From contig JANRJP010000102.1 in the NCBI GenBank assembly GCA_033763905.1, positions 24,863 through 88,862 of the forward strand: DNA of 64,000 nucleotides. Reading direction: 5' to 3'. This document shows positions 1 to 64,000 of this stretch, in pieces; the stretch's first letter is position 1; each line of letters opens with the position of its first letter. The notes beneath the pieces were generated by a model. That model was given only the letters and a program-made list of their open reading frames with translations. It ran no database searches and was not told where the DNA came from. The stretch comes from Gemmatimonadaceae bacterium. GTDB taxonomy: Bacteria > Gemmatimonadota > Gemmatimonadetes > Gemmatimonadales > Gemmatimonadaceae. A program made the translations under genes and the position numbers.

Positions 1-225
1 GATCGCGTGCACCGAGTTGAGATGATTGCGCACGCTCCAGCGCTCGGCGAGTTCCACTCGGCAGAATCCCGGGCGCAACTCACGCACCTGCCCGCCGACC
101 GTTCGGGTGTACGGCGCCGTCCAGCCGACGAAGCGCGAGAACAACCAGCGGCCGAGGGGCAGGGGAGACAGCGTCCGCCACGCCGCCTGCACCCGTGCCC
201 CCGGGGCCGCCAAGGCGCGCGCCAT
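1..225 (-). CDS. hotdog-fold thioesterase-like protein (DUF4442/PaaI-like), first 75 codons only; runs off left edge
   Basis: Not in the ORF track because it is open at the window edge. Hand translation of the minus strand from ATG at 225-223 gives MARALAAPGARVQAAWRTLSPLPLGRWLFSRFVGWTAPYTRTVGGQVRELRPGFCRVELAERWSVRNHLNSVHAI. The APYT..G..V.EL.PG...RNHL.SVHA pattern is what I recall for DUF4442 hotdog proteins. Its ATG shares nt 225 with the TGA of the upstream gene (TGATG junction). Confidence 0.45.
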   Translation of the reverse strand, partial: MARALAAPGARVQAAWRTLSPLPLGRWLFSRFVGWTAPYTRTVGGQVRELRPGFCRVELAERWSVRNHLNSVHAI

Positions 226-599
226 CAGCCCTGCACCGGAGTCGGCGCCGACTTTCGTAGCCGCGCGCCCAACTCCTCACCGAGGGCGGCACACGACCAC
301 CCGAGTCCAAACGCAAAGAGCACGACCAGCAGCAGGAACAGCGGCCCGGGCAGGCTGAACAACTGGCCGACCTTCGTGGCCACATCGCCAATGGCAATGC
401 CCGACACCGTCTGGAGCGCGAGCAGCGACAACCACGCCGATCCGGCGCAGATGCCGATGAGCGCGGCCTGACGCACGCCACGCGGCGTGGCGAAGCCCGC
501 CGCGAACGACACCACCGGCACCGCCCACCACCCGCCGAAGACCGTCGCCAGCGCGACGACGGTGATGATCGTCAACACCCCTCGAAGCTGTCGGCCCAT
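225..599 (-). CDS. small integral membrane protein (about 4 TM segments), function unknown
   Basis: ORF track 225..713 (-). I prefer the internal ATG at 599-597 (MGRQLRGVLTIITVVALATVFGGWWAVPVV...), which shares nt 599 with the acylase stop codon (TGATG). The sequence is hydrophobic throughout. Confidence 0.5.
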   Translation of the reverse strand: MGRQLRGVLTIITVVALATVFGGWWAVPVVSFAAGFATPRGVRQAALIGICAGSAWLSLLALQTVSGIAIGDVATKVGQLFSLPGPLFLLLVVLFAFGLGWSCAALGEELGARLRKSAPTPVQG

Positions 600-3109
600 C
601 AGCGGGATCCTCCGGCAATGCCCTTGAGCGTGAGTGTCGATCGAATGCGGTCCGCCGGCAACGCGGTCGGTGTGCGCGGCATCAACACCGGCTGCAACTG
701 ACCACTGGCCCACGTCTGCAGGCGATCGAGATACCGAGAACTGAACGGATTGCCCGACTGGCCGCCGGGGTAGATCGCCTGCACCGCGACGCTATCGCCC
801 AGTTCAGCGACCATCCGCCAACTGGCGCCATTGCTGAGGCCATTGCGGGGCGCGAGGGTGTGCGGGCCGCTCGTCACGGCCACCTTGGGGCTCGCGAATG
901 GCGCCAAACGCAACAGGTGCGGGACCTGTTGCGGGTACGCCGAGCCCCACGCCCAGCGCGGATCGTCGGGGCCGCCAAACTTCTTGGTGGCGGAATCCCA
1001 CGCGGCGGCCGCGACCTGCACCAGCACCTCGTTGCGCGACTCGCGGGCGGGCGTGGACCCAATGTCCCACCACGTGCTCGTCGGCGCATCCATCAGCTGC
1101 GCCAGCTGCGTCTGCCCGGGCACTTCGAGCGCGGCCTTGGGCGACGTCGTGTCGCTGCTGATGAATTCATCCCACGCGGTACGGCCAAGGCCGGCCATCA
1201 GCTGCTCGAACAGCGTCGCGCCCTTGGAGTCGATCGTGTACCGGCGGTCCCAACTCCGCAGCAGTCGCCGCGATTTCTCGGCGCCAGCAGGCAGCGGGCC
1301 CGCTGCGGCCACGGTGTCGAGCGCCGCAAGAATGCGCGGTACGAACCATTCCGCCCGCTCACTGCCGGGGTCCGTCTGGTACTTCCGCATCGCGTCTGGC
1401 GTCACCGCCGAGTCTGCGCGCAGCAAGCGGTTGATGCGCATCGCGCGCCAGGGCGGCGCCCAACCCGTGCCCATATACCGGGGCTCGACCTTGGGGTCCA
1501 TCGGCTGCTGATTCGCCGACGCCAGATACCCCTGCGCCGGATTCTTCGACTGCGGATACTCCGACGTCGACCAGTACCCCAGCCAGTCGCTCTTCGTCGT
1601 CGTGCCGTCGAAGATCAGTCGGCCGTCGCCGTTGCCGGGGCGAATCGGATACTTGCCGGTCGAGCGAATCGCGATGTTCCCGCTGCGATCCGCCGAGAGC
1701 ATATTCTGCGCCGGCACGCCGTAGGGATTCATTGCGGCCCAATACTCGTCGACGTTCTTGACGCGATTCGTTGCCTCGAACGTCTGCACCGACGCCGCGC
1801 CGAACTCGGTCTCGTGCGCGGTCCAGCGGAAGCTCACCCAGCGCCCGCGCACCCGCGTCATCGGGCCGCGATGCGTATGCGGAATGGTGTCGACCTGCAG
1901 CACCGTCCCCTGCTTGTCACGGAAGGTCTCGATGCGAATCTCGAGCGGCTTCCACGCGCCATCGAGCCAGTACTTCGTTGGTGCGGCCGCGACATCCACC
2001 GACTCGGCGTAGAAGTCCACGACGTCCGCGCCGGTGTTGGTGTACGTCCACGCGGCATCGCGATTGAAGCCGATGATCACGCCGGGCGTACCGGCAAAGG
2101 TCACGCCGGCCACGTCGAGGGTGTCGGGCACCACGAGATGCACTTCGTACCACACCGACGGCAGCGAGAGGTCCAGATGCGGATCGCCAGCCAACAGCGC
2201 CTTGCCGCTCGCGGACCGCGAGGGCGCGACAGCCCAATTGTTCGAACCGAGGCCGCTTTCGTCGCCCCGCTCCGTGAGCGTGCCGGGGAAGCGCGGGCCG
2301 ATCGCAGCGGCGGCCAGGGACGCCAAGCGCGCCGCCGACGTATCGCCCGGTCCGGGCTCGGGGATCACGGTCGGATCGCGCCGTGCCTCGCGCTGGCCAT
2401 TCGGCTGAATCGGTTCCTGCAGGAAGGTCGCGCGCGGGAAGGCCCACGCCGCCACGTCGCGGCCGTAGACCGCCGCCGTCGACAGGAAGCCGACGTCGTC
2501 GTTGTCCCAGGCGAGGGTCTGCTGCATCCGGCTCAGCAGATAGAACGTGTGCACCGGTTCCCAGCGCATCGGACGCCGGCCGAGCAGGTGGTACTCGACC
2601 GGCACATCCGACGGGCGCATTTGCCCGATGAACGCGTTGACGCCGTCCGCGTACGCCTGCAGCGCCACGCGCACCGGCGAGTCCGCGGGCAGGGCGGCCC
2701 ACTTGCGTTCGGCCGACCACGCGAGCCCCAAGCGACGGGCCTCGCGGTCGAGCGGCAGCGCCGCTGCGTTGAGTTCGCTCAGGGTGCCAGCCACCGCGCG
2801 GGTCTGCACCTCAAGCTCGAACAGGCGATCACGCGCCACGACGTACCCGAGCGCGCGGTACGCGTCGAGCACCGAGGGCGCGAAGATGTGCGGGACGCCG
2901 CGGTCGTCGTACTGTACGGTGACGTCGGCGCCAAGCGAGGGCACGTAGCCGCGTGATGCCGGCGGAAGTTCGGCGCCTCGGGCGGCCGACCACACGCCAC
3001 GCCAAGGATCGAGCAGTCCGCCTAGCGGCGGGGCAGGGCCAGCGCCCTTGGCCCCGACAAACAGCAACGCGGCGGCCACGAGGGCCGCCGCGATGAGCCG
3101 ACTCGGCAT
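599..3109 (-). CDS. penicillin acylase family protein (Ntn hydrolase; penicillin/cephalosporin/AHL acylase type), secreted
   Basis: 836-aa ORF with N-terminal signal peptide MPSRLIAAALVAAALLFVGAKG. It has the autoprocessing/nucleophile context ESGLGSNNWAVAPSRS followed by LLAGDPHL, which is typical of the family. Confidence 0.9.
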   Translation of the reverse strand: MPSRLIAAALVAAALLFVGAKGAGPAPPLGGLLDPWRGVWSAARGAELPPASRGYVPSLGADVTVQYDDRGVPHIFAPSVLDAYRALGYVVARDRLFELEVQTRAVAGTLSELNAAALPLDREARRLGLAWSAERKWAALPADSPVRVALQAYADGVNAFIGQMRPSDVPVEYHLLGRRPMRWEPVHTFYLLSRMQQTLAWDNDDVGFLSTAAVYGRDVAAWAFPRATFLQEPIQPNGQREARRDPTVIPEPGPGDTSAARLASLAAAAIGPRFPGTLTERGDESGLGSNNWAVAPSRSASGKALLAGDPHLDLSLPSVWYEVHLVVPDTLDVAGVTFAGTPGVIIGFNRDAAWTYTNTGADVVDFYAESVDVAAAPTKYWLDGAWKPLEIRIETFRDKQGTVLQVDTIPHTHRGPMTRVRGRWVSFRWTAHETEFGAASVQTFEATNRVKNVDEYWAAMNPYGVPAQNMLSADRSGNIAIRSTGKYPIRPGNGDGRLIFDGTTTKSDWLGYWSTSEYPQSKNPAQGYLASANQQPMDPKVEPRYMGTGWAPPWRAMRINRLLRADSAVTPDAMRKYQTDPGSERAEWFVPRILAALDTVAAAGPLPAGAEKSRRLLRSWDRRYTIDSKGATLFEQLMAGLGRTAWDEFISSDTTSPKAALEVPGQTQLAQLMDAPTSTWWDIGSTPARESRNEVLVQVAAAAWDSATKKFGGPDDPRWAWGSAYPQQVPHLLRLAPFASPKVAVTSGPHTLAPRNGLSNGASWRMVAELGDSVAVQAIYPGGQSGNPFSSRYLDRLQTWASGQLQPVLMPRTPTALPADRIRSTLTLKGIAGGSR

Positions 3110-3900
3110 CAGTTGTCTCCGTCGAGCAGTCCGCCGAGCCCGCCGAGGATCGAGCCTTCCTCGCGTCGGCCACCCATCCCGATGCGCGAGGCCGAAATGA
3201 TGCGGTCCGCGAGTCGCGAGAACGGCAGGGTCTGCAGGATCACGCGGCCGGGGCCGGTGAGGTGCGCAAAGAAGAGGCCTTCACCGCCGAACAGCGCGGT
3301 CTTGATGCCCGGCACCATCCGAATGTCGTACTCGACGCTGGGCTGCATCGCCACGATGCAGCCGGTGTCGACGCGCAATGTCTGGCCCGGCTGCAGATCG
3401 ACGTGGTGCAAGGTGCCCGACGCGTGCAGGAAGGCGAGGCCGTCGCCCGAGATGCGCTGCAGGATGAACCCTTCACCGCCGAAGAAGCCGGCGCCGATGC
3501 GCTTGGTGAAGGCGATCGCGACATCGAGGCCGCGCGCGCCGCACAGGAAGGAGTCCTTCTGCGCGATGATCGTCCCGCCCCATTCCTTGAGATCGACCGG
3601 CAGGATCTTGCCCGGATACGGGGCCGAGAAGGCCACGTCGCGCCGCGCACGCCCTTCGTTGGCGAACATCGTGATGAAGAACGAGTCGCCCGACAGCATG
3701 CGCTTGCCGCCCTGCAGCAGCTTGCCCCAGAGCGAGCTCTCCTTGCCCGACGCATCAAGGGTCGTGGCCATCTTGATGTCGTCTTCCATATACATCATCG
3801 CGCCGGCCTCGGCGACGGCGGCCTCGCCGGGATCGAGCGTGATGATGACGGCCTGCATATCGTCGCCGATCAGGCGGTAGTCAATGACGTCGGCTGGCAT
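3109..3900 (-). CDS. AIM24 / TIGR00266 (DUF124) family protein
   Basis: ORF 3109..3972 (-). The likely start is the internal ATG at 3900 (MPADVIDYRLIGDDMQAVIITLDPGEAAVAEAGAMMYMEDDIKM...). It contains GGEGFILQRISGDG and LFGGEGLFFAHLTGPGRVILQTLPF, characteristic of the AIM24 family. Its stop shares nt 3109 with the acylase ATG. Confidence 0.8.
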   Translation of the reverse strand: MPADVIDYRLIGDDMQAVIITLDPGEAAVAEAGAMMYMEDDIKMATTLDASGKESSLWGKLLQGGKRMLSGDSFFITMFANEGRARRDVAFSAPYPGKILPVDLKEWGGTIIAQKDSFLCGARGLDVAIAFTKRIGAGFFGGEGFILQRISGDGLAFLHASGTLHHVDLQPGQTLRVDTGCIVAMQPSVEYDIRMVPGIKTALFGGEGLFFAHLTGPGRVILQTLPFSRLADRIISASRIGMGGRREEGSILGGLGGLLDGDN

Positions 3901-4178
3901 TGGAGGTATGTGCGTCAGGTCACAGTCAGGGGGCGGCGCGAAGCGGCCGGTTGCCGCAGGAGAGCGGCGCACCCTTGCAATATGGGCGGGGCGTTGCGGC
4001 GGAGGCGAGGGGCGGTGTCCCCAAACGGAGCCAGCGAATCGTCACCTGCCGGCGACGAAACCGTTGCGGTCGTTCCCATCGTACGGGCGGTGACCCACTA
4101 TTCAGGGGTCGCTCGGTCGTGGCCCGACTTGTGCGGAGTACCGACGCCGTGACCCCCTTTATCGTCCGAGGCTTTCAA

Positions 4179-4814
4179 ATGTCACTCGCTGGCCGTCTTT
4201 CGTTGCCCCGCGCGGGGCGCCTCGCGCTACTGGCCATCGTGGCCGCGTCCGCCGCGGCGTGCGCTCCCGCCAAGCGCGTCTCGCGCATCGATCCCAACGC
4301 CGTGACCGACCTGTCCGGGAAGTGGAACGACGCCGACTCGCGGCTCGTCGCCAACGCGCTGATCGAGCAGAGTCTCACCGGTGCCTGGCAGAAGCGCTTC
4401 ACGGCCTCCCACGGCGGGAAGAATCCGACGGTGATGATCGGCAGCTTCCGCAACAAGTCGATGGAGCTGATTCCGATCCAGACCTTCACCCGTGACCTGG
4501 AGCGCGCCTTCATCAACTCGGCGCAGGTCAGCGTCGTCGCGTCGAAGGAAGAGCGCGAAGAGATTCGCGCCGAGCGCGCGGATCAGCAGAACAACGCGGC
4601 CGCGGACACGCGTGCGCGGCAGGCGATGGAAGCCGGCGCCAACTATATGCTGCAGGGCGACGTGCAGAGCATCGAGGATAGCGAAGGGCGTGAGAAGATC
4701 ATCTACTACCAGATCGATGCCACGCTGATCGATCTCGAATCCGGCCAGAAGGTCTGGGTCGGGCAGCACCGGATCAAGAAGTACATCGAACGTCGTCGAC
4801 TCGGGATGGAGTGA
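4179..4814 (+). CDS. LpoB-like (COG3417-type) outer-membrane lipoprotein
   Basis: In-frame ATG at 4179 within ORF 3900..4814. Lipobox LLAIVAASAAAC. The pattern DLSGKWNDADSRLVANALIEQSL...PTVMIGSFRNKS...GANYMLQGDVQSI...IIYYQIDATLIDLESGQKVW matches proteins annotated as penicillin-binding protein activator LpoB, from memory. Confidence 0.7.
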   Translation: MSLAGRLSLPRAGRLALLAIVAASAAACAPAKRVSRIDPNAVTDLSGKWNDADSRLVANALIEQSLTGAWQKRFTASHGGKNPTVMIGSFRNKSMELIPIQTFTRDLERAFINSAQVSVVASKEEREEIRAERADQQNNAAADTRARQAMEAGANYMLQGDVQSIEDSEGREKIIYYQIDATLIDLESGQKVWVGQHRIKKYIERRRLGME

Positions 4815-4821
4815 CCTGACT

Positions 4822-5676
4822 ATGCGTACCGCAACTCGATTCCTCGTATTGGTGCCGGCCGTCGCGCTGCTGACGGGCTGCGTGGCCAACCGCGTGCGTG
4901 AAGCGCCGATCCTCGTAAACGGCGAGCGGGTGAAGAACACGGATTCGCTCGTCGCGGCGGTTGGCGCGCGCGGCGACGTCGATCGCGCCCGGCTCGAAGC
5001 GCGGCGCGACTCGCTCAACCAGGTGGCGATGTCGACCTGCAACGGTGCGGTCTGCGCGGCGCTGGCGCGGGGCGAGGTCGTGCTCGGAATGAACACGGCC
5101 CAGGTGATGGTGGCGACGAAGACCACCCCCGAAGCGTGGAGCCTGCGTGCTGCGGGCCCGGCGACGATTATGACGCCGCGGACCTTGGCGCGGGCCCCGC
5201 GCGACGGCACCGGCGAGCTCGCGATGGTCCAGCTGCAGAACGGCGGCGTGAGCACCTACGCCTACCGCGAACGGCAGGGGCTGCGCGTCGTGGCGGTGGC
5301 CGAAGACACCACGACCGCCGCGCGCAACCGCGTGCTTGGGGATCGCCTCGAGCGCGAAGGGGACGATTTCCTGTCGGCGGGCGACCGCGCGCAGGCGCTC
5401 GACCGCTTCGATCGCGCGCTGCTGCTCAAGCCGTCGGATCCTGGGCTCGAGTACAAGGTCGCGGCGTTGCTCGACTTGCAGTTGCGGCCGGTCGAAGCGC
5501 TGATGCGGTACCAGCGATTCCTGCAGCAGCTGGAACTCGAACGGATTGACGCCCGCGGCGAGGCGAATGCCAAGCTCACCGAGGCGGTCGTCCGGGCGCA
5601 GCAGCGGATCATCGTGCTGCGTCGCGAAACCGAGGGGGCGGCGCCCGAGCCGCCCGCCGAGGACATCCGGGACTGA
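4822..5676 (+). CDS. lipoprotein with C-terminal TPR-like helices, function unknown
   Basis: 284-aa ORF with lipobox VALLTGC. It lies 7 nt after the LpoB-like gene. C-terminal FLSAGDRAQALDRFDRALLLKPSDPGLEYKVAALL looks TPR-like. Confidence 0.65.
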   Translation: MRTATRFLVLVPAVALLTGCVANRVREAPILVNGERVKNTDSLVAAVGARGDVDRARLEARRDSLNQVAMSTCNGAVCAALARGEVVLGMNTAQVMVATKTTPEAWSLRAAGPATIMTPRTLARAPRDGTGELAMVQLQNGGVSTYAYRERQGLRVVAVAEDTTTAARNRVLGDRLEREGDDFLSAGDRAQALDRFDRALLLKPSDPGLEYKVAALLDLQLRPVEALMRYQRFLQQLELERIDARGEANAKLTEAVVRAQQRIIVLRRETEGAAPEPPAEDIRD

Positions 5677-5680
5677 TCTG

Positions 5681-7207
5681 ATGAACGTGCGCCGTTCCCT
5701 CACGGCGCTGGTGGCGGCAGGGTCGCTGATGACGCTGGCAGGGTGCGGCGTCATCGGCGCCACCGCGTCGTCCTACGCCGTCACGCCGCAGGGCCTCGAA
5801 GTCCGCGAGCAGGAGCTGCGTTCGATGCTCCCGTATGCGGGCCGCGACTCTGCGGCGCGGGTGGTGCCGCCCGATCTGGCGCCGCGTGACGCGTTGCTTC
5901 GCGCCCTGTATGACGGCACATGGGCGTACTACGCCGGCGAGTGGGATCGCGCCTCGGCGGGCTTCGTCGCAGCCGCCGATCTGGCGGAGGACCGCTACAC
6001 CAAGAGCATCACGCAGAATGCGGCCGCGCTGCTCACGAATGATCGGGCACTCTCGTACACGCCGGGGCATACCGAGCGCCTGCTGACGCACTACTACGGC
6101 GCCTTGGCGTTCATCGGGAAGGGCGACACCGAAAGCGCGGCGGTCGAAGCCCGTCGCCTCGGGGCGATGCTCGAGAAGCTCGCCCCGGAGAGCTCGGATC
6201 GCGACCGGTCCCTGCGCGCGGTGTTGCGGCTGGTGTCCGGCGCGGTCTTCGAAGCGGCGGGTGAGGCGAACGATGCCGATGTCTCCTACCGGAATGCGCG
6301 CGCCCTGCTCGGGGCCGACTCGCTGCAACTGCCGGGGCGGACGGCGATTCCCGCCGACTCGGGCGACGTGCTCGTGCTGGTCGAGACCGGCTGGGTGGCC
6401 CACAAGGTCGCGCAGGAACTCGTGATCCCGGTCTACGGCAGCGAAGCCAGAGCCTTCAGTGATTCGGGAAACGCCGCGGCGAGACTCGGCGTGGCCGCCA
6501 CACTGGCGGGGCGCACCGTGCTCTTGATGGCCGCGCGCCCCGATCAGGGGATCTGGTGGGTCGACGGCCAGCCGATGGTCGTGAACTCATGGGGCGGCGT
6601 CGGCGTCGCGCGGCCGCTCGATAAGGACGGCTATATGCTCAAGCTGTCCTGGCCGGTGATGCGCCGCTCGTCTGCCGCCCGGAGCGCGCTCACGGCGGTC
6701 GCGTCGTCGCCCTCCCCGGGGATGCTTGGCGGGCTGCTCGGGAGCACGACCAGCGGCGTGGTCGCCGATCTCAATGACGCGGCCGCCGCCGATCTGTCTC
6801 GTGATCGCAACGCGATCCTGACCCGCACGATCGTGCGACAGGCGGTGAAGTTCGCGGCGGTGCAGGCGGGCGAGGCCAAGGCCACGAAGAAGTGGGGCGA
6901 TCTCACCGGCAGTATTGTCGGTGGGTTGCTCAACGCGGCCGGCGCCGCACTGGAACGCGCCGACACGCGGGGCTGGTGGTTGCTGCCCGCGGGGATCAGC
7001 GCGGTGCGGGTGCGTCTTCCGGTGGGAGAGCAGCCGATCGCGGCCGCCGTTGGTATCGGCGGCCGCGATCTCGGGAGTGTGACCGTGCGTCCGGGGCGGC
7101 TGACGGTCGTCAGCCGCCGGATCTGGAGCGGCCAAGCGGCCGCGCTGCCGACGCCGGCTACGCTGCCCGCTGGCCCGAGCGCCGAGACCGCGTTGCGCGA
7201 TCGCTGA
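5681..7207 (+). CDS. large lipoprotein, function unknown
   Basis: In-frame ATG at 5681 within ORF 5546..7207 ([26 protein letters not shown], lipobox LAGC). It lies 4 nt after the previous stop, 508 aa. Confidence 0.65.
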
Positions 7208-9206
7208 GCTGGAAGGCGGCCGTGCGCTCCTGCAGGACGGACGACTGCTTCCGGAGCGCTTCGGCACCAGCCGACGTCTCCTCTGCCGTGGCGGCGCCCT
7301 GCGTCGTCAGGTCGCTGATCGTCTCGAGCGCCGAGACCACCTGCGCGACACTGGTCGTCTGCTGTTCGGCCGCGTCGGCGACGCGGTGGATGACGTCGGT
7401 GAGTTCGGCGATGCGCGAATCCACAGTAATGATCCCGGAAACCGCGTCCTCGCCGAGGGCGCTGCCTTGCTCCACGGCGCCCAAGCTCTCCTCGATCAAC
7501 TGCGCGGTTTGACGCGCGGCTTCGCCGCTTCGGGTCGCTAGGGCGCGCACCTCTTCGGCCACGACGGCGAATCCTCTGCCGGCGTCACCGGCACGCGCCG
7601 CTTCCACCGCCGCGTTGAGCGCGAGGAGATTGGTCTGGAACGCGATCTCGTCGATGGTGCGCACCACGCGCGACGTGGCCTCAGCCGTTGTCCGGATGCG
7701 ATTGAGCGCGTTGGCGAGCGCTTCGAGCGACGACTTGCCGGCGCTTGATGCCTGCTGTGCGGCCTGCGTCAGCGCGCGAGCGCCCGCAGCTTCCCGCGCG
7801 ACGGCGCGGCTGGTGTCGCGCTGCACCGTCGCGTGGGCGGTGATTTCCTGCAACTGCCCTGCCTGCGTGCTGGCCGCGTCGGCGCTGAGGACGGCGCCAG
7901 AGGCGATTTCGTCGCCGGCGCGGGCGATGGTGTCGGCGGCCGTGGCCACGTCGCGCAGGGTGGCATCGAGCGCGTCGAGCGTTTCGTTCAAGGCGCGTGC
8001 GATGTCGCCCTGCTCACCGGTGTGATGCCCCTGCACGCGCACGGCCAGATTGCCCGCGGCCATTTCGGCCAACACCCCGCGGAACTCCCGGTTGGCGTCG
8101 AGCATCGGCTGGATCACGCCGTCGAGTGCCGCGTTCATCGTGCGGGCGAGCTGGAGCAGTTCGCCCTGGAAGCCGGTGGTGTCGATCCGGTGCGTCAGCT
8201 CGCCGCGCTGCATCGCTCGGGCCAGTCCTTGCACGCCTTCGACGACGCGCGCCAACTCGCGCTGCGTGGTGCTGAAGCTCTGGACGGTGTCCTGCGTCTT
8301 GCCGGTGATGGTATCGATCGCGTTGGCGAGCTGGCCGAGCTCGTCGGACCGCCCCAGGAGCAGCTTCGTCGTCTTCGGTTCCACGACCACCGAGAAGTCA
8401 CCGGCCGCCATCGCGCGGCTGGCACGCTCGAGGCCGCCGATGCAATGGACCACGAGCGACTCCGCCTTGGCCTGCATCGAGGACACGACGTGTCCCAGAT
8501 CGCGCATCAGCCGGTAGGCGGTGAACAGCGACAGCAGCAGAATGATCGCGCCGAGAATGATCGCGGTCGTCCGCGCGCGGTTGACGGCGGCGGCGGAGGT
8601 GTCGAGCTCCTCGCGCGAGACGCGGAGCTGCAGGTCGACGAGTTGTTCGAAGCGGGCCTGCGCCGGGGCAAGCTTGGCATCGAGCGCCGATTGCCGCTCG
8701 AGAATCGCCGTCGCGCTCGGAGCGCCCTTGCGGAACTCCACCGCGTCGACGAGCGCGTTCCGGGCCTCCGCGAAATCGATCTTCTGCGCATCGGCGAGCT
8801 GCTGCTCTTCCGGCGTCAGATAGGTCGCGAGATACGCCGTCCACACCGAGTCCGACATCTTGATCAGCGTGCCAACCTCGCGTTCGACCGTCGGCAGGTC
8901 AGCGAGCGGGTTGGTGACGATCGCCTCGGCTTGCGCGAGGTTGGTCTTGAGGTGCGCCAGCTGATCGAGCACCAGGACGCGGTCGGCATACACGGTGCCA
9001 AAGCGGGCCTGCGTGGCGGACATCGCCGAGAGCGCGACCACGGCAAAGGCGACGAAGACCGCAGCGACGGCTGCGAATCCCAAGCCGACCCGAGCACGAA
9101 CCGACAACCTCGACGAACCTCTCATTACGCTTTCCTCTCCAGGATCCGGAGAGCCGACACGGGTACCGCACCCGCCCGGCCTCCGATTCCTGAGTGGTTT
9201 CGTCAA
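7158..9206 (-). CDS. methyl-accepting chemotaxis protein (N-terminal TM/4-helix-bundle-type sensor, HAMP repeats, MCP signalling domain)
   Basis: 682-aa ORF with the conserved signalling hairpin [43 protein letters not shown]. An alternative start is ATG 9125 (MRGSSRLSV...). Its 3' end overlaps the convergent lipoprotein gene by 50 nt. Confidence 0.9.
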
Positions 9207-9244
9207 CTGTTAAAAGAACCTTTAGTCCAAACCGATGGTGAACG

Positions 9245-9760
9245 TCACGCCGGCGGCAGGACTCGCAGGAGTCCTTGGGCGAAGGCGGGCAGATCCTTGG
9301 GCACCCGCGCGCTTACGAGGTTGCCGTCCACCACGCAGGGTTCGTCCACCCAGCGGGCGCCCGCGTTCTCCACGTCGTCGCGGATCCCCACCGTGCTCGT
9401 CAGCGTCCGGCCCCGGACGATGCCGGCGGAGATCAGGATCCACGGCCCGTGGCAGATCGTGCCGACCAGCTTGCCCTGTTCGTGCACGCGTCGCACGAGC
9501 GCCAGCAGGTCCCGGTCACGCCGCAGCTTGTCTGGGGCCCACCCGCCCGGGGCAATGATGCCGACCAACGCGTCGGCGGTGTAGTCGCGCACGTGGCCAT
9601 CCATTGTGGCCGGGTACCCGTGCTTTCCGCGGTACGCGGGTTCGCCGATACCAGCCAGCGGCACGGTGAACCCGGCCTCCTCCAGCCGCAGCTTGGGATA
9701 CCACACCTCGAGGTCTTCGTACTCGGGGCCGCAGAGCATCAGGACGGTACCACGTGACAT
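9245..9760 (-). CDS. DJ-1/PfpI family protein (type 1 glutamine amidotransferase-like)
   Basis: 171-aa ORF with nucleophile elbow KLVGTICHGPWILISAG and the usual IIAPGGWAPD motif. Confidence 0.9.
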   Translation of the reverse strand: MSRGTVLMLCGPEYEDLEVWYPKLRLEEAGFTVPLAGIGEPAYRGKHGYPATMDGHVRDYTADALVGIIAPGGWAPDKLRRDRDLLALVRRVHEQGKLVGTICHGPWILISAGIVRGRTLTSTVGIRDDVENAGARWVDEPCVVDGNLVSARVPKDLPAFAQGLLRVLPPA

Positions 9761-9843
9761 GGGCGTGCGTATCGGAAAGGGGAGGGTGGACCCGTGCAGC
9801 GTCGGGGGCGTGCATCTTTACGTCCTGCGGGCCGGGATGCACA

Positions 9844-10650
9844 ATGCCGGAGGCGACGACGCCGTCTGGCGGGGTCGCCCCTTACGCCAGAACACGGGGA
9901 CGAGTGCCGAGTACCAGAACGCCGACGAGCCGCCCGAAGAGTACCAAAGCCGCCGCGCGGCCGCCCAAGCGCACTCGCACCGCCACCAAGGCGCGCGCCG
10001 CCGCCGCGTCGCGGATGATCCGCGTGACCGAGTGGGAGTTGCAACGGATTCTGCTCGATATTCACGACGGACCGGTGCAGTCGATGTATGCGGCGCTGTC
10101 GCAGTTGGATCTGCTCCGCCGCACCCTGGAGGGCTGCGAGGGCGACGGCGTCGTCGAGGCTCGCGAACGGGCGGACCGCATTCGCCGGTCGCTGGAGACC
10201 GGGTTGGCCGAGGTCCGGCAGTTCATCGGCGAGTTCCGGCCGCCCGAATTCAAGGACCGGCGGCTGTTGGAGTTGCTCGAGGCACTGGCACTGCAGCACG
10301 AAGCGGCCACCGATACGCGAGTGATGCTGGCGGTGCGATCGACCGTCCCCGAGACGGCGCTGCCCGTGAACATCGTGCTGTATCGCGTAATGCAGGAGGC
10401 GCTGTCCAATGCGTACCGCCACGGTGGGGCGCGCACGGTCCACGTGACGGTGAGCCCCGCGGGCCGAACCGCAGTACGGATGACCATTTCCGATGATGGG
10501 GCGGGGTTTGATCCGGGGGTGGAAGCCCCCGATGCACACTTTGGGCTCAAAGGGATGCGAGATCGCGTCGAGATGATTGGCGGGCGATTCGGCCTCACGA
10601 GCCGCCTGGGGCGGGGAACGCAGGTCGCCGTCGAGGTACCGCTTCGATGA
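9844..10650 (+). CDS. soluble NarL/DesK-class sensor histidine kinase (HisKA_3 + HATPase_c) with basic disordered N-terminus
   Basis: ORF 9754..10650. I prefer ATG 9844 because it avoids overlap with pfpI. H-box ILLDIHDGPVQSM, N-box MQEALSNAYRHG, G-boxes SDDGAGFD and FGLKGMRDRVEMIGG. No TM segment or recognisable sensor domain. Confidence 0.85.
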   Translation: MPEATTPSGGVAPYARTRGRVPSTRTPTSRPKSTKAAARPPKRTRTATKARAAAASRMIRVTEWELQRILLDIHDGPVQSMYAALSQLDLLRRTLEGCEGDGVVEARERADRIRRSLETGLAEVRQFIGEFRPPEFKDRRLLELLEALALQHEAATDTRVMLAVRSTVPETALPVNIVLYRVMQEALSNAYRHGGARTVHVTVSPAGRTAVRMTISDDGAGFDPGVEAPDAHFGLKGMRDRVEMIGGRFGLTSRLGRGTQVAVEVPLR

Positions 10651-11279
10651 CCAAGATCCGCGTCGTATTGGCCGACGACCACGAGTTGGTGCTCGAAGGA
10701 CTCCGCGCGCTGCTGTCCGCGGAACGGGACATTGAAGTGCTGGCGACGACGACGAGTGGCGAGCAGTTGGTGGAACTGGTGCGCAAGCACAAGCCCGATG
10801 TCGCGGTGCTCGACCTCGAAATGGGCCCGATGAGCGGGCTGGCCTGCCTGTCGAAGATCCGCGCCGAGAAGTTGCCGGTCCGAGTGCTGGTGCTGACCGC
10901 GTACAACGATGGCGCGAGTATCCGTGCCGCGCTGGAGGGCGGTGCGGACGGATTCGCGCTGAAGACGGAGCCGCCGCAGCAGACGGTGTCGAGCGTGCGG
11001 CAGGTGGTGCGGGGGCAACTCGTGTTTCCGGCCGCGGCCAAGCGGTGGCTGCTTGGGCGTCAGGCGCCGCCGGATCCGGAAAAGCTCACCGAGCGGGAGC
11101 AAGCCGTGCTGGCGCTCGTGGCCGAGGGCGTCACCAACGCCGAGATCGCGCGGCAACTTCGCGTGTCGGAAAACACCGTGAAGTTCCACCTGCAGAACCT
11201 GTATCTGAAGCTCGGGGTCTCGAACCGGACGGAAGCGGCGGCGCACTTCCTGCGCGAGCGGGCGTTGCGGCGGTCGTGA
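10647..11279 (+). CDS. NarL/LuxR-family response regulator
   Basis: 210-aa ORF, ATGA-coupled to the kinase. Receiver domain (IRVVLADDHELV..., DVAVLDLEMGPMSG) plus LuxR HTH (LTEREQAVLALVAEGVTNAEIARQLRVSENTVKFHLQNLYLKLGV). Confidence 0.92.
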   Translation: MTKIRVVLADDHELVLEGLRALLSAERDIEVLATTTSGEQLVELVRKHKPDVAVLDLEMGPMSGLACLSKIRAEKLPVRVLVLTAYNDGASIRAALEGGADGFALKTEPPQQTVSSVRQVVRGQLVFPAAAKRWLLGRQAPPDPEKLTEREQAVLALVAEGVTNAEIARQLRVSENTVKFHLQNLYLKLGVSNRTEAAAHFLRERALRRS

Positions 11280-11325
11280 GGCTGCTGGTCGGATCACGGC
11301 GGCCACGCAGTCAATCCGAACGAAA

Positions 11326-11353
11326 AACGCCCCGCCGATACTGGCGGGGCGTT
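11326..11353 (-). terminator. rho-independent terminator hairpin (perfect 11-bp stem) between convergent genes
   Basis: aacgccccgcc (11326-11336), loop gatact, ggcggggcgtt (11343-11353). On the minus strand the hairpin is followed by TTTTTCG (complement of cgaaaaa at 11321-11327), so it best fits the small minus-strand ORF. It may also stop the response-regulator transcript. Confidence 0.6.
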
Positions 11354-11375
11354 CTGCTTGCAGGCCGCGTGCCGC

Positions 11376-11528
11376 TCAGGCCTTCTTGTCCTGCAGCCAG
11401 GTCAGCGGAATGATGAACAGCGGGGTCAGGAACGTCACGAGAAGGACGTTGATCCAGATCAGCGCGGTGTAGTACGCGCCCATCCCGAGACCAGCCCACA
11501 GCATTCCAAGCGCACCGTTGCTCTGCAC
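11376..11528 (-). CDS. 50-aa hydrophobic small protein (below ORF-track cutoff)
   Basis: Hand translation gives V-QSNGALGMLWAGLGMGAYYTALIWINVLLVTFLTPLFIIPLTWLQDKKA-stop. GTG at 11528-11526 is preceded on the minus strand by AAGGAGAG, with GGAG ending 8 nt upstream. High GC3, and the terminator hairpin lies directly downstream. Confidence 0.45.
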   Translation of the reverse strand: MQSNGALGMLWAGLGMGAYYTALIWINVLLVTFLTPLFIIPLTWLQDKKA

Positions 11529-11656
11529 GAGATTCTCTCCTTGAGGGTGACCCAGCGGGGCGAAAACTAGCGACCCCCGGTTTCCGGGCGCCAGTCGTTA
11601 CCTCGAGTTAATGGCCGGCCACCCCCGGCCCGTTCCCGTGCTACGATTCGCATCCG

Positions 11657-12946
11657 ATGGCCAGGCGTACGAATCCCGTCGAGCTCGCGGTCACGGCGGG
11701 GGTGGCAGGTGCCGCCCCCGGGGGGCTCGTGGTGGCCGTGTCGGGTGGCCGGGATTCTATGGTCCTGCTCCACGCCATTCGCGCGCTGTCGCTGTCAGAC
11801 CGGGTGGCGACAGTCGCCGTGTTCGACCACCGAGCCTCGGCCGAGACGTCCGCGGCGGCACGCGACGCCGCGGCCATTGCCCAGCGCTGGGGTTTTCGGG
11901 CCGTCATCGGGACGCCCGAACATCCGATGCCGGCGGCGTCGGAGGCCGAGTGGCGACGGGCCCGGTGGGAGTTCCTCCGCGCAGCCGCGGCGCCGCTCGG
12001 GGCGCTGGTGGTAACGGCCCACACCCAGGACGATCACGTGGAAACCGTCGCGTACCGCCTCTGGCGCGGGAGTGGCCCCCGCGGGCTTGCCGGTCTCGAC
12101 GTGGACGGTAGCCCCCTCCGCCCGCTGTTGGGGGTGCCGCGGGCTGCCGTCGCGGCGTACGCCGCCGCGCACGACGTCCCGTGGGCGGCGGACCCGTCGA
12201 ACGAGGACCGGCGGTACGCCCGCGTGCGCTGGCGGCACGAGCTGCTCCCGGCGATCGCGCGGGTGCGCCCCGAATTCCGGGATGAGCTGCTCGGGATTGC
12301 CACGCGCGCTGCGGCGTGGCGACGCGAGGCCGAACGCTGGGTGCACCGCGCGGTGCGGTTCGACCCGATGGCCGAGGGCACCCTGCTGGTGTCGGACGAG
12401 CTTGCTCAGGCGCGGCCGCGAGACGCGGCGTGGCTCTGGCCGGCCGTGCTCGCGCCGCTGGGGATTCGCCTCGACCGCCGGGGCATTGCGCGGCTCGCCG
12501 CCTCCGTGCCGCCGGGGCGCCGGTTGCCGCTCACGGGCGGCTGGGAACTGTTCCGCGTCGCCACGAGTCAGTGGTGGGTACGTCGTGACGCAGGGCAGAC
12601 GCTGGCGCCGGTCGACGTCCCGCTGTCCGGGGACGTCCGCTTCGGCGACTGGGACTTCACCCCGGTCGCGGGACCTGGTGACGCAAGTCCTTGGCACGGC
12701 CGGGTCCCTGCCCACATTGATACAGTGGTCCGCGTGTGGCAGCCTGGCGACCGGCTGGTCGGCGCACACGGTCCACGTCGCGTGAAACGCTGGTTGTCCG
12801 ATGCCGGGATTCACGGGCCGCTGCGCGCGCGGTGGCCGGTGGTGGCCACCGGCGCGAACGTCTGGTGGATTCCCGGTGTACAAGTGGCGGTTGTGCCGCC
12901 CGAGCTCCCTTGCCTCGCCTATGTCTGTCGCCGTCGAACCGAATGA
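11657..12946 (+). CDS. tilS: tRNA(Ile)-lysidine synthetase
   Basis: 429-aa ORF with PP-loop VAVSGGRDSMVLLH. The conserved tilS-hpt-ftsH order follows. Confidence 0.9.
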   Translation: MARRTNPVELAVTAGVAGAAPGGLVVAVSGGRDSMVLLHAIRALSLSDRVATVAVFDHRASAETSAAARDAAAIAQRWGFRAVIGTPEHPMPAASEAEWRRARWEFLRAAAAPLGALVVTAHTQDDHVETVAYRLWRGSGPRGLAGLDVDGSPLRPLLGVPRAAVAAYAAAHDVPWAADPSNEDRRYARVRWRHELLPAIARVRPEFRDELLGIATRAAAWRREAERWVHRAVRFDPMAEGTLLVSDELAQARPRDAAWLWPAVLAPLGIRLDRRGIARLAASVPPGRRLPLTGGWELFRVATSQWWVRRDAGQTLAPVDVPLSGDVRFGDWDFTPVAGPGDASPWHGRVPAHIDTVVRVWQPGDRLVGAHGPRRVKRWLSDAGIHGPLRARWPVVATGANVWWIPGVQVAVVPPELPCLAYVCRRRTE

Positions 12947-12956
12947 TCCGCGCCTG

Positions 12957-13478
12957 ATGGGGCGCACCGTACACCGCGTCGCGTTCTCCGCGCAGGAGAT
13001 TGCGGCGCGGGTCGAGCGCTTGGGCGCGGAGATCACGGCGCACTACGGGGACGGCGAACTGCTGATGCTGGGGCTGCTCAAGGGCTCGTTCATCTTCCTC
13101 GCCGATCTTGCCCGTTCGGTGCGGCGTCCGGCGCAGCTCGATTTCATTGTCGCGTCGTCGTACGGGAACGCGACAGTGTCAAGCGGCACGGTGCGGTTGC
13201 TCTACGATCCCGAGACGCCGCTTGCCGGCAAGCACATTCTGTTGGTTGAGGACATCGTCGATTCCGGACGTACCCTGCAGTGTCTGATCGACCTGCTGCA
13301 GGCCCGTCGGCCGGCGTCGCTCGAGATCTGCGCGTTGCTGCACAAGCGCATCGCGACGGAGCTCAAGCACGAACCCAAGTTCATCGGGTTCGATGCCCCG
13401 CACGAATTCCTGGTCGGGTACGGACTCGACCACGCGGAGCAGTTCCGTCACCTCCCGTATATCGCCAGTCTGGCCTAG
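12957..13478 (+). CDS. hpt: hypoxanthine phosphoribosyltransferase
   Basis: ORF 12801..13478. ATG 12957 (MGRTVHRVAFSAQEIAARVERLG...) aligns with the E. coli Hpt N-terminus as I recall it (MKHTVEVMIPEAEIKARI...). ATG 12921 is the alternative. PRPP motif ILLVEDIVDSGRTL, C-terminus FLVGYGLDHAEQFRHLPYI. Confidence 0.9.
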   Translation: MGRTVHRVAFSAQEIAARVERLGAEITAHYGDGELLMLGLLKGSFIFLADLARSVRRPAQLDFIVASSYGNATVSSGTVRLLYDPETPLAGKHILLVEDIVDSGRTLQCLIDLLQARRPASLEICALLHKRIATELKHEPKFIGFDAPHEFLVGYGLDHAEQFRHLPYIASLA

Positions 13479-13488
13479 CTTCCGACTT

Positions 13489-15468
<1,980 letters not shown>

Positions 15469-15578
15469 GTTCGGGTCGGCGCGGGCGGTTGGCGGGGCTC
15501 GCTGTGCACTCCGGTGCGCGGCGGGCCCCGCTGGCCTTCGGGGCACGTTCCCGCGGGCAAGTGTGGTAAATTCCCGAG

Positions 15579-16265
15579 ATGCACTTTCCCGAGTTCAACG
15601 ACCGGCTGGCTGACGCTCGCGCGCGCATCGAGGATGCCCGCGCCCGCGGTGGGCACGGGCAGTCGGTGACGCTGGTGGCGGTGACCAAGACGCACGGGCC
15701 CGAGGCCGTGCAGACCGCGTACGCAGCCGGCATTACCGACGTCGGCGAGAACAAGGTGCAGGAAGCACAGGACAAGATGGCGCAGGTGGCGGCGCCGGTC
15801 CGCTGGCATCTGATCGGGCATCTGCAGCGCAACAAGGTGAAGTTCACTGGGCCGTTTGCGCTGATTCACGGCGTCGATAGTCGGCGACTCGCCGAGGCGA
15901 TCGACGAGTTCGCCCGCAAGCGCGGTGTCGTCGCCGAGGTGCTGATGCAGGTGAACGTGTCCGGCGAGGCTACGAAGGGCGGATTGGCGCCCGACGAATG
16001 GCCGGCCGAAGCCGACGCGTGGCGCGGGCTCACCGGGCTGCGCGTGCGCGGCGTGATGACGATGGCGCCCTTCGGTGCGGCGGAATCGGAGTTGCGACGC
16101 GTGTTTGCCGGTGCGCGCGCCGCGCGCGACGTGCTGCGCGCGGCAGGGCACCCGGCGGACGAGTTGTCGATGGGCATGAGTGAGGACTATCCGGTTGCAG
16201 TGGAGGAGGGCGCCACAATGGTGCGCCTCGGCACTGCACTCTTTGGGGCGAGGACGACGCAGTGA
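15579..16265 (+). CDS. yggS: YggS-family pyridoxal-phosphate homeostasis protein
   Basis: 228-aa ORF with PLP lysine context LVAVTKTHG, plus [10 protein letters not shown] and LSMGMSEDY. Confidence 0.9.
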
Positions 16266-16867
16266 CCGACGATCCGTTTCGACTCACACCGCTCGATGTG
16301 CGACGGTACGATTTCGGCAGCGCGCTGCGCGGCTACGACAAGACGCGCGTCGATCAGTTCCGCGATCAAGTCGCCGACGAACTCGAGCGCGTGTCGCGGC
16401 AGGTGGTCGATCTCGAGACGCGGGCGAACGGGTTTCTGGAACAGCTCCGCGCGTTCCGCGAGCGCGACAAGGCGCTGAACGAAGCGCTGGTCTCGGCGCA
16501 GCAGCTGCGCGCGGAGATCCGCGAGCAGGCGGAGCGCGAGTCGTCGCTGATCCTTCGGGAAGCGCGCGCCGAAGCCGAGCGCATCATCGATGCCGCGCGG
16601 CATCAGGTCCAGTCGTTGCGGAGCGAGGCGGAGTACCTCGAGAAGCAGCGGCGTACCCACCTCCTGCAGCTGCGCGCGATGACCGAACGGCAGCTGGCGG
16701 AGGTCGAGGCAATGCTGGCCACGGCGCCGGGCGAGGCGGTGACGCCGACGGCCGATGCGCCGCCGGCGCGGGCCTCGGTGCCGTCGGCGGCCGCGATGCC
16801 GGCGCCGACGCCGTCGTCGTGGCTCGACGCGCCCGCCGGGGATTCCGGCGAGGACGCCGAGGCGTGA
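16262..16867 (+). CDS. divIVA: DivIVA domain-containing protein
   Basis: 201-aa ORF, GTGA-coupled to yggS. N-terminal DivIVA signature [30 protein letters not shown] followed by a coiled-coil region. Confidence 0.85.
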
Positions 16868-17706
16868 GTGGGGTCACGGTGGCGGGGACGCACAGCCGCG
16901 AGGCCATCGGCCGCGCGGCGGACGCCGTGCGCGCGCGCTGGGGCAAGACGCCGCAGGCGGCGTTGATTCTCGGGACGGGACTCGGCGCGCTCGGACGCGA
17001 GATCGCGATCGAGGCGACGATTCCGTACGACGAGATCCCGGGCTTCCTGCTCTCCACCGTGGAGTCGCACGCCGGCCGCCTCCTGTGCGGCACGCTCGGC
17101 GGCAAGACGGTCGTGGCGATGCAGGGGCGCTTGCATCGCTACGAGGGGTACTCGTTGCAGCAGGTGACCTTTCCGGTGCGCGTGCTCCGAGCGCTCGGCG
17201 CCGACACGCTGATCGTCTCTAACGCCTGCGGGGGAATGCACCCGCTGTGGGCGCCGGGCGACTTGATGCTGATGGCCGATCACCTGAACCTGCTCGGCGA
17301 CAATCCGCTGATCGGGCCCAACGACGAGTCGCTCGGGCCACGGTTCCCGGATATGAGCGCGCCGTACGACGCCGCGCTGCGCGACCACGCCCGCGCGGTG
17401 GCGGCGGCGCAGGGCATCACGCTGCGCGAGGGCGTGTATGTGGCGGTGCCCGGCCCGAATCTCGAGACGCGGGCGGAGTACCGGATGCTGCGCGCGCTCG
17501 GTGCCGATGTCGTGGGGATGAGTACCGTCCCCGAAGTGATCGTGGCCGTGCACGGCGGGATGCGCGTGCTCGGCGTGTCGATCATCACCGATCAATGCCT
17601 CCCCGACGCGCTCGAGCCCGCCACGCTCGAGAAGATCGTCGCGGTGGCCACTGCCGCTGAACCGCATTTGACCACCGTCGTCCGCGGCGTGTTGGAGCGC
17701 TTGTGA
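16864..17706 (+). CDS. purine nucleoside phosphorylase (trimeric PunA/PNP type)
   Basis: GTG 16864 (GTGA overlap with the divIVA stop) in the frame of ORF 16180..17706. [46 protein letters not shown]. The upstream part of the long ORF overlaps divIVA and is Arg/Ala junk. Confidence 0.9.
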
Positions 17707-20700
17707 CTGCCCCTGCCGAACTGAAGTTCCGCCCGTTGCCCGCCGAGCAGTCGGCGCGCGAGCTCGAAGAATCCCTCCTGGTGAAGTGGAAGGAGGAACG
17801 ACTCGTCGAGCGCGCGCTCGCCGACAAGCCGGGCGCACCGTCATTCGTGTTCTACGACGGCCCGCCGACGGCCAACGGCAAGCCGGGCATTCACCACGTG
17901 TTCGCCCGCACCACCAAGGACCTGTTCGCGCGGCATCGCGCGATGCACGGCTATTGGGTGCCGCGCAAGGCGGGCTGGGACACGCACGGGCTTCCGGTCG
18001 AGATCGAAGTCGAGAAGCGCCTCGGCATCAAGGGCAAGCAGGAGATCGAAGCGCTCGGCGTCGAGAAGTTCAACGCGCTCTGCCGCGAGAGCGTGTGGAC
18101 CTACAAGGGCGAGTGGGAGCGGCTCGTGGAGCGCATCGCCCATTGGCTCGACTATTCGGATCCGTACATCACGTACTCGAAGGAGTACGTCGAAAGCGAA
18201 TGGTGGGCGCTCAAGACGCTGCACCAGAAGGGGCTGCTCACGCGCGGGCACAAGATTCTGCCGTACTGCCCGCGCTGCGGCACCGCGCTGTCGAGCCACG
18301 AAGTCGCGCAGGGTTACGAGGACGTCGAGGATCCCAGCGTCTACATCGCGCTCGATCTCGTCGACGATGCGCCGGTGTCGCCGGTGCGCGCGTCGGTCGA
18401 CGGGCCCGGCGCGCAGGCCGCGGAGCGCGCCGATCTGGCGCCGGCTCCAGCGAATGGCCGTCGCCGACTGATCGTCTGGACGACCACGCCGTGGACGCTC
18501 GTGTCCAACGTGGCGCTGGCGGTGAACCCCGAGCTCACCTACGCCGAACTGCGCAAGAAGAGGGGCAGTGACTTCACGGTGATTCTGGCGGAGCCGCGCG
18601 TACCCGGCGTGCTTGGCGCCGACTGGGCCGATCGATGGGACGTCGTCGGCACGATGACCGGTGCGCAGCTGGCCGGTCGCAAGTATCGGCGACCGCTCGA
18701 CTGGCTGCCGTATCCGGACATCGGCGCGTCGGAAGTCATCGTGGCCGAGAGCTTCGTGTCGGCGGACGACGGCTCGGGCATCGTGCATATGGCGCCCGCC
18801 TTCGGTGCCGACGACTACGCGGCGGGGCAGCGGCACGGCCTGGCCTTCCTGCAGCCCGTGAATGCGCGCGGCGAGTTCCCGAACGACCTGCCGCTCGTGG
18901 GCGGGCAGTTCGTCAAGCACGCCGATGCCGCGATCATCGAGGAGCTCGAGCGGCGCGATGTTCTGTGGAAGGCGTCGCGCTTCGTGCACGCGTATCCGCA
19001 TTGCTGGCGCTGCCGCACGCCGCTGCTCTACTACGCCCGCTCGTCGTGGTTCGTGAAGACCACGGCCGTGAAGGACCGGATGCTCGCGCGCAACGCGCAG
19101 GTGGATTGGCATCCGCCGGAAACCGGCGCGGGTCGATTTGGCGAGTGGCTCACGAACAACGTCGATTGGGCCATTTCCCGGGATCGTTTCTGGGGCACGC
19201 CGCTCCCGGTGTGGGTAAATGACGAGAATCCCGATGAGCTCGAGGTCATCGGCTCGTACGAGGAACTCTTCGCGCGGGTCGGCACGCCGATGCCCGCGGA
19301 TTTCGACCCGCACAAGCCGGGTGTCGATCAGTACACCTGGCCGTCGCCGACCGGGAAGGGCACGATGCGCCGCGTGCCGGAAGTGATCGACACGTGGTTC
19401 GATTCGGGCTCGATGCCGTTCGCCCAGCATCACTATCCGTTCGAGAATCGCGAGGCGGTCGAGCGGCAGTTCCCGGCCGACTTCATCGCGGAAGGCGTCG
19501 ACCAGACGCGCGGGTGGTTCTACTCGCTGCTGGCGATCGCGACCGGTCTCGGCGACGCGCTGCCGAACAACGGCGGCGACAAGGCCTCACCGTATCGCGC
19601 GGTGGTCGTGAACGACCTCGTGCTCGATGCGCAGGGTCGCAAGATGTCCAAGAGCCGCGGCAACGTCGTGGATCCGTGGCAGGTCATCAATACGCACGGA
19701 GCCGATGCCGTCCGGCTGTTCCTCGTCGCTGCGGGGCAGGTGTGGAAGCCGCGCGCCTTCGACGAACGCGCGATCCGCGAGACGATCGGCGGCTTCCTGC
19801 TGACGTTGCGCAACGTGTATCGGTTCTTCGCCGATCTCGCGAACTTCGGCTGGGCCCCCTCGGCGGCGGACCCCGCGCCGGCGTCGCGCCCGGTGATCGA
19901 CCGCTGGATGCTGAGCCGACTTGCGGCCGTCGAAGCCGATGTCGATCAGTCCCTGCAGGACTTCGACGCCACCAACGCCGCGCAGTTGCTGATTACCTTC
20001 GTCGTCGAAGACGTCTCGAAGTGGTACGTGCGGCTCACGCGGGACCGGTTCTACGCCACCGATACCGACGACGCGCGCGCGGCGTTTGCCACGCTGCACG
20101 AGACACTGGTGGTGACCTGCCGCTTGCTCGCGCCGTTTGCGCCGTTCCTGAGCGATTGGCTGCACCGCGAACTCACGGGTGACACGGTGCACTTGGCACG
20201 GTACACGCGCGCGGACGTGCCGCGGGACGTGACGCTCGAGCTCGCGATGGAAGAGGCGCGGACGCTCGTGCGGCTCGGCCGTGCCGCGCGCGAGACCGTG
20301 GGCATTGGCGTGCGCCAGCCGTTGGGCCGGATGGTCTGCGTCGCGCCCGCGTTGCCGCATCACCTCGAGGACGCGCTCCTGCCGTATGTGGCGCAGGAGC
20401 TCAACATCAAGCGGGTCGAGACGGCCCGATCGGCCGACGCCCTGGTGACGCTCGAAGCCAAGGGCAACTTCCGCACGCTGGGCAAGAAGTTCGGCAAGGC
20501 CACGCCCGACGCGGCGGCCCAGATCGCGGCGCTGTCGTCGGATCAGCTCCGGGCGTTCGAACGGGGCGAGGTCCTCGAACTCACCGCCGGCGGGGCGACC
20601 GTCGCGTTGGCCGCCGAGGACGTGCTGATCCAGCGCCGAGCCACGGGGGCGTTCGTCGTGCAGGAGGACGGCGGACGCTTTGCCGCGATCGACCCCGAGG

Positions 20701-20984
20701 TCACCGACGCCCTGCGGTCGGAGGGGTACGCCCGCGAGCTGTTGAGCCGAGTCCAGCGGCTCCGGAAGGAGTCCGGGCTGGCCCTGAGCGACCGGATTCG
20801 GCTGGCCGTCCAGGGGGATGCCCCGCTGGCCGACGCCGCCCGGACGCACGGGGGGTGGATTGCCGCTGAAACCCTTGCAGTTGACTACCTTGTAGGCGAA
20901 TTGCCGACAGGCCCGGACGTCTTCACCGCGCAGGTGGAGCTCGACGGCGTCACCGGCGCGATCGCCATCACCCGAACCGCCTGA
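17703..20984 (+). CDS. ileS: isoleucine--tRNA ligase (long, type 2-like)
   Basis: 1093-aa ORF, GTGA-coupled to PNP. HIGH-region [15 protein letters not shown] loop [10 protein letters not shown], editing-domain WTTTPWT. Confidence 0.97.
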
Positions 20985-20987
20985 CCA

Positions 20988-21410
20988 ATGGCCACCAAGG
21001 GCAGCACGAAGTCCGCCGCCAAGGCGCCGCCGAATCCCGGGACGAAGAAGTTCATCGAGCACTTCGCGAAGCGATTGCACGATGAGCGGAAGCGGGTGCT
21101 CAAGGATCTCGGCTTCCAGGAAGCCAACTTCGACGGTGGTGACGGCGAAGGCTCGGCCTATTCGTTCCATATGGCCGATCAGGGCACGGACGCGATGGAG
21201 CGTGAGAAGTCCTTCCTGTTCGCGTCGAAGGAAGGGCGGTATCTGTGGCACATCGATCAGGCGTTGCGCCGGTTGTACAAGTCGCCCGACACGTTCGGGA
21301 AGTGCCACTCGTGCGGCAACGACATTCCGTTCGATCGCCTCGACGCGCTGCCGAACGCGCGGTATTGCATCAATTGCAAGCAGCTCGAGGAGCGTGAGAA
21401 GGCCAAGTAG
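20988..21410 (+). CDS. DksA/TraR-family C4 zinc-finger protein
   Basis: 140-aa ORF with CHSCGNDIPFDRLDALPNARYCINCK (CxxC-17-CxxC), in the same position as B. subtilis ylyA between ileS and lspA. Confidence 0.85.
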   Translation: MATKGSTKSAAKAPPNPGTKKFIEHFAKRLHDERKRVLKDLGFQEANFDGGDGEGSAYSFHMADQGTDAMEREKSFLFASKEGRYLWHIDQALRRLYKSPDTFGKCHSCGNDIPFDRLDALPNARYCINCKQLEEREKAK

Positions 21411-21906
21411 GGTCTTCTGGGGCACTGCCGCCCTGATCGTGCTCGCGGATCAAGGCACGAAGTGGTGGGCGGTGCGCACGCTCAGCGACGGCCCGGGGCC
21501 GATCGAAGTGATTGGCGCCTGGGCACGGCTCGCGCTGGTGTACAACCCCGGCGCGGCGTTCGGGCTGTCGATCGGGTCGTGGTCCCGTGAGGTCTTCACC
21601 GGGCTGACCCTCGTGGCGCTCGCCCTGCTGTGGCAGCTGTATCGCACGGCGTCGCCGGCGGAGCGGGGGCGGGTGTGGGCCTCGGCGTTTGTGGCGGGAG
21701 GTGCGGTCGGCAACCTCGTCGATCGGGTGCGCTCGCCGCGCGGGGTCGTGGACTTTCTGGATCTGGGGATTGGAGATGCGCGCTGGCCGACGTTCAACGT
21801 CGCGGATGTGGCCGTGAGCTGCGGCGCCTTGGCTTTGGCGTGGGTGCTGCGCGATGCCGACGACGCCGCAACGTCGGCGGCGACGATGCCGGAGGAGCGC
21901 GCGTGA
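21394..21906 (+). CDS. lspA: lipoprotein signal peptidase II, copy 1
   Basis: GTG 21394 in the frame of ORF 21082..21906 (V-RRPSRVFWGTAALIVLADQGTKWW...). Motifs YNPGAAFG, GNLVDR and FNVADVAV, so both catalytic Asp contexts are present. Confidence 0.85.
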   Translation: MRRPSRVFWGTAALIVLADQGTKWWAVRTLSDGPGPIEVIGAWARLALVYNPGAAFGLSIGSWSREVFTGLTLVALALLWQLYRTASPAERGRVWASAFVAGGAVGNLVDRVRSPRGVVDFLDLGIGDARWPTFNVADVAVSCGALALAWVLRDADDAATSAATMPEERA

Positions 21907-22418
21907 ATACCCGCCCGCACCTGTTGCCGGCCTCGCTCTGTGTCGGCGCGATCGCGTTGGACGTGGTCACGAAGCGCTGGGCCGTCGACGCCCTCTCGCC
22001 GATGCACGTACCGCACGAGGTGCTGGGGTCGTTCCTGCGCTTCACGCTGGCGTTCAATCGCGGCGCCGCGTTCGGGATGCACCTCGGCGACTGGTCGCGG
22101 CTCTTCTTCGGTACGGTGGCGGTCGTGATCGTCGGCGTGCTGTTCTCGATGTACCGAGACGCCCCGGCGACGGAGCGTCTGCGTCGCGTGGCGCTCGCGC
22201 TCATCGCCGGCGGGGCGATCGGCAACCTCATCGATCGGCTTCGCTGGGACGGCGGCGTCGTCGACTTCATCGACATCGGCACGGCGACGTGGCGCTTCTG
22301 GACGTTCAACGTCGCCGACAGCGCGGTGACCGTCGGGACGATTCTGTTGCTGTGGGTGATGCGCAACGACGCCCCGGCACCGACGACTCCGGCAGCCGGC
22401 GCGGCGCCGGGCACGTGA
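21903..22418 (+). CDS. lspA: lipoprotein signal peptidase II, copy 2 (diverged tandem paralogue)
   Basis: GTG 21903 (GTGA overlap with the copy 1 stop) in the frame of ORF 21630..22418. DVVTKRWAV, FNRGAAFG, GNLIDR, FNVADSAV. Confidence 0.85.
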   Translation: MNTRPHLLPASLCVGAIALDVVTKRWAVDALSPMHVPHEVLGSFLRFTLAFNRGAAFGMHLGDWSRLFFGTVAVVIVGVLFSMYRDAPATERLRRVALALIAGGAIGNLIDRLRWDGGVVDFIDIGTATWRFWTFNVADSAVTVGTILLLWVMRNDAPAPTTPAAGAAPGT

Positions 22419-23422
22419 GTCTCGACGCGCCGCCGCCGGGTCGCCACGAGTTCGCGGCGCCCGCCGAGGCGACGCGACTCGATCTGGCCGTCGCGGCACA
22501 GCTCGGCGTGTCGCGGACGCGCGCCGCCACCCTTATCGCCGAGGGGCGCGTCACGGTGAATGGCGCCCGTGAAAAGGCGAGTGTGCGGCCGGACGCCGGG
22601 GCGCGGATCGTGGTGGACGTCCCGCCGCCGGCGGGCCGACCCGTGGTGCCCGAGCAGATCCCGCTCGACGTGGTCTATGAGGACGACGACCTGCTGGTCG
22701 TGAACAAGGCGGCCGGAATGGTCGTGCATCCCGCGCCGGGCAACTGGACCGGGACGCTGGTGAACGCCCTGATGGGTCGGCCTGGGACATTGGAGGACGA
22801 CGCCGACACCCCGCCGGAGGCCGCCCGGGCCGGGCTGGTCCACCGGCTCGACAAGGAGACTTCCGGGCTCCTCCTGGTGGCCAAGTCGGAGGGCACCCAC
22901 CGCGCCCTCGCGCAGGATCTGGCGGCCCGGAAGATCGTTCGCCGGTACGCCGCGATGTCCTGGGGTCACGTGGACGGCGACCGTATCACGGTGAAGGCCC
23001 CCATTGGCCGGGACCCTCGTGACCGGAAGCGGATGGCGGTCGTTTCCGGGGGGAGGGAGGCGCACACCGACTTCGTGCGGATCGGGCGTCTCCCGCACAC
23101 GGACCTGCTGCGCGCGCACCTGCACACGGGGCGGACGCATCAGATCCGGGTGCATTTGGCATCGGTGGGGCATCCGGTGGTCGGGGACGACACCTACGGT
23201 GGCGGCGGCGGGCGGAAGCTCGTGGCACTGCCCCCGGGGCGGCACTTCCTGCACGCCGCGTGGCTCCGCTTCCGGCACCCGCGGTCGGGGGAGGCCATCG
23301 ATCTGCGGGCGCCCTTGCCGGCCGATCTGGTGACCTCACTCGCTGCGGCCGCCGAGATGCCCAACCTGCTCACCGAGGGCGATCCGCTGTCGTATCTTGG
23401 GTTTTACGCTGATGGGGGCTGA
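22415..23422 (+). CDS. rluD: RluA/RluD-family 23S rRNA pseudouridine synthase
   Basis: GTG 22415 (GTGA overlap) in the frame of ORF 21854..23422. S4-like N-terminus (RLDLAVAAQLGVSRTRAATLIAEGRVTVNG), catalytic HRLDKETSGLLLVAK, HQIRVHLA. Confidence 0.9.
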   Translation: MSLDAPPPGRHEFAAPAEATRLDLAVAAQLGVSRTRAATLIAEGRVTVNGAREKASVRPDAGARIVVDVPPPAGRPVVPEQIPLDVVYEDDDLLVVNKAAGMVVHPAPGNWTGTLVNALMGRPGTLEDDADTPPEAARAGLVHRLDKETSGLLLVAKSEGTHRALAQDLAARKIVRRYAAMSWGHVDGDRITVKAPIGRDPRDRKRMAVVSGGREAHTDFVRIGRLPHTDLLRAHLHTGRTHQIRVHLASVGHPVVGDDTYGGGGGRKLVALPPGRHFLHAAWLRFRHPRSGEAIDLRAPLPADLVTSLAAAAEMPNLLTEGDPLSYLGFYADGG

Positions 23423-23879
23423 CGTGGTCCCGGCGACGCAGGCCCGCTTGCTGCTCTTCGAGGTGCGGGGGCGTCGCTATGCCTGCGATCTGGCGTCGGT
23501 GCGCGAGATCGTGCCGTTCGGTGTGGTCACGCGGCTCCCGGGCGCTCCGGCGGCGGTGGTGGGCGTGAGCAACGTGCGCGGTCTCGTGGTAACGGTGGTC
23601 GATCTGGGCATTCGGCTCGCCGACGGCCCGGTGGATCGTGCGGAAGGGGCGGTCTTGTTGCTGGAGTACGGCGGCAAGGTGCTCGGCGCGGGGGTGGATG
23701 GGCTGCAGGATGTACTCGTGCCGGAGGATGGCATTCAGCCGCCGCCGGCCGACAGCGGGACCGGCGATACGTCCGGGTTGTTGTGTGGGCTGGTGCAGAC
23801 GAATGGCGGCGTGGCGGTCGTGCTCGACCCCGCGGCGCTCGTGAAGGAAACCCTAGTCGGGACGGGAGGCGACACGTGA
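23412..23879 (+). CDS. cheW: chemotaxis coupling protein CheW
   Basis: ORF 23397..23879 (TTG). Possible starts are TTG 23397, ATG 23412 and GTG 23424. The first two overlap the rluD 3' end (stop 23420-23422); the third lies 1 nt after it. CheW-domain pattern LLLFEVRGRRYACDLASVREIVP...VSNVRGLVVTVVDLG. Confidence 0.85.
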   Translation: MGADVVPATQARLLLFEVRGRRYACDLASVREIVPFGVVTRLPGAPAAVVGVSNVRGLVVTVVDLGIRLADGPVDRAEGAVLLLEYGGKVLGAGVDGLQDVLVPEDGIQPPPADSGTGDTSGLLCGLVQTNGGVAVVLDPAALVKETLVGTGGDT

Positions 23880-24238
23880 GCCAAACGGTGCTCATCTGTG
23901 ACGACGCGATCTTCATGCGGACGATGTTGGCCGACATTCTCACGAATGCCGGATTCGAAGTCGTCGGCGAAGCCGAGAGCGGCGTGCAGGCGGTGGAGAT
24001 GTATCGACGGCTGCGGCCGGACCTGGTGACGATGGACATCGTGATGCCGGATATGGGCGGCATCGACGCCGTCCGCGAGATCACGAAGTTCGATCCCGCC
24101 GCGAAGTGTCTGATGTGCTCGGCGATGGGCCAGCAGGCGCTGGTCGTCGAGGCGATTCAGGCCGGCGCGAAGGACTTCGTCGTCAAGCCGTTCCAGCCGA
24201 GTCGGGTGCTCGAAGCCGTCCAGCGCGTGCTGGGCTGA
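23876..24238 (+). CDS. cheY: single-domain response regulator CheY
   Basis: GTG 23876 (GTGA overlap). VLICDDAIFMR, phospho-acceptor context DLVTMDIVMPDMGG, KDFVVKPF. 120 aa. Confidence 0.92.
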   Translation: MSQTVLICDDAIFMRTMLADILTNAGFEVVGEAESGVQAVEMYRRLRPDLVTMDIVMPDMGGIDAVREITKFDPAAKCLMCSAMGQQALVVEAIQAGAKDFVVKPFQPSRVLEAVQRVLG

Positions 24239-24257
24239 CCCTCCGGAGCGTCCCAGC

Positions 24258-26162
24258 GTGGATCCCGCCAAGTACGCCGAACTCTTCCTCACGGAGAGTC
24301 GTGAGCAGCTCGTGCAGATCAACGAGCAGTTGCTCGCGCTGGAGCGTGCGCCGGAGGACACGTCGCCGGTGGCCGCCCTGTTTCGCGCGGTGCACTCGCT
24401 CAAGGGGATGTCGGCGACGATGGGCTTCAGTGCCGTCGCCTCGCTCGCGCACGAGTTGGAGACGCTGATGGACGGCGTACGGGCCGGCCAGGTGGCGGTG
24501 GAGCCCGTGGTGTCGTTGCTGTTCGAGGCGGCGGACGGGCTGGAGCGGGCCGTCGGCGCCGCCGTCGCGGGACGCGACGAGTTTCCCGACCGTGACGATC
24601 TGCTGGGTCGACTGCGGGCCGCCGCGCAGGGCACAACATCCGCGCCGGTCGCGTCGACCCCGGCGGCGGTCGCGCCGATGCGCCGCACCCCGGTGCGGTC
24701 GTCGGGCTCGGTGCCAATCACCCCCGGCGACGGGCGCACGATCAAGGTCACGCTCGAGGCCGACACCCCGTTGCGCGGCGTGCGGGCCTTCCTCGTCGTC
24801 CAGCGCGCTCGGGCACTCGGGGAGATCACTGCGGTATGGCCGCCGGTCGAGGCCCTGCAGGCCGAACAGTTCGACCGCGAGTTTTCGCTCAAGCTGATCA
24901 CCGGCGCTGCGCCCGACGCGATCGCAGCGGATCTGGCCAAGGCGGGGTACGTCGAGCGCGTGCTGGTGGATGTCGCGCCGGCGCCAGCGGCCAAGTCCGC
25001 GCCCGCGGCTGCAGCACCGGCCCCAACCGTGCGCTCGGTGCGCGTCGACACCCGTCGCCTCGACGCGTTGCTCAACCTCGTGGGCGAGCTGGTGATTGCG
25101 CGCGACCGCCTGACGCGCGTGGCCGCGCAGCGGCAGGATGCTGAACTGTCCGATGTGGTCGCGCAGACGGAACGCCTGATCGGCAACCTGCACGACGAGA
25201 TTCTGGCGAGCCGTTTGATTCCCGTCTGGCAGGTCTTCGATCGCTTCCCGCGCACCGTCCGCGATGCCGCGAAAGCGGTGGGCAAGGAGGTCGAGTTCGT
25301 CGTCGAGGGCAAGGAGATCGAACTGGACCGCTCGTTGCTGGAGGAGTTGGCGGATCCGGTCGTGCACCTCCTGCGCAATGCCGTCGATCACGGGCTGGAG
25401 TCCCCGGCGGACCGTCGTGCGGCCGGCAAGCCGGCCACCGGACGGTTGGTGCTGAGCGCGTCGCGTGACCGCTCGGCGGTGCTGGTGAAGGTCGAAGATG
25501 ACGGGCGCGGCATTGACCGTCGTCGCGTCATTGCCCGCGCCGCGGCGGAAGGCTTGGTCGAGGCCGACCGCACGGCCATCACCGACGACGAACTGGTGAA
25601 GCTGATTGCGCGGCCGGGGTTCTCGACGGCCGAGCGGGTCACCGGTCTGTCGGGGCGCGGCGTCGGCATCGACGCCGTGATCGCGAAAGTGCGCGGCCTT
25701 GGCGGTTCGGTCGAGATCCGCTCGGTGGAAGGGCGGGGCACGACGATCGAACTGCGTCTGCCGGTGACGCTGGCGATCGTCGGCGCGGTCCTCGCGCAGG
25801 TGGGCGACGAGCGATATGCCCTGCCGATGACGCACGTGCAGGAGACGGTGGAGCTCGCCGCGGCCCAGGCCGAGACGCTGCGCGGCCGCGAAGTGATGAC
25901 GCTGCGCGAAGACGTGCTGCCCTTGGTGCATCTGCGCGATGTGGTGCGGATGCCGCGGCGCGACGGCGGCGGCTCGCAGGTGGTGATCGTGGAGCGCGCC
26001 GAGCGGCGCGCGGGGTTGGTGGTGGACCGCTTGCTCGGTCAGCAGGACATCGTCGTCAAGCCACTCGACGCGGTGCGCAATGCCGCGGCGCTGTTCAGCG
26101 GAGCGACGATTCTCTCCGATGGCGCGCCGGCGCTGATTCTCGATGTCAACACGCTCCTCTGA
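24258..26162 (+). CDS. cheA: chemotaxis histidine kinase CheA (P1-P5)
   Basis: 634-aa ORF. Hpt site FRAVHSLKGMSATMGF, dimerisation VRVDTRRLDALLNLVGELVI, HATPase boxes HLLRNAVDHG, DDGRGID and GLSGRGVGIDAV, plus a C-terminal CheW-like P5. Confidence 0.95.
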   Translation: MDPAKYAELFLTESREQLVQINEQLLALERAPEDTSPVAALFRAVHSLKGMSATMGFSAVASLAHELETLMDGVRAGQVAVEPVVSLLFEAADGLERAVGAAVAGRDEFPDRDDLLGRLRAAAQGTTSAPVASTPAAVAPMRRTPVRSSGSVPITPGDGRTIKVTLEADTPLRGVRAFLVVQRARALGEITAVWPPVEALQAEQFDREFSLKLITGAAPDAIAADLAKAGYVERVLVDVAPAPAAKSAPAAAAPAPTVRSVRVDTRRLDALLNLVGELVIARDRLTRVAAQRQDAELSDVVAQTERLIGNLHDEILASRLIPVWQVFDRFPRTVRDAAKAVGKEVEFVVEGKEIELDRSLLEELADPVVHLLRNAVDHGLESPADRRAAGKPATGRLVLSASRDRSAVLVKVEDDGRGIDRRRVIARAAAEGLVEADRTAITDDELVKLIARPGFSTAERVTGLSGRGVGIDAVIAKVRGLGGSVEIRSVEGRGTTIELRLPVTLAIVGAVLAQVGDERYALPMTHVQETVELAAAQAETLRGREVMTLREDVLPLVHLRDVVRMPRRDGGGSQVVIVERAERRAGLVVDRLLGQQDIVVKPLDAVRNAAALFSGATILSDGAPALILDVNTLL

Positions 26163-26169
26163 GGGGTCG

Positions 26170-26793
26170 ATGGACGATACGACGCGATCACTGACTGCCG
26201 CCCAACTCGATGCGCTCCGCGAAGTCGCCAACATCGGCGCGGGGCACGCCGCGACGGCGCTGTCGCAGATGACGGGGCAGACGATCATGATCTCGGTGCC
26301 GCGGATCTTCATCGCGCCCCTCGAGGACGTCCCGCCGCACGTCAGCGGACCCGAGGAGCCGGTCGCCGCCGTCCTGATGCAGATGCTCGGCGACTTGACG
26401 GGACAGACCCTGCTCGTCTTCCCCGAGCCGACCGCGTTGCGACTGGCCGAGTTGATGCTGCGGCGGCCGCGCGGCAGTTCGCCCGGACTCGGCGAACTCG
26501 AGCAGTCGGCCATCAAGGAGGCCGGCAACATCCTGTCAGGGCAGTATATGAACGCGCTGTCCGACTTTATGGGGATGGTGCTGCTGCCGTCACCGCCCTC
26601 GATGGCGATCGATATGTCGGCGGCGGTGCTCGAGAGCACCTACCTGCAGTTCGGCAGTGATCGCGATATGGTCGTCTGCGTCGAGAGCGAGTTCATGATG
26701 AAGGAGCTGGGGGAAACCCTGCGAGGCTTCTTCCTGCTGCTCCCGGACGCACCCTCCCTGCAGGTGATGCTCAAGACGCTCAAGTTGGCCTGA
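26170..26793 (+). CDS. cheC: CheY-P phosphatase CheC
   Basis: ATG 26170 within ORF 26143..26793. Two ExxN active-site motifs (LREVANIGAGHAATALS and IKEAGNILSGQYMNALS), as in CheC-class proteins. Confidence 0.85.
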   Translation: MDDTTRSLTAAQLDALREVANIGAGHAATALSQMTGQTIMISVPRIFIAPLEDVPPHVSGPEEPVAAVLMQMLGDLTGQTLLVFPEPTALRLAELMLRRPRGSSPGLGELEQSAIKEAGNILSGQYMNALSDFMGMVLLPSPPSMAIDMSAAVLESTYLQFGSDRDMVVCVESEFMMKELGETLRGFFLLLPDAPSLQVMLKTLKLA

Positions 26794-26798
26794 CCGAC

Positions 26799-29540
26799 GT
26801 GTCCACCGCCGTGCCTGTCGCTCTCTCGTCCGCTCGCGATCGCGACGCGCTGCGCAGCTTTGCGCGGCGCATCGATCCGTCGGATGCGGGCGCGCACAAC
26901 AACCTCGGCGTCCTGTACTACAACAAGGGCCTGCACGAAGAGGCGGTGGCGGCGTTCACGCGCGCGCTCGAGCTCGACCCCAAGATGGAAGTGGCGCGTC
27001 GGAATCTCGAAGTCGCCTACTTCCGCACGGGCTATTTCGATCGGCGCGTGGGCGAACTGCGCGAGCGCCTGCGCGCCGTGCCGACCGATCGGGAATCGCG
27101 GTTCGAGCTGGGCCGCGCGCACGCCTTCGCGGGCCAGTATCCGCAGGCGGTCAGCGAGTTCAAGACGCTGCTGCAGCACTTTCCGGATGACCTGGCGGCG
27201 ATCCTGCAGCTGGCGCTGGCCGAGAAGAGCTCGGGCGATCTCGAAGATGCCGCGCGCTGGCTGGAGCAGGCCGCGCGACTCGACCCCGACAGCCCGCTGG
27301 TGCACTTCTATCGCGGCGAAGTCGCCTACAACCGCGGGCTCAATGAAGACGCCCTCGCGGCGCTGGAACGGGCGATCGCGCTGAATCCGGAGCTGGCCGA
27401 CGCGCACTACCTGATGGCCTTCGTGCTCGGCGACATCGGACGACACGACGACGCCCGCGGCGCCACCAAGCGCGCGATTCAACTGAATCCGTCGCTGTCG
27501 CGCGCGCAGGCGAATCTGTCGCTCGACAAGTACAACGCGGCGCGGTACGAGGAACTCCTGCCCGGCGCCGCCGAGCGCAAGTCGCAGCAGTTGATGGCGG
27601 TGTCCGAGGAGGGCCAGCTGGCGCACTACTCGCTGGGCATCGCGTACCGGCAAAAGGGGTACTGGGCCGACGCGCTGCGCGAGTACCGGATGGCGCTTGA
27701 TCGGGGCGAGGATCGCGACCTCGTCGAGCAGGCGATGGCCGAAGTGCATCTGCTGCAGCGCGATGTGTCGGGCGCCGTCGCGCTGTACGATGTGCTGATC
27801 GGCCGTCGGCCCGAATCGCCGAAGCTCTGGAACGAGCGGGGCGTCGCGCTGCATCAGGACGGCCGATTCGCCGAGGCGCTCGAGAGCTACGATCGCGCCG
27901 TGGCCGCGGATGACGCGTACGTGCTCGCGTGGAACAACCTCGGCGTGGCCCGCTACCACGCCAATGACGTCGACGGCGCGGTCGATGCCTTCCGGCGTGC
28001 CTTGGATGTGGCGCCCACCTTTGCGAAGTCGCGGCTCAACCTCGCGCTGCTGCTGTTCAAGGGCAAGCGACTGCAGTTGGCGCTGGAAGCGTATCGCAAG
28101 GTGATCGAGGCCGAGCCCGAAGAGCCCACCGCGTGGAACGGCATTGGCCTCGTGCTGGCCGAACTCAAGCGCTTCGAGGAAGCGCGGGCCGCGTTTGCCC
28201 GAGCAATCCAGGCGCGGCCGACGTATGCCGAGGCGCACTACAACCTCAGCTTTACACTGTCGAACCTCGGCGACTTCGAGGGCGCGTTGCGCGAAACCAA
28301 GCGCGCGCTCGAACTCGACCCGTACTACGTCGCGCAGAAGTTCGAGTTGTCGATCGACCTGCAGCACGAGGAGCCGGATCTCTCGATCGCGCCGGATCTG
28401 GGCGGGGAGAAGCGGGTCAGCGGTGCCGTGGACGATTTCGCCTTCGATCCGGCACTGCTCGACGCGGTGTTCACGCGGCTGAACACGCCGTCGAGCCAGC
28501 CGATGACCGCCGTCCCGTCGGGTGAAGGCGAGCCGCTCTCGTACGCGCTGGCACGCGACTACCTGTCGAAGCGACTCGGTGATCGCGCGGCCGCGGAAGC
28601 CACGCGCATCTTGGCGCGGGGTGGTGCACAGGCGGAAGGCCTCACGATCGTCGCCGACTCCTACGCGCAGCGCTCGGCCTACGGCGAGGCGGTGGAACGC
28701 TATCGCGAAGCGCTGCGCGCCGACCTCGAGTACGTGCCGGCGCTCCGTGGCTTGACGTCCTCGTTGATCGCGATGGGCCGCGGTGCGGATGCGCGCCCCG
28801 TGGCCGAGCAGCTGGCGCAGCGCGTCCCCGACGATGTCGACGCGCTGGTGCTGGTGGCCGAGACGCGTTCGGCCGCGGGTGATCGGGTCGCGGCGTTGGC
28901 TGCGCTCGACGGCGCGCGCCGCCGTGCGCCGGCCCGGGCCGACATTCACAAGCGTATCGGCGATGTGCTGGAAGCCTCGGGCGACACCGACGGGGCGCTG
29001 GCGGTCTTTCGACTGGCGACGCAACTCGAACCGAGCTTTGCCGCCGTGCGGACGAGCCTGGGCCGTCTGCTGGCCCTGCGTGGCGACCGCGACGCGGCGG
29101 CGAGCGAGTTTTGCGCGGCGCTGGAGGCGGTGCCGACGTATGGTGCCGCGGCGATCGGACTGGCCGGCGTCCGGCGCGGGCAAGGGCGTGATCGCGAGGC
29201 GATGGACGTGCTGATCGCGCTCCTCGAGACGGATCCCTCGCACCTCGGGGCGCTGGTCGCCCTGGGCGAACTGTTGCTCGCGCAGGGGCGGAGCGCCGAT
29301 GCCGCGTTTGCGTTCCGCCGCGTGCTGACGTTCGACCCGGCACATCCCGCCGCGCTGTTCTACTGGGGCTCGCTGCTGGCGGCGCAGCATCGCTGGCGCG
29401 AGGCCCGCGAGACCTGGTCGCGCGCGGCGGCCGTGAATCCGACGGGCGAATGGGGACAGCGCGCCGCGCGCGAAGCGCGCAGCGCCGAGGATTTAGCGCA
29501 CGTGTACGCGACGGCGGGAGGTGGCGTCGATGCCCATTGA
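26799..29540 (+). CDS. 913-aa tetratricopeptide-repeat protein
   Basis: GTG 26799. TPR consensus repeats run along the whole length (e.g. AHNNLGVLYYNKGLHEEAVAAFTRALELDP, AWNNLGVARYHANDVDGAVDAFRRALDVAP, AHYNLSFTLSNLGDFEGALRETKRALELDP). No TM segment or signal peptide. Confidence 0.85.
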   Translation: MSTAVPVALSSARDRDALRSFARRIDPSDAGAHNNLGVLYYNKGLHEEAVAAFTRALELDPKMEVARRNLEVAYFRTGYFDRRVGELRERLRAVPTDRESRFELGRAHAFAGQYPQAVSEFKTLLQHFPDDLAAILQLALAEKSSGDLEDAARWLEQAARLDPDSPLVHFYRGEVAYNRGLNEDALAALERAIALNPELADAHYLMAFVLGDIGRHDDARGATKRAIQLNPSLSRAQANLSLDKYNAARYEELLPGAAERKSQQLMAVSEEGQLAHYSLGIAYRQKGYWADALREYRMALDRGEDRDLVEQAMAEVHLLQRDVSGAVALYDVLIGRRPESPKLWNERGVALHQDGRFAEALESYDRAVAADDAYVLAWNNLGVARYHANDVDGAVDAFRRALDVAPTFAKSRLNLALLLFKGKRLQLALEAYRKVIEAEPEEPTAWNGIGLVLAELKRFEEARAAFARAIQARPTYAEAHYNLSFTLSNLGDFEGALRETKRALELDPYYVAQKFELSIDLQHEEPDLSIAPDLGGEKRVSGAVDDFAFDPALLDAVFTRLNTPSSQPMTAVPSGEGEPLSYALARDYLSKRLGDRAAAEATRILARGGAQAEGLTIVADSYAQRSAYGEAVERYREALRADLEYVPALRGLTSSLIAMGRGADARPVAEQLAQRVPDDVDALVLVAETRSAAGDRVAALAALDGARRRAPARADIHKRIGDVLEASGDTDGALAVFRLATQLEPSFAAVRTSLGRLLALRGDRDAAASEFCAALEAVPTYGAAAIGLAGVRRGQGRDREAMDVLIALLETDPSHLGALVALGELLLAQGRSADAAFAFRRVLTFDPAHPAALFYWGSLLAAQHRWREARETWSRAAAVNPTGEWGQRAAREARSAEDLAHVYATAGGGVDAH

Positions 29541-30678
29541 AGGCCCGCTGCGCGAGCTTGGCATCCACGATGTCTTCCAGTTGCTCGACCTGAGCCGGAA
29601 GACCGGGATGCTGCACGTCGCGTCGGAACTCCGCGACAACGAAGGCGACGTCTGGTTCTCGCAGGGCAAGGTCGTGTGGGCGTCGATCCGCTCGAATCCG
29701 CATCCGCTTGGCGCGATGCTCGTGAAAAGCGGCAAGGTGTCCGAGGCCGATCTGCAACGCGCGCTGGCGGTGCAGGCGGATCGCGGCGACGGGCGGCGCT
29801 TTGGCGAGATTCTCGTCGATCTCGGCGTGTTGACCCAGCGCGAGCTCGAGAAAGTCGTGCGACTGCAAGTCGAAGAGGTGGTCTTCGAGCTGATGTCCTG
29901 GCGCGAGGGCTTCTTCTCGTTCTCCGATCGCGATGTGTCCGAAGTTCCGGCGGCTGCCGTGCTCCGCATCTCGACCGAGTCGCTGCTGATGGAAGGCGCG
30001 CGACGCATCGACGAATGGTCGCGCATTGCCGACAAAGTCCCGAATCTCGCGGTGATTCCCGTCATCGCGCCGGCGGACGACGGCCACCCCACCCAGCTCG
30101 ACCTGCTGCCACTCGAGTGGGAAATGCTGACGCTCATCGACGGCGAGACCGATCTGCGCGGCATTGCGACGACGCTCGCGCGAAGCGACTTCGACGTCGC
30201 CCGCATTGCCTACGGCCTCGTGTCGACCGGGGTGATCGAGCTGCGGCAGCCGGATCGCGTGAGTACCCGCGCGATGTTGCCAGTCGAGGATCCCACGGTG
30301 CACCTGGTCGCGTCGGCCGAGGCGCTGGCGCGCCGCGACGGACAGGCGGCGTTGTCGGCGGCGCGCGCGGCGCAGGCGGCGGACCCGACGTCGGCAATGG
30401 GCCGCGTTGCCGCGGCGCGTGCGCTGCGGTTCCTGGGCCGCGCCACTGAAGCGCACGAGGAGTTGCGCCGGGCCGCGGCGCTCGCGCCCAACGATGCGAC
30501 GGTCTCGTACGAACTCGCGTGGGCCGCTGCCGGCCGCGGCGAACTCGACGAAGCGCTCGAGCGCTGGGATCGCTGGATCCTGTCGCATCAGACCGACCCG
30601 TCCGCGGAGCGCGTTCGCGCGGCGATCGACACGACGCGGCGCCTCCGGGCGCTGCTGGAGGCCCACGCCGGTGTCTGA
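29530..30678 (+). CDS. PATAN (DUF4388) domain + TPR protein, copy 1
   Basis: ATG 29530 is preceded by GGAGG (29516-29520). MPIEGPLRELGIHDVFQLLDLSRKTGMLHVAS...VWFSQGKVVWA, helical insert PLGAMLVKSGKVSEADLQRALAVQ, EVVFELMSWREGFFSF, then C-terminal TPR-like repeats. Confidence 0.8.
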   Translation: MPIEGPLRELGIHDVFQLLDLSRKTGMLHVASELRDNEGDVWFSQGKVVWASIRSNPHPLGAMLVKSGKVSEADLQRALAVQADRGDGRRFGEILVDLGVLTQRELEKVVRLQVEEVVFELMSWREGFFSFSDRDVSEVPAAAVLRISTESLLMEGARRIDEWSRIADKVPNLAVIPVIAPADDGHPTQLDLLPLEWEMLTLIDGETDLRGIATTLARSDFDVARIAYGLVSTGVIELRQPDRVSTRAMLPVEDPTVHLVASAEALARRDGQAALSAARAAQAADPTSAMGRVAAARALRFLGRATEAHEELRRAAALAPNDATVSYELAWAAAGRGELDEALERWDRWILSHQTDPSAERVRAAIDTTRRLRALLEAHAGV

Positions 30679-31510
30679 CGAAATCGCCGCCCTCTCGGCC
30701 GCGCTCGCCGCCGACCCGAACAGCATCGTCTTCCTCGAACTAGGGGAGGCGTTGCGGCAGCGCGGGCAGATCGATGCCGCATTCACCATTGCCCGTCGCG
30801 GGCTGGAGCGACATCCGCACGCCGCGGATGCCCACGATCTGCTCGCGCGATTGCACGCAGATCGGGGCGATCTCGAGTCGGCATTCGACGAGTGGGATAT
30901 GGTCGCGCGTCTCTCGCCGGGTCACCCCGGGTCGCTCAAGGGGATGGGCTACGTGCGCTTCCAGCAGGGGCGACTCTCCGAGGCGGAGCAGTATCTGGCC
31001 GCGGCGGCAGCGGTGGATCCCGCCGATGACCGCAACCTGTCGGCGCTCGCCTACGTGCGCGCGCAGCGGGCGGCGTCGCAGGCCGGATCGTCGGTGCTGG
31101 CCAAGGATCCAACCGAGGTGGCCACGCCGCACGTGGCGGTGGACCCGGCGCGAGCACTGTTTGCCGACATCACGGCGGATGGGGCGGGCATCGTCATCCT
31201 TATCGGAGCCGACGGTCTGGTGCTGGCCGGGGAGTCGGTGACGCACGAAGGGCGCGATGTCGCGGCCGAAGTCGGAGCGGCGATGAGTGGCGTCGGCGAA
31301 GAAGCGAGTCGTTCGATGCGGCATCTCGGGCTCGGCCAGTGGACGAGCATCGTCTTCGAGACCGAGCGCGCGACGGTGGCGCTGTCGCCGGCGCCGGAGC
31401 AGGGGCTCGTACTCGTCGCGGCCGCGCGCACCTCGCCGCTCGGCTTCGTGCGCAAGATGCTCGAGCGGGCAGGGCAGGCCGCGGCGCGCTTCGTCGGAGG
31501 TGCTGGATGA
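30671..31510 (+). CDS. TPR + C-terminal Roadblock/LC7 domain fusion protein
   Basis: GTG 30671 in the frame of ORF 30407..31510, with an 8-nt overlap with the previous gene. N-terminal TPRs (IVFLELGEALRQRGQIDAAFTIARRGLERHP...). The C-terminus GIVILIGADGLVLAGES...WTSIVFETERATVALSP...LVLVAAARTSPLGFVRKML is Roadblock-like. Confidence 0.75.
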   Translation: MSDEIAALSAALAADPNSIVFLELGEALRQRGQIDAAFTIARRGLERHPHAADAHDLLARLHADRGDLESAFDEWDMVARLSPGHPGSLKGMGYVRFQQGRLSEAEQYLAAAAAVDPADDRNLSALAYVRAQRAASQAGSSVLAKDPTEVATPHVAVDPARALFADITADGAGIVILIGADGLVLAGESVTHEGRDVAAEVGAAMSGVGEEASRSMRHLGLGQWTSIVFETERATVALSPAPEQGLVLVAAARTSPLGFVRKMLERAGQAAARFVGGAG

Positions 31511-31851
31511 GCGCCTTTCAGAGCACGTTGGCCGCGCTGATCCGTCAGCGCGGCGTGACCGGCGCCCTCATCGTGAGTGAGCGCGACGGGATCGTGGTCG
31601 ATCAGGCCGTCCAGGTCGGGGTGCGCTCCGAAGTGGTCGCGGCGCTGGCGGCCTCGCTCTATCGGCGCGCGCGTCTGGCGGCGGAGGCCGCCGGGTTCGG
31701 CGATACGGGCTTCCTGCAACTCGATGCCGAGCAGGGGCGCGTGTGTGCGCTCGGCCGCGGGGATCTCGTGATCGTGGTGGTGACGGAGCCGGCGGCGAAC
31801 ATCGGGCTCGTGCGGGTCGAGATGATCAAGGGGCTGGAGGCGCTGCCGTGA
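31507..31851 (+). CDS. stand-alone Roadblock/LC7 domain protein (MglB paralogue)
   Basis: ATG 31507 (ATGA overlap), 114 aa. MSAFQSTLAALIRQRGVTGALIVSERDGIVVDQAV...GFLQLDAEQGRVCALGRGDLVIVVVTEPAANIGLVRVEM. Confidence 0.8.
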   Translation: MSAFQSTLAALIRQRGVTGALIVSERDGIVVDQAVQVGVRSEVVAALAASLYRRARLAAEAAGFGDTGFLQLDAEQGRVCALGRGDLVIVVVTEPAANIGLVRVEMIKGLEALP

Positions 31852-32318
31852 TCGTCAAGGTCACCGAAGCCTGGGCCGAGGCGCCGCTCAAGGCGTTCAT
31901 CGACGAGTCGCGCGTGCTGCTCGCGCTCCTGCTGCATCCGAGCGGACAGGTCGTGGGGCAGTCGGGGTTCTCGAAGGCGATGGACGTGATGAGTGCCTGT
32001 GCGCTGGCCGCGGCGATTCACGCCTCCTCGGCGGAGCTCGGGCGCCAACTCGACGGCAAGCCGTTCGGCGTGCTGCACTATGCCGGCCTGCAGAAGCAGC
32101 TGTTTCTCGCGCCGGTGGACACGCCGGCCGGCACCCTGCTGCTGCTTGCCGTCTTCGACGACGCCGCGTCGCTGGGACTGGTGCAGCTCTACTTCGGGGA
32201 GTTCCGGGGACGACTCGCGGCGGCGGCGCCGCGCGACGCCGATACCGGGCCCGTGCTCAACGAGCAGTTCGAGCGCGAACTCAACCGCAACCTCGCAACG
32301 CTCTTCGGGCGGGCCTGA
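31848..32318 (+). CDS. mglB: MglB-like Roadblock protein (GTPase-activating partner of MglA)
   Basis: GTG 31848 (GTGA overlap), 156 aa. LLALLLHPSGQVVGQSGFSKAMDVMSACALAAAIHASS...LLLLAVFDDAASLGLVQLYF resembles my memory of M. xanthus MglB (...VVFLVDKNGQLISSAG...VVLVVIFDNRTSLGLVRLRI). It sits directly upstream of mglA, as in the mglBA operon. Confidence 0.8.
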   Translation: MIVKVTEAWAEAPLKAFIDESRVLLALLLHPSGQVVGQSGFSKAMDVMSACALAAAIHASSAELGRQLDGKPFGVLHYAGLQKQLFLAPVDTPAGTLLLLAVFDDAASLGLVQLYFGEFRGRLAAAAPRDADTGPVLNEQFERELNRNLATLFGRA

Positions 32319-32321
32319 GTC

Positions 32322-32924
32322 GTGTCCATCGTCAACTACGCAACGCGCGAAATCACCTGCAAGATCGTGTACTACGGACCGGGCCGGTCCGGGAAGACCA
32401 CGAATCTGCACTACATCTACCAGCAGGTGCCGTCCGATCGCAAAGGCACGATGGTCTCGCTGGCGACGCAGACCGACCGGACGCTGTTCTTCGACTTTCT
32501 CCCGCTCGACCTGGGCAGCATCTCGGGCTTCACCACGAAGTTCCAACTCTACACGGTGCCCGGGCAGGTGTACTACCAGACCACCCGCAAGCTGGTGCTG
32601 CAGGGGGCGGATGGCGTGGTCTTCGTCGCCGACTCGCAGCGGCGGCAGTTCGCCGAGACGGTCGAGTCGTTTCAGGACCTGCACGCGAACCTCGCGGAGC
32701 ACGGGCTCGATGCGCGGGCGGTGCCGCTGGTGATCCAGTACAACAAGCGCGATCTGCCGACCGAGCTCATTCATCCGGTGGCGGAGTTGCGCGACGCGAT
32801 CAACTTCCGCGACGTGCCCGATTTCGAAGCCGATGCCCTGCACGGCGTCGGGGTGTTCGAGACGCTGCGCGGCATCTCGGAGTTGGTGCTGCGCAAGCTC
32901 AGTACGGGGACGGATCGGCGATGA
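32322..32924 (+). CDS. mglA: Ras-like small GTPase MglA
   Basis: 200-aa ORF. MSIVNYATREITCKIVYYGPGRSGKTTNL (P-loop), TDRTLFFDFLPL, YTVPGQVYY, VFVADSQ, IQYNKRDLP. Near-colinear with M. xanthus MglA as I recall it. Confidence 0.93.
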   Translation: MSIVNYATREITCKIVYYGPGRSGKTTNLHYIYQQVPSDRKGTMVSLATQTDRTLFFDFLPLDLGSISGFTTKFQLYTVPGQVYYQTTRKLVLQGADGVVFVADSQRRQFAETVESFQDLHANLAEHGLDARAVPLVIQYNKRDLPTELIHPVAELRDAINFRDVPDFEADALHGVGVFETLRGISELVLRKLSTGTDRR

Positions 32925-34846
32925 GTGGCGTCAGCGGATTCCGCTTCGACAATTTCGTCGTCGGGCCGGCGAATCGACTGGCCGTCGCCGCCGCGCGCGC
33001 CGTCGCCGAGGGACCGGGCTCGGTGTACAACCCGCTGGTCATCTACGGCGGCTCGGGGCTGGGCAAGACGCATCTGCTCGGCGCCATCGGGGCGCACGCC
33101 ACGCACTTGTCGCCCGAGCTGCAGGTCGAGTCGCTGGCCACCGAGGAGCTGGTGCGCCGCCTCTCCGAGGCGATCGCCACCGGGCAACTCGATGCCTTGA
33201 CGGCGGCCTTGCAGCGCTCCGACATCCTGCTGCTGGACGACGTGCAGTTCCTCACCGGACATCCCGAGACACAGCAAGTGCTGCTGCGGCTGTTCAACCA
33301 GCTGCAGGGCGCCGGCAAGCAGATCGTGCTCACGAGCGACCGGCCGCCGCAGGACATTCCCGACGTCGACGAACGCCTGGTGACCCGGCTCGCGGGCGGG
33401 CTGACGGTCGATGTCGCGTCGCCAGACTTCGAGACGCGGGTGGCGATTCTCGACGCCAAGTGCCGCGAACGCAGCGTCACCTTGTCGCGGACGCAGCTCG
33501 AACAGCTCGCCCAGCGCGACGTCTCGAGTGTGCGTGAGTTGCAGGGGATGCTCAACCGGATGGTCGCCGAACGGGAGCTGCTCGATCCCGGCGCGACCGC
33601 GCGGCCGCTCACGCCCGCGGTGGCACCGCCGGCGTCGGTGCCCGTGCCGGCCGACGCGCAGTCGATGCGCCCCACCGGCGAGTTCGACAACTTCGTCTCG
33701 CGACTCACGGTGGCGGTGCAACGCCACGTCGAGCCGCCCTGGCGGACCAAGCTGACGGAAGCGGCGGCGCAGTATCGTCGCGAGGGCTGGGCGGTCGGCG
33801 TGATCGAGCGCGCGGCGGCGCTGCCGGATGCGCCGGACGTCGACGGACTGCTCGGGATGTTCGCGCAGGCCGTGGAGCACCTGCGCCACTTGGAACGGCA
33901 GGCGCTCGCGATCGACCCGACGCTCGGCAATCAGCCGTACTTCCGGGATGTCGAGCGCGTGCGCGAAGCCGAGACGATCGTCGATCGCCTGCTGGCCGCG
34001 ACCGCGCCGCCGCCGCAGCCGGATCGGCAGTACACCCGCGAATCGCTCGCCATCGGCAACGCCAATCAACTGGCGTTGCGCGCCGCCGATGTCGTCGTGG
34101 CCGAGCCGGCGACGCGTTATAACCCGTTGGTGATCGTCGGGGCGGCCGGGACCGGGAAGACGCATCTCCTGCACGCGCTCGCGAATGCGCTCGCGGATCC
34201 CGATGGCCCGCACCGGCGCGTGGCCTGCACCACGGCGAGCGCCTTCAGCGAGGAGCTCATTCTGGCCCTGCGTGACGATACGGTCGATCGCTGGCGGGCG
34301 CGCTACCGCTCGGCGGACGTGCTGTGCCTCGACGGCGTACACTTCCTCGCGGGCAAGCAGCGGTCGCAGGAAGAGCTCTTTCATCTCTTGAACGCGGCGA
34401 AGGAGTTCGGCAAGCAGGTCATCGTGACGAGCGAAGCCGCACCGCGGGATCTGCCGCGGCTCGAGGAGCGCATCCGCACGCGGCTGGAAGAAGGCCTGGT
34501 GGTGGAGCTGCAGCGCCCCGATGCCGCCCTGCGCGCCAAGCTCGCGACGCACTTCTTCCAGCTGCTGGGCGATGACCCGGAACCGGAAGTGATTGCGGCG
34601 ATTGCCGACAAGGAGGGGCGCTCGGCGGCGGAGCTGCGCGACATCGTGGCCAGGGTGCACCGCACCGCGACCGAGGCCGGTGTGAGTGTCGGTCCCGCAC
34701 TCGTCCATCGGGTGCTCGATCCCGGCCAGTCGTCGGCGCGCCCCGACCTGCCGACCGACGCGACGGATCGCTTCTTCGTGAATCCCGAGAAGGTGATCTG
34801 GGAGTGGCCCGATGCCGGGGCCCGGTTGATCGAGGAGCTGCGCTGA
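32921..34846 (+). CDS. tandem DnaA-like AAA+ ATPase (two DnaA domain-III modules; no domain I/II or DNA-binding domain IV)
   Basis: 641-aa ORF, ATGA-coupled to mglA. Module 1: [71 protein letters not shown]. Module 2: [66 protein letters not shown]. Confidence 0.85.
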   Translation: [641 protein letters not shown]

Positions 34847-36468
34847 TGGCGATCAAGGGCTCGCTCCGCGAAGCGTCGCTGCCGGACGTCTTGCAACTCC
34901 TGTCGATGGGCAAGAAGACGGGCTGCTTGAGCGTCTCGCACAAGAACAATTTCGGCTACATCTATTTCGACAAGGGACGCATCTCGTTCGCGGCGATCGT
35001 CAATCGTCGGGATCGGCTCGGTGACATCCTCGTCAAGAGCGGGGTGATCACGCACGAGCAGCTCGAAGAGACGATCGCGCTCCAGTCGAAGAGCCGCGAT
35101 ATGCGGCTGGGCGATCTGCTCGTCGAGCGCGGTCTGCTGAGTCGCGAAGCCTTGCACCAGCAGATCACCGTGCAGATCGAAGAGGCGGTGTACTTCCTCT
35201 TCACGTGGACGCAGGGGACGTTCTCGTTCGAGGCGGATGTGCTGCCCGATCTGCAGGACTTCCTCGTGTCGATCAATCCCGAGTCGCTGCTGCTCGAGGG
35301 CGCGCGCCGCGTCGACGAGTGGAGCGTCATCGAGAAGAAGATTCCGTCGTTCGACGTGGTGTTCGAGCTCGATCGGGCCAAGCTCGCCTTGGCGAACAAC
35401 GAACTGTCGGCGGAACAGAAGGCGATCGCGCAGCTGATCGACGGTCGGCGGGATGTGGCCGAGATCGTCGAAGAGTCGGGGATGATCGAGTTCGACGTGG
35501 GCAAGGCGATGTACGGCTTGCTCACGGCCGGCTTCCTGCATCGCGTGGGAAAGACCAAGCCGCAGCAGTCGGATCCGCAGAGCGAACAGAAACTGCAGGA
35601 GCACCGCAATCTCGGCATCGCGTTCTACCGGACGGCGATGTATGACGAAGCGCTCCGCGAGTTCCGCCGCGTGCACGAACTGCGGGTCGGCGATCCGGTG
35701 GGCCGGTTCTACACGGCGCTACTCTTCCTGCGACAGAACAAGACGCAGGAGGCCGTGAGCGTGCTCCAGGATCTCGCGCAACACGGCACGGCCAAGGCCT
35801 CGGTGTTCCACAACCTCTCGCTGGCGCTCGAGCGGCTCGGGCGCTCGGACGAGGCGCGGGCCGCGCTGCAGGAAGCGATGACCCGCGGCGGCGAGACCGA
35901 TGGGCTCGTGCATCTGTCGCGGGGGGTGTTGTTGCTCAAGGCGGGCGACCTGGCGGCCGCCGCCGCTGCGGTGGCAGAGGCGCGGCAGCACTTCGGGCGT
36001 CGGCCGCCGCCGGCGGTGTGGTTCCACTACGCCGGCCTGATCGATGCGCTTCGCGGTGACGTCGAGTCGGCCGAGACGGTGCTGCGCGAAGGGACCGAGG
36101 TGCATACGCACGCTGCCGTGCTCCATCTCAACCTCGCCGCAGTGCTCGAACGGCAAGGGAAGTACGAGCTCGCCTTGCAGTCGGCCGATCAGGCCGTGCT
36201 CGACGACCCGCAGCTCCCGCAGGCGCACAAGTCGCAGGGCGATCTCCACTACCGCGCGGGGCGCTTCGACGACGCGTGGGAGTCCTACAGCCGCGCCCTG
36301 CGGCTCGCGCCGGCGCTTGGCGCCGATTTGCACGTCAAGCTCGGCAATCTGCGGTTCAAGCGGCAGGAGACCCGCGATGCCGCCGCGCATTGGGAACGCG
36401 CGTTGCAGCTGGACCCGGAGAACGCGACCGCACGCGCGAATCTCGACGCGCTGGCCAAGGCCCGGTGA
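34846..36468 (+). CDS. PATAN (DUF4388) domain + TPR protein, copy 2
   Basis: ATG 34846 (TGATG junction) within ORF 34804..36468. MAIKGSLREASLPDVLQLLSMGKKTGCLSVSH...IYFDKGRISFA, RLGDILVKSGVITHEQLEETIALQ, EAVYFLFTWTQGTFSFE, then TPRs (e.g. AHKSQGDLHYRAGRFDDAWESYSRALRLAP). Confidence 0.8.
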   Translation: MAIKGSLREASLPDVLQLLSMGKKTGCLSVSHKNNFGYIYFDKGRISFAAIVNRRDRLGDILVKSGVITHEQLEETIALQSKSRDMRLGDLLVERGLLSREALHQQITVQIEEAVYFLFTWTQGTFSFEADVLPDLQDFLVSINPESLLLEGARRVDEWSVIEKKIPSFDVVFELDRAKLALANNELSAEQKAIAQLIDGRRDVAEIVEESGMIEFDVGKAMYGLLTAGFLHRVGKTKPQQSDPQSEQKLQEHRNLGIAFYRTAMYDEALREFRRVHELRVGDPVGRFYTALLFLRQNKTQEAVSVLQDLAQHGTAKASVFHNLSLALERLGRSDEARAALQEAMTRGGETDGLVHLSRGVLLLKAGDLAAAAAAVAEARQHFGRRPPPAVWFHYAGLIDALRGDVESAETVLREGTEVHTHAAVLHLNLAAVLERQGKYELALQSADQAVLDDPQLPQAHKSQGDLHYRAGRFDDAWESYSRALRLAPALGADLHVKLGNLRFKRQETRDAAAHWERALQLDPENATARANLDALAKAR

Positions 36469-37280
36469 GCCTCGTGACCGCCCACGACGACGGTTCGCTC
36501 GACGCCTTGGCGGCGAAGATCGCGCGAGATCGCGGCTTCGCGGCCGGCTACTACAAGGATACCTGTCTGCGGCGGCGCATCGCCGTGCGGATGCGCGCGA
36601 ATGGCGTGCACGACTATGCGCAGTACGCGGCGCTGCTCGACACCCGCGCCGATGAGTACGACAAGTTGCTCGACGCGCTGACGATCAACGTCACGCGGCT
36701 GTTCCGGAATCACGAGGCGTGGGAGGCGGTGGAGCGCCTCGTGTGGCCGTCGCTCTTCGCCGGCGTCGCGCCGGTGACGGTCTGGAGCGCGGGCTGCGCG
36801 ACCGGCGAAGAGCCCGTGACGATCGTGATGAGCGCGCTGGCGTCGGGCGCGACGCCGCGGTCGGCCGACCGGCTCGTGGTGCACGCGACGGACATCGATC
36901 CGCGCGCACTGGCGCGCGCGCGGGCCGGCGTGTTTCCGCACAGCGCGTTCGCCGAGACGCCGGGCGAGTGGCGCGATCGCTGGTTCACCGGCCCGGCCCG
37001 CGATACCGCCACGCCCGCGCTGCTTGCGCCGATTCGCTTCGCGCAGCGCGATCTGCTTCAGGATCCGCCGCCCGCGCGAGGGCTGCAGCTCGTGGTCTGC
37101 CGCAACGTGATGATCTACTTCGACCGCGAGCCGCAGGATCAGTTGCTGCGGACCTTCCACGATGCGCTCGCACCGGGAGGCTTCTTGCTGCTCGGCAAGG
37201 TGGAGTCGCTGCTCGGCCCCGCGCGTGCGCTGTTCGAGGTGGTCGACTCTCGCGAACGGCTGTTCCGGAGGGCGGCGTGA
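36465..37280 (+). CDS. cheR: chemotaxis protein methyltransferase CheR
   Basis: GTG 36465 (GTGA overlap) in the frame of ORF 36276..37280. YKDTCLRRRIAVRM, TRLFRNHEAW, SAM-binding VWSAGCATGEEP, VCRNVMIYFD. Confidence 0.9.
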   Translation: MSLVTAHDDGSLDALAAKIARDRGFAAGYYKDTCLRRRIAVRMRANGVHDYAQYAALLDTRADEYDKLLDALTINVTRLFRNHEAWEAVERLVWPSLFAGVAPVTVWSAGCATGEEPVTIVMSALASGATPRSADRLVVHATDIDPRALARARAGVFPHSAFAETPGEWRDRWFTGPARDTATPALLAPIRFAQRDLLQDPPPARGLQLVVCRNVMIYFDREPQDQLLRTFHDALAPGGFLLLGKVESLLGPARALFEVVDSRERLFRRAA

Positions 37281-37771
37281 CGGTGACCGACTCGCTCACG
37301 GTGACCGTCCGCGTGGCCGATGCCGCCGCCGCCCGTGCCGATGTCACCCTGGTGACGCTGGGGCTGGGTTCCTGCGTCGCGGTGCTGTTGCACAATCCGG
37401 TCGTCGGGGCCGGTGCGCTGGCGCATATCCTGCTGCCGGATGAGTCGCTGTCCCGCGACACCTCGAATCCGGCGAAGTTCGCGACGACGGCCATCCCGCT
37501 GATTCTCGACCGGATGGCGAGTTACGGGCCGCTCCGGGACGTGACGGCAAAGCTCGTGGGCGGGGCGCGGATGTTCGCGCAGCTGCTTCCCCAGGGCGGC
37601 GTCAATATGGGCGAGCGGAATCTGGTGGCGGCGCGGCAGACCCTGCGCGGCGCCGGCATTCCGATCGCCGCAGAAGACACCGGCGGCGAGTACGGGCGCA
37701 GCGTGTATTTCCACGTCGGCACCGGCCGGGTCACGGTGCGGTCGATCAAGGCCGGTGAGCGCACCCTCTAG
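37277..37771 (+). CDS. cheD: chemoreceptor glutamine deamidase CheD
   Basis: GTG 37277 (GTGA overlap) in the frame of ORF 36719..37771. Catalytic context TLGLGSCVAVLLH and LAHILLP, plus GERNLVAARQTLRGAGIPI. Confidence 0.88.
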   Translation: MTVTDSLTVTVRVADAAAARADVTLVTLGLGSCVAVLLHNPVVGAGALAHILLPDESLSRDTSNPAKFATTAIPLILDRMASYGPLRDVTAKLVGGARMFAQLLPQGGVNMGERNLVAARQTLRGAGIPIAAEDTGGEYGRSVYFHVGTGRVTVRSIKAGERTL

Positions 37772-38828
37772 CGCCGCGCGCACCGTGCTCGTCGTCGACG
37801 ACTCCGCGTTTATGCGCAAGGTCGTCAGCGATCTCGTGGGCGCGTTGCCGGGCTTTCGGGTGATCGGCACGGCGCGAGACGGGCAACACGCGCTGGAGCA
37901 GGTGCACACGCTCGACCCCGACATCGTCACCCTCGATGTCGAGATGCCGGAGCTCGACGGGCTGCAGGCGTTGGGGTACATCATGAGCGAGACCCCGCGG
38001 CCGGTCGTGATGCTGTCGGCGGCCGACGGGGCCGATGGCGCGCTCACGCTGCGCGCGCTCGAACTCGGTGCCGTCGATTTCGTCCGCAAGCCGTCCGGCG
38101 CGATCTCGCTGGATCTCACACGCGTGCAGGATCGGCTGCATCAGGCATTGCTGGCCGCGGCCGAGGCGAATGTGGCGGGCGTGCGAGCCGTGGCTCGCTT
38201 GCCCCGGGTCTCGGCGGGCGTCGGCCTGTCGCCGCATACGGCGCGCAAGCTCGTCGTGATTGCGTGCTCGACCGGGGGGCCGCGGGCGCTGGTCGAGGTC
38301 ATTCCGGCGCTGCCGGTGACGCTCGATGCTGCGGTGCTGGTCGTGCAGCATATGCCCAAGGGCTTCACGCGCTCCCTCGCGGAGCGCCTCGATCACGCGA
38401 GTCGCTGTACCGTGCGTGAGGCCGCAGACGGCGCCGCCCTGCAGCGCGGGCTCGTGTATGTCGCCCCGGGCGGGCGGCATCTGGTGGTGGGCGAGCGTCC
38501 CGAGGGGCCCTGCTGCTCGATCGACGACTCGCCGCCGGTCTGGGGGGTGCGACCGGCCGCCGACGTCCTCTTTCGGAGCGCCGCCCGGGCTTACGGCGCG
38601 TCGGTCGTCGGCGTGGTGCTCACCGGGATGGGGCGGGACGGTGCCGAAGGCTTGTCGCGCATCCGCGAGGCGGGCGGCCGCGCCATCGTGCAAGACCGCG
38701 AAACAAGCACGATCTACGGAATGCCCCAGGCGGCGTTGCAGATTGCCGGCGCCGATCAGGTCGTGCCGTTGAGCGGCGTCGCGACGGCGATTCGCGAACT
38801 GGTGGCCACTGTGCCGGAGGCGGCGTGA
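37755..38828 (+). CDS. cheB: protein-glutamate methylesterase/response regulator CheB
   Basis: 357-aa ORF. Receiver VLVVDDSAFMRK...DIVTLDVEMPELDG. Esterase motifs IACSTGGPRAL, VVQHMPKGFT and TGMGRDGAEG. Confidence 0.93.
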   Translation: MSAPSSAARTVLVVDDSAFMRKVVSDLVGALPGFRVIGTARDGQHALEQVHTLDPDIVTLDVEMPELDGLQALGYIMSETPRPVVMLSAADGADGALTLRALELGAVDFVRKPSGAISLDLTRVQDRLHQALLAAAEANVAGVRAVARLPRVSAGVGLSPHTARKLVVIACSTGGPRALVEVIPALPVTLDAAVLVVQHMPKGFTRSLAERLDHASRCTVREAADGAALQRGLVYVAPGGRHLVVGERPEGPCCSIDDSPPVWGVRPAADVLFRSAARAYGASVVGVVLTGMGRDGAEGLSRIREAGGRAIVQDRETSTIYGMPQAALQIAGADQVVPLSGVATAIRELVATVPEAA

Positions 38829-39427
38829 GCACCCCGCGTCCACCGGAGGCGATCCCGATGCGGATGCCGACGCCAACGCAGTTGGCGGCGATCCTCAATC
38901 CCGATGCACCGCCCGCGCCGCCGCCGGCCATCCTCGAACCCGAGTTGCCCCCCGTCGCGCGCGCGCCGCTCAAGTCGTTACGGGCCCGCTTGGCCGATCG
39001 GGAGTCGGTGCCGATGCTCGTGCTGGAGGCGGGCAGCGAGCGGTACGTGGCGTCGCTGGCCGACGTGCTCGAAGCCGTCGACGCACCCGACATCCATCCG
39101 CTCCCGCGGATGTCCGGCGCGACCCGTGGGGTGCTACCGCTGCGCGGCGCCCTCGTGACGGTCCTCGATCCGTCTCGGGTGCTCGGGCACCCCGCCGTCC
39201 GTGGCGACGCGGCGCTCGTCGTGTCGCACGCCGGCGGCCGCTTGGCCGTGCTGGTCGACGACGTCCTCGATGCGATGACCTTGGAGCCCTCCGCCGTACG
39301 CACCGTGCCCTCGGCGCTCGCCGCCGACCGGGTGTTGATTGGCGCCGTCCCGCACGACGGTCGCCTCGCCGGCATTCTTGATCTGGCGGCGTTGCTCGAC
39401 GCCGCCCTTGCCCTCGCTGACCGATGA
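38825..39427 (+). CDS. CheW-like domain protein with Pro/Ala-rich N-terminal extension
   Basis: 200-aa ORF (GTGA overlap). About 60 aa of low-complexity P/A-rich sequence, then MLVLEAGSERYVASLADVLEAVD...VLPLRGALVTVLDPSRVLG, which is typical of CheW folds. Confidence 0.75.
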   Translation: MSTPRPPEAIPMRMPTPTQLAAILNPDAPPAPPPAILEPELPPVARAPLKSLRARLADRESVPMLVLEAGSERYVASLADVLEAVDAPDIHPLPRMSGATRGVLPLRGALVTVLDPSRVLGHPAVRGDAALVVSHAGGRLAVLVDDVLDAMTLEPSAVRTVPSALAADRVLIGAVPHDGRLAGILDLAALLDAALALADR

Positions 39428-39942
39428 CCGCCGCTCCGCACCATCAGCAACTCGTGGCCTTCCGGCTCGGGAATGACCAGTTCGCTGCCGACGTCTTCAG
39501 CGTCGAGCGGGTGCTGCGCTACGTGCCACCGCGCGCGATCCCCAATGTGCCGGCCTGGATCGCGGGAGTGGTCGACTATCAGCAGCGGGTCGTGCCGGTG
39601 ATCGATCTGCGGGCCCGCTTCGAGCTGCCGCCCGTTCCGCCGAAACCCGAGACTCGCATCCTCGTGCTGCACGTCGATGGGGAGTGGATTGGCGCCATCG
39701 TCGATGCCGTCACCGAAGTCGCGAGCGTCGAGGCCGGGGCCGTCCAGCCACCGCCCCCGCTGTTCCGCGGGCTGTCGGCCGCCTTCCTCAAGGGCGTCGT
39801 CCGTCGCGGCGACGCGCTGATCGTGGTGCTCGACACCGCGCGCCTGCTGTCGACCACCGAACGCCTGGTGCTCGAGCAGGCGGGCAGTGCGCCGAGTCGT
39901 GAGACCGATCTTCCCACCGCTGGAGCACCAGCCGATGCCTGA
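39424..39942 (+). CDS. cheW: chemotaxis coupling protein CheW
   Basis: 172-aa ORF (ATGA overlap). QLVAFRLGNDQFAADVFSVERVLRYVPP...IAGVVDYQQRVVPVIDLRARF...ILVLHVDGEWIGAIVDAVTEV. Confidence 0.85.
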   Translation: MTAAPHHQQLVAFRLGNDQFAADVFSVERVLRYVPPRAIPNVPAWIAGVVDYQQRVVPVIDLRARFELPPVPPKPETRILVLHVDGEWIGAIVDAVTEVASVEAGAVQPPPPLFRGLSAAFLKGVVRRGDALIVVLDTARLLSTTERLVLEQAGSAPSRETDLPTAGAPADA

Positions 39943-40786
39943 CTCCCGTTCCCTCAGCTTCAAGGATCGCTACGCCGCGATCGACGCACGGCTCGACGCC
40001 GGGCTCGCCGCGAGCGAGCGCGACGCGACCAAGGCCGAGATCATCGCGCTGTTCAAGCAGGTCGAACAGGAGATCACCGACCTGAGCGCCCTCAAGGACC
40101 AGATCAAGGCCCTCGTCGACAAGTGGAAGGCGGCGGCGCCGTCGATGGCCCCGCAGTTCACGGGCGAAAAGCCGGTCGTCCATCAGGATCACATCGGGGC
40201 GTCGACCTTCATCGAGAAGGGCTGGAGCCGCATCTCGCTGGGCGACTATCCTGCCGCCGAGGAAGCCCTCGTGAAGGCGCTGGAGCTCTCGCCGAACGAG
40301 ACCCAGGCGACGTCGCTGCTGGGCTGGGCGCAGATGCTGCAGGAGAAGTACGACGACGCCCTGATGAACTTCCAGAAGGTGCTGATCAAGGAGCCGGCGA
40401 ACTCCTTGGCACGGATCAACGTCGGCTACATCTGCCTCAAGAAGCGGATTTTTGGGGAGGCCATCGAGCATCTCTCGCGCGCGATCCGGCTCGACAACGA
40501 CAAGAAGGCCACGCTCTACGCGCACTTCTATCTCGGGCTGGTGTATCTGGAACGGGAGATGTCGGAGGACGCGATCACCTTCTTCCGCAAGACGCTGGCG
40601 CTCGGGCCGAATCTGCTCGAGGCCTACTACGAACTGGGGCGCGCCTACTGGCAGTTGGGCGACCGGGCGCAGGGGTTGCAGGCGTGGAAGGACGGCTTCG
40701 CGGCGAACAAGTTCAATCCGTGGGGCAAGAAGTGCGGCGAACTCGTGAAGGTGGTCGAGGCGGGCGGGGAACCGTCGATCGCGTGA
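39935..40786 (+). CDS. coiled-coil + TPR protein
   Basis: ATG 39935 within ORF 39887..40786, with an 8-nt overlap with cheW. TPRs such as ATSLLGWAQMLQEKYDDALMNFQKVLIKEP and AYYELGRAYWQLGDRAQGLQAWKDGF. Noticeably more Lys/Ile/Asn-rich than its neighbours. Confidence 0.8.
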   Translation: MPDSRSLSFKDRYAAIDARLDAGLAASERDATKAEIIALFKQVEQEITDLSALKDQIKALVDKWKAAAPSMAPQFTGEKPVVHQDHIGASTFIEKGWSRISLGDYPAAEEALVKALELSPNETQATSLLGWAQMLQEKYDDALMNFQKVLIKEPANSLARINVGYICLKKRIFGEAIEHLSRAIRLDNDKKATLYAHFYLGLVYLEREMSEDAITFFRKTLALGPNLLEAYYELGRAYWQLGDRAQGLQAWKDGFAANKFNPWGKKCGELVKVVEAGGEPSIA

Positions 40787-41805
40787 CGCGGTGGGCGCGG
40801 CGCGCGCTGACGTCGCTCGCCGCAGGCGTGACGCTCCTCGCCTCGGCCTCGGCGGCGGCGCTCGGCGCGCAGGATGCCGGCGCAACGCGCCTCGATGGGG
40901 GGCGCTTCTCGGTGTACGCCTACCCGCAGGACGCCGCGCTGGCCCGCGCGGTGCTCGAGGCGGCCCGCACGCGTGACACGTTTCCCGGCCTGCCCAGGCC
41001 CACGCGACGCGTGGTGATTGCGATCGCGCCCGACGCGCGTCGCTTTCGGGAGTGGGTCGGCCCCTCCGCGCCGGAGTGGGGAAGTGCCATCGCGTTTCCC
41101 GACGAGCAGCGGACGGTGCTCCACGGGCGATCGGCGTCCAGCGATGCCGGCGATCCGATCCGCGTCCTGCGCCACGAGCTGGCGCACTTGGCGTTGCACG
41201 AAGCGCTGCCCGACGCCGAGATCCCGCGGTGGTTCGACGAGGGGTATGCGAGCCTCGTCGCCGGTGAATGGGGGCGCGACGAATTGATCGCGTTGCAGCT
41301 CGCGCTGGCGGCGCGGCGCGGGGGGAGTCTGGCGGCGCTGGATTCGGCCTTCACCGGTGGGGCCGTACGCGCCGAAGCGGCCTACGCCCTAGCGACGCGG
41401 GCCGTCATCGATCTCGCCGCGCTGGATCCCGCGCGCGGGCTGGCGCTGCTGTTCGATTACTGGCGGAGCGACCGGCGCCTGGATGTGGCGGTGCGCCACG
41501 CCTACGGCATCACGCTGTCCGGCTTCGAAGTGCAATGGGCGGAACGGACGCGGCGACGGTACGGCGCGCTGGCCATTGCCTCGGATCTCGGGTTGGCGGG
41601 CATCGTCCTGTTGCTCGTCCTGGGGCCGCTATGGTGGGCACGGCGGCGCCGGGACCGGCGGCGCCTCGCGGCGATGGCCGCCGCCGACGCGGCAGCCGAG
41701 GCCCGGGCGCGGGCGCAGGCGCTGGAGGCCCTGCTGGCGCTCGGCGCGCCCCCTCCCGCCGACGGCGCACCCCCAGTGCCTCCACCAAGCGAAGGGACGC
41801 GCTAG
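40783..41805 (+). CDS. HExxH zinc-metallopeptidase-like protein, secreted domain with C-terminal membrane anchor
   Basis: GTG 40783 (GTGA overlap) in the frame of ORF 40123..41805. Signal peptide V-TRWARRALTSLAAGVTLLASASAAALGAQDA. LRHELAHLALHE, then FDEGYAS about 18 residues later. TM helix LGLAGIVLLLVLGPLWW followed by RRRRDRRR and an Ala/Pro-rich tail. Confidence 0.65.
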   Translation: MTRWARRALTSLAAGVTLLASASAAALGAQDAGATRLDGGRFSVYAYPQDAALARAVLEAARTRDTFPGLPRPTRRVVIAIAPDARRFREWVGPSAPEWGSAIAFPDEQRTVLHGRSASSDAGDPIRVLRHELAHLALHEALPDAEIPRWFDEGYASLVAGEWGRDELIALQLALAARRGGSLAALDSAFTGGAVRAEAAYALATRAVIDLAALDPARGLALLFDYWRSDRRLDVAVRHAYGITLSGFEVQWAERTRRRYGALAIASDLGLAGIVLLLVLGPLWWARRRRDRRRLAAMAAADAAAEARARAQALEALLALGAPPPADGAPPVPPPSEGTR

Positions 41806-41814
41806 CTTTCAGGA

Positions 41815-41991
41815 ATGCCCGACACTCCGACTCCGACCCGCTCGTCGCGCCCCCTGCTGTGGTGGGGTGCTGCGGCCCTGACGCTCCTTGCCGGCTACGC
41901 CGATCTGATCCGCGGTGGCGAAACCATCTCCGCGATTCTGCTGGTGATCGGGTACTGCGTGCTCGTTCCGGCCGCGATTCTGAAGGTCTGA
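41815..41991 (+). CDS. 58-aa two-TM small membrane protein (below ORF-track cutoff)
   Basis: Hand translation gives MPDTPTPTRSSRPLLWWGAAALTLLAGYADLIRGGETISAILLVIGYCVLVPAAILKV-stop. GC-rich third positions. The stop-to-start junction TAGCTTTCAGGAATG has the same form as the junction before ftsY (and resembles that before ftsH). A hairpin follows the stop. Confidence 0.45.
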   Translation: MPDTPTPTRSSRPLLWWGAAALTLLAGYADLIRGGETISAILLVIGYCVLVPAAILKV

Positions 41992-42007
41992 CGCGAGCTG
42001 GCCGGCC

Positions 42008-42034
42008 TGCCTCGGCAACAATCCGGCCGAGGCA
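42008..42034 (+). terminator. candidate terminator hairpin (9-bp stem)
   Basis: tgcctcggc (42008-42016), loop aacaatccg, gccgaggca (42026-42034), followed by tccgttattgcttg (moderately T-rich). It lies 17 nt after the small ORF stop. Confidence 0.35.
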
Positions 42035-42123
42035 TCCGTTATTGCTTGCGTCGCCCTTGCTGGGCGGCGAAATTTCTCGGCTCCGTGTCTCGGTTGGCTG
42101 CAGGGCGGGCCGAGGCTGGCGCC

Positions 42124-42197
42124 GGGCGAATAGCTCAGTTGGTTAGAGCACCTGTCTTACACACAGGAAGTCGGGGGTTCGAGTCCCTCTTCGCCCA
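42124..42197 (+). tRNA. tRNA-Val, anticodon TAC
   Basis: Folded by hand. Acceptor GGGCGAA/TTCGCCC, D-arm GCTC-AGTTGGTTA-GAGC, anticodon arm CCTGT-CTTACAC-ACAGG (anticodon TAC), variable AAGTC, T-arm GGGGG-TTCGAGT-CCCTC, discriminator A. 74 nt, CCA not encoded. Confidence 0.9.
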
Positions 42198-42267
42198 TCG
42201 GTGGGAACAGGACCCCGCGCCGCGCGTGTGGGGTAGGTCAGTCAACGTCTTGATGGAGTGCGCGCTG

Positions 42268-43989
42268 ATGGTCCGGATGCATCGTGGGCGAGTGTTGATC
42301 GTAGCAGCGGCGGCGTTGGCGGCGGGGCTGCCGAGCGTCGGCGCTGCGCAGCCGCGTGGCGTGCAGGCGCGGCGCATTATGGTCACCAACCTCCGCAGCA
42401 CCGAGAAGACCCTCGGGCAGCAGACGGCCGACGCCATTCGCAGCGGACTCGAAGGCGAGTTCCCGCCGCGGGTCGTGACGGTCATTTCCAAGACCGACAT
42501 CAACAACACCCTCGATCAGTCGGGCTACTCGATCACCGAGGCCCTGTCGTCGAGCGATGCGAAGGCGCTGGCCAACCTGATCCGTGCCGACGAGTACATC
42601 GAAGGGCTCGTGGTCAAGACGCAGACCGGGTTCAAGGTCGATGCGCGGCTGGTGCTGGCGCGTGACAACAACGTCGTCGAGCCGCTCGCGGTGGTCGAAG
42701 GGACGCGCTTGGGCGATATCGCCAACAAGGTCACGCGCGAAGTGCGCGAAGCGCGCCGCCAGGTCGATGACGAAGCCGAGTGCTACCTCGAGGCCCGGCA
42801 GAGCAAGTACGCCGACGCCATCAAGCGCGCCCAGAGCGGCATCAAGCGCTTCCCGAAGTCGAATATGCTGCGGCTCTGCCTGCTCACGACGATGCAGTCG
42901 ATGAAGCAGCCGACGGACTCGCTGCTGCCGGTGATCGAGGAAATCCTCAAGGTCGATTCGCTCAACCGCGTCGCCCTGACGGCCGCCTCGGCTGCGTACA
43001 AGGAGAAGGACGATTCGACGCGCTACATCAAGTCGCTCGTCACGCTCGTTGCTGGCGATCCCACCAACCTGACGCTCATCAACCGCGTCGTCACCGAACT
43101 CGGCGCGTATCGCCGGGCGTCGGTCGCTGCGCCAATCGTCAAGCAGGCCGTCACCGACAACCCGGGCGACGTGAACCTGCTGAACACGGCCTGGAAGGTC
43201 GCGCTGGCGGCGGGGGACTGGAAGGACGCCATCACGTACGGCGAAGAACTGGTGAAGCTCGACACCGCCGCGGCGGACACTACCTTCTTCACGCGTCTGG
43301 CGGCCGCGTACGTCAGCGACTCGCAGCCGCCGAAGGCGGCCGAGGCGCTGGCCCGCGGTGCCGCGAAGTTCCCGAGCAACGTGGCGATCTGGACGGCGCT
43401 CGGCGCCCAGCAGCGCAAGACGGGCCAGGTCCAGCAGTCGATCGAGAGCCTCCGCCGTGCGCTGGCGATCGACCCGAAGGCCGAGAACGCGCACCTGCTG
43501 ATTGCGCAGGGCTTCGTCGATATGCAGCAGCCGGATTCGGCGCTGGGCGAAGTGCGCGCGGCGCTCGCGAGCGGCTCGAACAAGACGGTACTGGGCGGCT
43601 TTGCACTCTCGCTCGCCAACGGCGCCTACCGCACCGCCAACACGAGCAAGACGCGTGACGACTGGACGCGCGCGCTGGCCACGGCGCAGTTCGCCGACAG
43701 CGTGAATGCCTCGCCGACGGCGAAGTTCCTCGGCGGGACGGCGGCGTTCAACATCGCGATCAGCGCGCTGCAGGAAGCCGGTCCGGCGAAGAGCTGCGAG
43801 GTCGCCACCTTGTCGCAGCAGCACTTCACCATCGCCGAGCAGCTGATTCCGGCTGGCGGCTCGACGAGCCCGCAGGCCGCCGGCCAGATGATGGGGTACG
43901 TGACGCAGTACAGCCCCAACGCGGCGAAGATGGTGGATGTCTTCTGCAAGGCGTCGGGTGGCAAGCCGGCGGCGACCAAGAAGCCCTGA
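42268..43989 (+). CDS. secreted TPR-like repeat protein, function unknown
   Basis: ORF 42046..43989 cannot start upstream because it would cross the tRNA. In-frame ATGs lie at 42253, 42268 and 42277. Signal peptide MHRGRVLIVAAAALAAGLPSVGAAQP, helical repeat C-terminal two-thirds. Confidence 0.7.
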   Translation: MVRMHRGRVLIVAAAALAAGLPSVGAAQPRGVQARRIMVTNLRSTEKTLGQQTADAIRSGLEGEFPPRVVTVISKTDINNTLDQSGYSITEALSSSDAKALANLIRADEYIEGLVVKTQTGFKVDARLVLARDNNVVEPLAVVEGTRLGDIANKVTREVREARRQVDDEAECYLEARQSKYADAIKRAQSGIKRFPKSNMLRLCLLTTMQSMKQPTDSLLPVIEEILKVDSLNRVALTAASAAYKEKDDSTRYIKSLVTLVAGDPTNLTLINRVVTELGAYRRASVAAPIVKQAVTDNPGDVNLLNTAWKVALAAGDWKDAITYGEELVKLDTAAADTTFFTRLAAAYVSDSQPPKAAEALARGAAKFPSNVAIWTALGAQQRKTGQVQQSIESLRRALAIDPKAENAHLLIAQGFVDMQQPDSALGEVRAALASGSNKTVLGGFALSLANGAYRTANTSKTRDDWTRALATAQFADSVNASPTAKFLGGTAAFNIAISALQEAGPAKSCEVATLSQQHFTIAEQLIPAGGSTSPQAAGQMMGYVTQYSPNAAKMVDVFCKASGGKPAATKKP

Positions 43990-44009
43990 ACTCGTCCCCC
44001 GCGATGATC

Positions 44010-44039
44010 GAGGCCCGCCGACCGCTGTCGGCGGGCCTC
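44010..44039 (+). terminator. rho-independent terminator hairpin (perfect 12-bp stem)
   Basis: gaggcccgccga (44010-44021), loop ccgctg, tcggcgggcctc (44028-44039), then gaccgtttgtcc. It lies 21 nt after the stop of the TPR protein, so it separates that gene from the dcw cluster. Confidence 0.6.
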
Positions 44040-44091
44040 GACCGTTTGTCCCTGCAACGGCCCGCCTGTCAGAGCCGCTAGATTGCTGGTA

Positions 44092-45042
44092 ATGCCGATC
44101 TCCCCGCCGGGCGCTGACGTGATGCCGGGTGCCGCGCACTACCACGTGCCGGTGCTCGCGGACGCCGTGCTGGCCGCCTTGGCCGACGCGACCTGCGTGG
44201 TGGACGGCACGTTGGGCGGTGGCGGACACACGGCCCTGCTGCTGGCGCGCGGGACGTCGGTGATCGGGGTCGATCGTGATCCGGAGGCGCGGGCGTCGGC
44301 GGCCCGTCGGCTGGCCGACGCGGTGGCGACGGGGCAACTCACCATCGTGGCGTCGACCTTTGCCGATGCCGTCGACCAGGTCGGCGACCGGGTGATCGAC
44401 GGCGTGCTACTCGATCTTGGAGTGTCGTCGCATCAGCTCGACGAGACGTCGCGAGGCTTCAGCTTCCGTCCCGGCGCGCCACTCGACGCGCGGATGTCTC
44501 CCGACGACACGCGGAGCGCCGCCGACCTGCTCAACACCGAGTCGGAAGATGCGCTGCTTCGCATCTTCGCCGACTACGGTGATGAGCCGCGCGCGCGTCG
44601 CTTGGCGCGCGAAGTCGTGCGCCGGCGCGAGACGCGGCCGTTCGCGATCAGTGACGATTTCGTGGGGGCGATCCGGGCGACGTTGGGGGCTGCGTCCGGC
44701 GCCAGTGATTTCGCGCGCCTTTTTCAGGCGCTGCGCATTGCCGTCAATGACGAGATCGCGACGCTCGAGGCCGCGCTCCCCGCGTGGGCGGACCGCCTGG
44801 CGCCCGGCGGCGTGCTGGCGGTGATCAGCTATCACTCGGGAGAAGACCGCGTCGTCAAGCACGCATTCCGCGCGTGGAGCACGGCGTGTACTTGCCCCCC
44901 GCGTCAGCCGATCTGCACCTGCGGCGGCGTGGCACGCGGGCAGGTCATCACGCGACGTGCAATCGTGGCCGATGCCGCCGAGGCGGCGACGAACCCGCGC
45001 GCGCGCAGCGCGCGACTCCGCGTATGGCGAAAGGCACGGTGA
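44092..45042 (+). CDS. rsmH: 16S rRNA (cytosine1402-N4)-methyltransferase RsmH (MraW)
   Basis: ORF 44083..45042. In-frame candidate starts are TTG 44083, ATG 44092, GTG 44119 and ATG 44122. HVPVLADAVLAAL, DGTLGGGGHT, LLDLGVSSHQLD, ISYHSGEDRVVK. Confidence 0.92.
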   Translation: MPISPPGADVMPGAAHYHVPVLADAVLAALADATCVVDGTLGGGGHTALLLARGTSVIGVDRDPEARASAARRLADAVATGQLTIVASTFADAVDQVGDRVIDGVLLDLGVSSHQLDETSRGFSFRPGAPLDARMSPDDTRSAADLLNTESEDALLRIFADYGDEPRARRLAREVVRRRETRPFAISDDFVGAIRATLGAASGASDFARLFQALRIAVNDEIATLEAALPAWADRLAPGGVLAVISYHSGEDRVVKHAFRAWSTACTCPPRQPICTCGGVARGQVITRRAIVADAAEAATNPRARSARLRVWRKAR

Positions 45043-45362
45043 ACGCCCGCGGCGGCGGCCGCTCGACGCGCTCGGCACCGCGAGGGCGGGGGCTGGTGGC
45101 CTTCGTGCTGCTGGCGTTTCTGGTGGTGGCTACCGGCGTGATCGCGCGACGCAGTTATGGCATCGCGCAGGCGCGCGCGTTGCGCGACCTCGACCGCGAG
45201 CGCGTGCAGCTCGAATCGCGTCGGACGCAATTGCAGCGGGACATTCGCGACGCGTCCAGCCGCGTGCGTCTGCAGAAGACCGCCGAGCAGGCGCTGGGGA
45301 TGCGGGTCCCGGCCGACAGTCAGGTGATCATTCTGGCGCCGGGGGCGACGCGTGCGCGATGA
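45024..45362 (+). CDS. ftsL: cell division protein FtsL-like (single TM + coiled coil)
   Basis: ATG 45024 within ORF 44784..45362. Basic N-terminus, TM LVAFVLLAFLVVATGVIA, coiled-coil RALRDLDRERVQLESRRTQLQRDIRDASS. The position between rsmH and ftsI is canonical. Confidence 0.7.
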   Translation: MAKGTVNARGGGRSTRSAPRGRGLVAFVLLAFLVVATGVIARRSYGIAQARALRDLDRERVQLESRRTQLQRDIRDASSRVRLQKTAEQALGMRVPADSQVIILAPGATRAR

Positions 45363-47319
45363 TCGCTCGCGGTGGATCACCGGCGCGCTCGCGCTCGCGG
45401 CGTTCGCGCTGGTGTGCCGCGCCGCTTGGGTGCAGATCTGGCAGCACGAGTACTGGACCCGCAAGGCGAATGATCAGCAGACGACCACCGCCAATCTGCC
45501 GGCGCCACGGGGCACGATCACCGATGCGACCGGCCTGGTGCTGGCGGAAAGTCGCACGTTGGTGACGATCGCGATCGACCCGCGCGCGGTGCGAAACATC
45601 GGCGCACTGCGTCGCGGTCTCGAGACCGCCCGGGTCGCACCGAATTGGATTCGCCGGGCGACCGACACCACGAGAAAGTGGGTCGAGATTCCCCAGCGCT
45701 TCCTCCCCAACGACATCGCCACCGTGCAGGCGATGCGCGGCGTGCGCACGACACCGGTGGCGGAACGCGTGTATCTCCCGAGCGAGTCGGTCCGTCGACT
45801 CGTCGGCCGAGCGACGCCGGAGCGCGGGTTGGACGGCGTCGAGTTTGCGCTGGATTCGCTGCTGACCGGGGAGCGGGGCACCGCCGCGCTGGTCCGGGAT
45901 GCGAGAGGGCGCACCCTCGTGTCACCGGACGGCGACGGGGACGCCGCGCGGCCGGGGCACACGGTCACGCTGACCGTCAACCACGCGCTGCAGGACATCG
46001 CCGAGCGGGCGCTGGCCGATGCGCAGTCGCGAACGGGGGCCAACGGCGGCGATATCGTCGTGCTCGATCCCCGTGACGGGGCCGTGCTGGCGATGGCGAG
46101 CCGACGGCCGGATCCCAAGTCGCTCGCGGCGACGGCGGTCACCGAGTCGTTCGAGCCCGGCAGCACGCTCAAGCCCTTCTTCGCCGGACGGCTGCTGGAC
46201 CTGCGCCGCGCGAGGTCGGACGAAGTGGTGAACACGTACAACGGCCAGATGAAGCTCGGGACGCGGACGATCACCGACGTGCACAAGGCGCCGCGGATGT
46301 CGCTCCGCGAAGTGATCGCGCAGTCAAGCAACATCGGCATCGTGCAGTTCGCGGCTCGTCTCACCGCGCGGGAGGAGTACGAGTTGCTGCGCGACCTCGG
46401 CTTCGGCACGCCGACCGGCGTGCCGTATCCGCTCGAGGCATCCGGGCGCCTGCGTCCGCCGAGCCAATGGTCGGCGACCTCGGCGGCTTCGCTCGCGATG
46501 GGCTATGAAGTGTCGGTGTCGCCGTTGCAGTTGGCGGTGGCCTACGCGGCGATCGCCAACGGCGGCGAGTTGCTGCAGCCGTCGTTGATTCGGCGCATTA
46601 CGGCGCCCGATGGGCGCGTGGTCTGGACGCACGCGCGCCGTGCCCTGCGTCGCGTGCTGTCGCCCGAGGCGGCTGCGGATGTGCGCCGAATGCTCGTGGA
46701 AGTCGTCGAGGAGGGCACCGCCGGTGGCGCCGACCTCGCGCAGTTCGAGGTGGGTGGCAAGTCGGGGACCGCGCGCCGCACCGGCAAGGGCGGGCGCTAC
46801 GCGGCGGGTTCCTACACGGCGAGTTTCGTCGGACTGTTCCCCGCCGACGATCCGCAGCTGGTCGTACTGGTGAAGCTCGACAACCCGCAGGGGGCGTACT
46901 ACGGCGGCAAGACTGCGGCGCCGGTCTTCAAGGCCGTGCTCGAAGGGGCCCTCGCATCGCGCGATGCCTCGATCGATCGGCAGCGCGTGGCGGCGCAGGT
47001 GCGCGCCCCCGCCGAGAGCGCGACCGCCGATTCGGTGCGCGAGGTCGCGGCGGCGGCGGAGTCGCGTGACGCTCGCGGGGATGCCGTCGGCGACGTCCCC
47101 GCCGTCATCGACTTGACGCAGCCGCGCGGACGCGCGCCGGCGCTACCGGCGCGGGCGGTGCCCTCGGTGGACGGCCTGCCCACGCGTCGCGCGGTGTTCA
47201 CGCTGCACGAGGCCGGCTTCCGCGTGCAGCTCACCGAGGGGGCTGGCGTGGATCCCGCTCCCGGCACTGTGCTCAAGCCCGGCAGCATCGTCCGCTTGGG
47301 CCGCAACCAGCCCCGATGA
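45352..47319 (+). CDS. ftsI: division-specific peptidoglycan transpeptidase (PBP3/FtsI family)
   Basis: 655-aa ORF with N-terminal TM. Transpeptidase motifs ESFEPGSTLKP (SxxK), SSN (QSSNIG) and KSGT (GGKSGTA). Confidence 0.93.
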   Translation: MRDDRSRWITGALALAAFALVCRAAWVQIWQHEYWTRKANDQQTTTANLPAPRGTITDATGLVLAESRTLVTIAIDPRAVRNIGALRRGLETARVAPNWIRRATDTTRKWVEIPQRFLPNDIATVQAMRGVRTTPVAERVYLPSESVRRLVGRATPERGLDGVEFALDSLLTGERGTAALVRDARGRTLVSPDGDGDAARPGHTVTLTVNHALQDIAERALADAQSRTGANGGDIVVLDPRDGAVLAMASRRPDPKSLAATAVTESFEPGSTLKPFFAGRLLDLRRARSDEVVNTYNGQMKLGTRTITDVHKAPRMSLREVIAQSSNIGIVQFAARLTAREEYELLRDLGFGTPTGVPYPLEASGRLRPPSQWSATSAASLAMGYEVSVSPLQLAVAYAAIANGGELLQPSLIRRITAPDGRVVWTHARRALRRVLSPEAAADVRRMLVEVVEEGTAGGADLAQFEVGGKSGTARRTGKGGRYAAGSYTASFVGLFPADDPQLVVLVKLDNPQGAYYGGKTAAPVFKAVLEGALASRDASIDRQRVAAQVRAPAESATADSVREVAAAAESRDARGDAVGDVPAVIDLTQPRGRAPALPARAVPSVDGLPTRRAVFTLHEAGFRVQLTEGAGVDPAPGTVLKPGSIVRLGRNQPR

Positions 47320-48797
47320 CTTCACATCCTGCGGTAGTCCCGACGGCGCGACTGGTGGAAGCGCTTGATCGCGCCGGATTGCTCGTCGAGGTCATCGGCG
47401 AGCTCCCGGCCACGCTGTCAGCCCTCACGGATGACTCGCGCCACGTGCAGCCCGGCGGCCTGTTTCTGGCGGTGAAGGGGGCAGTCGCCGATGGCCACGC
47501 CTTCGTGCCCAAGGCGCGCGCCGCAGGGGCGGCACTCGTGATGCTCGAAGATCGCGCGGCCGTGGATGGTGCGGCGCTGCTGGTGCGCGACGGACGGCGC
47601 GCCGCCGCCCGTGTGGCGGCGGCGTGGTACCACGAGCCGGCACGCGCGCTGCGCCTCGTCGCGGCCACCGGCACCAATGGGAAGACGACCACGGTGGGGA
47701 TGCTCCGGCATTGCCTGGAGCAGCCCGACGCCCCGACGGCGAGCATCGGGACCTTGGGTGTGCTCGCCGGATCCGCTGGCACGGTGGTGCCCGGCGGGAG
47801 CGGGCTCACGACGCCGGGGCCCGTCGAGTTGCAGCGGGTGCTGCGCTTGTTGGTGGATCGCGGTGTGCGCACCGTCGCGATGGAGACCAGCTCGCACGCC
47901 TTGCATCAGCGGCGGATCGAAGGCGTCGCCTTTGCTGCGGCGGTCTTCACGAATCTCACGCGGGACCATCTCGACTATCACGGCACGATGGAGGCGTACT
48001 TCGCAGCCAAAGCGTCACTGGTGTCGTGGCTGGCCCCCGATGGCGTGGCGGTCGTGAATGCCGATGATCCCGCGTGGCGCGAGCTGCCCGCAGCGCCGCG
48101 GCAGATCACGTTCGGTCTTGAGCAGCACGCGGACGTGCAGGCGCGTGACGTGCAGTACTCGCCCGAAGGGACGGGGTTCACCCTCGCCGCGTTTGGCGCC
48201 ACGGCGCCGGTACAGTTGCCGCTGATCGGCGACTTCAACGTGAGCAATGCCCTCGCCGCCGCGGCGACCGGTCTCGCGGTGGGGGCGTCGCTCGAGGCGA
48301 TGGCGGCGGCTCTGACGTCGTTGCCGCAGGTCCCGGGACGCCTCGAGCGGCTCTCGCGCTCGCCGTCCGTGCTGCGCGACTACGCCCACACGCCGGACGC
48401 CCTCGAACGGGCGCTGCACGCGGTGCGACCGTTCGTCGCTGGCCGACTCGTCGTGGTGTTCGGCTGCGGTGGGGATCGAGATCGCGGCAAGCGCCCGGTG
48501 ATGGGCGCGATCGCCGAACGCTTGGCGGATCGCGCATACGTGACCAGCGACAACCCGCGCACCGAAGACCCCGAGCGGATTCTCGATGACATCGAAGCGG
48601 GAATGACGCGACGGGATCACGTGCGCATCGAAGACCGACGCGCGGCCATCGCCGCCGCCATTGCCGACGCCGCGCCGGGCGACGTCATTCTGCTTGCCGG
48701 CAAGGGCCACGAGACCTATCAAATTCGCGGCACGGAATCGCTGCCCTTCGACGAGGCCGCGATTGTCGCCGAACTGACTCGCCCCCATCTCCCGTGA
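47316..48797 (+). CDS. murE: UDP-N-acetylmuramoyl-L-alanyl-D-glutamate--2,6-diaminopimelate ligase
   Basis: 493-aa ORF (ATGA overlap). ATGTNGKTTT, METSSHAL and FGCGGDRDRGKRP. DNPR is consistent with meso-DAP specificity. Confidence 0.95.
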   Translation: MTSHPAVVPTARLVEALDRAGLLVEVIGELPATLSALTDDSRHVQPGGLFLAVKGAVADGHAFVPKARAAGAALVMLEDRAAVDGAALLVRDGRRAAARVAAAWYHEPARALRLVAATGTNGKTTTVGMLRHCLEQPDAPTASIGTLGVLAGSAGTVVPGGSGLTTPGPVELQRVLRLLVDRGVRTVAMETSSHALHQRRIEGVAFAAAVFTNLTRDHLDYHGTMEAYFAAKASLVSWLAPDGVAVVNADDPAWRELPAAPRQITFGLEQHADVQARDVQYSPEGTGFTLAAFGATAPVQLPLIGDFNVSNALAAAATGLAVGASLEAMAAALTSLPQVPGRLERLSRSPSVLRDYAHTPDALERALHAVRPFVAGRLVVVFGCGGDRDRGKRPVMGAIAERLADRAYVTSDNPRTEDPERILDDIEAGMTRRDHVRIEDRRAAIAAAIADAAPGDVILLAGKGHETYQIRGTESLPFDEAAIVAELTRPHLP

Positions 48798-50182
48798 GCG
48801 TTGCACTGCCGACACCCGCTCGAAGCGACTTCTGGACGCTCGACCACCTCGCGCACGCCCTCGCCGGCGTCCTGACGGCCCCCGCGCCCGCGGGCGATCG
48901 TCCGCTGGCCGGCATCACGACCGACACGCGGCAACTGACGACGGGCGCGGTGTTCGTCGCTCTGGCGGGGGAGCGCTTCGACGCGCACGATTTTCTGCCG
49001 GCCGCCGTGGCCGCTGGCGCGGCGGCGCTGGTGGTGAAGGATGCCGCGCGCGCCGCGGGGCTCGGCCTGCCGGTCTTTGCCGTGCGCGATTCGCTGGAGG
49101 CCTTGGGCGCCCTCGGCGCCTACCGCCGCCGCGCGTGGGGGAAGCCGGTCGTGGCGGTCGCAGGATCGAACGGCAAGACCACCACGAAGGAGCTGCTCCG
49201 CGCCGCGCTGGGATCGGTGTACGCGGTGCACGCCACCGAGGGCAACTTCAACAATCTTGTCGGCGTGCCGCTGACGTTGCTGGCGATTCCCGATCACGCG
49301 GATGTCGCGGTGATCGAACTCGGCACGAACACGCCGGGGGAGATCGCCACGCTGCGATCCATCGTCCGTCCCGACGTCGTGGTCATCACGAGCATCGGCG
49401 AGGAACATCTGGAGGGCTTCGGTGATCTGGCCGGCGTCTTGGCCGAGGAAGCCAGCGCGGCCGATGGCGCGGCCCTCTGTGTGACGCCTGCAGCACAGCG
49501 CGAGATCGCCGCCGCGGTGCAGGGAAAGGCCGCACGGGTGATCGTCACCGGACTGGGCGCCGGTGATCCCGCGGCGACCGCCTGGGGCCTCAAGGATTCC
49601 GGCTTCGGGTGGATGACCTTCGCCGGTGTGCCGGTCACCTTGCCGCTGCCGGGGGAGCACAATCTCGCGAACGCCGCACTGGCCTTGGCCACCGCCGATG
49701 CGCTCGGTGTCGAGCTGGCGACCGCGGCGGAGGGGCTTAAGCGCGTCAAATTGCCACCAATGCGTAGCGCACTCGTTCCGCTGGGCGAGGCGCTGCTGCT
49801 CAACGACTGCTACAACGCCAATCCGCCCTCGATGCGGGCGGCGCTGGCGGTCTTGGACGCCCTCCCCGCGAGTCGGCAGAAGGTCGCGGTACTCGGCGGG
49901 ATGCGGGAGCTGGGCGCCAACGCTGATGCCCTGCACGATGACGTCGCCCGCGCGGCCCTCGCGTCGCAGGCGACGGTGATTGCCGGGGTGGAGGCGATGG
50001 CCGCCGCGCTGCGGCGGGTGGGGGCGGACGACCCTCGCGTGGTGACCGCCGACGATGTCGAGCCGCTGTGGCCGCTCCTGGCGCCACGGCTCGAGCGCGG
50101 GGCGGCGGTACTGCTCAAGGCGTCGCGGGGCGTCCGGCTGGAGCGCCTGTTGCCGCATCTGGAGGCGTGGGCAACCGGTTAG
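48794..50182 (+). CDS. murF: UDP-N-acetylmuramoyl-tripeptide--D-alanyl-D-alanine ligase
   Basis: 462-aa ORF (GTGA overlap). AVAGSNGKTTTKE, IELGTNTPGEI, NDCYNANP. Confidence 0.93.
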   Translation: MSVALPTPARSDFWTLDHLAHALAGVLTAPAPAGDRPLAGITTDTRQLTTGAVFVALAGERFDAHDFLPAAVAAGAAALVVKDAARAAGLGLPVFAVRDSLEALGALGAYRRRAWGKPVVAVAGSNGKTTTKELLRAALGSVYAVHATEGNFNNLVGVPLTLLAIPDHADVAVIELGTNTPGEIATLRSIVRPDVVVITSIGEEHLEGFGDLAGVLAEEASAADGAALCVTPAAQREIAAAVQGKAARVIVTGLGAGDPAATAWGLKDSGFGWMTFAGVPVTLPLPGEHNLANAALALATADALGVELATAAEGLKRVKLPPMRSALVPLGEALLLNDCYNANPPSMRAALAVLDALPASRQKVAVLGGMRELGANADALHDDVARAALASQATVIAGVEAMAAALRRVGADDPRVVTADDVEPLWPLLAPRLERGAAVLLKASRGVRLERLLPHLEAWATG

Positions 50183-50219
50183 CTTTCGCGCGATCGTCGG
50201 AACCCCTTCGCGCCGACCC

Positions 50220-51362
50220 GTGCTCAACTGGCTGCTGCTCCCGTTTCAACCGGAGTTCCCCGCACTCCGGCTCTTTCAGTACATCAGCTTCCGCGCGGCC
50301 GGTGCTGCGGTCACGGCACTGCTGTTGTCCTTCATCGCCGGTCCGCTGATTCTCCGGCGCCTGCGCGCGATGGCCGTGCATCAGGTCGTGCGCGCCGGCA
50401 CACCGGACTCGCACAAGGCCAAGGGGACCACCCCCACGATGGGCGGGCTGATCATTCTCGTGTCGTGCATCATTCCCACGATCCTGTGGATGAAGCCCGA
50501 GAATCGGTATGTGTGGTATGCGCTGCTCGTGACGGTCTGGATGGGCGCGATCGGCTTCCTCGATGACTGGCTCAAGCTCGAGCAGAAGCGGAAGGGTGAA
50601 AAGAACGTGGGGCTGGTCGAGCGCTACAAGCTCATCGGCCAGGTGGGCATCGGGCTGGTGTTGGGACTGCTGCTCTGGAAGTTCCCCCTGAGTTCGCTCC
50701 CGGGGGCCAGCACCACGCTGCCGTTCTACAAGTACGTGCTGCTCGTGCCCGCGCTGCCGTGGATGTCGTTCCTGTACATCCCGTGGGTGACCGTGGTGCT
50801 CACCGGCACGAGCAACGCCGTGAACCTGACCGACGGTCTCGACGGACTGGCGGCCGGACTCATTGCGATCTCGATCGTGACTTTCGCGGTGTTCGCCTAT
50901 GTGATGGGGCGCGTCGATACCAGCGCGTACCTCGGCGTGTACTTCCTGCGCGGGGCTGGCGAACTGACCGTCTTCTGCAGCGCCGTCTTCGGCGCGGTGG
51001 TCGGTTTCCTGTGGTTCAACGCGCACCCGGCGCAGGTGTTCATGGGCGACACGGGATCGCTGGCGCTGGGCGGCGCGCTCGGCACGGTGGCGATTCTGCT
51101 CAAGAGCGAGTTCCTGCTCCTGATCGTCGGCGCGGTCTTCGTGGCGGAAACGCTGTCGGTCATCATTCAGCGGACCGCGTTCAAGTACCGCAAGCAGCGC
51201 TACGGTCTCGAGTACGCGCAGCAGCACCGCATCTTCAAGCGTGCGCCAATCCACCACCACTTCGAGCTGTCGGGGTGGGCCGAGACCCAGGTGGTGGTGC
51301 GCTTCTGGATTCTCGGGATCCTCTGCGCGTTTCTGGCCCTCAGCACCCTGAAGCTGCGGTGA
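50220..51362 (+). CDS. mraY: phospho-N-acetylmuramoyl-pentapeptide transferase
   Basis: GTG 50220 in the frame of ORF 50055..51362 (V-LNWLLLPFQ... aligns with E. coli MLVWLAEHL...). KGTTPTMGG, NLTDGLDGLA, MGDTGSLALGG, PIHHHFE. Confidence 0.95.
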   Translation: MLNWLLLPFQPEFPALRLFQYISFRAAGAAVTALLLSFIAGPLILRRLRAMAVHQVVRAGTPDSHKAKGTTPTMGGLIILVSCIIPTILWMKPENRYVWYALLVTVWMGAIGFLDDWLKLEQKRKGEKNVGLVERYKLIGQVGIGLVLGLLLWKFPLSSLPGASTTLPFYKYVLLVPALPWMSFLYIPWVTVVLTGTSNAVNLTDGLDGLAAGLIAISIVTFAVFAYVMGRVDTSAYLGVYFLRGAGELTVFCSAVFGAVVGFLWFNAHPAQVFMGDTGSLALGGALGTVAILLKSEFLLLIVGAVFVAETLSVIIQRTAFKYRKQRYGLEYAQQHRIFKRAPIHHHFELSGWAETQVVVRFWILGILCAFLALSTLKLR

Positions 51363-52816
51363 GCGACGCCCTCGGCGGTTCGACGCGTCCGCCGCTGCCC
51401 TTGCCGACGTCGCGGAGCGGGGAAGTGGCGGTGATCGGCCTCGGTGCGAGCGGGCAGGCGGTCACGCGGCTGCTGCGGTTGCACGGGCACGCCGTCTACG
51501 CCAGCGATGCCAGCAGCGGCGACAAGGCCGCCGCGGCCGCGGCATCGCTCGCGGCGCTCGGCGCGGCAACCGATGCGGGTACGCACGATCTCGCGCGCAT
51601 TGCGCGCGCGGCGCTCGTGGTGGCGAGTCCCGGGGTGCCCCCCACGGCGCCGCCGCTGCAAGCGGCCGCGAACGCCGGAGTGCCGGTGGTGGGCGAACTC
51701 GATATCGCCCTCCGCGCGATGCCGCGGCTCAAGTACATCGCCGTCACCGGCACCAACGGCAAGACGACCACGACGGCGATCATCGGGCATCTGCTCCGAG
51801 CACTCGGGCACGAGGCACCGGACGCCGGCAACATCGGAACGCCGCTGGCCACGTACGCGGCGGCCGATGCGCCTCCGCCCTGGGCCGCGCTCGAGACGTC
51901 GAGCTTTCAGTTGCACGACACACCGGGCATCAATCCCACGGTGGGCGTCGTCACCAACCTGAGTCCCGACCACCTCGATCGGTACCCGGACATCGGCACC
52001 TACTACGCCGACAAGGCGCGGATGTTTGCCAATGCGCACGATCGCTCGCTCTGGGTGCTGAACGCCGACGATGCGGAGGTCCTCCGGCTGCACGAACGTC
52101 TGGGGAGTGGCGCGCCACTCGCGGGTCGAGTGTTGCTGTTCTCGTTGCACGAGCACCGCGGAGCCGATGCCTTCATTCGCGCCGACGGGATCCTCGAGGT
52201 CTTCGGCGCCCCACTGATGCCACGCGCGGCGTTCCCGCTGGTCGGTGACCACAACGTGGCGAATGTCCTCGCCGCCGCGCTGTCGGTGATGGCGGCCGAC
52301 CCCGCGCATCGGACGCCCAAGGGGCGCAAGACGATTGCCGCGGCGCTGGAATCGTTCCGTGCGCTGCCGCACCGGTTGGAGCCAGTCGGCGAGTACGGTG
52401 GAGTTCGCTGGATCAATGACTCGAAGGCCACCAACGTGGCCTCGACGCAAGTCGCGCTCGACGGGATGCAGCAGCCGACGGTGGTGTTGCTTGGCGGCCG
52501 TCACAAAGGTGACCCGTACACACCACTGATCCCCGCGCTCAAGCGCTGCGCGCGGCTTGTGATCGGGTACGGAGAAGCTGCGCCGATCATCGAGGCCGAC
52601 CTCGCGCAGGCGGTACCTTTCGTCCGCGGTGGATCGTCGTTCGTCGAGGTTGTGGCGCAGGCACGCGCGGCGGCACAGCCCGGTGATGTGGTGCTCCTTT
52701 CCCCGGCCTGCTCGAGCTACGATATGTTCGCGAACTACGAAGCGCGGGGGGCGATGTTCCGCCAGCTCGCGGGCGATGCCTCCACCGACCGGCACGACCG
52801 CCCCTCGGCGCCGTGA
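51359..52816 (+). CDS. murD: UDP-N-acetylmuramoylalanine--D-glutamate ligase
   Basis: GTG 51359 (GTGA overlap) in the frame of ORF 50759..52816. VIGLGASGQA, VTGTNGKTTT, INDSKATNV. Confidence 0.93.
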   Translation: MSDALGGSTRPPLPLPTSRSGEVAVIGLGASGQAVTRLLRLHGHAVYASDASSGDKAAAAAASLAALGAATDAGTHDLARIARAALVVASPGVPPTAPPLQAAANAGVPVVGELDIALRAMPRLKYIAVTGTNGKTTTTAIIGHLLRALGHEAPDAGNIGTPLATYAAADAPPPWAALETSSFQLHDTPGINPTVGVVTNLSPDHLDRYPDIGTYYADKARMFANAHDRSLWVLNADDAEVLRLHERLGSGAPLAGRVLLFSLHEHRGADAFIRADGILEVFGAPLMPRAAFPLVGDHNVANVLAAALSVMAADPAHRTPKGRKTIAAALESFRALPHRLEPVGEYGGVRWINDSKATNVASTQVALDGMQQPTVVLLGGRHKGDPYTPLIPALKRCARLVIGYGEAAPIIEADLAQAVPFVRGGSSFVEVVAQARAAAQPGDVVLLSPACSSYDMFANYEARGAMFRQLAGDASTDRHDRPSAP

Positions 52817-54036
52817 GTAACGCCGCGCTCCTCCACGGGGCGCCGCTCGGCCGACCCGCACAGGGGGCCGCGGCGATGCCCGCCGGCACGCGTGACCGCT
52901 GGCGAATGGGGATCGAGGCGCGCGCGCTCGTGCTCGTCACTGCCAGTTTGCTCGTCTTCGGTCTGGCCACGCTCTACAGCGCGTCGTCCATTGTCGCGAT
53001 GAACGAAGGGCGCGGGTCGATGCACTACCTCCTCCGTCAGGCGACCGGCGTCGTCGCGGGGGCCATCGTCTTCGCCGTGGCCGCCAAGCTCGACGCCGAA
53101 CGCTGGAAGGACTGGGCGTGGCCGCTGATGGGGCTCGCCCTGTTCACGATGCTGGTGATCATCCTCCCCGGCACCGAGCGCATCGCGCCCCGCATCAACG
53201 GGTCGCGGCGCTTCCTGTTCGGCTCGTCGCTGCAGCCGTCCGAGCTCGCGAAGCTCGCGGTCATTATGTGGACGGCGATGCTCATCGTGAAGAAGGGCGA
53301 CCAGCTCCGGCGCCTCACCAAGGGCTTGTTGCCGTTCCTCCTGGTCGTGGGCACGCTCGATGTGCTCGCCATCCTCGAGCCGGACCTCTCGGCGGCGATG
53401 CTCTACACCCTGGTCCTCGGGGTGGTCCTGTTCGCCGGCGGGGTTCGCATCGGCCACTTCATCGCGTTGGGCATCCTTGCGATCCCGGTCCTCTGGAATC
53501 AAGCCCAGCGCCTGCAGTACGTCGTCCTTCGAATGGTGTCCTTCCTCGACCCCGGCGCCGCGCCAGCCCAGGTCGGATACCAGCTTGAGCAGTCGCTGAT
53601 TGCCGTGGGCTCCGGTGGCCTGCTCGGCGTCGGGTTCGGTCAGGGACGGCAGCAGTACGGGTTCCTGCCGCTGCCATACAACGACTTCATCGGCTCCAAC
53701 ATCGGCGAGGAGTGGGGCTTCGTGGGAATGGTCGCGCTGGTCGCGGTGTACTCGCTGTACGGCTGGCTCGGCTTCCGCATTGCGCGCCAAGCCCGCTCGC
53801 CGTTTCAGCAATTGGCCGCCGTCGGCCTCACGGTGACCTTGGTCGTGACGGCATTTCTCCACATTGGGGTCGTCATCGGGCTGCTCCCGACCACGGGATT
53901 GACCCTGCCGTTTGTCTCCTACGGGCGCTCGAATCTGGTACTCTCCCTGTTGATGACCGGCATTCTGGTGAACATCGGGAGCACCCGTGAACGGGTGGTG
54001 GGCGAGCACGCGACCGACCCGACGGGCTCGGTCTGA
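52813..54036 (+). CDS. ftsW: SEDS-family peptidoglycan glycosyltransferase / division protein FtsW
   Basis: 407-aa ORF (GTGA overlap) with about 10 TM segments. LQPSELAKLA, PDLSAAM, LPTTGLTLPFVSYGRSN. The true start may be an internal Met (MPAGT... or MGIEA...). Confidence 0.92.
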   Translation: MSNAALLHGAPLGRPAQGAAAMPAGTRDRWRMGIEARALVLVTASLLVFGLATLYSASSIVAMNEGRGSMHYLLRQATGVVAGAIVFAVAAKLDAERWKDWAWPLMGLALFTMLVIILPGTERIAPRINGSRRFLFGSSLQPSELAKLAVIMWTAMLIVKKGDQLRRLTKGLLPFLLVVGTLDVLAILEPDLSAAMLYTLVLGVVLFAGGVRIGHFIALGILAIPVLWNQAQRLQYVVLRMVSFLDPGAAPAQVGYQLEQSLIAVGSGGLLGVGFGQGRQQYGFLPLPYNDFIGSNIGEEWGFVGMVALVAVYSLYGWLGFRIARQARSPFQQLAAVGLTVTLVVTAFLHIGVVIGLLPTTGLTLPFVSYGRSNLVLSLLMTGILVNIGSTRERVVGEHATDPTGSV

Positions 54037-54054
54037 GCCCAGGATGACCGACTC

Positions 54055-55176
54055 ATGACGACGGCCGAGTCGCGCCGACGCGTCTGGTTTGCCGGTGGAG
54101 GCACGGGAGGGCACCTGTACCCGGGCCTCGCGATCGCGCGCGCTCTGGTTGCCTTGGACCCCGGCGTCGAGCCGTTTTTCGTCGGCGCCGCGCGCGGGAT
54201 TGAGCGCACCGTCCTTCCAGGGCAGCCGTTCGGCCACGTGCTGCTGGACCTGCATCCGATCTACCGCCAGCGCCCGTGGGAGAACTGGAAGACCCTCCGC
54301 GGGGCACTCGGCGCGTGGCGCACGCTCGACCGGCTGGCGGACACTGTCCCGCCGGCGTTGGTGGTTGGCACCGGCGGATATGCGATGGGGCTGGCGGCCG
54401 CGTGGGGCGGTTGGCACCGGGTGCCGGTGGTCCAGCAGGTCGCCGATGTGGTGCCCGGCCTGACCGCGAAGCTGGCCTCCCGTTGGTCGCACGAGCTCTA
54501 CTTGGGCTTTCCGGAAGCCGCTCGGCACCTCGCGGGCGGCGAAAAGATCGCCACCGGAAACCCGATCGAGCCGCCACCGTCACCCCGCCCGGACCGTGCC
54601 GCTGCGCGCGCCAAATGGGGTTTTCCACAGTCCGGCGGACGGGTCGTCTTGGTCTTCGGTGGGAGCCAGGGTGCCCGGGCCATCAACGACGCGGTCGCCG
54701 AATGGGTCCGCCGCGGGGTAGGGGAGCACACCTACGTACTGTGGGCCACCGGGACCGCGCAGTACGACCGCTACGCCTCGCTCGAGAGCGCCGGTCGAGT
54801 GCGGGTGTTGCCCTATCTTTCCCCAATCGCCGACGGTTACTCGGCGGCCGATCTGGCAGTCACTAGAGCGGGGGCAATGACCTGCGCCGAGCTGACCGCG
54901 TGGGGCATCCCTGCCGTGATGATCCCTCTGCCGACTGCTGCCGCCGACCATCAGACAACGAACGCGCGAACATTGGAGGACGCGGGCTGTGCCGTGTTTT
55001 TTCCACAGTCGCGCCTCACGCCCGAGTCGCTGAGCGCGACAATCGCGATGATGGTCGAGGAGCCGGGTCGGCTGGACCGGATGGGCGCTGCAGCCAAGGC
55101 GCGGGCTCGCCCCAATGCGGCGAAAGACATCGCCGCGAGAGTGTTGATGATCGTAAACGGCGAATCTCTCAAGTGA
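54055..55176 (+). CDS. murG: undecaprenyldiphospho-muramoylpentapeptide beta-N-acetylglucosaminyltransferase
   Basis: 373-aa ORF. FAGGGTGGHLYPGLAIA, GGSQGARAIN, RAGAMTCAELTAWGIPAVMIPLPTAAADHQTTNA. Confidence 0.95.
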   Translation: MTTAESRRRVWFAGGGTGGHLYPGLAIARALVALDPGVEPFFVGAARGIERTVLPGQPFGHVLLDLHPIYRQRPWENWKTLRGALGAWRTLDRLADTVPPALVVGTGGYAMGLAAAWGGWHRVPVVQQVADVVPGLTAKLASRWSHELYLGFPEAARHLAGGEKIATGNPIEPPPSPRPDRAAARAKWGFPQSGGRVVLVFGGSQGARAINDAVAEWVRRGVGEHTYVLWATGTAQYDRYASLESAGRVRVLPYLSPIADGYSAADLAVTRAGAMTCAELTAWGIPAVMIPLPTAAADHQTTNARTLEDAGCAVFFPQSRLTPESLSATIAMMVEEPGRLDRMGAAAKARARPNAAKDIAARVLMIVNGESLK

Positions 55177-55275
55177 AGTTAGTTTAGTATTTATAAGTCG
55201 TTGTATTGTAGTCAAATAAGGCGTTCAGTTCGAGTAGAGAATTATAAGTAAACCCAGTATCAGGATCGTCATTTC
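55177..55275 (+). promoter_or_regulatory. 99-bp AT-rich island between murG and murC with 8-nt direct repeat TTATAAGT
   Basis: Hand count gives 33 G+C of 99 nt, versus very GC-rich flanks. TTATAAGT occurs at 55191-55198 and 55242-55249, 51 bp apart. Stop codons occur in all frames. Role unproven (internal dcw promoter, UP element, protein-binding site or sRNA). Confidence 0.4.
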
Positions 55276-56682
55276 GTGACAGCTGGACTTTTCAACACTG
55301 AAGACCCCCGCGACGTCCATTTCGTCGGTATTGCCGGCGCGGGGATGAGCGCGTTGGCCGAACTTTTCCACAGGCGGGGCGTCCGCGTCACGGGATGCGA
55401 CGCGGGGGGCGGCAATGTGGAAGACTTGGCTCGGCTCGGGATTCAGGTTCTGGGCGAGCATTCGCCCTCGCATGTGGAAAACTGCCGCGCCCTGGTCGTC
55501 ACGAGCGCGATGCCCAAGCAGCATCCTGAACTCGAACGGGCGCGCCAGATTGGCATTCCGGTGATTCGGCGCGCCGAAGCGTTGGGGGCGGCCGTGAACC
55601 ACGGGACGCTGGTCGCGGTCGCCGGAACACACGGCAAAACCACGACGACCGTACTCACGACCGAAGCACTGTCCGCGGCTGGAATGGACGCCACCGGCGT
55701 GGTCGGTGCGCGCGTGGGTCCGTGGGGAGGGAACCTCCGGCGCGGCGGGGACGACCTGTTCGTCGTCGAGGCCGACGAGTATGACCGCAGCTTTCTGGCC
55801 CTGAAGCCGGCCGTGGCGGTGGTCACGAACCTCGAAGCCGACCATCTCGACATCTATACGGATCTCGACGACATCCGGCGGACGTTCCTTCAGTTCGTGG
55901 CGCCGGCCCGGTGGGTCGTGGCCTGCGCCGACGACGCCGAGGCGACGCGGTTGCCGTATCCCGTGAGCGCCGAAGTCATTCGGTATGGGGTCGAGCAGCC
56001 GGACGGGACCGTCTCACCCGACGCGCGGCTCGTGGCCCGGGGCATCGAGTCCGTGGGGCAGGGAACGCGGTTCCGGGTGACCTTCGACTACAAAGAAGTG
56101 GCGGTGTTCACCCTGCCGTTGCCGGGACTCCACAACGTCCGAAACGCCCTCGCCGCGATCGGCACTGGGTTGGCGCTCGGCGCGGACCCAGCCGGGCTGG
56201 CCGCTGGCTTGGCGGCGGTGCGGGGTGCGGAGCGCCGCTTCCAACGGATCGGCCAGGCCCGCGGTGTGATCATTGTGGATGACTACGCCCACCATCCCAC
56301 CGAGGTCGCGGCGACCATTGCAGCGGCTCGGCTCGCGGAGCCGGCACGGCGCTTGGTCGTGGCCTTCCAGCCGCACCTGTTCAGCCGGACCAGGGACTTT
56401 TCCACAGCGTTCGCCGACGCGCTGGCGGCAGCCGACGTGACATTGCTGTGCGACATCTATCCCGCCCGTGAGCAGCCAATGCCTGGCGTGACCTCGGCGC
56501 TGATCGCCGAACCGATGGCGGCGTCGGGTCGCGCCCCGAGTTGGCAGGGGCCGCGGCGAGAGGTCGTGCCGGCGCTGGAGTCGATCGTGCGCGCCGGCGA
56601 TCTCGTCATCACGATGGGAGCCGGCGACATCACCAAGGCCGCGCCGGAATTGTTGGCGCGGCTGGGCGGGGAGGCGGCGTGA
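55276..56682 (+). CDS. murC: UDP-N-acetylmuramate--L-alanine ligase
   Basis: 468-aa ORF (GTG start). HFVGIAGAGMSALA, VAGTHGKTTTT, DDYAHHPTE. Confidence 0.95.
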   Translation: MTAGLFNTEDPRDVHFVGIAGAGMSALAELFHRRGVRVTGCDAGGGNVEDLARLGIQVLGEHSPSHVENCRALVVTSAMPKQHPELERARQIGIPVIRRAEALGAAVNHGTLVAVAGTHGKTTTTVLTTEALSAAGMDATGVVGARVGPWGGNLRRGGDDLFVVEADEYDRSFLALKPAVAVVTNLEADHLDIYTDLDDIRRTFLQFVAPARWVVACADDAEATRLPYPVSAEVIRYGVEQPDGTVSPDARLVARGIESVGQGTRFRVTFDYKEVAVFTLPLPGLHNVRNALAAIGTGLALGADPAGLAAGLAAVRGAERRFQRIGQARGVIIVDDYAHHPTEVAATIAAARLAEPARRLVVAFQPHLFSRTRDFSTAFADALAAADVTLLCDIYPAREQPMPGVTSALIAEPMAASGRAPSWQGPRREVVPALESIVRAGDLVITMGAGDITKAAPELLARLGGEAA

Positions 56683-57359
56683 CCATACGCTGGCGGCTCG
56701 TCGGGGGGATCGCTGCCGCCGCCGTGGTGCTGGCGTCTCCGTGGTGGGGAACCGAGTTGCTGCAGGAGTTCGCCTTCTTTCGGGTGCGGAAGGTCGAGGT
56801 GCACGGCACGCGGTGGGTGGATCCGCAGGTACTCGTTGACCGGATGGCGGTGGACACGACCCGGTCGGTCTGGGACGACCTCGACCGGCTGGAGGGTCGG
56901 GTGCGGGGCCACCCGCAGGTAGCGTCGGTGCAGATCGAGCGACGTCTTCCCGGCACGCTGGTGGTGACGGTCGAGGAGGTCGTGCCGATCGCGCTGGTGC
57001 CTGCGCGCGAGGGGTTCCGGGCCTTCGACGCAACCGGCAAGGCGCTCCCGCTTGAGCCGAGCGAGGTGCCGGTGGACGCCCCGGTCATTGCACAGCGGGA
57101 CACCGCGGTGCTGGGGCTGCTGGGTCGGGTCCGCAGCGACCAGCCGGAGGTGTACGCCCGGATCTCCGAAGTGCGTCGTGCCGGAAAGGGGGAGCTCGTC
57201 GTCACTATGTCGGATGTGCCGGTGCGCACGTTGGCCGAGGTGACGACGGCGCGCCTGTCGGAGATATTGCCCGTCACGCGAGATCTCGAGCGTCGGGGAC
57301 TCCGTGCGAAGGAGCTGGACCTCCGCTATCGTGATCAAGTGATCGCCCGTTTGCCGTAA
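56679..57359 (+). CDS. ftsQ: cell division protein FtsQ (POTRA domain)
   Basis: GTG 56679 (GTGA overlap) in the frame of ORF 56541..57359. TM GGIAAAAVVLASPWW, then FRVRKVEVHGTRWVDPQVL...VASVQIERRLPGTLVVTVEE. Confidence 0.8.
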   Translation: MTIRWRLVGGIAAAAVVLASPWWGTELLQEFAFFRVRKVEVHGTRWVDPQVLVDRMAVDTTRSVWDDLDRLEGRVRGHPQVASVQIERRLPGTLVVTVEEVVPIALVPAREGFRAFDATGKALPLEPSEVPVDAPVIAQRDTAVLGLLGRVRSDQPEVYARISEVRRAGKGELVVTMSDVPVRTLAEVTTARLSEILPVTRDLERRGLRAKELDLRYRDQVIARLP

Positions 57360-57368
57360 CTTGCCCAG

Positions 57369-58634
57369 ATGAATCCCGAACGTCTCGTCGCCGGCCTCGA
57401 TATCGGTTCCGCCAAAACCACCGCGATCATCGCGGAGGTTGTGGGCGAATTCCCCAAGCACCCCGAGATTCGCGTGCTCGGTGTGGGGCAGTCCCGAACC
57501 ACCGGGCTGCGGAAGGGCGTCGTGTCCGACATCGAGGAAACGATGCGGGCGATTCAGAAGGCGATGACCGACGCCGAGCGGATGGCGGGCGCGCAGGTGC
57601 CGGCGGTGTACGTCGGCATTGCCGGCGAGCACGTCTCGGCGATGACCTCGAGCGGCGTCGTCGCGGTCTCGAGCCCCGAGATCTCCCGCGCCGACGTCGA
57701 GCGCGTCAACGAGGTCGCGCGGGCTCAGGTGATTCCGCAGGACCGCGAGCTGCTGCACGCGATTCCGCAGGAGTACACCGTCGACAAGAACGAGGGCATC
57801 CGCGACCCGATCGGGATGATCGGCACGCGCCTGACCACCGAGATGTATCTGGTGACGATCGGTGCCTCGCCGGCGATGAACCTCCGCAAGGCGGTCGAGC
57901 GGGCCGGCTACCAGATCAAGGAACTGGTGCTCGAGCCGCTGGCCAGCGCTCTGGCGACGTTGACCGACGACGAGAAGGAACTGGGCGTCGCGCTCATCGA
58001 AATGGGCGCCGGCACGACCGATCTCGCGGTCTTCCACGAAGGGAAGATTCGCCACTTGGGCACCATCCCCTTTGGCGGGAACAACGTCACCAGCGACCTC
58101 GTGCACGGCTTGGGCGTGACGCAGGCAGACGCCGAGCGCTTGAAGGAGAAGTACGGCATCGCCTACGAGCCGCTGTCGCCGCCGGGCGAGACGATTTCGC
58201 TGCCGAGTACCGTGGCGCAGGGCGATCGTCGCATTCCGCGTGAGCTGCTGGCGCACATCATTCACCAGCGGACCGACGAGATGTTCGATCTCGTGCAGCG
58301 CGCGATTCAGGCCAGCGGGTACGCCGGTCGTCTCCAGGCCGGCGTGGTGCTCACCGGCGGTGCGGCGGCGACGCCGGGCACTGTGGAGCTGGCGCAGGAT
58401 GTGTTCGGGATCGGTGCCCGCGTGGGGACGCCGTCCGAGGGCATCGGCGGGCTGTCCGATTCGGTCGAAGCCCCGCGCTTCGCGACCGTCGCGGGGTTGG
58501 CGCTCTACGGCGCCAACCGGATGGCGCTTGGTCTGGCGGGCTCGACCGGCGGGCGTCGGCTGTCCATTCCCGGCGGCGCTGACGCGGGCAAGCTGGTCCA
58601 GCGCGTGAAGACTTGGCTGCAGGACTTCTTCTAA
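57369..58634 (+). CDS. ftsA: cell division protein FtsA
   Basis: 421-aa ORF. VAGLDIGSAKTTAII, actin-like IEMGAGTTDLAVF, VVLTGGAA, C-terminal amphipathic helix KLVQRVKTWLQDFF. Confidence 0.95.
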   Translation: MNPERLVAGLDIGSAKTTAIIAEVVGEFPKHPEIRVLGVGQSRTTGLRKGVVSDIEETMRAIQKAMTDAERMAGAQVPAVYVGIAGEHVSAMTSSGVVAVSSPEISRADVERVNEVARAQVIPQDRELLHAIPQEYTVDKNEGIRDPIGMIGTRLTTEMYLVTIGASPAMNLRKAVERAGYQIKELVLEPLASALATLTDDEKELGVALIEMGAGTTDLAVFHEGKIRHLGTIPFGGNNVTSDLVHGLGVTQADAERLKEKYGIAYEPLSPPGETISLPSTVAQGDRRIPRELLAHIIHQRTDEMFDLVQRAIQASGYAGRLQAGVVLTGGAAATPGTVELAQDVFGIGARVGTPSEGIGGLSDSVEAPRFATVAGLALYGANRMALGLAGSTGGRRLSIPGGADAGKLVQRVKTWLQDFF

Positions 58635-58729
58635 GCGGCTGCGGGGCAGTGCTCGGCGCGCTCCTGACGGCGCCGAAATGTGGAAAACTCTCTTGACAGA
58701 AGTTCTATCTTCGCGACGTTAGGTGAGAT

Positions 58730-58756
58730 AGCGTGTGGATTGACTGTCCACACGTT
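58730..58756. promoter_or_regulatory. imperfect palindrome in the ftsA-ftsZ spacer, flanked by a TATCTTCGCG direct repeat
   Basis: agcgtgtgga-ttgactg-tccacacgtt forms a 10-bp stem with one G:T. TATCTTCGCG occurs at 58706-58715 and 58756-58765. TTGACA at 58693 and TTGACT at 58740 each precede one repeat copy. Function not demonstrated. Confidence 0.35.
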
Positions 58757-58822
58757 ATCTTCGCGGGGTAGTTCTCGACGCATCGTGCTGCCCGGCCGGG
58801 GCGGCACTTCCGGGTCAATCGA

Positions 58823-60010
58823 GTGAGCACTGGAATGATCTTCGAATTCGAGGAGTCCGCGACGCAAGGCGCCCGGATGAAGGTGGTGGGCGTCGGCGGC
58901 GGTGGCGGGAACGCCGTCAACCGAATGATCGACGAATCGCTGCAGGGCGTCGAATTCATCTCGGTGAACACCGATGCACAGGCGCTCCTGAACTCGAAGT
59001 CGGACGTCAAGGTCCAGATCGGGCAGAAGCTGACGCGCGGACTTGGTGCCGGCGCGCGCCCCGAAGTCGGGCGTCAGGCCATCGAGGAGAACCGCGACGA
59101 GGTGATGAAGGTCGTCTCCGGCGCTGATCTCGTGTTCGTCACCTGCGGGATGGGTGGCGGCACCGGGACGGGCGCCGCGCCGGTCGTCGCCGAGCTCGCG
59201 AAGGAAGCGGGCGCGCTGACCGTGGGCATCGTCACGCGTCCGTTCCTGTTCGAAGGCAAGAAGCGGATGAAGCAGGCCGAGCTCGGCATCCTCGAGATGC
59301 GCAAGCACGTGGACACGATGATCATCGTGCCGAACGAGCGCCTGCTCGCGGTCGTCGGCAAGGGGATTCCGTTCCAGGACGCGCTCAAGCGCGCCGACGA
59401 AGTCCTGCTGCAGGCGACGCGCGGTATTTCCGAAATCGTCGTGAAGACGGGCTTGGTCAACGTCGACTTCGCCGACGTGCGCACGGTGATGACCAACGGC
59501 GGCGCGGCCCTGATGGGCACGGGCATTGGCCGCGGCGAAAACCGCGCGATCGAAGCGGCGCAGCAGGCCATTGCGTCGCCGCTGCTCGACAACCTGTCGA
59601 TCCGTGGCGCGCGCGGCGTGCTGATCAACATCTCGGGTGGCGCCGATCTCACCTTGGGCGAGTTCACGGCGGTCTCGGAGTTGGTACACGAGGCGGCGGG
59701 CGACGAGTCCGAAATCATCATCGGCTCGGTCACCGAGCCGGCGATGCAGGGCGAGATTCGCGTCACCGTCATCGCGACGGGCTTCGACCACGATATGGGC
59801 GTGCCGATGCCGCAGGGGAACGCGCGGCCGTCGGCCACGCCGTTCGCTCCGTTGGCGCAGCGCGGATCGTCGGCCAAGTTCGTCCCGCCGACGCCGTCCG
59901 CGTCGCCGGTGGTACCGGCGGCGTCGAAGTTCCCGACGTCCACGGGGACGCCGGCCGGCGATCTCACCGATATGGAGATCCCGACGTTCATTCGTCGCCA
60001 GATGGACTGA
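58823..60010 (+). CDS. ftsZ: cell division GTPase FtsZ
   Basis: 395-aa ORF (GTG 58823; ATG 58835 MIFEFEE... is an alternative start). [13 protein letters not shown], tubulin signature [14 protein letters not shown]-terminal peptide [11 protein letters not shown]. Confidence 0.97.
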
Positions 60011-60035
60011 GTCGCGGGCCGCATAGATTGCGCCC

Positions 60036-61817
60036 GTGATTTCTTGGCTCGTAGCAATCGGTGCCGGCGTCGCCTTGGCGGCGCTCGGCTATGTCGGACG
60101 GTCGGCCCGCGGTGCGATGTCGCGCCTCGGGCCGGCTGCGTTGCGGGCCCTGGCCACAACGGTGCTCGTGGCCTTGTGGCTCGACGCGCCGGTTGGTCGA
60201 GCACGACCTGGCCGACTGCTCGTGGCGCTCGACGCGAGCGCGTCGCTCAGCCGAGGCGGTGACACGACGGCGTGGCGACGCGCGCGCGTGATCGCCGATT
60301 CCCTTGGGGAGCGCCCGGTTCTCGTTGGGACGAGTGTCGGGACGAGTCCCATTCCCGAGCGGCCCACGTTGCCTTCGAGCCGCGTGACACCGCTGGTGGA
60401 CCAGGCGCTGGCCGAAGGGCGGACCGTCGCACTGATCACCGACGGCGAGATCGAAGACGCCGACGCACTGCGCCGACTCCCTGCGGGATCGCGCGTGTCC
60501 GTCGTGCGCTCGGCGGATGGCCCCGACATCGGCATCGCGCGGCTCGATGCGCCCGCGACGGCCATCGCCAGCGATACCGTGGTCCTCCGGGTACACCTCG
60601 TGGCCGGCGGTGTGGGCGCGTCGGCGACGCAGCTCGCGGTTGCCGTCGATGGCGCATCGGGAGATGCGATCGCCGTCGCTGCGATGGCGCCGTGGGAAGA
60701 GCGCACGCTGGAGGTGCCGCGGGCGGTGGGGCGCGCGGGGGGGCGGGTGATCCGCGCGTCGCTCGCCGCGGGTGATCGCGAGCCTCGGAACGACACCTTG
60801 GCGGTCGCGATCGACGTGCTCGACCGGCCAGCGGCGCTGGTGCTCAGCACCGCCCCTGATGCCGACATCCGGTGGATCGAATCCGGGGTGCGCTCGGCGC
60901 TCGGCGCCGGCGTGCAGACCTGGTGGCGTGTGTCGCCCGGGGAATGGCGCCGCGCGCCGTCGCTCGATCCGGTGGCCGAGACCGAGGTACGTCGCGCCGT
61001 GGCCGAAGCCTCGGTGGTTGTGCTGCACGGCGACACGGCCTTCTTCGGTCCGCCGAGCACGGCGCTCCGCGGCTCGCGGTGGCTGATTCCCTCCAGTGAC
61101 GCCGATGGAGAGTGGTACGTCGCGCCGTCCGCCGACGGTTCGCCGATGGGCGATCTGTTGTCGGGGGCTGCGCCCGATTCGTTGCCGCCCTTGAGCGCGA
61201 GCGCGGCACCCGCGCTGGAATGGACCGCGCTCGTGGCGCGTCGCGACAAGCGCGGTGACGGGGTACCGATTCTGACCGGACGGACGACCGCGCCGCGCAC
61301 CGTCGTGCTGACCGCCGCCGGTCTGTCGCGCTGGGGGCTGCGCGGCGGCGAGGCGGCGAGTGCTCTGCCGGCGCTCGCCGGCGGCGTGGCTGCGTGGTTG
61401 GCGGAGTCCGCCCCGGAGCGGCGCGCCGCCGTGCCGACGCAGACGAGCTGGCGAGAGGGGGAGCCGATTACCTGGCGGCGCGGTGGCCGCGACTCGGTGG
61501 TGGTGCTGCGGTGGTCGGCGGCGGGACAGACCGGCGTCGACACGCTTCGCTTTGGCGCGACCGGCACCACCGCCGTGGGGCGGGTGTTCGCCCCCGGGCG
61601 CGTGGATGTGGACGTCGCGGGGGGGCGCGTGACGCTGGTGGTCAACCCGAGCGGCGAACTGCTCCCGCGCCGCGCCGCCGTGGCGGCAGGGCCGGTGGGC
61701 GACGGGGCGGCGGCCGCCGCGGCACCCTCGGCACGGGACTGGCTCTGGTTGTACGCCGTGGTGATTCTGGCCCTGAGTGCCGAGTGGGTGCTCAGGCGGC
61801 GCGCGGGACTGCGGTAG
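60036..61817 (+). CDS. 593-aa membrane protein (N-terminal double-TM, C-terminal TM anchor), function unknown
   Basis: GTG 60036. V-ISWLVAIGAGVALAALGYV...AALRALATTVLVALWL resembles the N-terminal double-TM module seen in BatA-like proteins, from memory. C-terminal WLWLYAVVILALSAEWVLRRR. The middle region is Ala/Arg-rich with no motif I recognise. Confidence 0.65.
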   Translation: MISWLVAIGAGVALAALGYVGRSARGAMSRLGPAALRALATTVLVALWLDAPVGRARPGRLLVALDASASLSRGGDTTAWRRARVIADSLGERPVLVGTSVGTSPIPERPTLPSSRVTPLVDQALAEGRTVALITDGEIEDADALRRLPAGSRVSVVRSADGPDIGIARLDAPATAIASDTVVLRVHLVAGGVGASATQLAVAVDGASGDAIAVAAMAPWEERTLEVPRAVGRAGGRVIRASLAAGDREPRNDTLAVAIDVLDRPAALVLSTAPDADIRWIESGVRSALGAGVQTWWRVSPGEWRRAPSLDPVAETEVRRAVAEASVVVLHGDTAFFGPPSTALRGSRWLIPSSDADGEWYVAPSADGSPMGDLLSGAAPDSLPPLSASAAPALEWTALVARRDKRGDGVPILTGRTTAPRTVVLTAAGLSRWGLRGGEAASALPALAGGVAAWLAESAPERRAAVPTQTSWREGEPITWRRGGRDSVVVLRWSAAGQTGVDTLRFGATGTTAVGRVFAPGRVDVDVAGGRVTLVVNPSGELLPRRAAVAAGPVGDGAAAAAAPSARDWLWLYAVVILALSAEWVLRRRAGLR

Positions 61818-61826
61818 CTTTCGGGT

Positions 61827-62759
61827 ATGGCACGCTTGTTCAAGTCCGGCGCCAGCCCGCGCCGGTCGCTCTGGCAGAAGCTCAAGGACGTCGCGCTCGC
61901 CGACGTCGGCGCGATGCTGCGCCGCGGCGCGGTCGAAGGCAATCTCGAACAACTCGAAACCCTGCTCCTCGAGAGCGACTTCGGCGTGCCGGTGACGATG
62001 CGGCTGGTCGCCGAGGTCGAGCGACTCGCCAAGCTCGGCAAGGTCAAGACGGACGACGAGTTCCGCCGCGCCTTAGGCGATGCGATCGCGGCGTCGTTGC
62101 GCGCGGGGAACGCGGATCCCGCGCTGCGACTGCCGTCCCCGGGACCGGCGATCATTCTCGTGGTGGGTATCAACGGCGCCGGCAAGACGACCGCCATCGG
62201 CAAGCTCGCGCATCGGCTGCGCGGCGAAGGCAAGCGTGTGCTCGTCGGCGCCGGCGACACGTTCCGCGCCGGCGCCGTCGATCAACTGCGCGTGTGGGCC
62301 GAGCGGACCGGCGCGGACTTTGTGGCGGGGCAGTCGGGGCAGGATCCCGCCGCCGTCGCGTGGGATGCGGTCGACGCCGCGGTGGCGCGGCAGGTCGATG
62401 TGGCGATCATCGACACCGCGGGGCGACTGCACACGAGTGATGCGCTGATGGAGGAACTGCGCAAAGTGGCGCGCGTGATTCCGAAGCGGTTGCCCGGTGC
62501 GCCCCACGAGACACTGCTCGTGCTCGATGGCACGATCGGCCAGAACGCGGTGCAACAAGCCAAGCAGTTTTCGGCGGCCGTTCCGCTCACCGGCGTCATC
62601 GTGAGCAAGCTCGACGGGACGGCTAAGGGTGGTGTCGTCGTGGCGGTGCACGAAGCGGTGAACGTGCCGGTGAAGTTCGTAGGGGTTGGCGAGGCGGCGA
62701 CCGACCTGTTGCCGTTCGACGCCGCGACCTACGCGGCGGATCTCGTCGCCGACGACTGA
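61827..62759 (+). CDS. ftsY: signal recognition particle receptor FtsY (short NG-only form)
   Basis: 310-aa ORF. GINGAGKTTAIGKLA, DTFRAGAVDQL, IIDTAGRLH, SKLDGTAKGG. Confidence 0.95.
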   Translation: MARLFKSGASPRRSLWQKLKDVALADVGAMLRRGAVEGNLEQLETLLLESDFGVPVTMRLVAEVERLAKLGKVKTDDEFRRALGDAIAASLRAGNADPALRLPSPGPAIILVVGINGAGKTTAIGKLAHRLRGEGKRVLVGAGDTFRAGAVDQLRVWAERTGADFVAGQSGQDPAAVAWDAVDAAVARQVDVAIIDTAGRLHTSDALMEELRKVARVIPKRLPGAPHETLLVLDGTIGQNAVQQAKQFSAAVPLTGVIVSKLDGTAKGGVVVAVHEAVNVPVKFVGVGEAATDLLPFDAATYAADLVADD

Positions 62760-62767
62760 CGGGCGTC

Positions 62768-64000
62768 GTGCCGCCGCGCCATCAGGCCGCCGCCACGCCG
62801 CGGGTCACCCTCGAAACCGAGGTCACCTACCTCAAGGGCGTGGGGCCGGTCCGTGCGCAGGCGCTCGCACGGCTCGGTGTGCGCACCGCGGGCGATCTGT
62901 TGCGGCACATTCCGCATCGCTACGAAGACGCAAGCACCGTGGCCCCCATCTCGTCGTTGCAGCCCGGGATGGACGTCACCGTGCTCGGGCGCGTGATCTC
63001 GAAGGGCATTCTCCCGACGCGCAAAGGCCTCCGCGTGTTCTCGGCGGTGCTGCAGGACGCCAGCGGGATGATCGAAGCCTCGTGGCCGGGCCAGTCGTTT
63101 CTCGATCGGACGATTCAGAAGGGCGATCTGCTGCTCGCGACCGGGCCGGTGAAGTTCTACCACGGGCGTCAGCTCGCGCCGCGCGAGTTCGTGAATCTCG
63201 GCGCCGACGACGAAGGCACAGGCGGCGGCCGCGTCCTCGCCGTGTATCCCGCCACCGATGGCTTGTCGTTCAAGGTCATTCGTGCGCTCATCGAGCGGCA
63301 TCTGCCGGCGCTGCTGCCGCTGGTGCACGAGTACCTGCCACCCGCGGTGCTGGCCGCAGGCGGGGTGCCCCCACTCCCCGAGGCGCTGCGGATGGTGCAT
63401 CGCCCGTCGAGCGTGGCCGAGGCGCTGGCCGGTCGAGCACGACTCGCATTCGAAGAACTGCTGTTCGTGCAGTTGTTGCATCGGCGAGCGCGCGAACTCG
63501 CCCGCACCCCGCGCGACGGCATTGCGTTCGAGAACCGACGCCAACTGACCGCCCAGCTCAAGAGTGCGCTGCCCTTCGAGCTGACCGGGGCGCAGGTACG
63601 GGCCGTGCGCGAGATCGTCGCCGATATGACAAGCTCGCGCCGGATGCATCGCCTGTTGCAGGGGGATGTCGGAAGCGGCAAAACCGTTGTTGGGCTCTTC
63701 GCTGCGCTCGTCGCAATGGAGAACGGCTATCAGGTGGCGTTTATGGCGCCGACGGAGCTGCTGGCCGAACAGCACGCGCGGACGTTCACGCGGCTGCTGG
63801 CGCCCCTTGGTATCGTCCCCGCGCTCTTGACTGGTTCGCTTGGCGCCGCGGAGCGTCGCGCGGTGGCGTCGCGGATGGAGAGTCACGAACCGGTGCTGGT
63901 CGTGGGCACCCACGCGCTGGTCTCGGAGCGCGCGGCGTTCGCGCGGCTCGGGCTCGTCGTGGTGGACGAGCAGCATCGCTTCGGCGTGGAGCAGCGTGCC
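62768..64000 (+). CDS. recG: ATP-dependent DNA helicase RecG, N-terminal 411 codons; runs off right edge
   Basis: Not in the ORF track because it is open at the window edge. Hand translation from GTG 62768 gives V-PPRHQAAATPRVTLETEVTYLKGVGPVRAQALARLGVRTAGDLLRHIPHRYED... (wedge domain). Further on: FELTGAQVRAVREI, LLQGDVGSGKTVV (Walker A) and VVVDEQHRFGV (DEQH box). Confidence 0.9.
   Translation, partial: MPPRHQAAATPRVTLETEVTYLKGVGPVRAQALARLGVRTAGDLLRHIPHRYEDASTVAPISSLQPGMDVTVLGRVISKGILPTRKGLRVFSAVLQDASGMIEASWPGQSFLDRTIQKGDLLLATGPVKFYHGRQLAPREFVNLGADDEGTGGGRVLAVYPATDGLSFKVIRALIERHLPALLPLVHEYLPPAVLAAGGVPPLPEALRMVHRPSSVAEALAGRARLAFEELLFVQLLHRRARELARTPRDGIAFENRRQLTAQLKSALPFELTGAQVRAVREIVADMTSSRRMHRLLQGDVGSGKTVVGLFAALVAMENGYQVAFMAPTELLAEQHARTFTRLLAPLGIVPALLTGSLGAAERRAVASRMESHEPVLVVGTHALVSERAAFARLGLVVVDEQHRFGVEQRA

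Follow-up and report, generated by a model that had tools for sequence, protein, structure and literature searches.

A predicted Gemmatimonadota operon that may feed CheY and c-di-GMP signals into an MglA/MglB polarity switch

Introduction

Why should the genes for a Ras-like polarity GTPase stand in the middle of a chemotaxis gene set? The question is raised by a 64,000-nucleotide stretch of DNA (the window), which a preliminary description guessed to be of Gemmatimonadota origin and which does come from a Gemmatimonadaceae MAG. Judging by their sequences, about 20 tightly packed genes encode chemotaxis-type signaling proteins, an MglA/MglB Ras-like polarity switch, two predicted c-di-GMP sensors and a DnaA-derived double ATPase. 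The reading that we favor, with a probability of roughly 0.6, is a Gemmatimonadota-wide predicted operon in which CheY~P (with CheC) and c-di-GMP would feed a Group-1 MglA/MglB switch, and TPR effectors would steer machinery at the cell pole, probably type IV pili.

Gene organization and packing

All 19 plus-strand open reading frames of the preliminary description are present at the coordinates given there and carry a coding signal, with codon-position GC values typical of coding DNA (GC3 0.81-0.92 and GC2 0.39-0.60 in a window of 69% GC). A Pfam search run on the whole set finds the predicted domains in 18 of the 19, with no match for the ninth (31848..32318). The nine GTGA or ATGA junctions agree with the description, as does the TGATG at 34844-34848, and the widest gap is indeed 19 nt, between cheY and cheA. 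Overlaps had been counted at 14 of 18 junctions. Those listed are real, but the count is too low; the 20-nt cheA/cheC overlap is absent from it, and the start codons chosen here, which are inferred and on which any such tally depends, give 15 of 18.

The idea of a discrete 19-gene operon is not supported, and the gap-free run does not begin at cheW. The stop codon of the gene for an rluD-like pseudouridine synthase (22415..23422, plus strand; Pfam S4 and PseudoU_synth_2), an upstream neighbor outside the system, overlaps the cheW start by 11 nt. From there the gap-free run spans rluD, lspA, ileS and divIVA, and tight packing reaches housekeeping genes 8 kb upstream, as far as yggS at 15579; a 20th small gene at the other end had also been overlooked. 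Since the packing continues into these housekeeping genes, it is a property of the whole region and not of the block alone.

This bears directly on the possibility that two independent neighbors, an F1-type flagellar chemotaxis operon and an MglA/PATAN polarity operon, were simply frozen in a rarely rearranged region of the phylum. The entire ileS/rluD-to-dcw stretch is syntenic and gap-free, and because packing and synteny include the neighboring housekeeping genes and the dcw cluster, adjacency says less about functional coupling in this region than it does in most genomes. The layout itself argues the other way. The Mgl core sits, as proposed earlier, between the two halves of the Che set, with Che genes flanking it on either side, and the borders are tight, with a 4-nt start/stop overlap between gene 12 (PATAN-TPR, 34846..36468, plus strand like all block genes) and cheR, and a 5-nt gap between cheC and gene 5 (913-aa TPR).

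Chemotaxis proteins

The upstream half comprises cheW (1) (23412..23879; Pfam CheW, E 6e-28; other possible starts are TTG at 23397 and GTG at 23424), cheY (23876..24238; Response_reg, E 1e-30), cheA (24258..26162) and cheC (26143..26793; Pfam CheC/CheX). CheY is a single-domain receiver with residues D9, D10, D54, S82 and K104, CheA has a Pfam Hpt-P2-dimerisation-HATPase-CheW architecture without a fused receiver, and CheC is a predicted CheY~P phosphatase. Downstream of the Mgl core lie cheR (36465..37280; Pfam CheR_N and CheR), cheD (37277..37771; Pfam CheD), cheB (37755..38828; receiver and methylesterase by Pfam), cheW (2) (38825..39427; Pfam CheW, with a Pro-rich N-terminal extension) and cheW (3) (39424..39942; Pfam CheW, E 3e-33). 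CheY is the best-conserved protein of the block, with a median identity of 86% over 42 loci versus 47% for CheA and 70% for MglA, in keeping with a hub that has many partners.

The pathway had been called complete, which is wrong in cis, as no MCP (PF00015) is encoded among the 19 genes. The sole receptor in the window is an orphan transmembrane MCP, 4HB-HAMP-HAMP-MCPsignal (7158..9209, minus strand; Pfam MCPsignal, E 3e-35, and hairpin motif); it lies 14 kb from the block, unlinked to it, and is a possible input. The top NCBIfam models are CheA_Halo for CheA, CheC_Thtogales for CheC and CheD_Thtga for CheD, each with a score under the model cutoff. By these matches the Che set looks like the F1 (Thermotoga/Firmicute/archaeal) type, the usual driver of flagella or archaella. 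That the top models are Thermotoga and haloarchaeal types, which serve to control flagella or archaella, favors independent neighbors, as does the existence of flagellar genes in Gemmatimonas. The CheY target could simply be FliM, which counts against Che-Mgl coupling.

Conservation across Gemmatimonadota

A comparison of gene neighborhoods indicates that the whole block is conserved, not sub-blocks alone. Genomes of more than 80 Gemmatimonadota species have it in colinear form, the order of the approximately 20 genes is identical in every relative examined, and 42 of 42 long loci, each from a different species, show the block colinear and on one strand. Overlapping junctions are seen in relatives too, and the Che genes flank the Mgl core in every locus. 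The chromosomal site is constant in these >80 species genomes, with rluD on one side (as in loci L001-L003, L084 and L085) and the dcw cluster on the other; the position between divIVA/ileS/rluD and dcw is conserved as well.

Locus L084 has lost cheA, cheW, cheR, cheD and cheB. Its cheY and cheC remain joined to the Mgl core, whose chromosomal site is unchanged; the core with GTPase, AAA+ and scaffold genes is still there, and its CheY shows 74% identity. Elsewhere, cheR is missing from L028 and L032 as well as from L084, and cheB has been lost in these three loci and in a Gemmatimonas-like clade (L047, L056, L057, L079 and L082); several lineages lack cheB, cheR or cheW, with the remaining genes undisturbed. 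Because L084, L028, L032 and L082 can dispense with kinase and adaptation genes of the Che set, the conserved unit is CheY, CheC, the Mgl module and the AAA+ protein rather than the whole Che pathway, and the kinase and adaptation genes form a variable shell around this conserved core. Both the persistence of cheY and cheC beside the Mgl core after Che loss and the losses that leave other genes in place speak against independent neighbors, which we consider unlikely.

The same locus weighs on a second explanation, a positioning system in which the GTPase, the AAA+ protein and the TPR/PATAN scaffolds put the Che array or the flagellar apparatus at the pole. ParC/ParP systems, encoded inside the che operons of polar flagellates, would be a functional analogue. 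Here too a che operon contains NTPase and scaffold genes, its Che set is F1-like, and one of its three CheW paralogs has the Pro-rich extension. With neither cheA nor cheW, however, the L084 core would have no array to position in cis; the block contains no ParA/ParP-like protein, and the known roles of MglA concern the polarity of motility machines, not arrays. We regard positioning as quite improbable.

Mgl core and PATAN-TPR proteins

Gene 5 (26799..29540; Pfam TPR families) encodes the 913-aa multi-TPR protein, which is found in 41 of 42 loci and is, by analogy with SgmX (PMC11580455), a candidate MglA effector or scaffold. A TPR-Roadblock/LC7 fusion (30671..31510; Pfam TPR and Robl_LC7, weak PDB matches to Roadblock and MglB) precedes a single-domain Roadblock/LC7 protein (31507..31851; Pfam Robl_LC7; PDB 7yh1_D, E 3e-7). 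The ninth open reading frame specifies an MglB-like protein of the Roadblock family, with M. xanthus MglB as its top PDB matches (E 3e-4) and a weak Robl_LC7 match in its L085 ortholog; it always lies directly 5' of mglA, and its product is the presumed GAP of MglA. The Ras-like GTPase MglA (32322..32924) matches M. xanthus MglA structures with E 3e-74, and TVPGQ in G3 together with the intrinsic Arg in TDRTLFFDF gives it the catalytic signature of Group 1 by the criteria of PMC4316618. A 283-aa protein encoded further downstream (39935..40786; Pfam) combines a coiled coil at its N-terminus with TPR repeats; it is highly conserved, with a median identity of 63.5%, and is kept in L084. No pil gene and no RomR/RomX homolog was found within the block, which counts against the favored reading.

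Both PATAN (DUF4388)-TPR proteins, those of gene 6 (29521..30678; Pfam DUF4388, E 5e-33; NCBIfam NF053729, 47.6 bits) and gene 12 (Pfam; NF053729, 51.8 bits; cutoff 38 in either case), carry a double motif within the PATAN insertion. In gene 12 this is a near-canonical MshEN_N pair (residues 57-110; RLGDILVKSGVITHEQLEETIALQ and RLGDLLVERGLLSREALHQQITVQ), with PDB matches to PilF (6f8l, E 3e-12) and MshE (5htl, E 2.5e-6). The pair in gene 6 is MshEN_N-like (residues 62-116), its first motif being degenerate, with Pro replacing Arg. The double motif is retained across orthologs and is homologous to the solved c-di-GMP-binding domains of PilF, MshE and PilB; on this basis both proteins are predicted c-di-GMP sensors. 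G. aurantiaca has many c-di-GMP enzymes, zero PilZ domains and only 2 MshEN proteins (PMC5013675, Suppl. Table 5). In Synechocystis, PilB1 is bound by PATAN-REC regulators, according to work cited in PMC9090330.

DnaA-type ATPase

The doubled DnaA-like AAA+ entry of the preliminary description proves to be two modules of a single 641-aa gene (32921..34846), not two genes. Pfam identifies Bac_DnaA twice, and in the PDB the N-terminal module matches DnaA domain III (E 6e-49). Between the two domain-III-like modules lie a disordered segment and a helical domain (residues 254-360) that is conserved, as is the C-terminal tail (EKxVWxWP..RLIEELR). Across 28 orthologs, both modules show little or no variation in their Walker A, Walker B, Arg-finger and sensor-II residues, and both retain the initiator-type two-helix insertion. 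The AF2 model has a pLDDT of 82.6 and a pTM of 0.47, so its inter-domain geometry is unreliable; Foldseek aligns it to 8bv3 with a target-normalised TM-score of 0.94. An RSQEE stretch in the C-terminal module aligns to what we take to be the basic ssDNA-contact motif of E. coli DnaA.

Such a protein could belong to a regulator of cell-cycle or division polarity, with the ATPase meeting DnaA or the nucleoid and signals passing to replication, division-site choice or budding. The closeness of the N-terminal module to B. subtilis DnaA domain III, the retained RSQEE, the conserved place between divIVA and the dcw cluster and the occasional budding reported for Gemmatimonas are all consistent with this. 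The place may be historical only, because the flanking housekeeping genes are conserved equally, and a tRNA gene and a periplasmic TPR gene stand between block and dcw. Neither the DNA-binding domain IV nor domain I of DnaA is found among the Pfam and PDB matches of the AAA+ protein, and the block contains no division gene. This role seems to us rather improbable, and any link of the block to budding is pure speculation. Weak matches to PADLOC models and nSTAND Pfam families could also point to an anti-phage defence or STAND-like NTPase island with incidental TPR proteins. They cover only P-loops or generic TPR repeats, vertical inheritance has kept the block at a single chromosomal site throughout the phylum, and its composition is that of the rest of the window; we consider this explanation rejected.

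3' end of the block

The HExxH (Peptidase_MA_2) protein (40783..41805; Pfam, E 1e-11; HELAH at residues 131-135) has a signal sequence or anchor at its N-terminus, a TM helix at its C-terminus and a tail rich in Arg, with hydrophobic segments at 9-29 and 260-290. The overlooked 20th gene (41815..41988), read from the sequence, encodes a conserved 58-aa two-TM protein; tblastn places matches directly downstream of the HExxH gene in 61 of 85 loci, and it is annotated with 57-61 aa in L002, L084 and L085. Beyond it, a GC-rich 9-bp hairpin and a moderately U-rich tract (42008..42034, plus strand; RNA fold of 41980-42070, z-score -2.8) appear terminator-like; a consensus terminator scan does not list them. 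The tRNA-Val(TAC) gene (42124..42197, plus strand; Rfam 75 bits; ARAGORN), which occupies this position in all 8 relatives checked, marks the conserved 3' boundary.

Proposed mechanism and comparison with known systems

If the Che proteins and c-di-GMP do feed the MglA/MglB switch, CheA and CheW would be controlled by receptors encoded elsewhere. CheA would phosphorylate the single CheY, CheC would reset it with the help of CheD, and CheR, CheB and CheD would adapt the receptors, as is established for these families. Docking of CheY~P on the PATAN-TPR/Roadblock scaffolds could alter the access of the MglB-like GAP to MglA, changing the amount or the pole of MglA-GTP; the model for this step is Myxococcus, where FrzX and FrzZ act on MglB/RomR/MglC. 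The motif suggests that c-di-GMP binding to the MshEN-type four-helix PATAN insertion may gate the same scaffold. MglA-GTP would recruit the long TPR proteins as effectors, much as Myxococcus recruits SgmX, and these would in turn steer machinery at the pole, probably the motor of the type IV pilus. Genes for type IV pili as well as for flagella are present in Gemmatimonas genomes (PMC7844134). In the weakest step, the AAA+ protein would most likely assemble into an open, ATP-dependent oligomer and act as a platform on which the complex is built or as its timer, a role that is a guess. More speculatively, the HExxH membrane protein and the two-TM peptide might anchor or process an envelope component.

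As the preliminary description supposed, the searchable literature holds no account of this cluster and no characterized system of such composition, the only tabulated precedent being PATAN-MglA adjacency in G. aurantiaca (PMC4316618, Table S2). In M. xanthus, MglA/MglB is under Frz control, and MglA-GTP recruits the 14-TPR SgmX, which takes PilB to the pole (PMC4316618, PMC11580455). The block resembles this Frz-MglA theme of Myxococcus in altered form.

Gene content and borders of the block

The block comprises about 20 plus-strand genes, extending from cheW at 23412 to the end of a 58-aa ORF at 41988, in a window with a GC content of 67-73%. The 19 plus-strand ORFs claimed in the preliminary description all show coding-type GC across codon positions (GC3 0.81-0.92), and Pfam confirms the predicted identities of 18, leaving only gene 9 without a match. 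The confirmed products of the 5' half are CheW, CheY, CheA, CheC, a 913-aa TPR protein (gene 5), a DUF4388/PATAN-TPR protein (gene 6), a TPR-Roadblock protein (gene 7), a Roadblock protein (gene 8), and a small GTPase (gene 10). Those of the 3' half are a 641-aa protein with two Bac_DnaA domains (gene 11), a second PATAN-TPR protein (gene 12), CheR, CheD, CheB, two further CheW proteins, a TPR protein (gene 18), and a Peptidase_MA_2 protein with an HExxH motif. CheA has the Pfam domain order Hpt-P2-dimerisation-HATPase-CheW, and the HExxH protein carries a signal or anchor at its N-terminus and a transmembrane helix at its C-terminus. A 9.7-kb stretch of non-Che genes divides the Che set. The start/stop junctions quoted earlier all read as claimed in the sequence. 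With inferred starts, overlaps occur at 15 of the 18 junctions, the widest gap is 19 nt, and the gene 9 stop lies 3 nt from the mglA start. A defense island was considered and rejected, the PADLOC matches being P-loop and TPR noise only.

The gap-free run had been taken to begin at cheW, which is not the case. An rluD-like gene precedes cheW and shares 11 nt with it at the stop/start junction, and the plus-strand series yggS, divIVA, phosphorylase, ileS, dksA-type zinc finger, lspA, lspA, and rluD (15579-23422) leads into cheW with 4-nt overlaps. Going upstream, the first non-coding gap longer than 50 nt follows ftsH, at approximately 15468-15579, and the downstream dcw genes are packed equally tightly. 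Tight packing is therefore a property of the entire region and provides weaker support for a discrete 19-gene operon than was assumed. The two lspA genes stand in tandem (21439-21906 and 21903-22418, plus strand, 4-nt overlap); a single lspA is present in L084, a distant, CheA-less relative's locus.

Directly 3' of the HExxH gene is an ORF of 58 aa with two predicted transmembrane segments (41815-41988, plus strand), which was absent from the earlier gene list. It is kept at the same position in 61 of 85 related loci by tblastn and has the motif AGY..G..AA.LLV.GYCVL.P. A tRNA-Val(TAC) gene (42124-42197, plus strand) adjoins the 3' end of the block, and RNA folding places a GC-rich hairpin between this gene and the ORF. 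The same tRNA occupies the equivalent site in eight of eight relatives checked, including L001 (19548-19621), L002 (19199-19272), and L084 (15572-15646). Together, the small ORF, hairpin, and tRNA-Val give the block a well-defined 3' end; its 5' end is not so defined. A consensus scan identified no sigma-70-like promoter, and terminator-like matches did not exceed shuffled expectation, the consensus being uninformative for Gemmatimonadota. We note that a tRNA-Asp(GTC) gene directly precedes rsmH in most relatives and was not found in the window.

Conservation, core, and shell

The preliminary description had asked whether the whole block or only sub-blocks are conserved, and the neighborhoods of the homologs show that the conservation covers the entire block. 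Gene order is identical, on one strand; rluD flanks the series on one side, and on the other lies a periplasmic TPR gene, with rsmH and the dcw cluster beyond it. When the window proteins were compared with relatives' loci by tblastn (n = 42 loci with full flanks), cheY, cheA, cheC, the 913-aa TPR gene, and the PATAN-TPR, TPR-Roadblock, and Roadblock genes of the 5' part were colinear in 39-44 cases, as were mglB, mglA, and the AAA+, PATAN-TPR, cheD, 283-aa TPR, and HExxH genes of the 3' part. The AAA+ proteins are 78% (L002), 48% (L001), 42% (L003), ~41% (L085), and 31% (L084) identical to that of the window.

The species scan took one genome per species and used the family-specific AAA+ linker as query, a narrower alignment than a broader one that proved too diverse. 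The AAA+ family was confirmed in at least 278 genomes, and the best 80 are Gemmatimonadota except for two contigs, with taxonomy taken from MAG labels. The block found on these two, L007 and L065, is the Gemmatimonadota one despite their labels, Acidimicrobiia and Solirubrobacterales. Both are probably mis-binned, as L065 agrees in length and in match coordinates with L068, a Gemmatimonadales contig. Queries with a profile and with the 31%-identical member likewise yielded names from Gemmatimonadota only. Since the search patterns are clade-biased, absence of the family outside the phylum is not proven by these results, and 278 is a lower bound.

The variation of the block is informative. A Gemmatimonas-like clade is without cheB and the two distal cheW genes; from L028 and L032 cheR is missing as well, and L029 and L044 lack only those two cheW genes. 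L084 is without cheW, cheA, cheR, cheD, cheB, and both distal cheW genes, but retains cheY and cheC directly upstream of the series TPR, PATAN, Roadblock, MglB, MglA, AAA+, PATAN, TPR, HExxH, and small ORF, at the same chromosomal site. The invariant unit is CheY and CheC together with the Mgl module and the AAA+ protein; around it, the kinase and adaptation enzymes are a shell that can be lost. Median identities are 86% for CheY, 70% for MglA, 63% for the 283-aa TPR protein, 47% for CheA, and 41% for the AAA+ protein. No protein of the block is more conserved than CheY, which is 74% identical even in L084. In our view, this conservation and the retention of CheY in L084 are the best argument that CheY~P feeds the GTPase module and is not a bystander.

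These observations bear on three other readings of the block. The Che and Mgl genes could represent two independent systems that are merely syntenic, as the region-wide synteny and the F1-like character of the Che set would allow; the interleaving of Che with Mgl genes and the composition of L084 argue against this, and we regard it as unlikely. A system that positions chemosensory arrays or flagella is quite improbable, given that L084 has neither CheA nor CheW in cis to position. We give equally little credence to a role in the cell cycle or division exerted through the DnaA-like ATPase: conservation of the location near divIVA and dcw extends equally to the housekeeping neighbors, and the tRNA and the periplasmic TPR gene intervene.

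Che proteins and receptor

CheA, CheW, CheY, CheR, and CheB of the block all have Pfam matches above cutoff. The Che pathway had been called complete; it is incomplete in cis, as the block contains no MCP. PF00015 detects none in the 19 proteins, nor among the called genes of L001-L003, L084, and L085. The window as a whole encodes a single MCP, which lies outside the block (7158-9209, minus strand) and is a transmembrane protein of 4HB-HAMP-HAMP-MCPsignal architecture. The best model for the signaling domain of this orphan receptor is of the Aer2 type, which scores far below its cutoff, and a DJ-1/PfpI gene (9245-9817) adjoins the receptor gene. The best models for the Che set are of the Thermotoga/haloarchaeal type, with all scores below the equivalog cutoffs. 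By these best-scoring models the proteins look F1-like, in which case the reactions that form CheY~P and those by which CheC/CheD remove it would be standard.

MglA and the Roadblock proteins

The small GTPase encoded by mglA (32322-32924, plus strand) matches the M. xanthus MglA structures with an E-value of 3e-74 and has the Group-1 features set out by Wuichet and Sogaard-Andersen (2015, PMC4316618). An intrinsic arginine finger lies beside the conserved G2 Thr, with TQTDRTLFFDFLP aligning with R53-T54 of M. xanthus MglA; the G3 motif is TVPGQ (within LYTVPGQ) rather than DxxGQ; and a putative MglB gene adjoins mglA. That neighbor, gene 9, matches M. xanthus MglB by phmmer (E 3e-4 over ~95 residues) and has no Pfam match, and its ortholog in L085 shows a weak Robl_LC7 match. 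Gene 9 is presumed to encode a putative MglB-type GAP of MglA. In all, three Roadblock-family proteins, counting the putative MglB, are encoded upstream of MglA, an arrangement that recalls MglB plus MglC of Myxococcus.

PATAN-TPR proteins and a predicted c-di-GMP input

The two PATAN-TPR proteins (gene 6, 29521-30678, and gene 12, 34846-36468, both plus strand) score 114 and 120 bits on the PatA_N profile (PF14332, cutoff 25), and the match is interrupted or stretched by an insertion. This PATAN helical insertion is of the MshEN_N type, with scores above cutoff on NF053729, the NCBIfam domain titled "cyclic di-GMP-binding, MshE-related." The MshEN motif is defined as RLGxx(L/V/I)(L/V/I)xxG(L/V/I)(L/V/I)xxxxLxxxLxxQ, two in tandem (Wang et al. 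2016, PMC5013675). Gene 12 encodes two nearly canonical 24-residue motifs, RLGDILVKSGVITHEQLEETIALQ and RLGDLLVERGLLSREALHQQITVQ. Gene 6 keeps the second, and its first is degenerate, with Pro in place of Arg and Lys at a hydrophobic position. The double motif is conserved in orthologs. Among solved domains, matches were obtained to T. thermophilus PilF (E 3e-12) and V. cholerae MshE (E 2.5e-6). A single-sequence AF2 model of PATAN with its insertion was too poor for use (pLDDT 45.6). The predicted motif suggests that c-di-GMP may enter the MglA switch through the PATAN insertion, and we found no literature equating this insertion with MshEN_N.

The same tandem pair of 24-residue motifs occurs in MshE, PilB, and PilF. 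There it is N-terminal on a secretion or pilus ATPase, whereas here it forms an insertion inside PATAN; the spacer is 5 residues in the known domain and 6-7 in the block's proteins, for which c-di-GMP binding is predicted from sequence. Wang et al. (PMC5013675) count 8 GGDEF, 5 GGDEF+EAL, 2 EAL, and 7 HD-GYP proteins in G. aurantiaca, with zero PilZ and only two MshEN domains. With so many c-di-GMP enzymes and almost no known receptors, the PATAN-TPR proteins may be major c-di-GMP receptors of the phylum.

The tandem DnaA-type AAA+ protein

Gene 11 (32921-34846, plus strand) encodes a 641-aa protein with two DnaA domain-III modules. Both modules retain Walker A, Walker B, Arg-finger, and sensor-II residues with little or no variation across 28 orthologs. 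The second module (34250-34700) departs from this in the clade to which the window belongs, with D-G at Walker B and Ala at the sensor-II Arg position. Since D-D and Arg are retained by most orthologs, hydrolysis may have been lost from one module in this lineage. The AF2 model (pLDDT 82.6) contains two confident AAA+ modules, with two helices between strands 2 and 3 as in the initiator-type insertion. It is disordered at 225-254, forms a confident helical domain at 254-360, and after a further disordered segment ends in a conserved C-terminal helix. Foldseek superimposes the modules onto domain III of B. subtilis DnaA with a target-normalised TM-score of 0.94. With the full AAA+ model it recovered nothing beyond DnaA domain III; the p97-type matches deviate by ~20 Å rmsd and are meaningless.

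Domains I and IV of DnaA are missing: Pfam detects only Bac_DnaA and generic AAA, PDB alignments end with domain III, and only 6 residues precede domain III at the N-terminus. The protein is thus not a genuine DnaA, lacking domains I and IV and having a tandem architecture. Nor is it Hda, which has a single module and whose model gives 169.8 bits against a cutoff of 194.8; by eye, no QL[SD]LF-like clamp-binding motif is present at the N-terminus. The domain-III fold and motifs are common to DnaA/Hda and both modules of gene 11. The latter differs in having two modules, its own helical linker and C-terminal tail, and a position adjoining mglA rather than the origin region; within the scan run, its family occurs only in Gemmatimonadota. 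Gene 11 nevertheless scores 433 bits on the DnaA equivalog TIGR00362 (cutoff 343.9). Gemmatimonadota genomes are systematically at risk of having this protein mis-annotated as DnaA, and origin prediction is exposed to the same error. JGI labels family members "chromosomal replication initiator protein DnaA." Two longer proteins, P0163 and P0169 (1876 and 1990 aa), contain one DnaA-like AAA+ module at ~185-406 that is 37-39% identical to gene 11.

On a more far-reaching reading, gene 11 would be a small-GTPase partner, an initiator-clade ATPase that has lost origin recognition and forms ATP-dependent open filaments, or hetero-oligomers with DnaA, coupling CheY, c-di-GMP, and MglA to replication or pole identity, for example in asymmetric division and budding of Gemmatimonadota. 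We consider this distinctly unlikely; if true, it would set a precedent for the recruitment of an initiator-type AAA+ protein into bacterial G-protein signaling.

Proposed mechanism

In the mechanism that we propose, CheY~P would bind a PATAN-TPR/Roadblock scaffold and thereby regulate access of the MglB GAP to MglA, and c-di-GMP would gate the same scaffold at the MshEN insertion. MglA-GTP would then recruit the TPR proteins as effectors of a polar machine. The output machine that we infer and favor is the type IV pilus. Gene 11 would probably act as an ATP-dependent open oligomer, serving as a platform or timer; this is the weakest part of the model. There are precedents for several steps. 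Frz acts on MglA/MglB in Myxococcus (PMC4316618), and SgmX, a 14-TPR protein recruited by MglA-GTP, brings PilB to the pole (PMC11580455); PATAN proteins are genomically linked to SgmX and are unstudied (PMC11580455). Cyanobacterial PATAN-REC regulators bind PilB1, according to work cited in PMC9090330. Gemmatimonas genomes encode both type IV pili and flagella (PMC7844134).

The scattering of the genes slowed the elucidation of the Frz-to-MglA route in Myxococcus. In the present case, Che-to-MglA wiring is written into one conserved block, which constitutes genetic evidence for the link. The block also names candidate connectors, namely the PATAN-TPR proteins, the extra Roadblock proteins, the TPR effectors, and the DnaA-type ATPase, and indicates CheY plus CheC as the part inseparable from the GTPase. 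The existence of cultivable Gemmatimonas species makes the model directly testable.

Comparison with known systems

The Frz system of Myxococcus includes FrzE, a CheA-CheY fusion, the dual-receiver protein FrzZ, FrzF, a CheR-TPR protein, and the cytoplasmic MCP FrzCD, encoded in the operon. The block is not a Frz ortholog: its CheA is without a receiver and its CheR without TPRs, and it encodes neither a dual-REC protein nor an MCP. No RomR or RomX is recognisable in the block. What it shares with Frz and MglA/MglB/RomR-RomX/MglC is a Che-type pathway, a Group-1 MglA, a Roadblock-family GAP (putative in the block), and extra Roadblock proteins; TVPGQ and the intrinsic Arg are common to both MglAs, and TPR effectors are plausible here by analogy with SgmX. 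Additional here are CheC, CheD, two PATAN-MshEN_N-TPR proteins, the tandem DnaA-type AAA+ protein, and the membrane HExxH protein. The preliminary description placed frz apart from mglBA in M. xanthus, in agreement with PMC4316618; in the block, the corresponding genes are interleaved. According to the same study by Wuichet and Sogaard-Andersen, mglA is not near its Frz or RomR partners in Myxococcus or Bdellovibrio, and Group-1 neighborhoods are variable, with occasional PATAN genes (PMC4316618).

The cyanobacterial Tax/Pix regulators (PatA/PixG/PixE/PilG-type PATAN-REC proteins) likewise contain PATAN, which acts downstream of Che-like signaling to set type IV pilus direction. Their PATAN is fused to a receiver, whereas here it is fused to TPRs and CheY is separate. 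The block also contains an MglA/MglB switch and an AAA+ protein, and binding to PilB1 is described for the cyanobacterial regulators. Actinobacterial conservons (CvnA-D) also combine an MglA-family GTPase, a Roadblock protein, and phosphorelay-type proteins in one operon, but with a Group-2 GTPase, a membrane histidine kinase, and CvnC, and without Che, PATAN, TPR, or AAA+ proteins. The F1-class sets of B. subtilis and Thermotoga (CheA, W, Y, C, D, R, and B) supply the same enzymes, CheC and CheD included; the block's set differs in being interrupted by the 9.7-kb non-Che insert and in scoring below the equivalog cutoffs.

Within the phylum, Table S2 of PMC4316618 lists two G. aurantiaca loci, GAU_1115 ("MglB>MglA>") and GAU_1409 ("PATAN>MglA>-PATAN>"), with no mention of Che genes or an AAA+ protein. 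The entries suggest either a second, paralogous MglA-PATAN locus or two scorings of one kind of block. Full-text literature on Gemmatimonas or Gemmatimonadota with MglA, Roadblock, DUF4388, or chemosensory terms yielded nothing relevant in a corpus short of most subscription journals. The block is real, strongly conserved within the phylum, and, as far as can be told, undescribed. Known modules (Che, MglA/MglB, PATAN, MshEN, and TPR) are joined in it to an unprecedented tandem DnaA-type AAA+ partner, as a variant of the theme in which a Che pathway controls MglA.

Follow-up and report, generated by a model that had tools for sequence, protein, structure and literature searches.

What does a protein that carries twice over the ATPase core of DnaA, the replication initiator, but no recognisable DNA-binding domain, do in an operon of polarity and chemosensory genes? 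The question is raised by a gene in a 64,000 nt stretch of DNA from a Gemmatimonadaceae bacterium (assembly GCA_033763905.1, contig JANRJP010000102.1, positions 24,863-88,862 of the forward strand), which is referred to here as the window and within which all coordinates are given. The exact 641-aa protein is present in NCBI, from a Gemmatimonadaceae MAG, under the name 'DnaA/Hda family protein'.

Two DnaA domain III modules in one chain

The features of the gene and its product are as follows.

32921..34846, + strand: tandem DnaA-domain-III ATPase gene, 641 aa (open ORF; two Pfam Bac_DnaA matches)
32939..33586, + strand: module 1, complete DnaA domain III, aa 7-222 (TIGR00362 bits; PDB 8bv3 match)
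33047..33070, + strand: Walker A of module 1, GGSGLGKT (lysine invariant in alignment)
33587..33682, + strand: disordered, length-variable spacer, aa 223-254 (pLDDT <50; many indels in alignment)
33683..34000, + strand: family-specific five-helix linker domain, aa 255-360 (AF2; conserved in distant members)
34034..34720, + strand: module 2, DnaA domain III, aa 372-600 (TIGR00362 bits; PDB 8bv3 match)
34139..34162, + strand: Walker A of module 2, GAAGTGKT (K413 invariant among Gemmatimonadaceae sequences)
34322..34342, + strand: degenerate Walker B of module 2, LCLDGVH (DD in most orthologues)
34778..34843, + strand: C-terminal short linear motif [22 protein letters not shown] (preceded by a disordered tail)

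Pfam Bac_DnaA (PF00308) matches the protein twice (E 1.5e-96). With the DnaA model TIGR00362, of which only profile positions 108-321/335 (domain III) are matched, module 1 scores 250 bits, against 92 for the Hda model and 59 for that of IstB, and module 2 scores 188 bits, against 86 and 52. Both match the sequence of PDB 8bv3 (B. subtilis DnaA domain III; E 6e-50 for module 1 and 8e-42 for module 2), on which Foldseek superposes the model with a TM of 0.92. Each module is 39-45% identical to domain III of B. subtilis and E. coli DnaA, and so as close to it as the modules are to each other (37%). The helical region specific to initiators, which lies between Walker A and Walker B, aligns to B. 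subtilis DnaA without a gap. Derivation of both modules from DnaA, rather than from Hda, is supported by these comparisons. The full AF2 model, with a pTM of 0.45, does not confidently predict how the two modules are placed relative to each other.

Module 1 has Walker B LLDDVQ, sensor 1 TSDRPP, box VII [9 protein letters not shown] and sensor 2 VRELQ, and its catalytic motifs are invariant or nearly so in a 26-sequence Gemmatimonadaceae alignment; in some distant lineages its sensor 1 and arginine finger are degenerate (the finger in about 10 of them). Module 2 of the window protein has an intact P-loop and an arginine-finger box, RIRTRLEEG, and is otherwise degenerate, with DG in Walker B, SEAAP for SDRPP, and AAE for VRE, where the sensor 2 arginine is replaced. 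Degeneracy of this type is confined to the subclade of the window protein and two orthologues, P0004 and P0008, and in most orthologues module 2 is fully canonical. Motif comparison across the family shows that which module degenerates varies by lineage, the most constant catalytic elements being the P-loop and Walker B of module 1 and the arginine finger of module 2. The box bearing the latter is always retained, even in a subfamily without the module 2 P-loop, and within Gemmatimonadaceae the fingers of both modules are invariant.

It is confirmed that this tandem DnaA-domain-III protein is without a recognisable DNA-binding domain. The domain IV model PF08299 is absent among the 25 best of the 42 Pfam matches for the whole protein, and the linker and tail, when scanned separately by Pfam at E up to 10, have no match. 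Nothing matches domains I/II, the AAA+ fold beginning at residue 7, and DnaA_N (PF11638), which is present in the true DnaAs retrieved, has no match in the window protein. The sequence starts [12 protein letters not shown], with no N-terminal extension and no β-clamp-binding motif (QL[SP]LPL-like).

The five-helix linker domain has the consensus EFxSFLSD...W..R..EAIxYW.GEGYRT..LERAL...FRDPERV.EAE and an AF2 pLDDT of 84-92 in the full model and 88 when modelled alone; Foldseek of the latter model gave nothing at E <= 0.001, the best PDB match being at E 5. The tail has a pLDDT <50 apart from a terminal helix at 630-640, and the family consensus of its motif, EKxVWxWP....RxIEE, recurs in almost every member of the family, those of distant lineages included. 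Since lid helices 535-599 belong to module 2, the tail is about 40 aa long.

An earlier, sequence-only reading of this DNA had the reading frame right, with its ATG overlapping the mglA stop, as it did the presence of two modules like DnaA domain III, their motifs with both Walker A positions, and the absence of domains I/II and IV. Profile and structural comparison with other AAA+ clades left the modules with DnaA, and the cryptic helix-turn-helix for DnaA boxes that could have been hidden in the protein was detected neither by Pfam at E 10 nor by Foldseek of the linker. Its boundaries have fared less well. Module 2, put at about aa 375-560, has the DnaA fold but extends to about aa 600, at the expense of a tail given as about 85 aa. 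The linker of about 150 aa is, as it said, without a match to DnaA, but is a disordered stretch plus a conserved domain rather than a single piece. An active module paired with a degenerate one describes the window protein but is not a constant of the family.

A coupled operon and the ATPase's most constant neighbour

The genes that surround the ATPase gene are these.

23397..26793, + strand: upstream che block (CheW 23397-23879, CheY within 23783-24238, CheA 24258-26162, CheC/CheX 26143-26793)
26799..30678, + strand: 913-aa TPR protein (26799-29540) and PATAN-TPR protein (29521-30678), from domain search and synteny
30671..32318, + strand: three Roadblock/LC7 (MglB-like) genes, namely TPR-Roadblock 30671-31510, Roadblock 31507-31851 and weak Roadblock-like 31848-32318 (Pfam Robl_LC7 E 5e-7, 2e-6, 0.13)
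32322..32924, + strand: mglA, Ras-like polarity GTPase (PDB 6h17, M. xanthus MglA, E 2.7e-74)
34846..36468, + strand: double-PATAN (DUF4388) and TPR protein (Pfam DUF4388 twice plus TPR)
36465..39942, + strand: downstream che block (CheR 36465-37280, CheD 37277-37771, CheB 37755-38828, CheW 38825-39427, CheW 39424-39942)
39887..43989, + strand: trailing conserved genes (TPR protein, Peptidase_MA_2-like protein, 647-aa TPR protein)

The junctions show that, within the che operon, the ATPase gene is translationally coupled upstream to mglA, whose TGA (32922-32924) its ATG overlaps as ATGA, and downstream to the double-PATAN-TPR gene, whose ATG (34846) is overlapped by the ATPase TGA as TGATG. 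Every junction of the downstream che block is likewise an overlap of a few bases. To judge from its sequence the upstream GTPase is a true MglA, with PDB 6h17 and 5ymx matching over residues 1-196, and TxxGQ (in the sequence YTVPGQ) in place of DxxGQ. All three Roadblock genes are conserved across the loci compared. (With CheC, CheD and a CheA that has a P2 domain, the che set could equally serve flagella.)

The ATPase family, with more than 120 full-length homologues, is present in at least 145 species-level genomes, almost all of them Gemmatimonadota, and among its full-length relatives are distant ones that share the linker and the C-terminal motif. The window protein has the family order of module 1, five-helix linker, module 2, disordered tail and EKxVWxWP..RxIEE, together with the adjacent PATAN gene; apart from its degenerate module 2, it is a typical member. 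One member of the family has a C-terminal receiver domain.

Operon synteny is conserved in 82 loci. Every one of the 78 Gemmatimonadaceae loci that are informative has mglA directly upstream of the ATPase gene, and the linkage recurs in two deeper Gemmatimonadota lineages; the mglA product is 80-87% identical across loci where the match is full-length, and 70-71% for end-truncated copies. In 78 of 80 loci the ATPase start lies -4 to +8 nt from the mglA stop, and in 60 of 83 the PATAN start lies -1 or 0 nt from the ATPase stop. In all of the 79 Gemmatimonadaceae loci that are informative here the ATPase gene is followed directly by the double-PATAN-TPR gene, as it is in five deeper ones (L083, L084, L085, L087 and L090). 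This gene, rather than mglA, is the ATPase's most constant neighbour: a PATAN(-TPR) gene adjoins the ATPase gene in L083-L087 and L090 even where mglA, che genes or both are missing. L083/L084, L086 and L087 have the pair with no mglA within the available sequence, L083, L084 and L087 being core-only lineages without che genes as well, while one deeper lineage has che genes and PATAN but no mglA. The trailing genes accompany the pair in lineages without che and mglA (contexts L083, L085 and L087). At L089 neither PATAN nor mglA adjoins the ATPase gene, and there, as in L087, DivIVA and bactofilin genes are near. The locus is always directly upstream of the dcw division cluster, its position being fixed between ileS/rluD and rsmH-ftsI...ftsZ.

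The linkage to mglA proposed in the sequence-only reading is therefore borne out by co-occurrence across genomes. Its suggestion of a scaffold for the MglA module keeps that linkage but loses its centre, because several lineages are without mglA; a scaffold should rather be built around the PATAN/TPR proteins, to which MglA and Che are added as further layers.

Comparison with known systems

The closest likeness is to DnaA domain III itself, whose structures (B. subtilis 8BV3/8BTG, A. aeolicus 2HCB/3R8F, T. maritima 2Z4R) have the same fold (TM 0.91-0.92, rmsd 2.0 Å) and share Walker A and B, sensor 1, the box VII arginine finger and sensor 2. However, the window protein has two copies of domain III per chain, is without domain I/II (self-interaction and helicase recruitment) and domain IV (the DnaA-box helix-turn-helix), has a linker domain and a C-terminal peptide of its own, and is encoded in a polarity/che operon and not beside dnaN or oriC. 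Hda/HdaA, which mediates regulatory inactivation of DnaA, is also a DnaA-family AAA+ module without a DNA-binding domain, but it is a single module of about 230 aa whose N-terminus carries a clamp-binding motif. Identity as Hda was rejected: the modules, 22% identical to E. coli Hda, reach 92 and 86 bits with TIGR03420 where the cut-off is 194.8, there are two of them, and no clamp motif is present. DnaC/DnaI and the IS21 IstB helpers are initiator-clade AAA+ proteins that do not bind DNA sequence-specifically and assemble ATP-dependently via arginine fingers. They too were rejected, with 52-59 bits for IstB (NF038214, cut-off 200) and lower still for DnaI/DnaC; in contrast to theirs, the window locus has no helicase-binding or transposase partner, and its synteny is fixed.

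Type II AAA+ proteins such as p97/Cdc48, NSF and Rix7 have two modules, often one catalytic and one structural or regulatory, and are listed by Foldseek for that reason. The alignments, at rmsd 20-27 Å and 14-15% identity, reflect topology only. Members of the classic clade, these proteins assemble into closed hexameric rings, whereas the initiator clade typically forms open spirals.

The operon recalls the Myxococcus system of MglA/MglB with RomR/RomX, SgmX, FrzS and Frz, with which it shares an MglA orthologue, Roadblock and TPR proteins and a Che-type pathway. In Myxococcus the components are scattered in the genome (PMC4316618), whereas here they are together in one operon. No AAA+ ATPase was found in the literature for any described MglA system. 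PATAN domains, which flank the ATPase gene, are known from regulators such as PatA and those of the Synechocystis PixG/PixH/TaxP type, though the window PATAN proteins carry TPR repeats instead of receiver domains and are paired with an ATPase. In Synechocystis, response regulators with a PATAN domain bind the type IV pilus motor (bioRxiv 10.1101/2021.06.11.447907). Linkage of PATAN genes with mglB and with mglA had been noted before (Makarova 2006, as reported in PMC4316618), and Wuichet & Sogaard-Andersen (2014) gave a G. aurantiaca neighbourhood as 'PATAN>MglA>-PATAN>' in which the middle gene is unnamed. A search of the literature found no paper describing a tandem DnaA-domain-III protein in a polarity operon, in keeping with the earlier claim that it was undescribed.

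Another group also has DnaA domain III modules without domain IV in a motility context. These are MshEN-DnaA-III fusions of Fermentibacteria-like genomes, which at one locus (L088) belong to a type IV pilus cluster, with pilD on one side of them and pilB/T/C/S/R on the other. About 15 related clusters were found, one of them named Candidatus Fermentibacteria. One fusion is likewise two-module, a giant of 1,990 aa with about 1,200 aa of coiled coil between the modules. The fusions differ from the Gemmatimonadota family in having an N-terminal MshEN domain (PilB-type, of a c-di-GMP-binding family), in being without its linker domain and C-terminal motif, and in having no PATAN or MglA genes nearby.

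Possible roles of the ATPase

On balance it is somewhat probable that the protein is a DnaA-derived AAA+ pseudo-dimer serving as the ATP-gated assembly or switch protein of a PATAN/TPR polarity module. Conservation, in a polarity operon, of a DnaA core without its DNA-binding domain suggests that a replication engine has seemingly been turned into a switch for signalling or assembly. ATP binding would close a head-to-tail interface in which the arginine finger of one module completes the ATP site of the other, as in DnaA, Orc/Cdc6 and DnaC, the most likely pairing being the module 2 finger on the module 1 site, within one chain or between chains. With such an interface the protein could change from an open form when bound to ADP to a closed or oligomeric one with ATP, and back again, and in the window subclade module 2 may bind nucleotide without hydrolysing it. 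The TPR/PATAN proteins of the neighbouring genes would be docked by the linker domain and by the C-terminal peptide, which is acidic and rich in Trp. The resulting platform, which in Gemmatimonadaceae would be under control of MglA-GTP and the MglB-like Roadblock proteins and receive CheA/CheY input, might establish or switch the pole at which a motility or envelope machine is placed, the best guess being type IV pili. Support independent of the operon comes from the member with a receiver domain, the MshEN fusions in a pilus cluster and the PATAN contact with the pilus motor. Counting against it are the ssDNA-contact residues kept by module 2, which a pure protein-protein switch does not need, the L089 locus, and the absence of pil or gliding genes from the 64-kb window.

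A bolder form of the switch reading is tentative and itself rather doubtful. The DnaA self-assembly engine, duplicated and stripped of DNA recognition, would now be a third nucleotide switch beside GTP (MglA) and the phosphorelay (Che), with ATP-timed pseudo-dimers or short filaments recruiting PATAN/TPR adaptors via the C-terminal peptide and so setting polarity or pilus placement. If true, the family together with the MshEN-DnaA-III fusions would be a previously unrecognised non-replicative DnaA branch in FCB-group phyla.

The residues kept by module 2 bear on two other explanations, each of them improbable. They are an Ile at the V211 position and the K/R in GKER, with R481 invariant, and the K243 and R245 equivalents are kept across Gemmatimonadaceae. 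One possibility is that ATP-dependent filaments on nucleic acid, using this ssDNA surface, position chemosensory or polarity complexes as a nucleoid-bound scaffold, for which the ParA-like PpfA and the nucleoid-bound FrzCD are analogues; an operon with three CheW genes and no MCP gene would suit it. However, module 1 is without the hydrophobic H-motif residue and, in the clade of the window protein, has GHPE without the B-motif arginine, and in many distant members the ssDNA-contact residues decay whereas the linker and C-terminal motif persist. Retention of the B-motif and H-motif equivalents in module 2 could also be expected of a replication-control factor, a domain III mimic that co-assembles with DnaA filaments, caps them or stimulates their ATP hydrolysis (Hda-like or anti-DnaA) and so couples chemosensory or polarity state to initiation. 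The closeness of the modules to true domain III, the gapless helical region, the finger conservation in Gemmatimonadaceae (offset by the distant lineages where that of module 1 has decayed), the position just upstream of the dcw cluster and a cluster of DnaA-box-like 9-mers 20 kb downstream of the locus are in its favour. Yet the fold starts too early for an N-terminal clamp-binding extension, the Hda models are far below cut-off, and neither dnaA/dnaN among about 35 scanned ORFs of the window (3109-3972, 4822-5676 and 10647-11279 being among the few unscanned) nor a GC-skew switch in it was found. No replication factor is among its constant neighbours (PATAN/TPR, MglA/Roadblock and Che proteins) or in the related architectures (with MshEN or a receiver). 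Coupling of replication state to polarity, the alternative entertained in the sequence-only reading, thus gains no direct support.

There is a similarly small chance that the ancestral job of the ATPase and the PATAN-TPR, TPR and Peptidase_MA genes was organisation of the cell pole or division site and not motility, with MglA and Che added later in some lineages. The core-only lineages, the fixed place beside the division cluster and the DivIVA and bactofilin genes nearby in L087 and L089 are consistent with this, though the gene order may just be inherited, and the MshEN fusions in a pilus cluster and PATAN domains as known pilus-motor partners point elsewhere. It is very improbable indeed that the protein is just DnaA, the chromosomal initiator, or a duplicate of DnaA in decay. 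Many members are annotated by JGI as 'chromosomal replication initiator protein', and the whole protein exceeds the TIGR00362 cut-off of 343.9 with 433 bits, a sum of two partial matches that cover only profile positions ~105-335 (domain III) and neither of which reaches the cut-off alone. Identity with the initiator is refuted by domain content, I, II and IV being absent, and decay is ruled out by the retention of length, motifs and synteny across the species that have the family.

The tandem ATPase and the origin of its modules

The frame at 32921-34846 (+) is open for 641 amino acids in a window of about 69% G+C, and its product, the tandem ATPase, is matched twice by the Pfam profile of the DnaA ATPase domain (PF00308, E 1.5e-96). 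The NCBIfam DnaA profile TIGR00362 matches it only over profile positions 108-321/335, which cover domain III, the ATPase core. An earlier, sequence-only reading had described two domain-III-like modules with their motifs; both modules are borne out, and every quoted motif lies where it had been placed, the two Walker A coordinates included. The start codon does overlap the mglA stop as had been claimed (ORF 32322-32924, overlap ATGA), and the stop codon of the tandem ATPase overlaps the ATG of the next gene at 34846 (TGATG). An identical protein from a Gemmatimonadaceae MAG is held at NCBI under the name 'DnaA/Hda family protein'.

The two modules were scored separately (module 1, aa 1-230; module 2, aa 365-603).

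Profile scores of the separate modules, in bits
Profile; module 1; module 2; cut-off
DnaA, TIGR00362; 250; 188; 343.9
Hda, TIGR03420; 92; 86; 194.8
IstB, NF038214; 59; 52; 200

The best PDB sequence match of both is B. subtilis DnaA domain III, 8BV3 (E 6e-50 for module 1, 8e-42 for module 2); Hda structures reach E 2e-8 at best for module 1 and are absent among the matches listed for module 2. An AlphaFold2 model built from 26 orthologues (mean pLDDT 80.5) was aligned by Foldseek to 8BV3 with TM 0.92 and rmsd 2.0 Å, and to T. maritima DnaA domain III with TM 0.91. The p97, Rix7 and NSF-type proteins give only lower-ranked, loose two-module alignments (rmsd >20 Å). Because module scores, PDB matches and superposition all favour DnaA, both modules are, on these comparisons, descended from DnaA itself and not from Hda, DnaC or IstB. 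An Hda or IstB origin was rejected since module scores and PDB searches favour DnaA widely, and neither module falls in another AAA+ clade, an outcome the earlier reading had kept in view.

Modules 1 and 2 are 37% identical to each other across Gemmatimonadaceae orthologues and 39-45% identical to B. subtilis and E. coli DnaA, and they form separate clades in a neighbour-joining tree that is rough and carries no support values. Recent internal duplication was rejected on these grounds; the separate clades make the duplication older than the spread of the family.

With the AAA+ fold starting at residue 7, domains I and II are absent and an Hda-type clamp-binding motif has no space. In the model, residues 224-255 are disordered and residues 255-360 form a five-helix domain, the linker domain (pLDDT 84-92 in the full model, 88 when modelled alone). 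Module 2 contains its own lid and ends near residue 600, beyond the aa 560 at first assigned to this correctly recognized DnaA fold. Residues 603-635 are disordered, and the chain closes with a conserved 22-residue peptide of family consensus EKxVWxWP....RxIEE. Linker and tail have no Pfam match even at E 10, and a Foldseek search of the PDB with the linker-domain model gave no match (best E 5). A cryptic DnaA-box-binding domain was rejected on this basis and, as far as sequence and model tell, the linker domain is not a hidden domain IV, the helix-turn-helix that reads DnaA boxes. The absence of domains I, II and IV and the lack of relation between linker and DnaA thus stand as first described, with the addition that the linker holds a folded domain.

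In the 26-sequence alignment, module 1 is invariant in its Walker A lysine, Walker B DD, SDR, box VII R152/R156 and sensor 2 R205, and module 2 in K413 and R517/R519/R521. In the window protein and its two closest relatives there, P0004 and P0008, module 2 has DG in Walker B, SEAAP/SEAPP in sensor 1 and AAE/AAD in sensor 2; most orthologues have DD, SDRPP and VRE. The description of module 2 as degenerate is therefore right for these three proteins but not for most of the family. In E. coli DnaA, D236, the D269 region and R334 are required for ATP hydrolysis or tight nucleotide binding; since the equivalent residues are changed, module 2 in this genome probably binds nucleotide without hydrolysing it.

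Across 72 family members, sensor 1 and the arginine finger of module 1 are degraded in some lineages, and the module-2 P-loop is lost in P0145, P0155, P0167, P0171, P0177, P0201, P0202, P0205 and P0216, a subfamily that retains the module-2 DDRLRSRFEGG box. Nearly unchanging throughout are the module-1 P-loop, the module-1 Walker B and the module-2 arginine finger. Such constancy would be expected of a module-2 finger that completes the ATP site of module 1, an arrangement that the alignment suggests, with the model (pTM 0.45) leaving the inter-module geometry unfixed.

Operon setting and spread of the family

The neighbouring genes all lie on the + strand, mostly with overlaps of 1-4 nt.

Gene order around the tandem ATPase
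5′ part (+): CheW, CheY, CheA, CheC/X, 913-aa TPR, PATAN-TPR
Middle (+): TPR-Roadblock, Roadblock, weak Roadblock-like, MglA, tandem ATPase, double-PATAN-TPR
3′ part (+): CheR, CheD, CheB, CheW, CheW, TPR, Peptidase_MA-like, TPR

The GTPase directly upstream matches M. xanthus MglA structures over its full length (E 2.7e-74) and has YTVPGQ; by homology it is a genuine MglA. No MCP gene lies in the che/mglA operon, which has three CheW genes besides the CheW domain of CheA, and no pilus genes lie within the 64-kb window. Two further genes are of note:

31848-32318, + strand, conserved 156-aa protein between the Roadblock gene and mglA, with a marginal Roadblock/LC7 match (E 0.13)
7158-9206, - strand, the sole MCP gene seen in the window (4HB_MCP, HAMP and MCPsignal), 14 kb upstream and on the opposite strand

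The 156-aa protein is possibly a divergent subunit of MglB/MglC-like type, the third in the operon.

Full-length homologues (47-93% identity) number more than 120, every named one Gemmatimonad*. Searching a single genome of each GTDB species for a linker-domain pattern gave 145 relatives, and the 80 retained are labelled Gemmatimonad* (78), 'bacterium' (one) and 'Planctomycetota' (one); since the scan used a single narrow peptide pattern, distant phyla may be missed. [The locus labelled 'Planctomycetota', L015 (JADLHO010000107.1, 3,159 bp), the only one of the 80 with a non-Gemmatimonadota label, has mglA (84% identity) together with the ATPase and PATAN-TPR; the label of this MAG is probably a binning error.]

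When 15 window proteins were compared by tblastn with 82 loci, mglA was directly upstream in all 78 loci of sufficient extent (80-87% identity where the match is full-length, 70-71% in three end-truncated copies), so that the linkage on which the earlier reading had staked its case is conserved. The double-PATAN-TPR gene was directly downstream in 79/79 such loci, and the order of Roadblock and che genes was unchanged. The distance from the mglA stop to the nearest in-frame ATPase start is -4 to +8 nt in 78/80 loci, and from the ATPase stop to the PATAN start -1 or 0 nt in 60/83, a measure made somewhat generous by taking the nearest start codon.

When 1.84 billion representative proteins, with no taxonomy attached, were searched with a profile, many further full-length homologues (about 630-700 aa) were recovered at scores as low as about 355 bits, and they have the same linker and C-terminal motif. 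Names recovered from the genome scan and the deeper relatives are Gemmatimonad*, one 'Candidatus Cloacimonetes 4572_55' and one 'Planctomycetota'.

Contexts of deeper relatives (locus, protein, genes)
L085 (P0139): TPR, PATAN, Roadblock, MglA (70% identity), ATPase, PATAN-TPR; no che genes
L090 (P0315, Gemmatimonadota): MglA (71%), with CheR/B/W kept
L083/L084 (P0223) and L087 (P0171): only rluD, ATPase, double-PATAN-TPR, (TPR), Peptidase_MA
L086 (P0152): CheW-CheY-CheA-...-CheC-TPR-PATAN-ATPase, without mglA; relatives of P0152 are named Candidatus Cloacimonetes 4572_55 and Gemmatimonadetes
L089 (P0157): only a large TPR homologue upstream

Across these contexts the constant partner of the ATPase is thus a PATAN and/or TPR protein, and MglA/Roadblock and Che look like layers found in some lineages. 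Coupling to mglA accordingly holds for Gemmatimonadaceae, L085 and L090, but no mglA lies within the available sequence of L083/L084, L086 and L087 or next to the gene in L089. In the window the block has ileS/dksA-like genes on one side and the dcw cluster rsmH-ftsI-mur-ftsW-ftsA-ftsZ on the other (flanks 17703-23300 and 44083-60010), and this placement is kept even in lineages without che and mglA genes. [In the window, L085, L087 and L002 alike, the cluster sits between ileS-dksA-like-(lspA)-rluD and dcw (rsmH, ftsI, mur, ftsW, ftsA, ftsZ).]

Other DnaA-III architectures were met with. In P0216 (738 aa), where module 2 is without a P-loop, a C-terminal receiver domain (PF00072, E 1.5e-11) replaces the tail motif. 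L088 (GCA_030620115.1, contig JAUXFG010000024.1) encodes at 4309-15923, between pilD and pilB-pilT-pilC-pilS-pilT-pilR, three fusions of DnaA-III to MshEN, a PilB-type N-terminal domain. They have 983, 398 and 1,990 aa, the longest with a coiled coil of about 1,200 aa between its two DnaA-III modules. There are about 15 related MshEN-DnaA-III clusters, one named Candidatus Fermentibacteria, with proteins of about 400 aa; none of the papers searched treats MshEN together with DnaA, the only one to contain both words using each once in an unrelated setting. The P0216 receiver and the MshEN fusions independently tie DnaA-III modules to signalling and motility.

Proposed role and its alternatives

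Replication control (DnaA, Hda) is the known setting of DnaA-type ATPase modules, with helicase loading and transposition as more distant cases, and bacterial polarity systems have so far been understood as GTPase/GAP and response-regulator circuits. The domain itself is well known; what is undescribed is its tandem arrangement, the accessory domain and motif that go with it, and its polarity/chemosensory setting. In the literature searched, no DnaA-like protein is described together with MglA, PATAN or MshEN, in keeping with the novelty first claimed. PATAN genes occasionally lie near Group 1 mglA (Wuichet & Sogaard-Andersen, PMC4316618), and Table S2 of that work gives GAU_1409 of G. aurantiaca T-27 as 'PATAN>MglA>-PATAN>', where the unnamed '-' gene is presumably the tandem ATPase.

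Confidence a little past the halfway point attaches to the reading that the tandem ATPase is an ATP-gated pseudo-dimer acting with TPR/PATAN proteins to place a polar machine. ATP binding would close a head-to-tail interface through the arginine finger, as in other initiator-clade AAA+ proteins, with one hydrolysing site (module 1) and one binding-only site (module 2) predicted in this genome. Protein docking would fall to the linker domain and to the acidic C-terminal peptide, rich in tryptophan, that ends the flexible tail; the surrounding TPR and PATAN proteins would receive them much as TPR domains clamp C-terminal peptides such as EEVD. In Gemmatimonadaceae, assembly might be controlled by MglA-GTP, Roadblock-type regulators and CheA/CheY, and would determine where the machine is built. 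The best guess for that machine, by analogy, is type IV pili, because in Synechocystis the pilus motor is a binding partner of PATAN regulators (bioRxiv 10.1101/2021.06.11.447907) and the MshEN fusions lie in a pilus cluster.

That both modules remain strongly DnaA-like, and that the gene keeps a constant position beside the division cluster, could instead point to a DnaA mimic regulating authentic DnaA. Module 2 even retains equivalents of ssDNA contacts (Ile at the V211 position, K479/R481 at K243/R245). However, the partners of the protein, the missing clamp motif and the low Hda scores make this unlikely. The same contact residues would suit a nucleic-acid-bound scaffold for cytoplasmic signalling arrays, to which similarly little credence is given, as they decay in distant members. 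Core-only lineages, and DivIVA and bactofilin genes nearby, are consistent with a pole or division-site organiser to which motility control was added later, an idea ranked just as improbable. That the protein is a real or decaying DnaA is refuted by its domain content and conservation.

A family conserved across the phylum that employs two such modules within a small-GTPase/PATAN/chemosensory operon would be the first case of the DnaA core working outside replication, and bacterial polarity systems would gain a layer of ATPase control. The natural series of active and degenerate module pairs also lends itself to study of initiator-clade AAA+ interfaces. The cultured G. aurantiaca T-27 appears to carry the gene beside GAU_1409, which makes the question directly testable.

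Annotation, DnaA-box-like sites and unassigned frames

Database labels for homologues are 'DnaA/Hda family protein', 'AAA family ATPase' and, in error, 'chromosomal replication initiator protein'. At 433 bits, the summed TIGR00362 score is above the equivalog cut-off of 343.9, and each module alone falls below it. The mislabelling is a systematic mis-annotation risk in Gemmatimonadota and can mislead origin prediction. [JGI/IMG labels many homologues 'chromosomal replication initiator protein DnaA'.]

That the window lies at a replication origin was rejected, with no dnaA/dnaN among the ORFs scanned and no GC-skew switch. It does contain six exact copies of the DnaA-box-like 9-mer TTTTCCACA:

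54621, + strand
54999, + strand
55364, + strand
55473, - strand
56398, + strand
58679, - strand

Only 0.32 would be expected, and a count of six is reached in 0/100 shuffles. The copies (54621-58687) flank the murG/murC spacer 55177-55275, where AT content is the highest in the window (GC 0.445 vs ~0.69). The cluster is probably not oriC, because there is no skew switch and the flanking genes are co-directional; possible roles are those of a DnaA-regulated promoter, a site that titrates DnaA or one for another factor within dcw.

Two long high-GC3 ORFs have no Pfam match at E 1e-5:

5546-7207, + strand
21794-23278, - strand

The second is probably a shadow ORF, because synteny places rluD/lspA there on the + strand.
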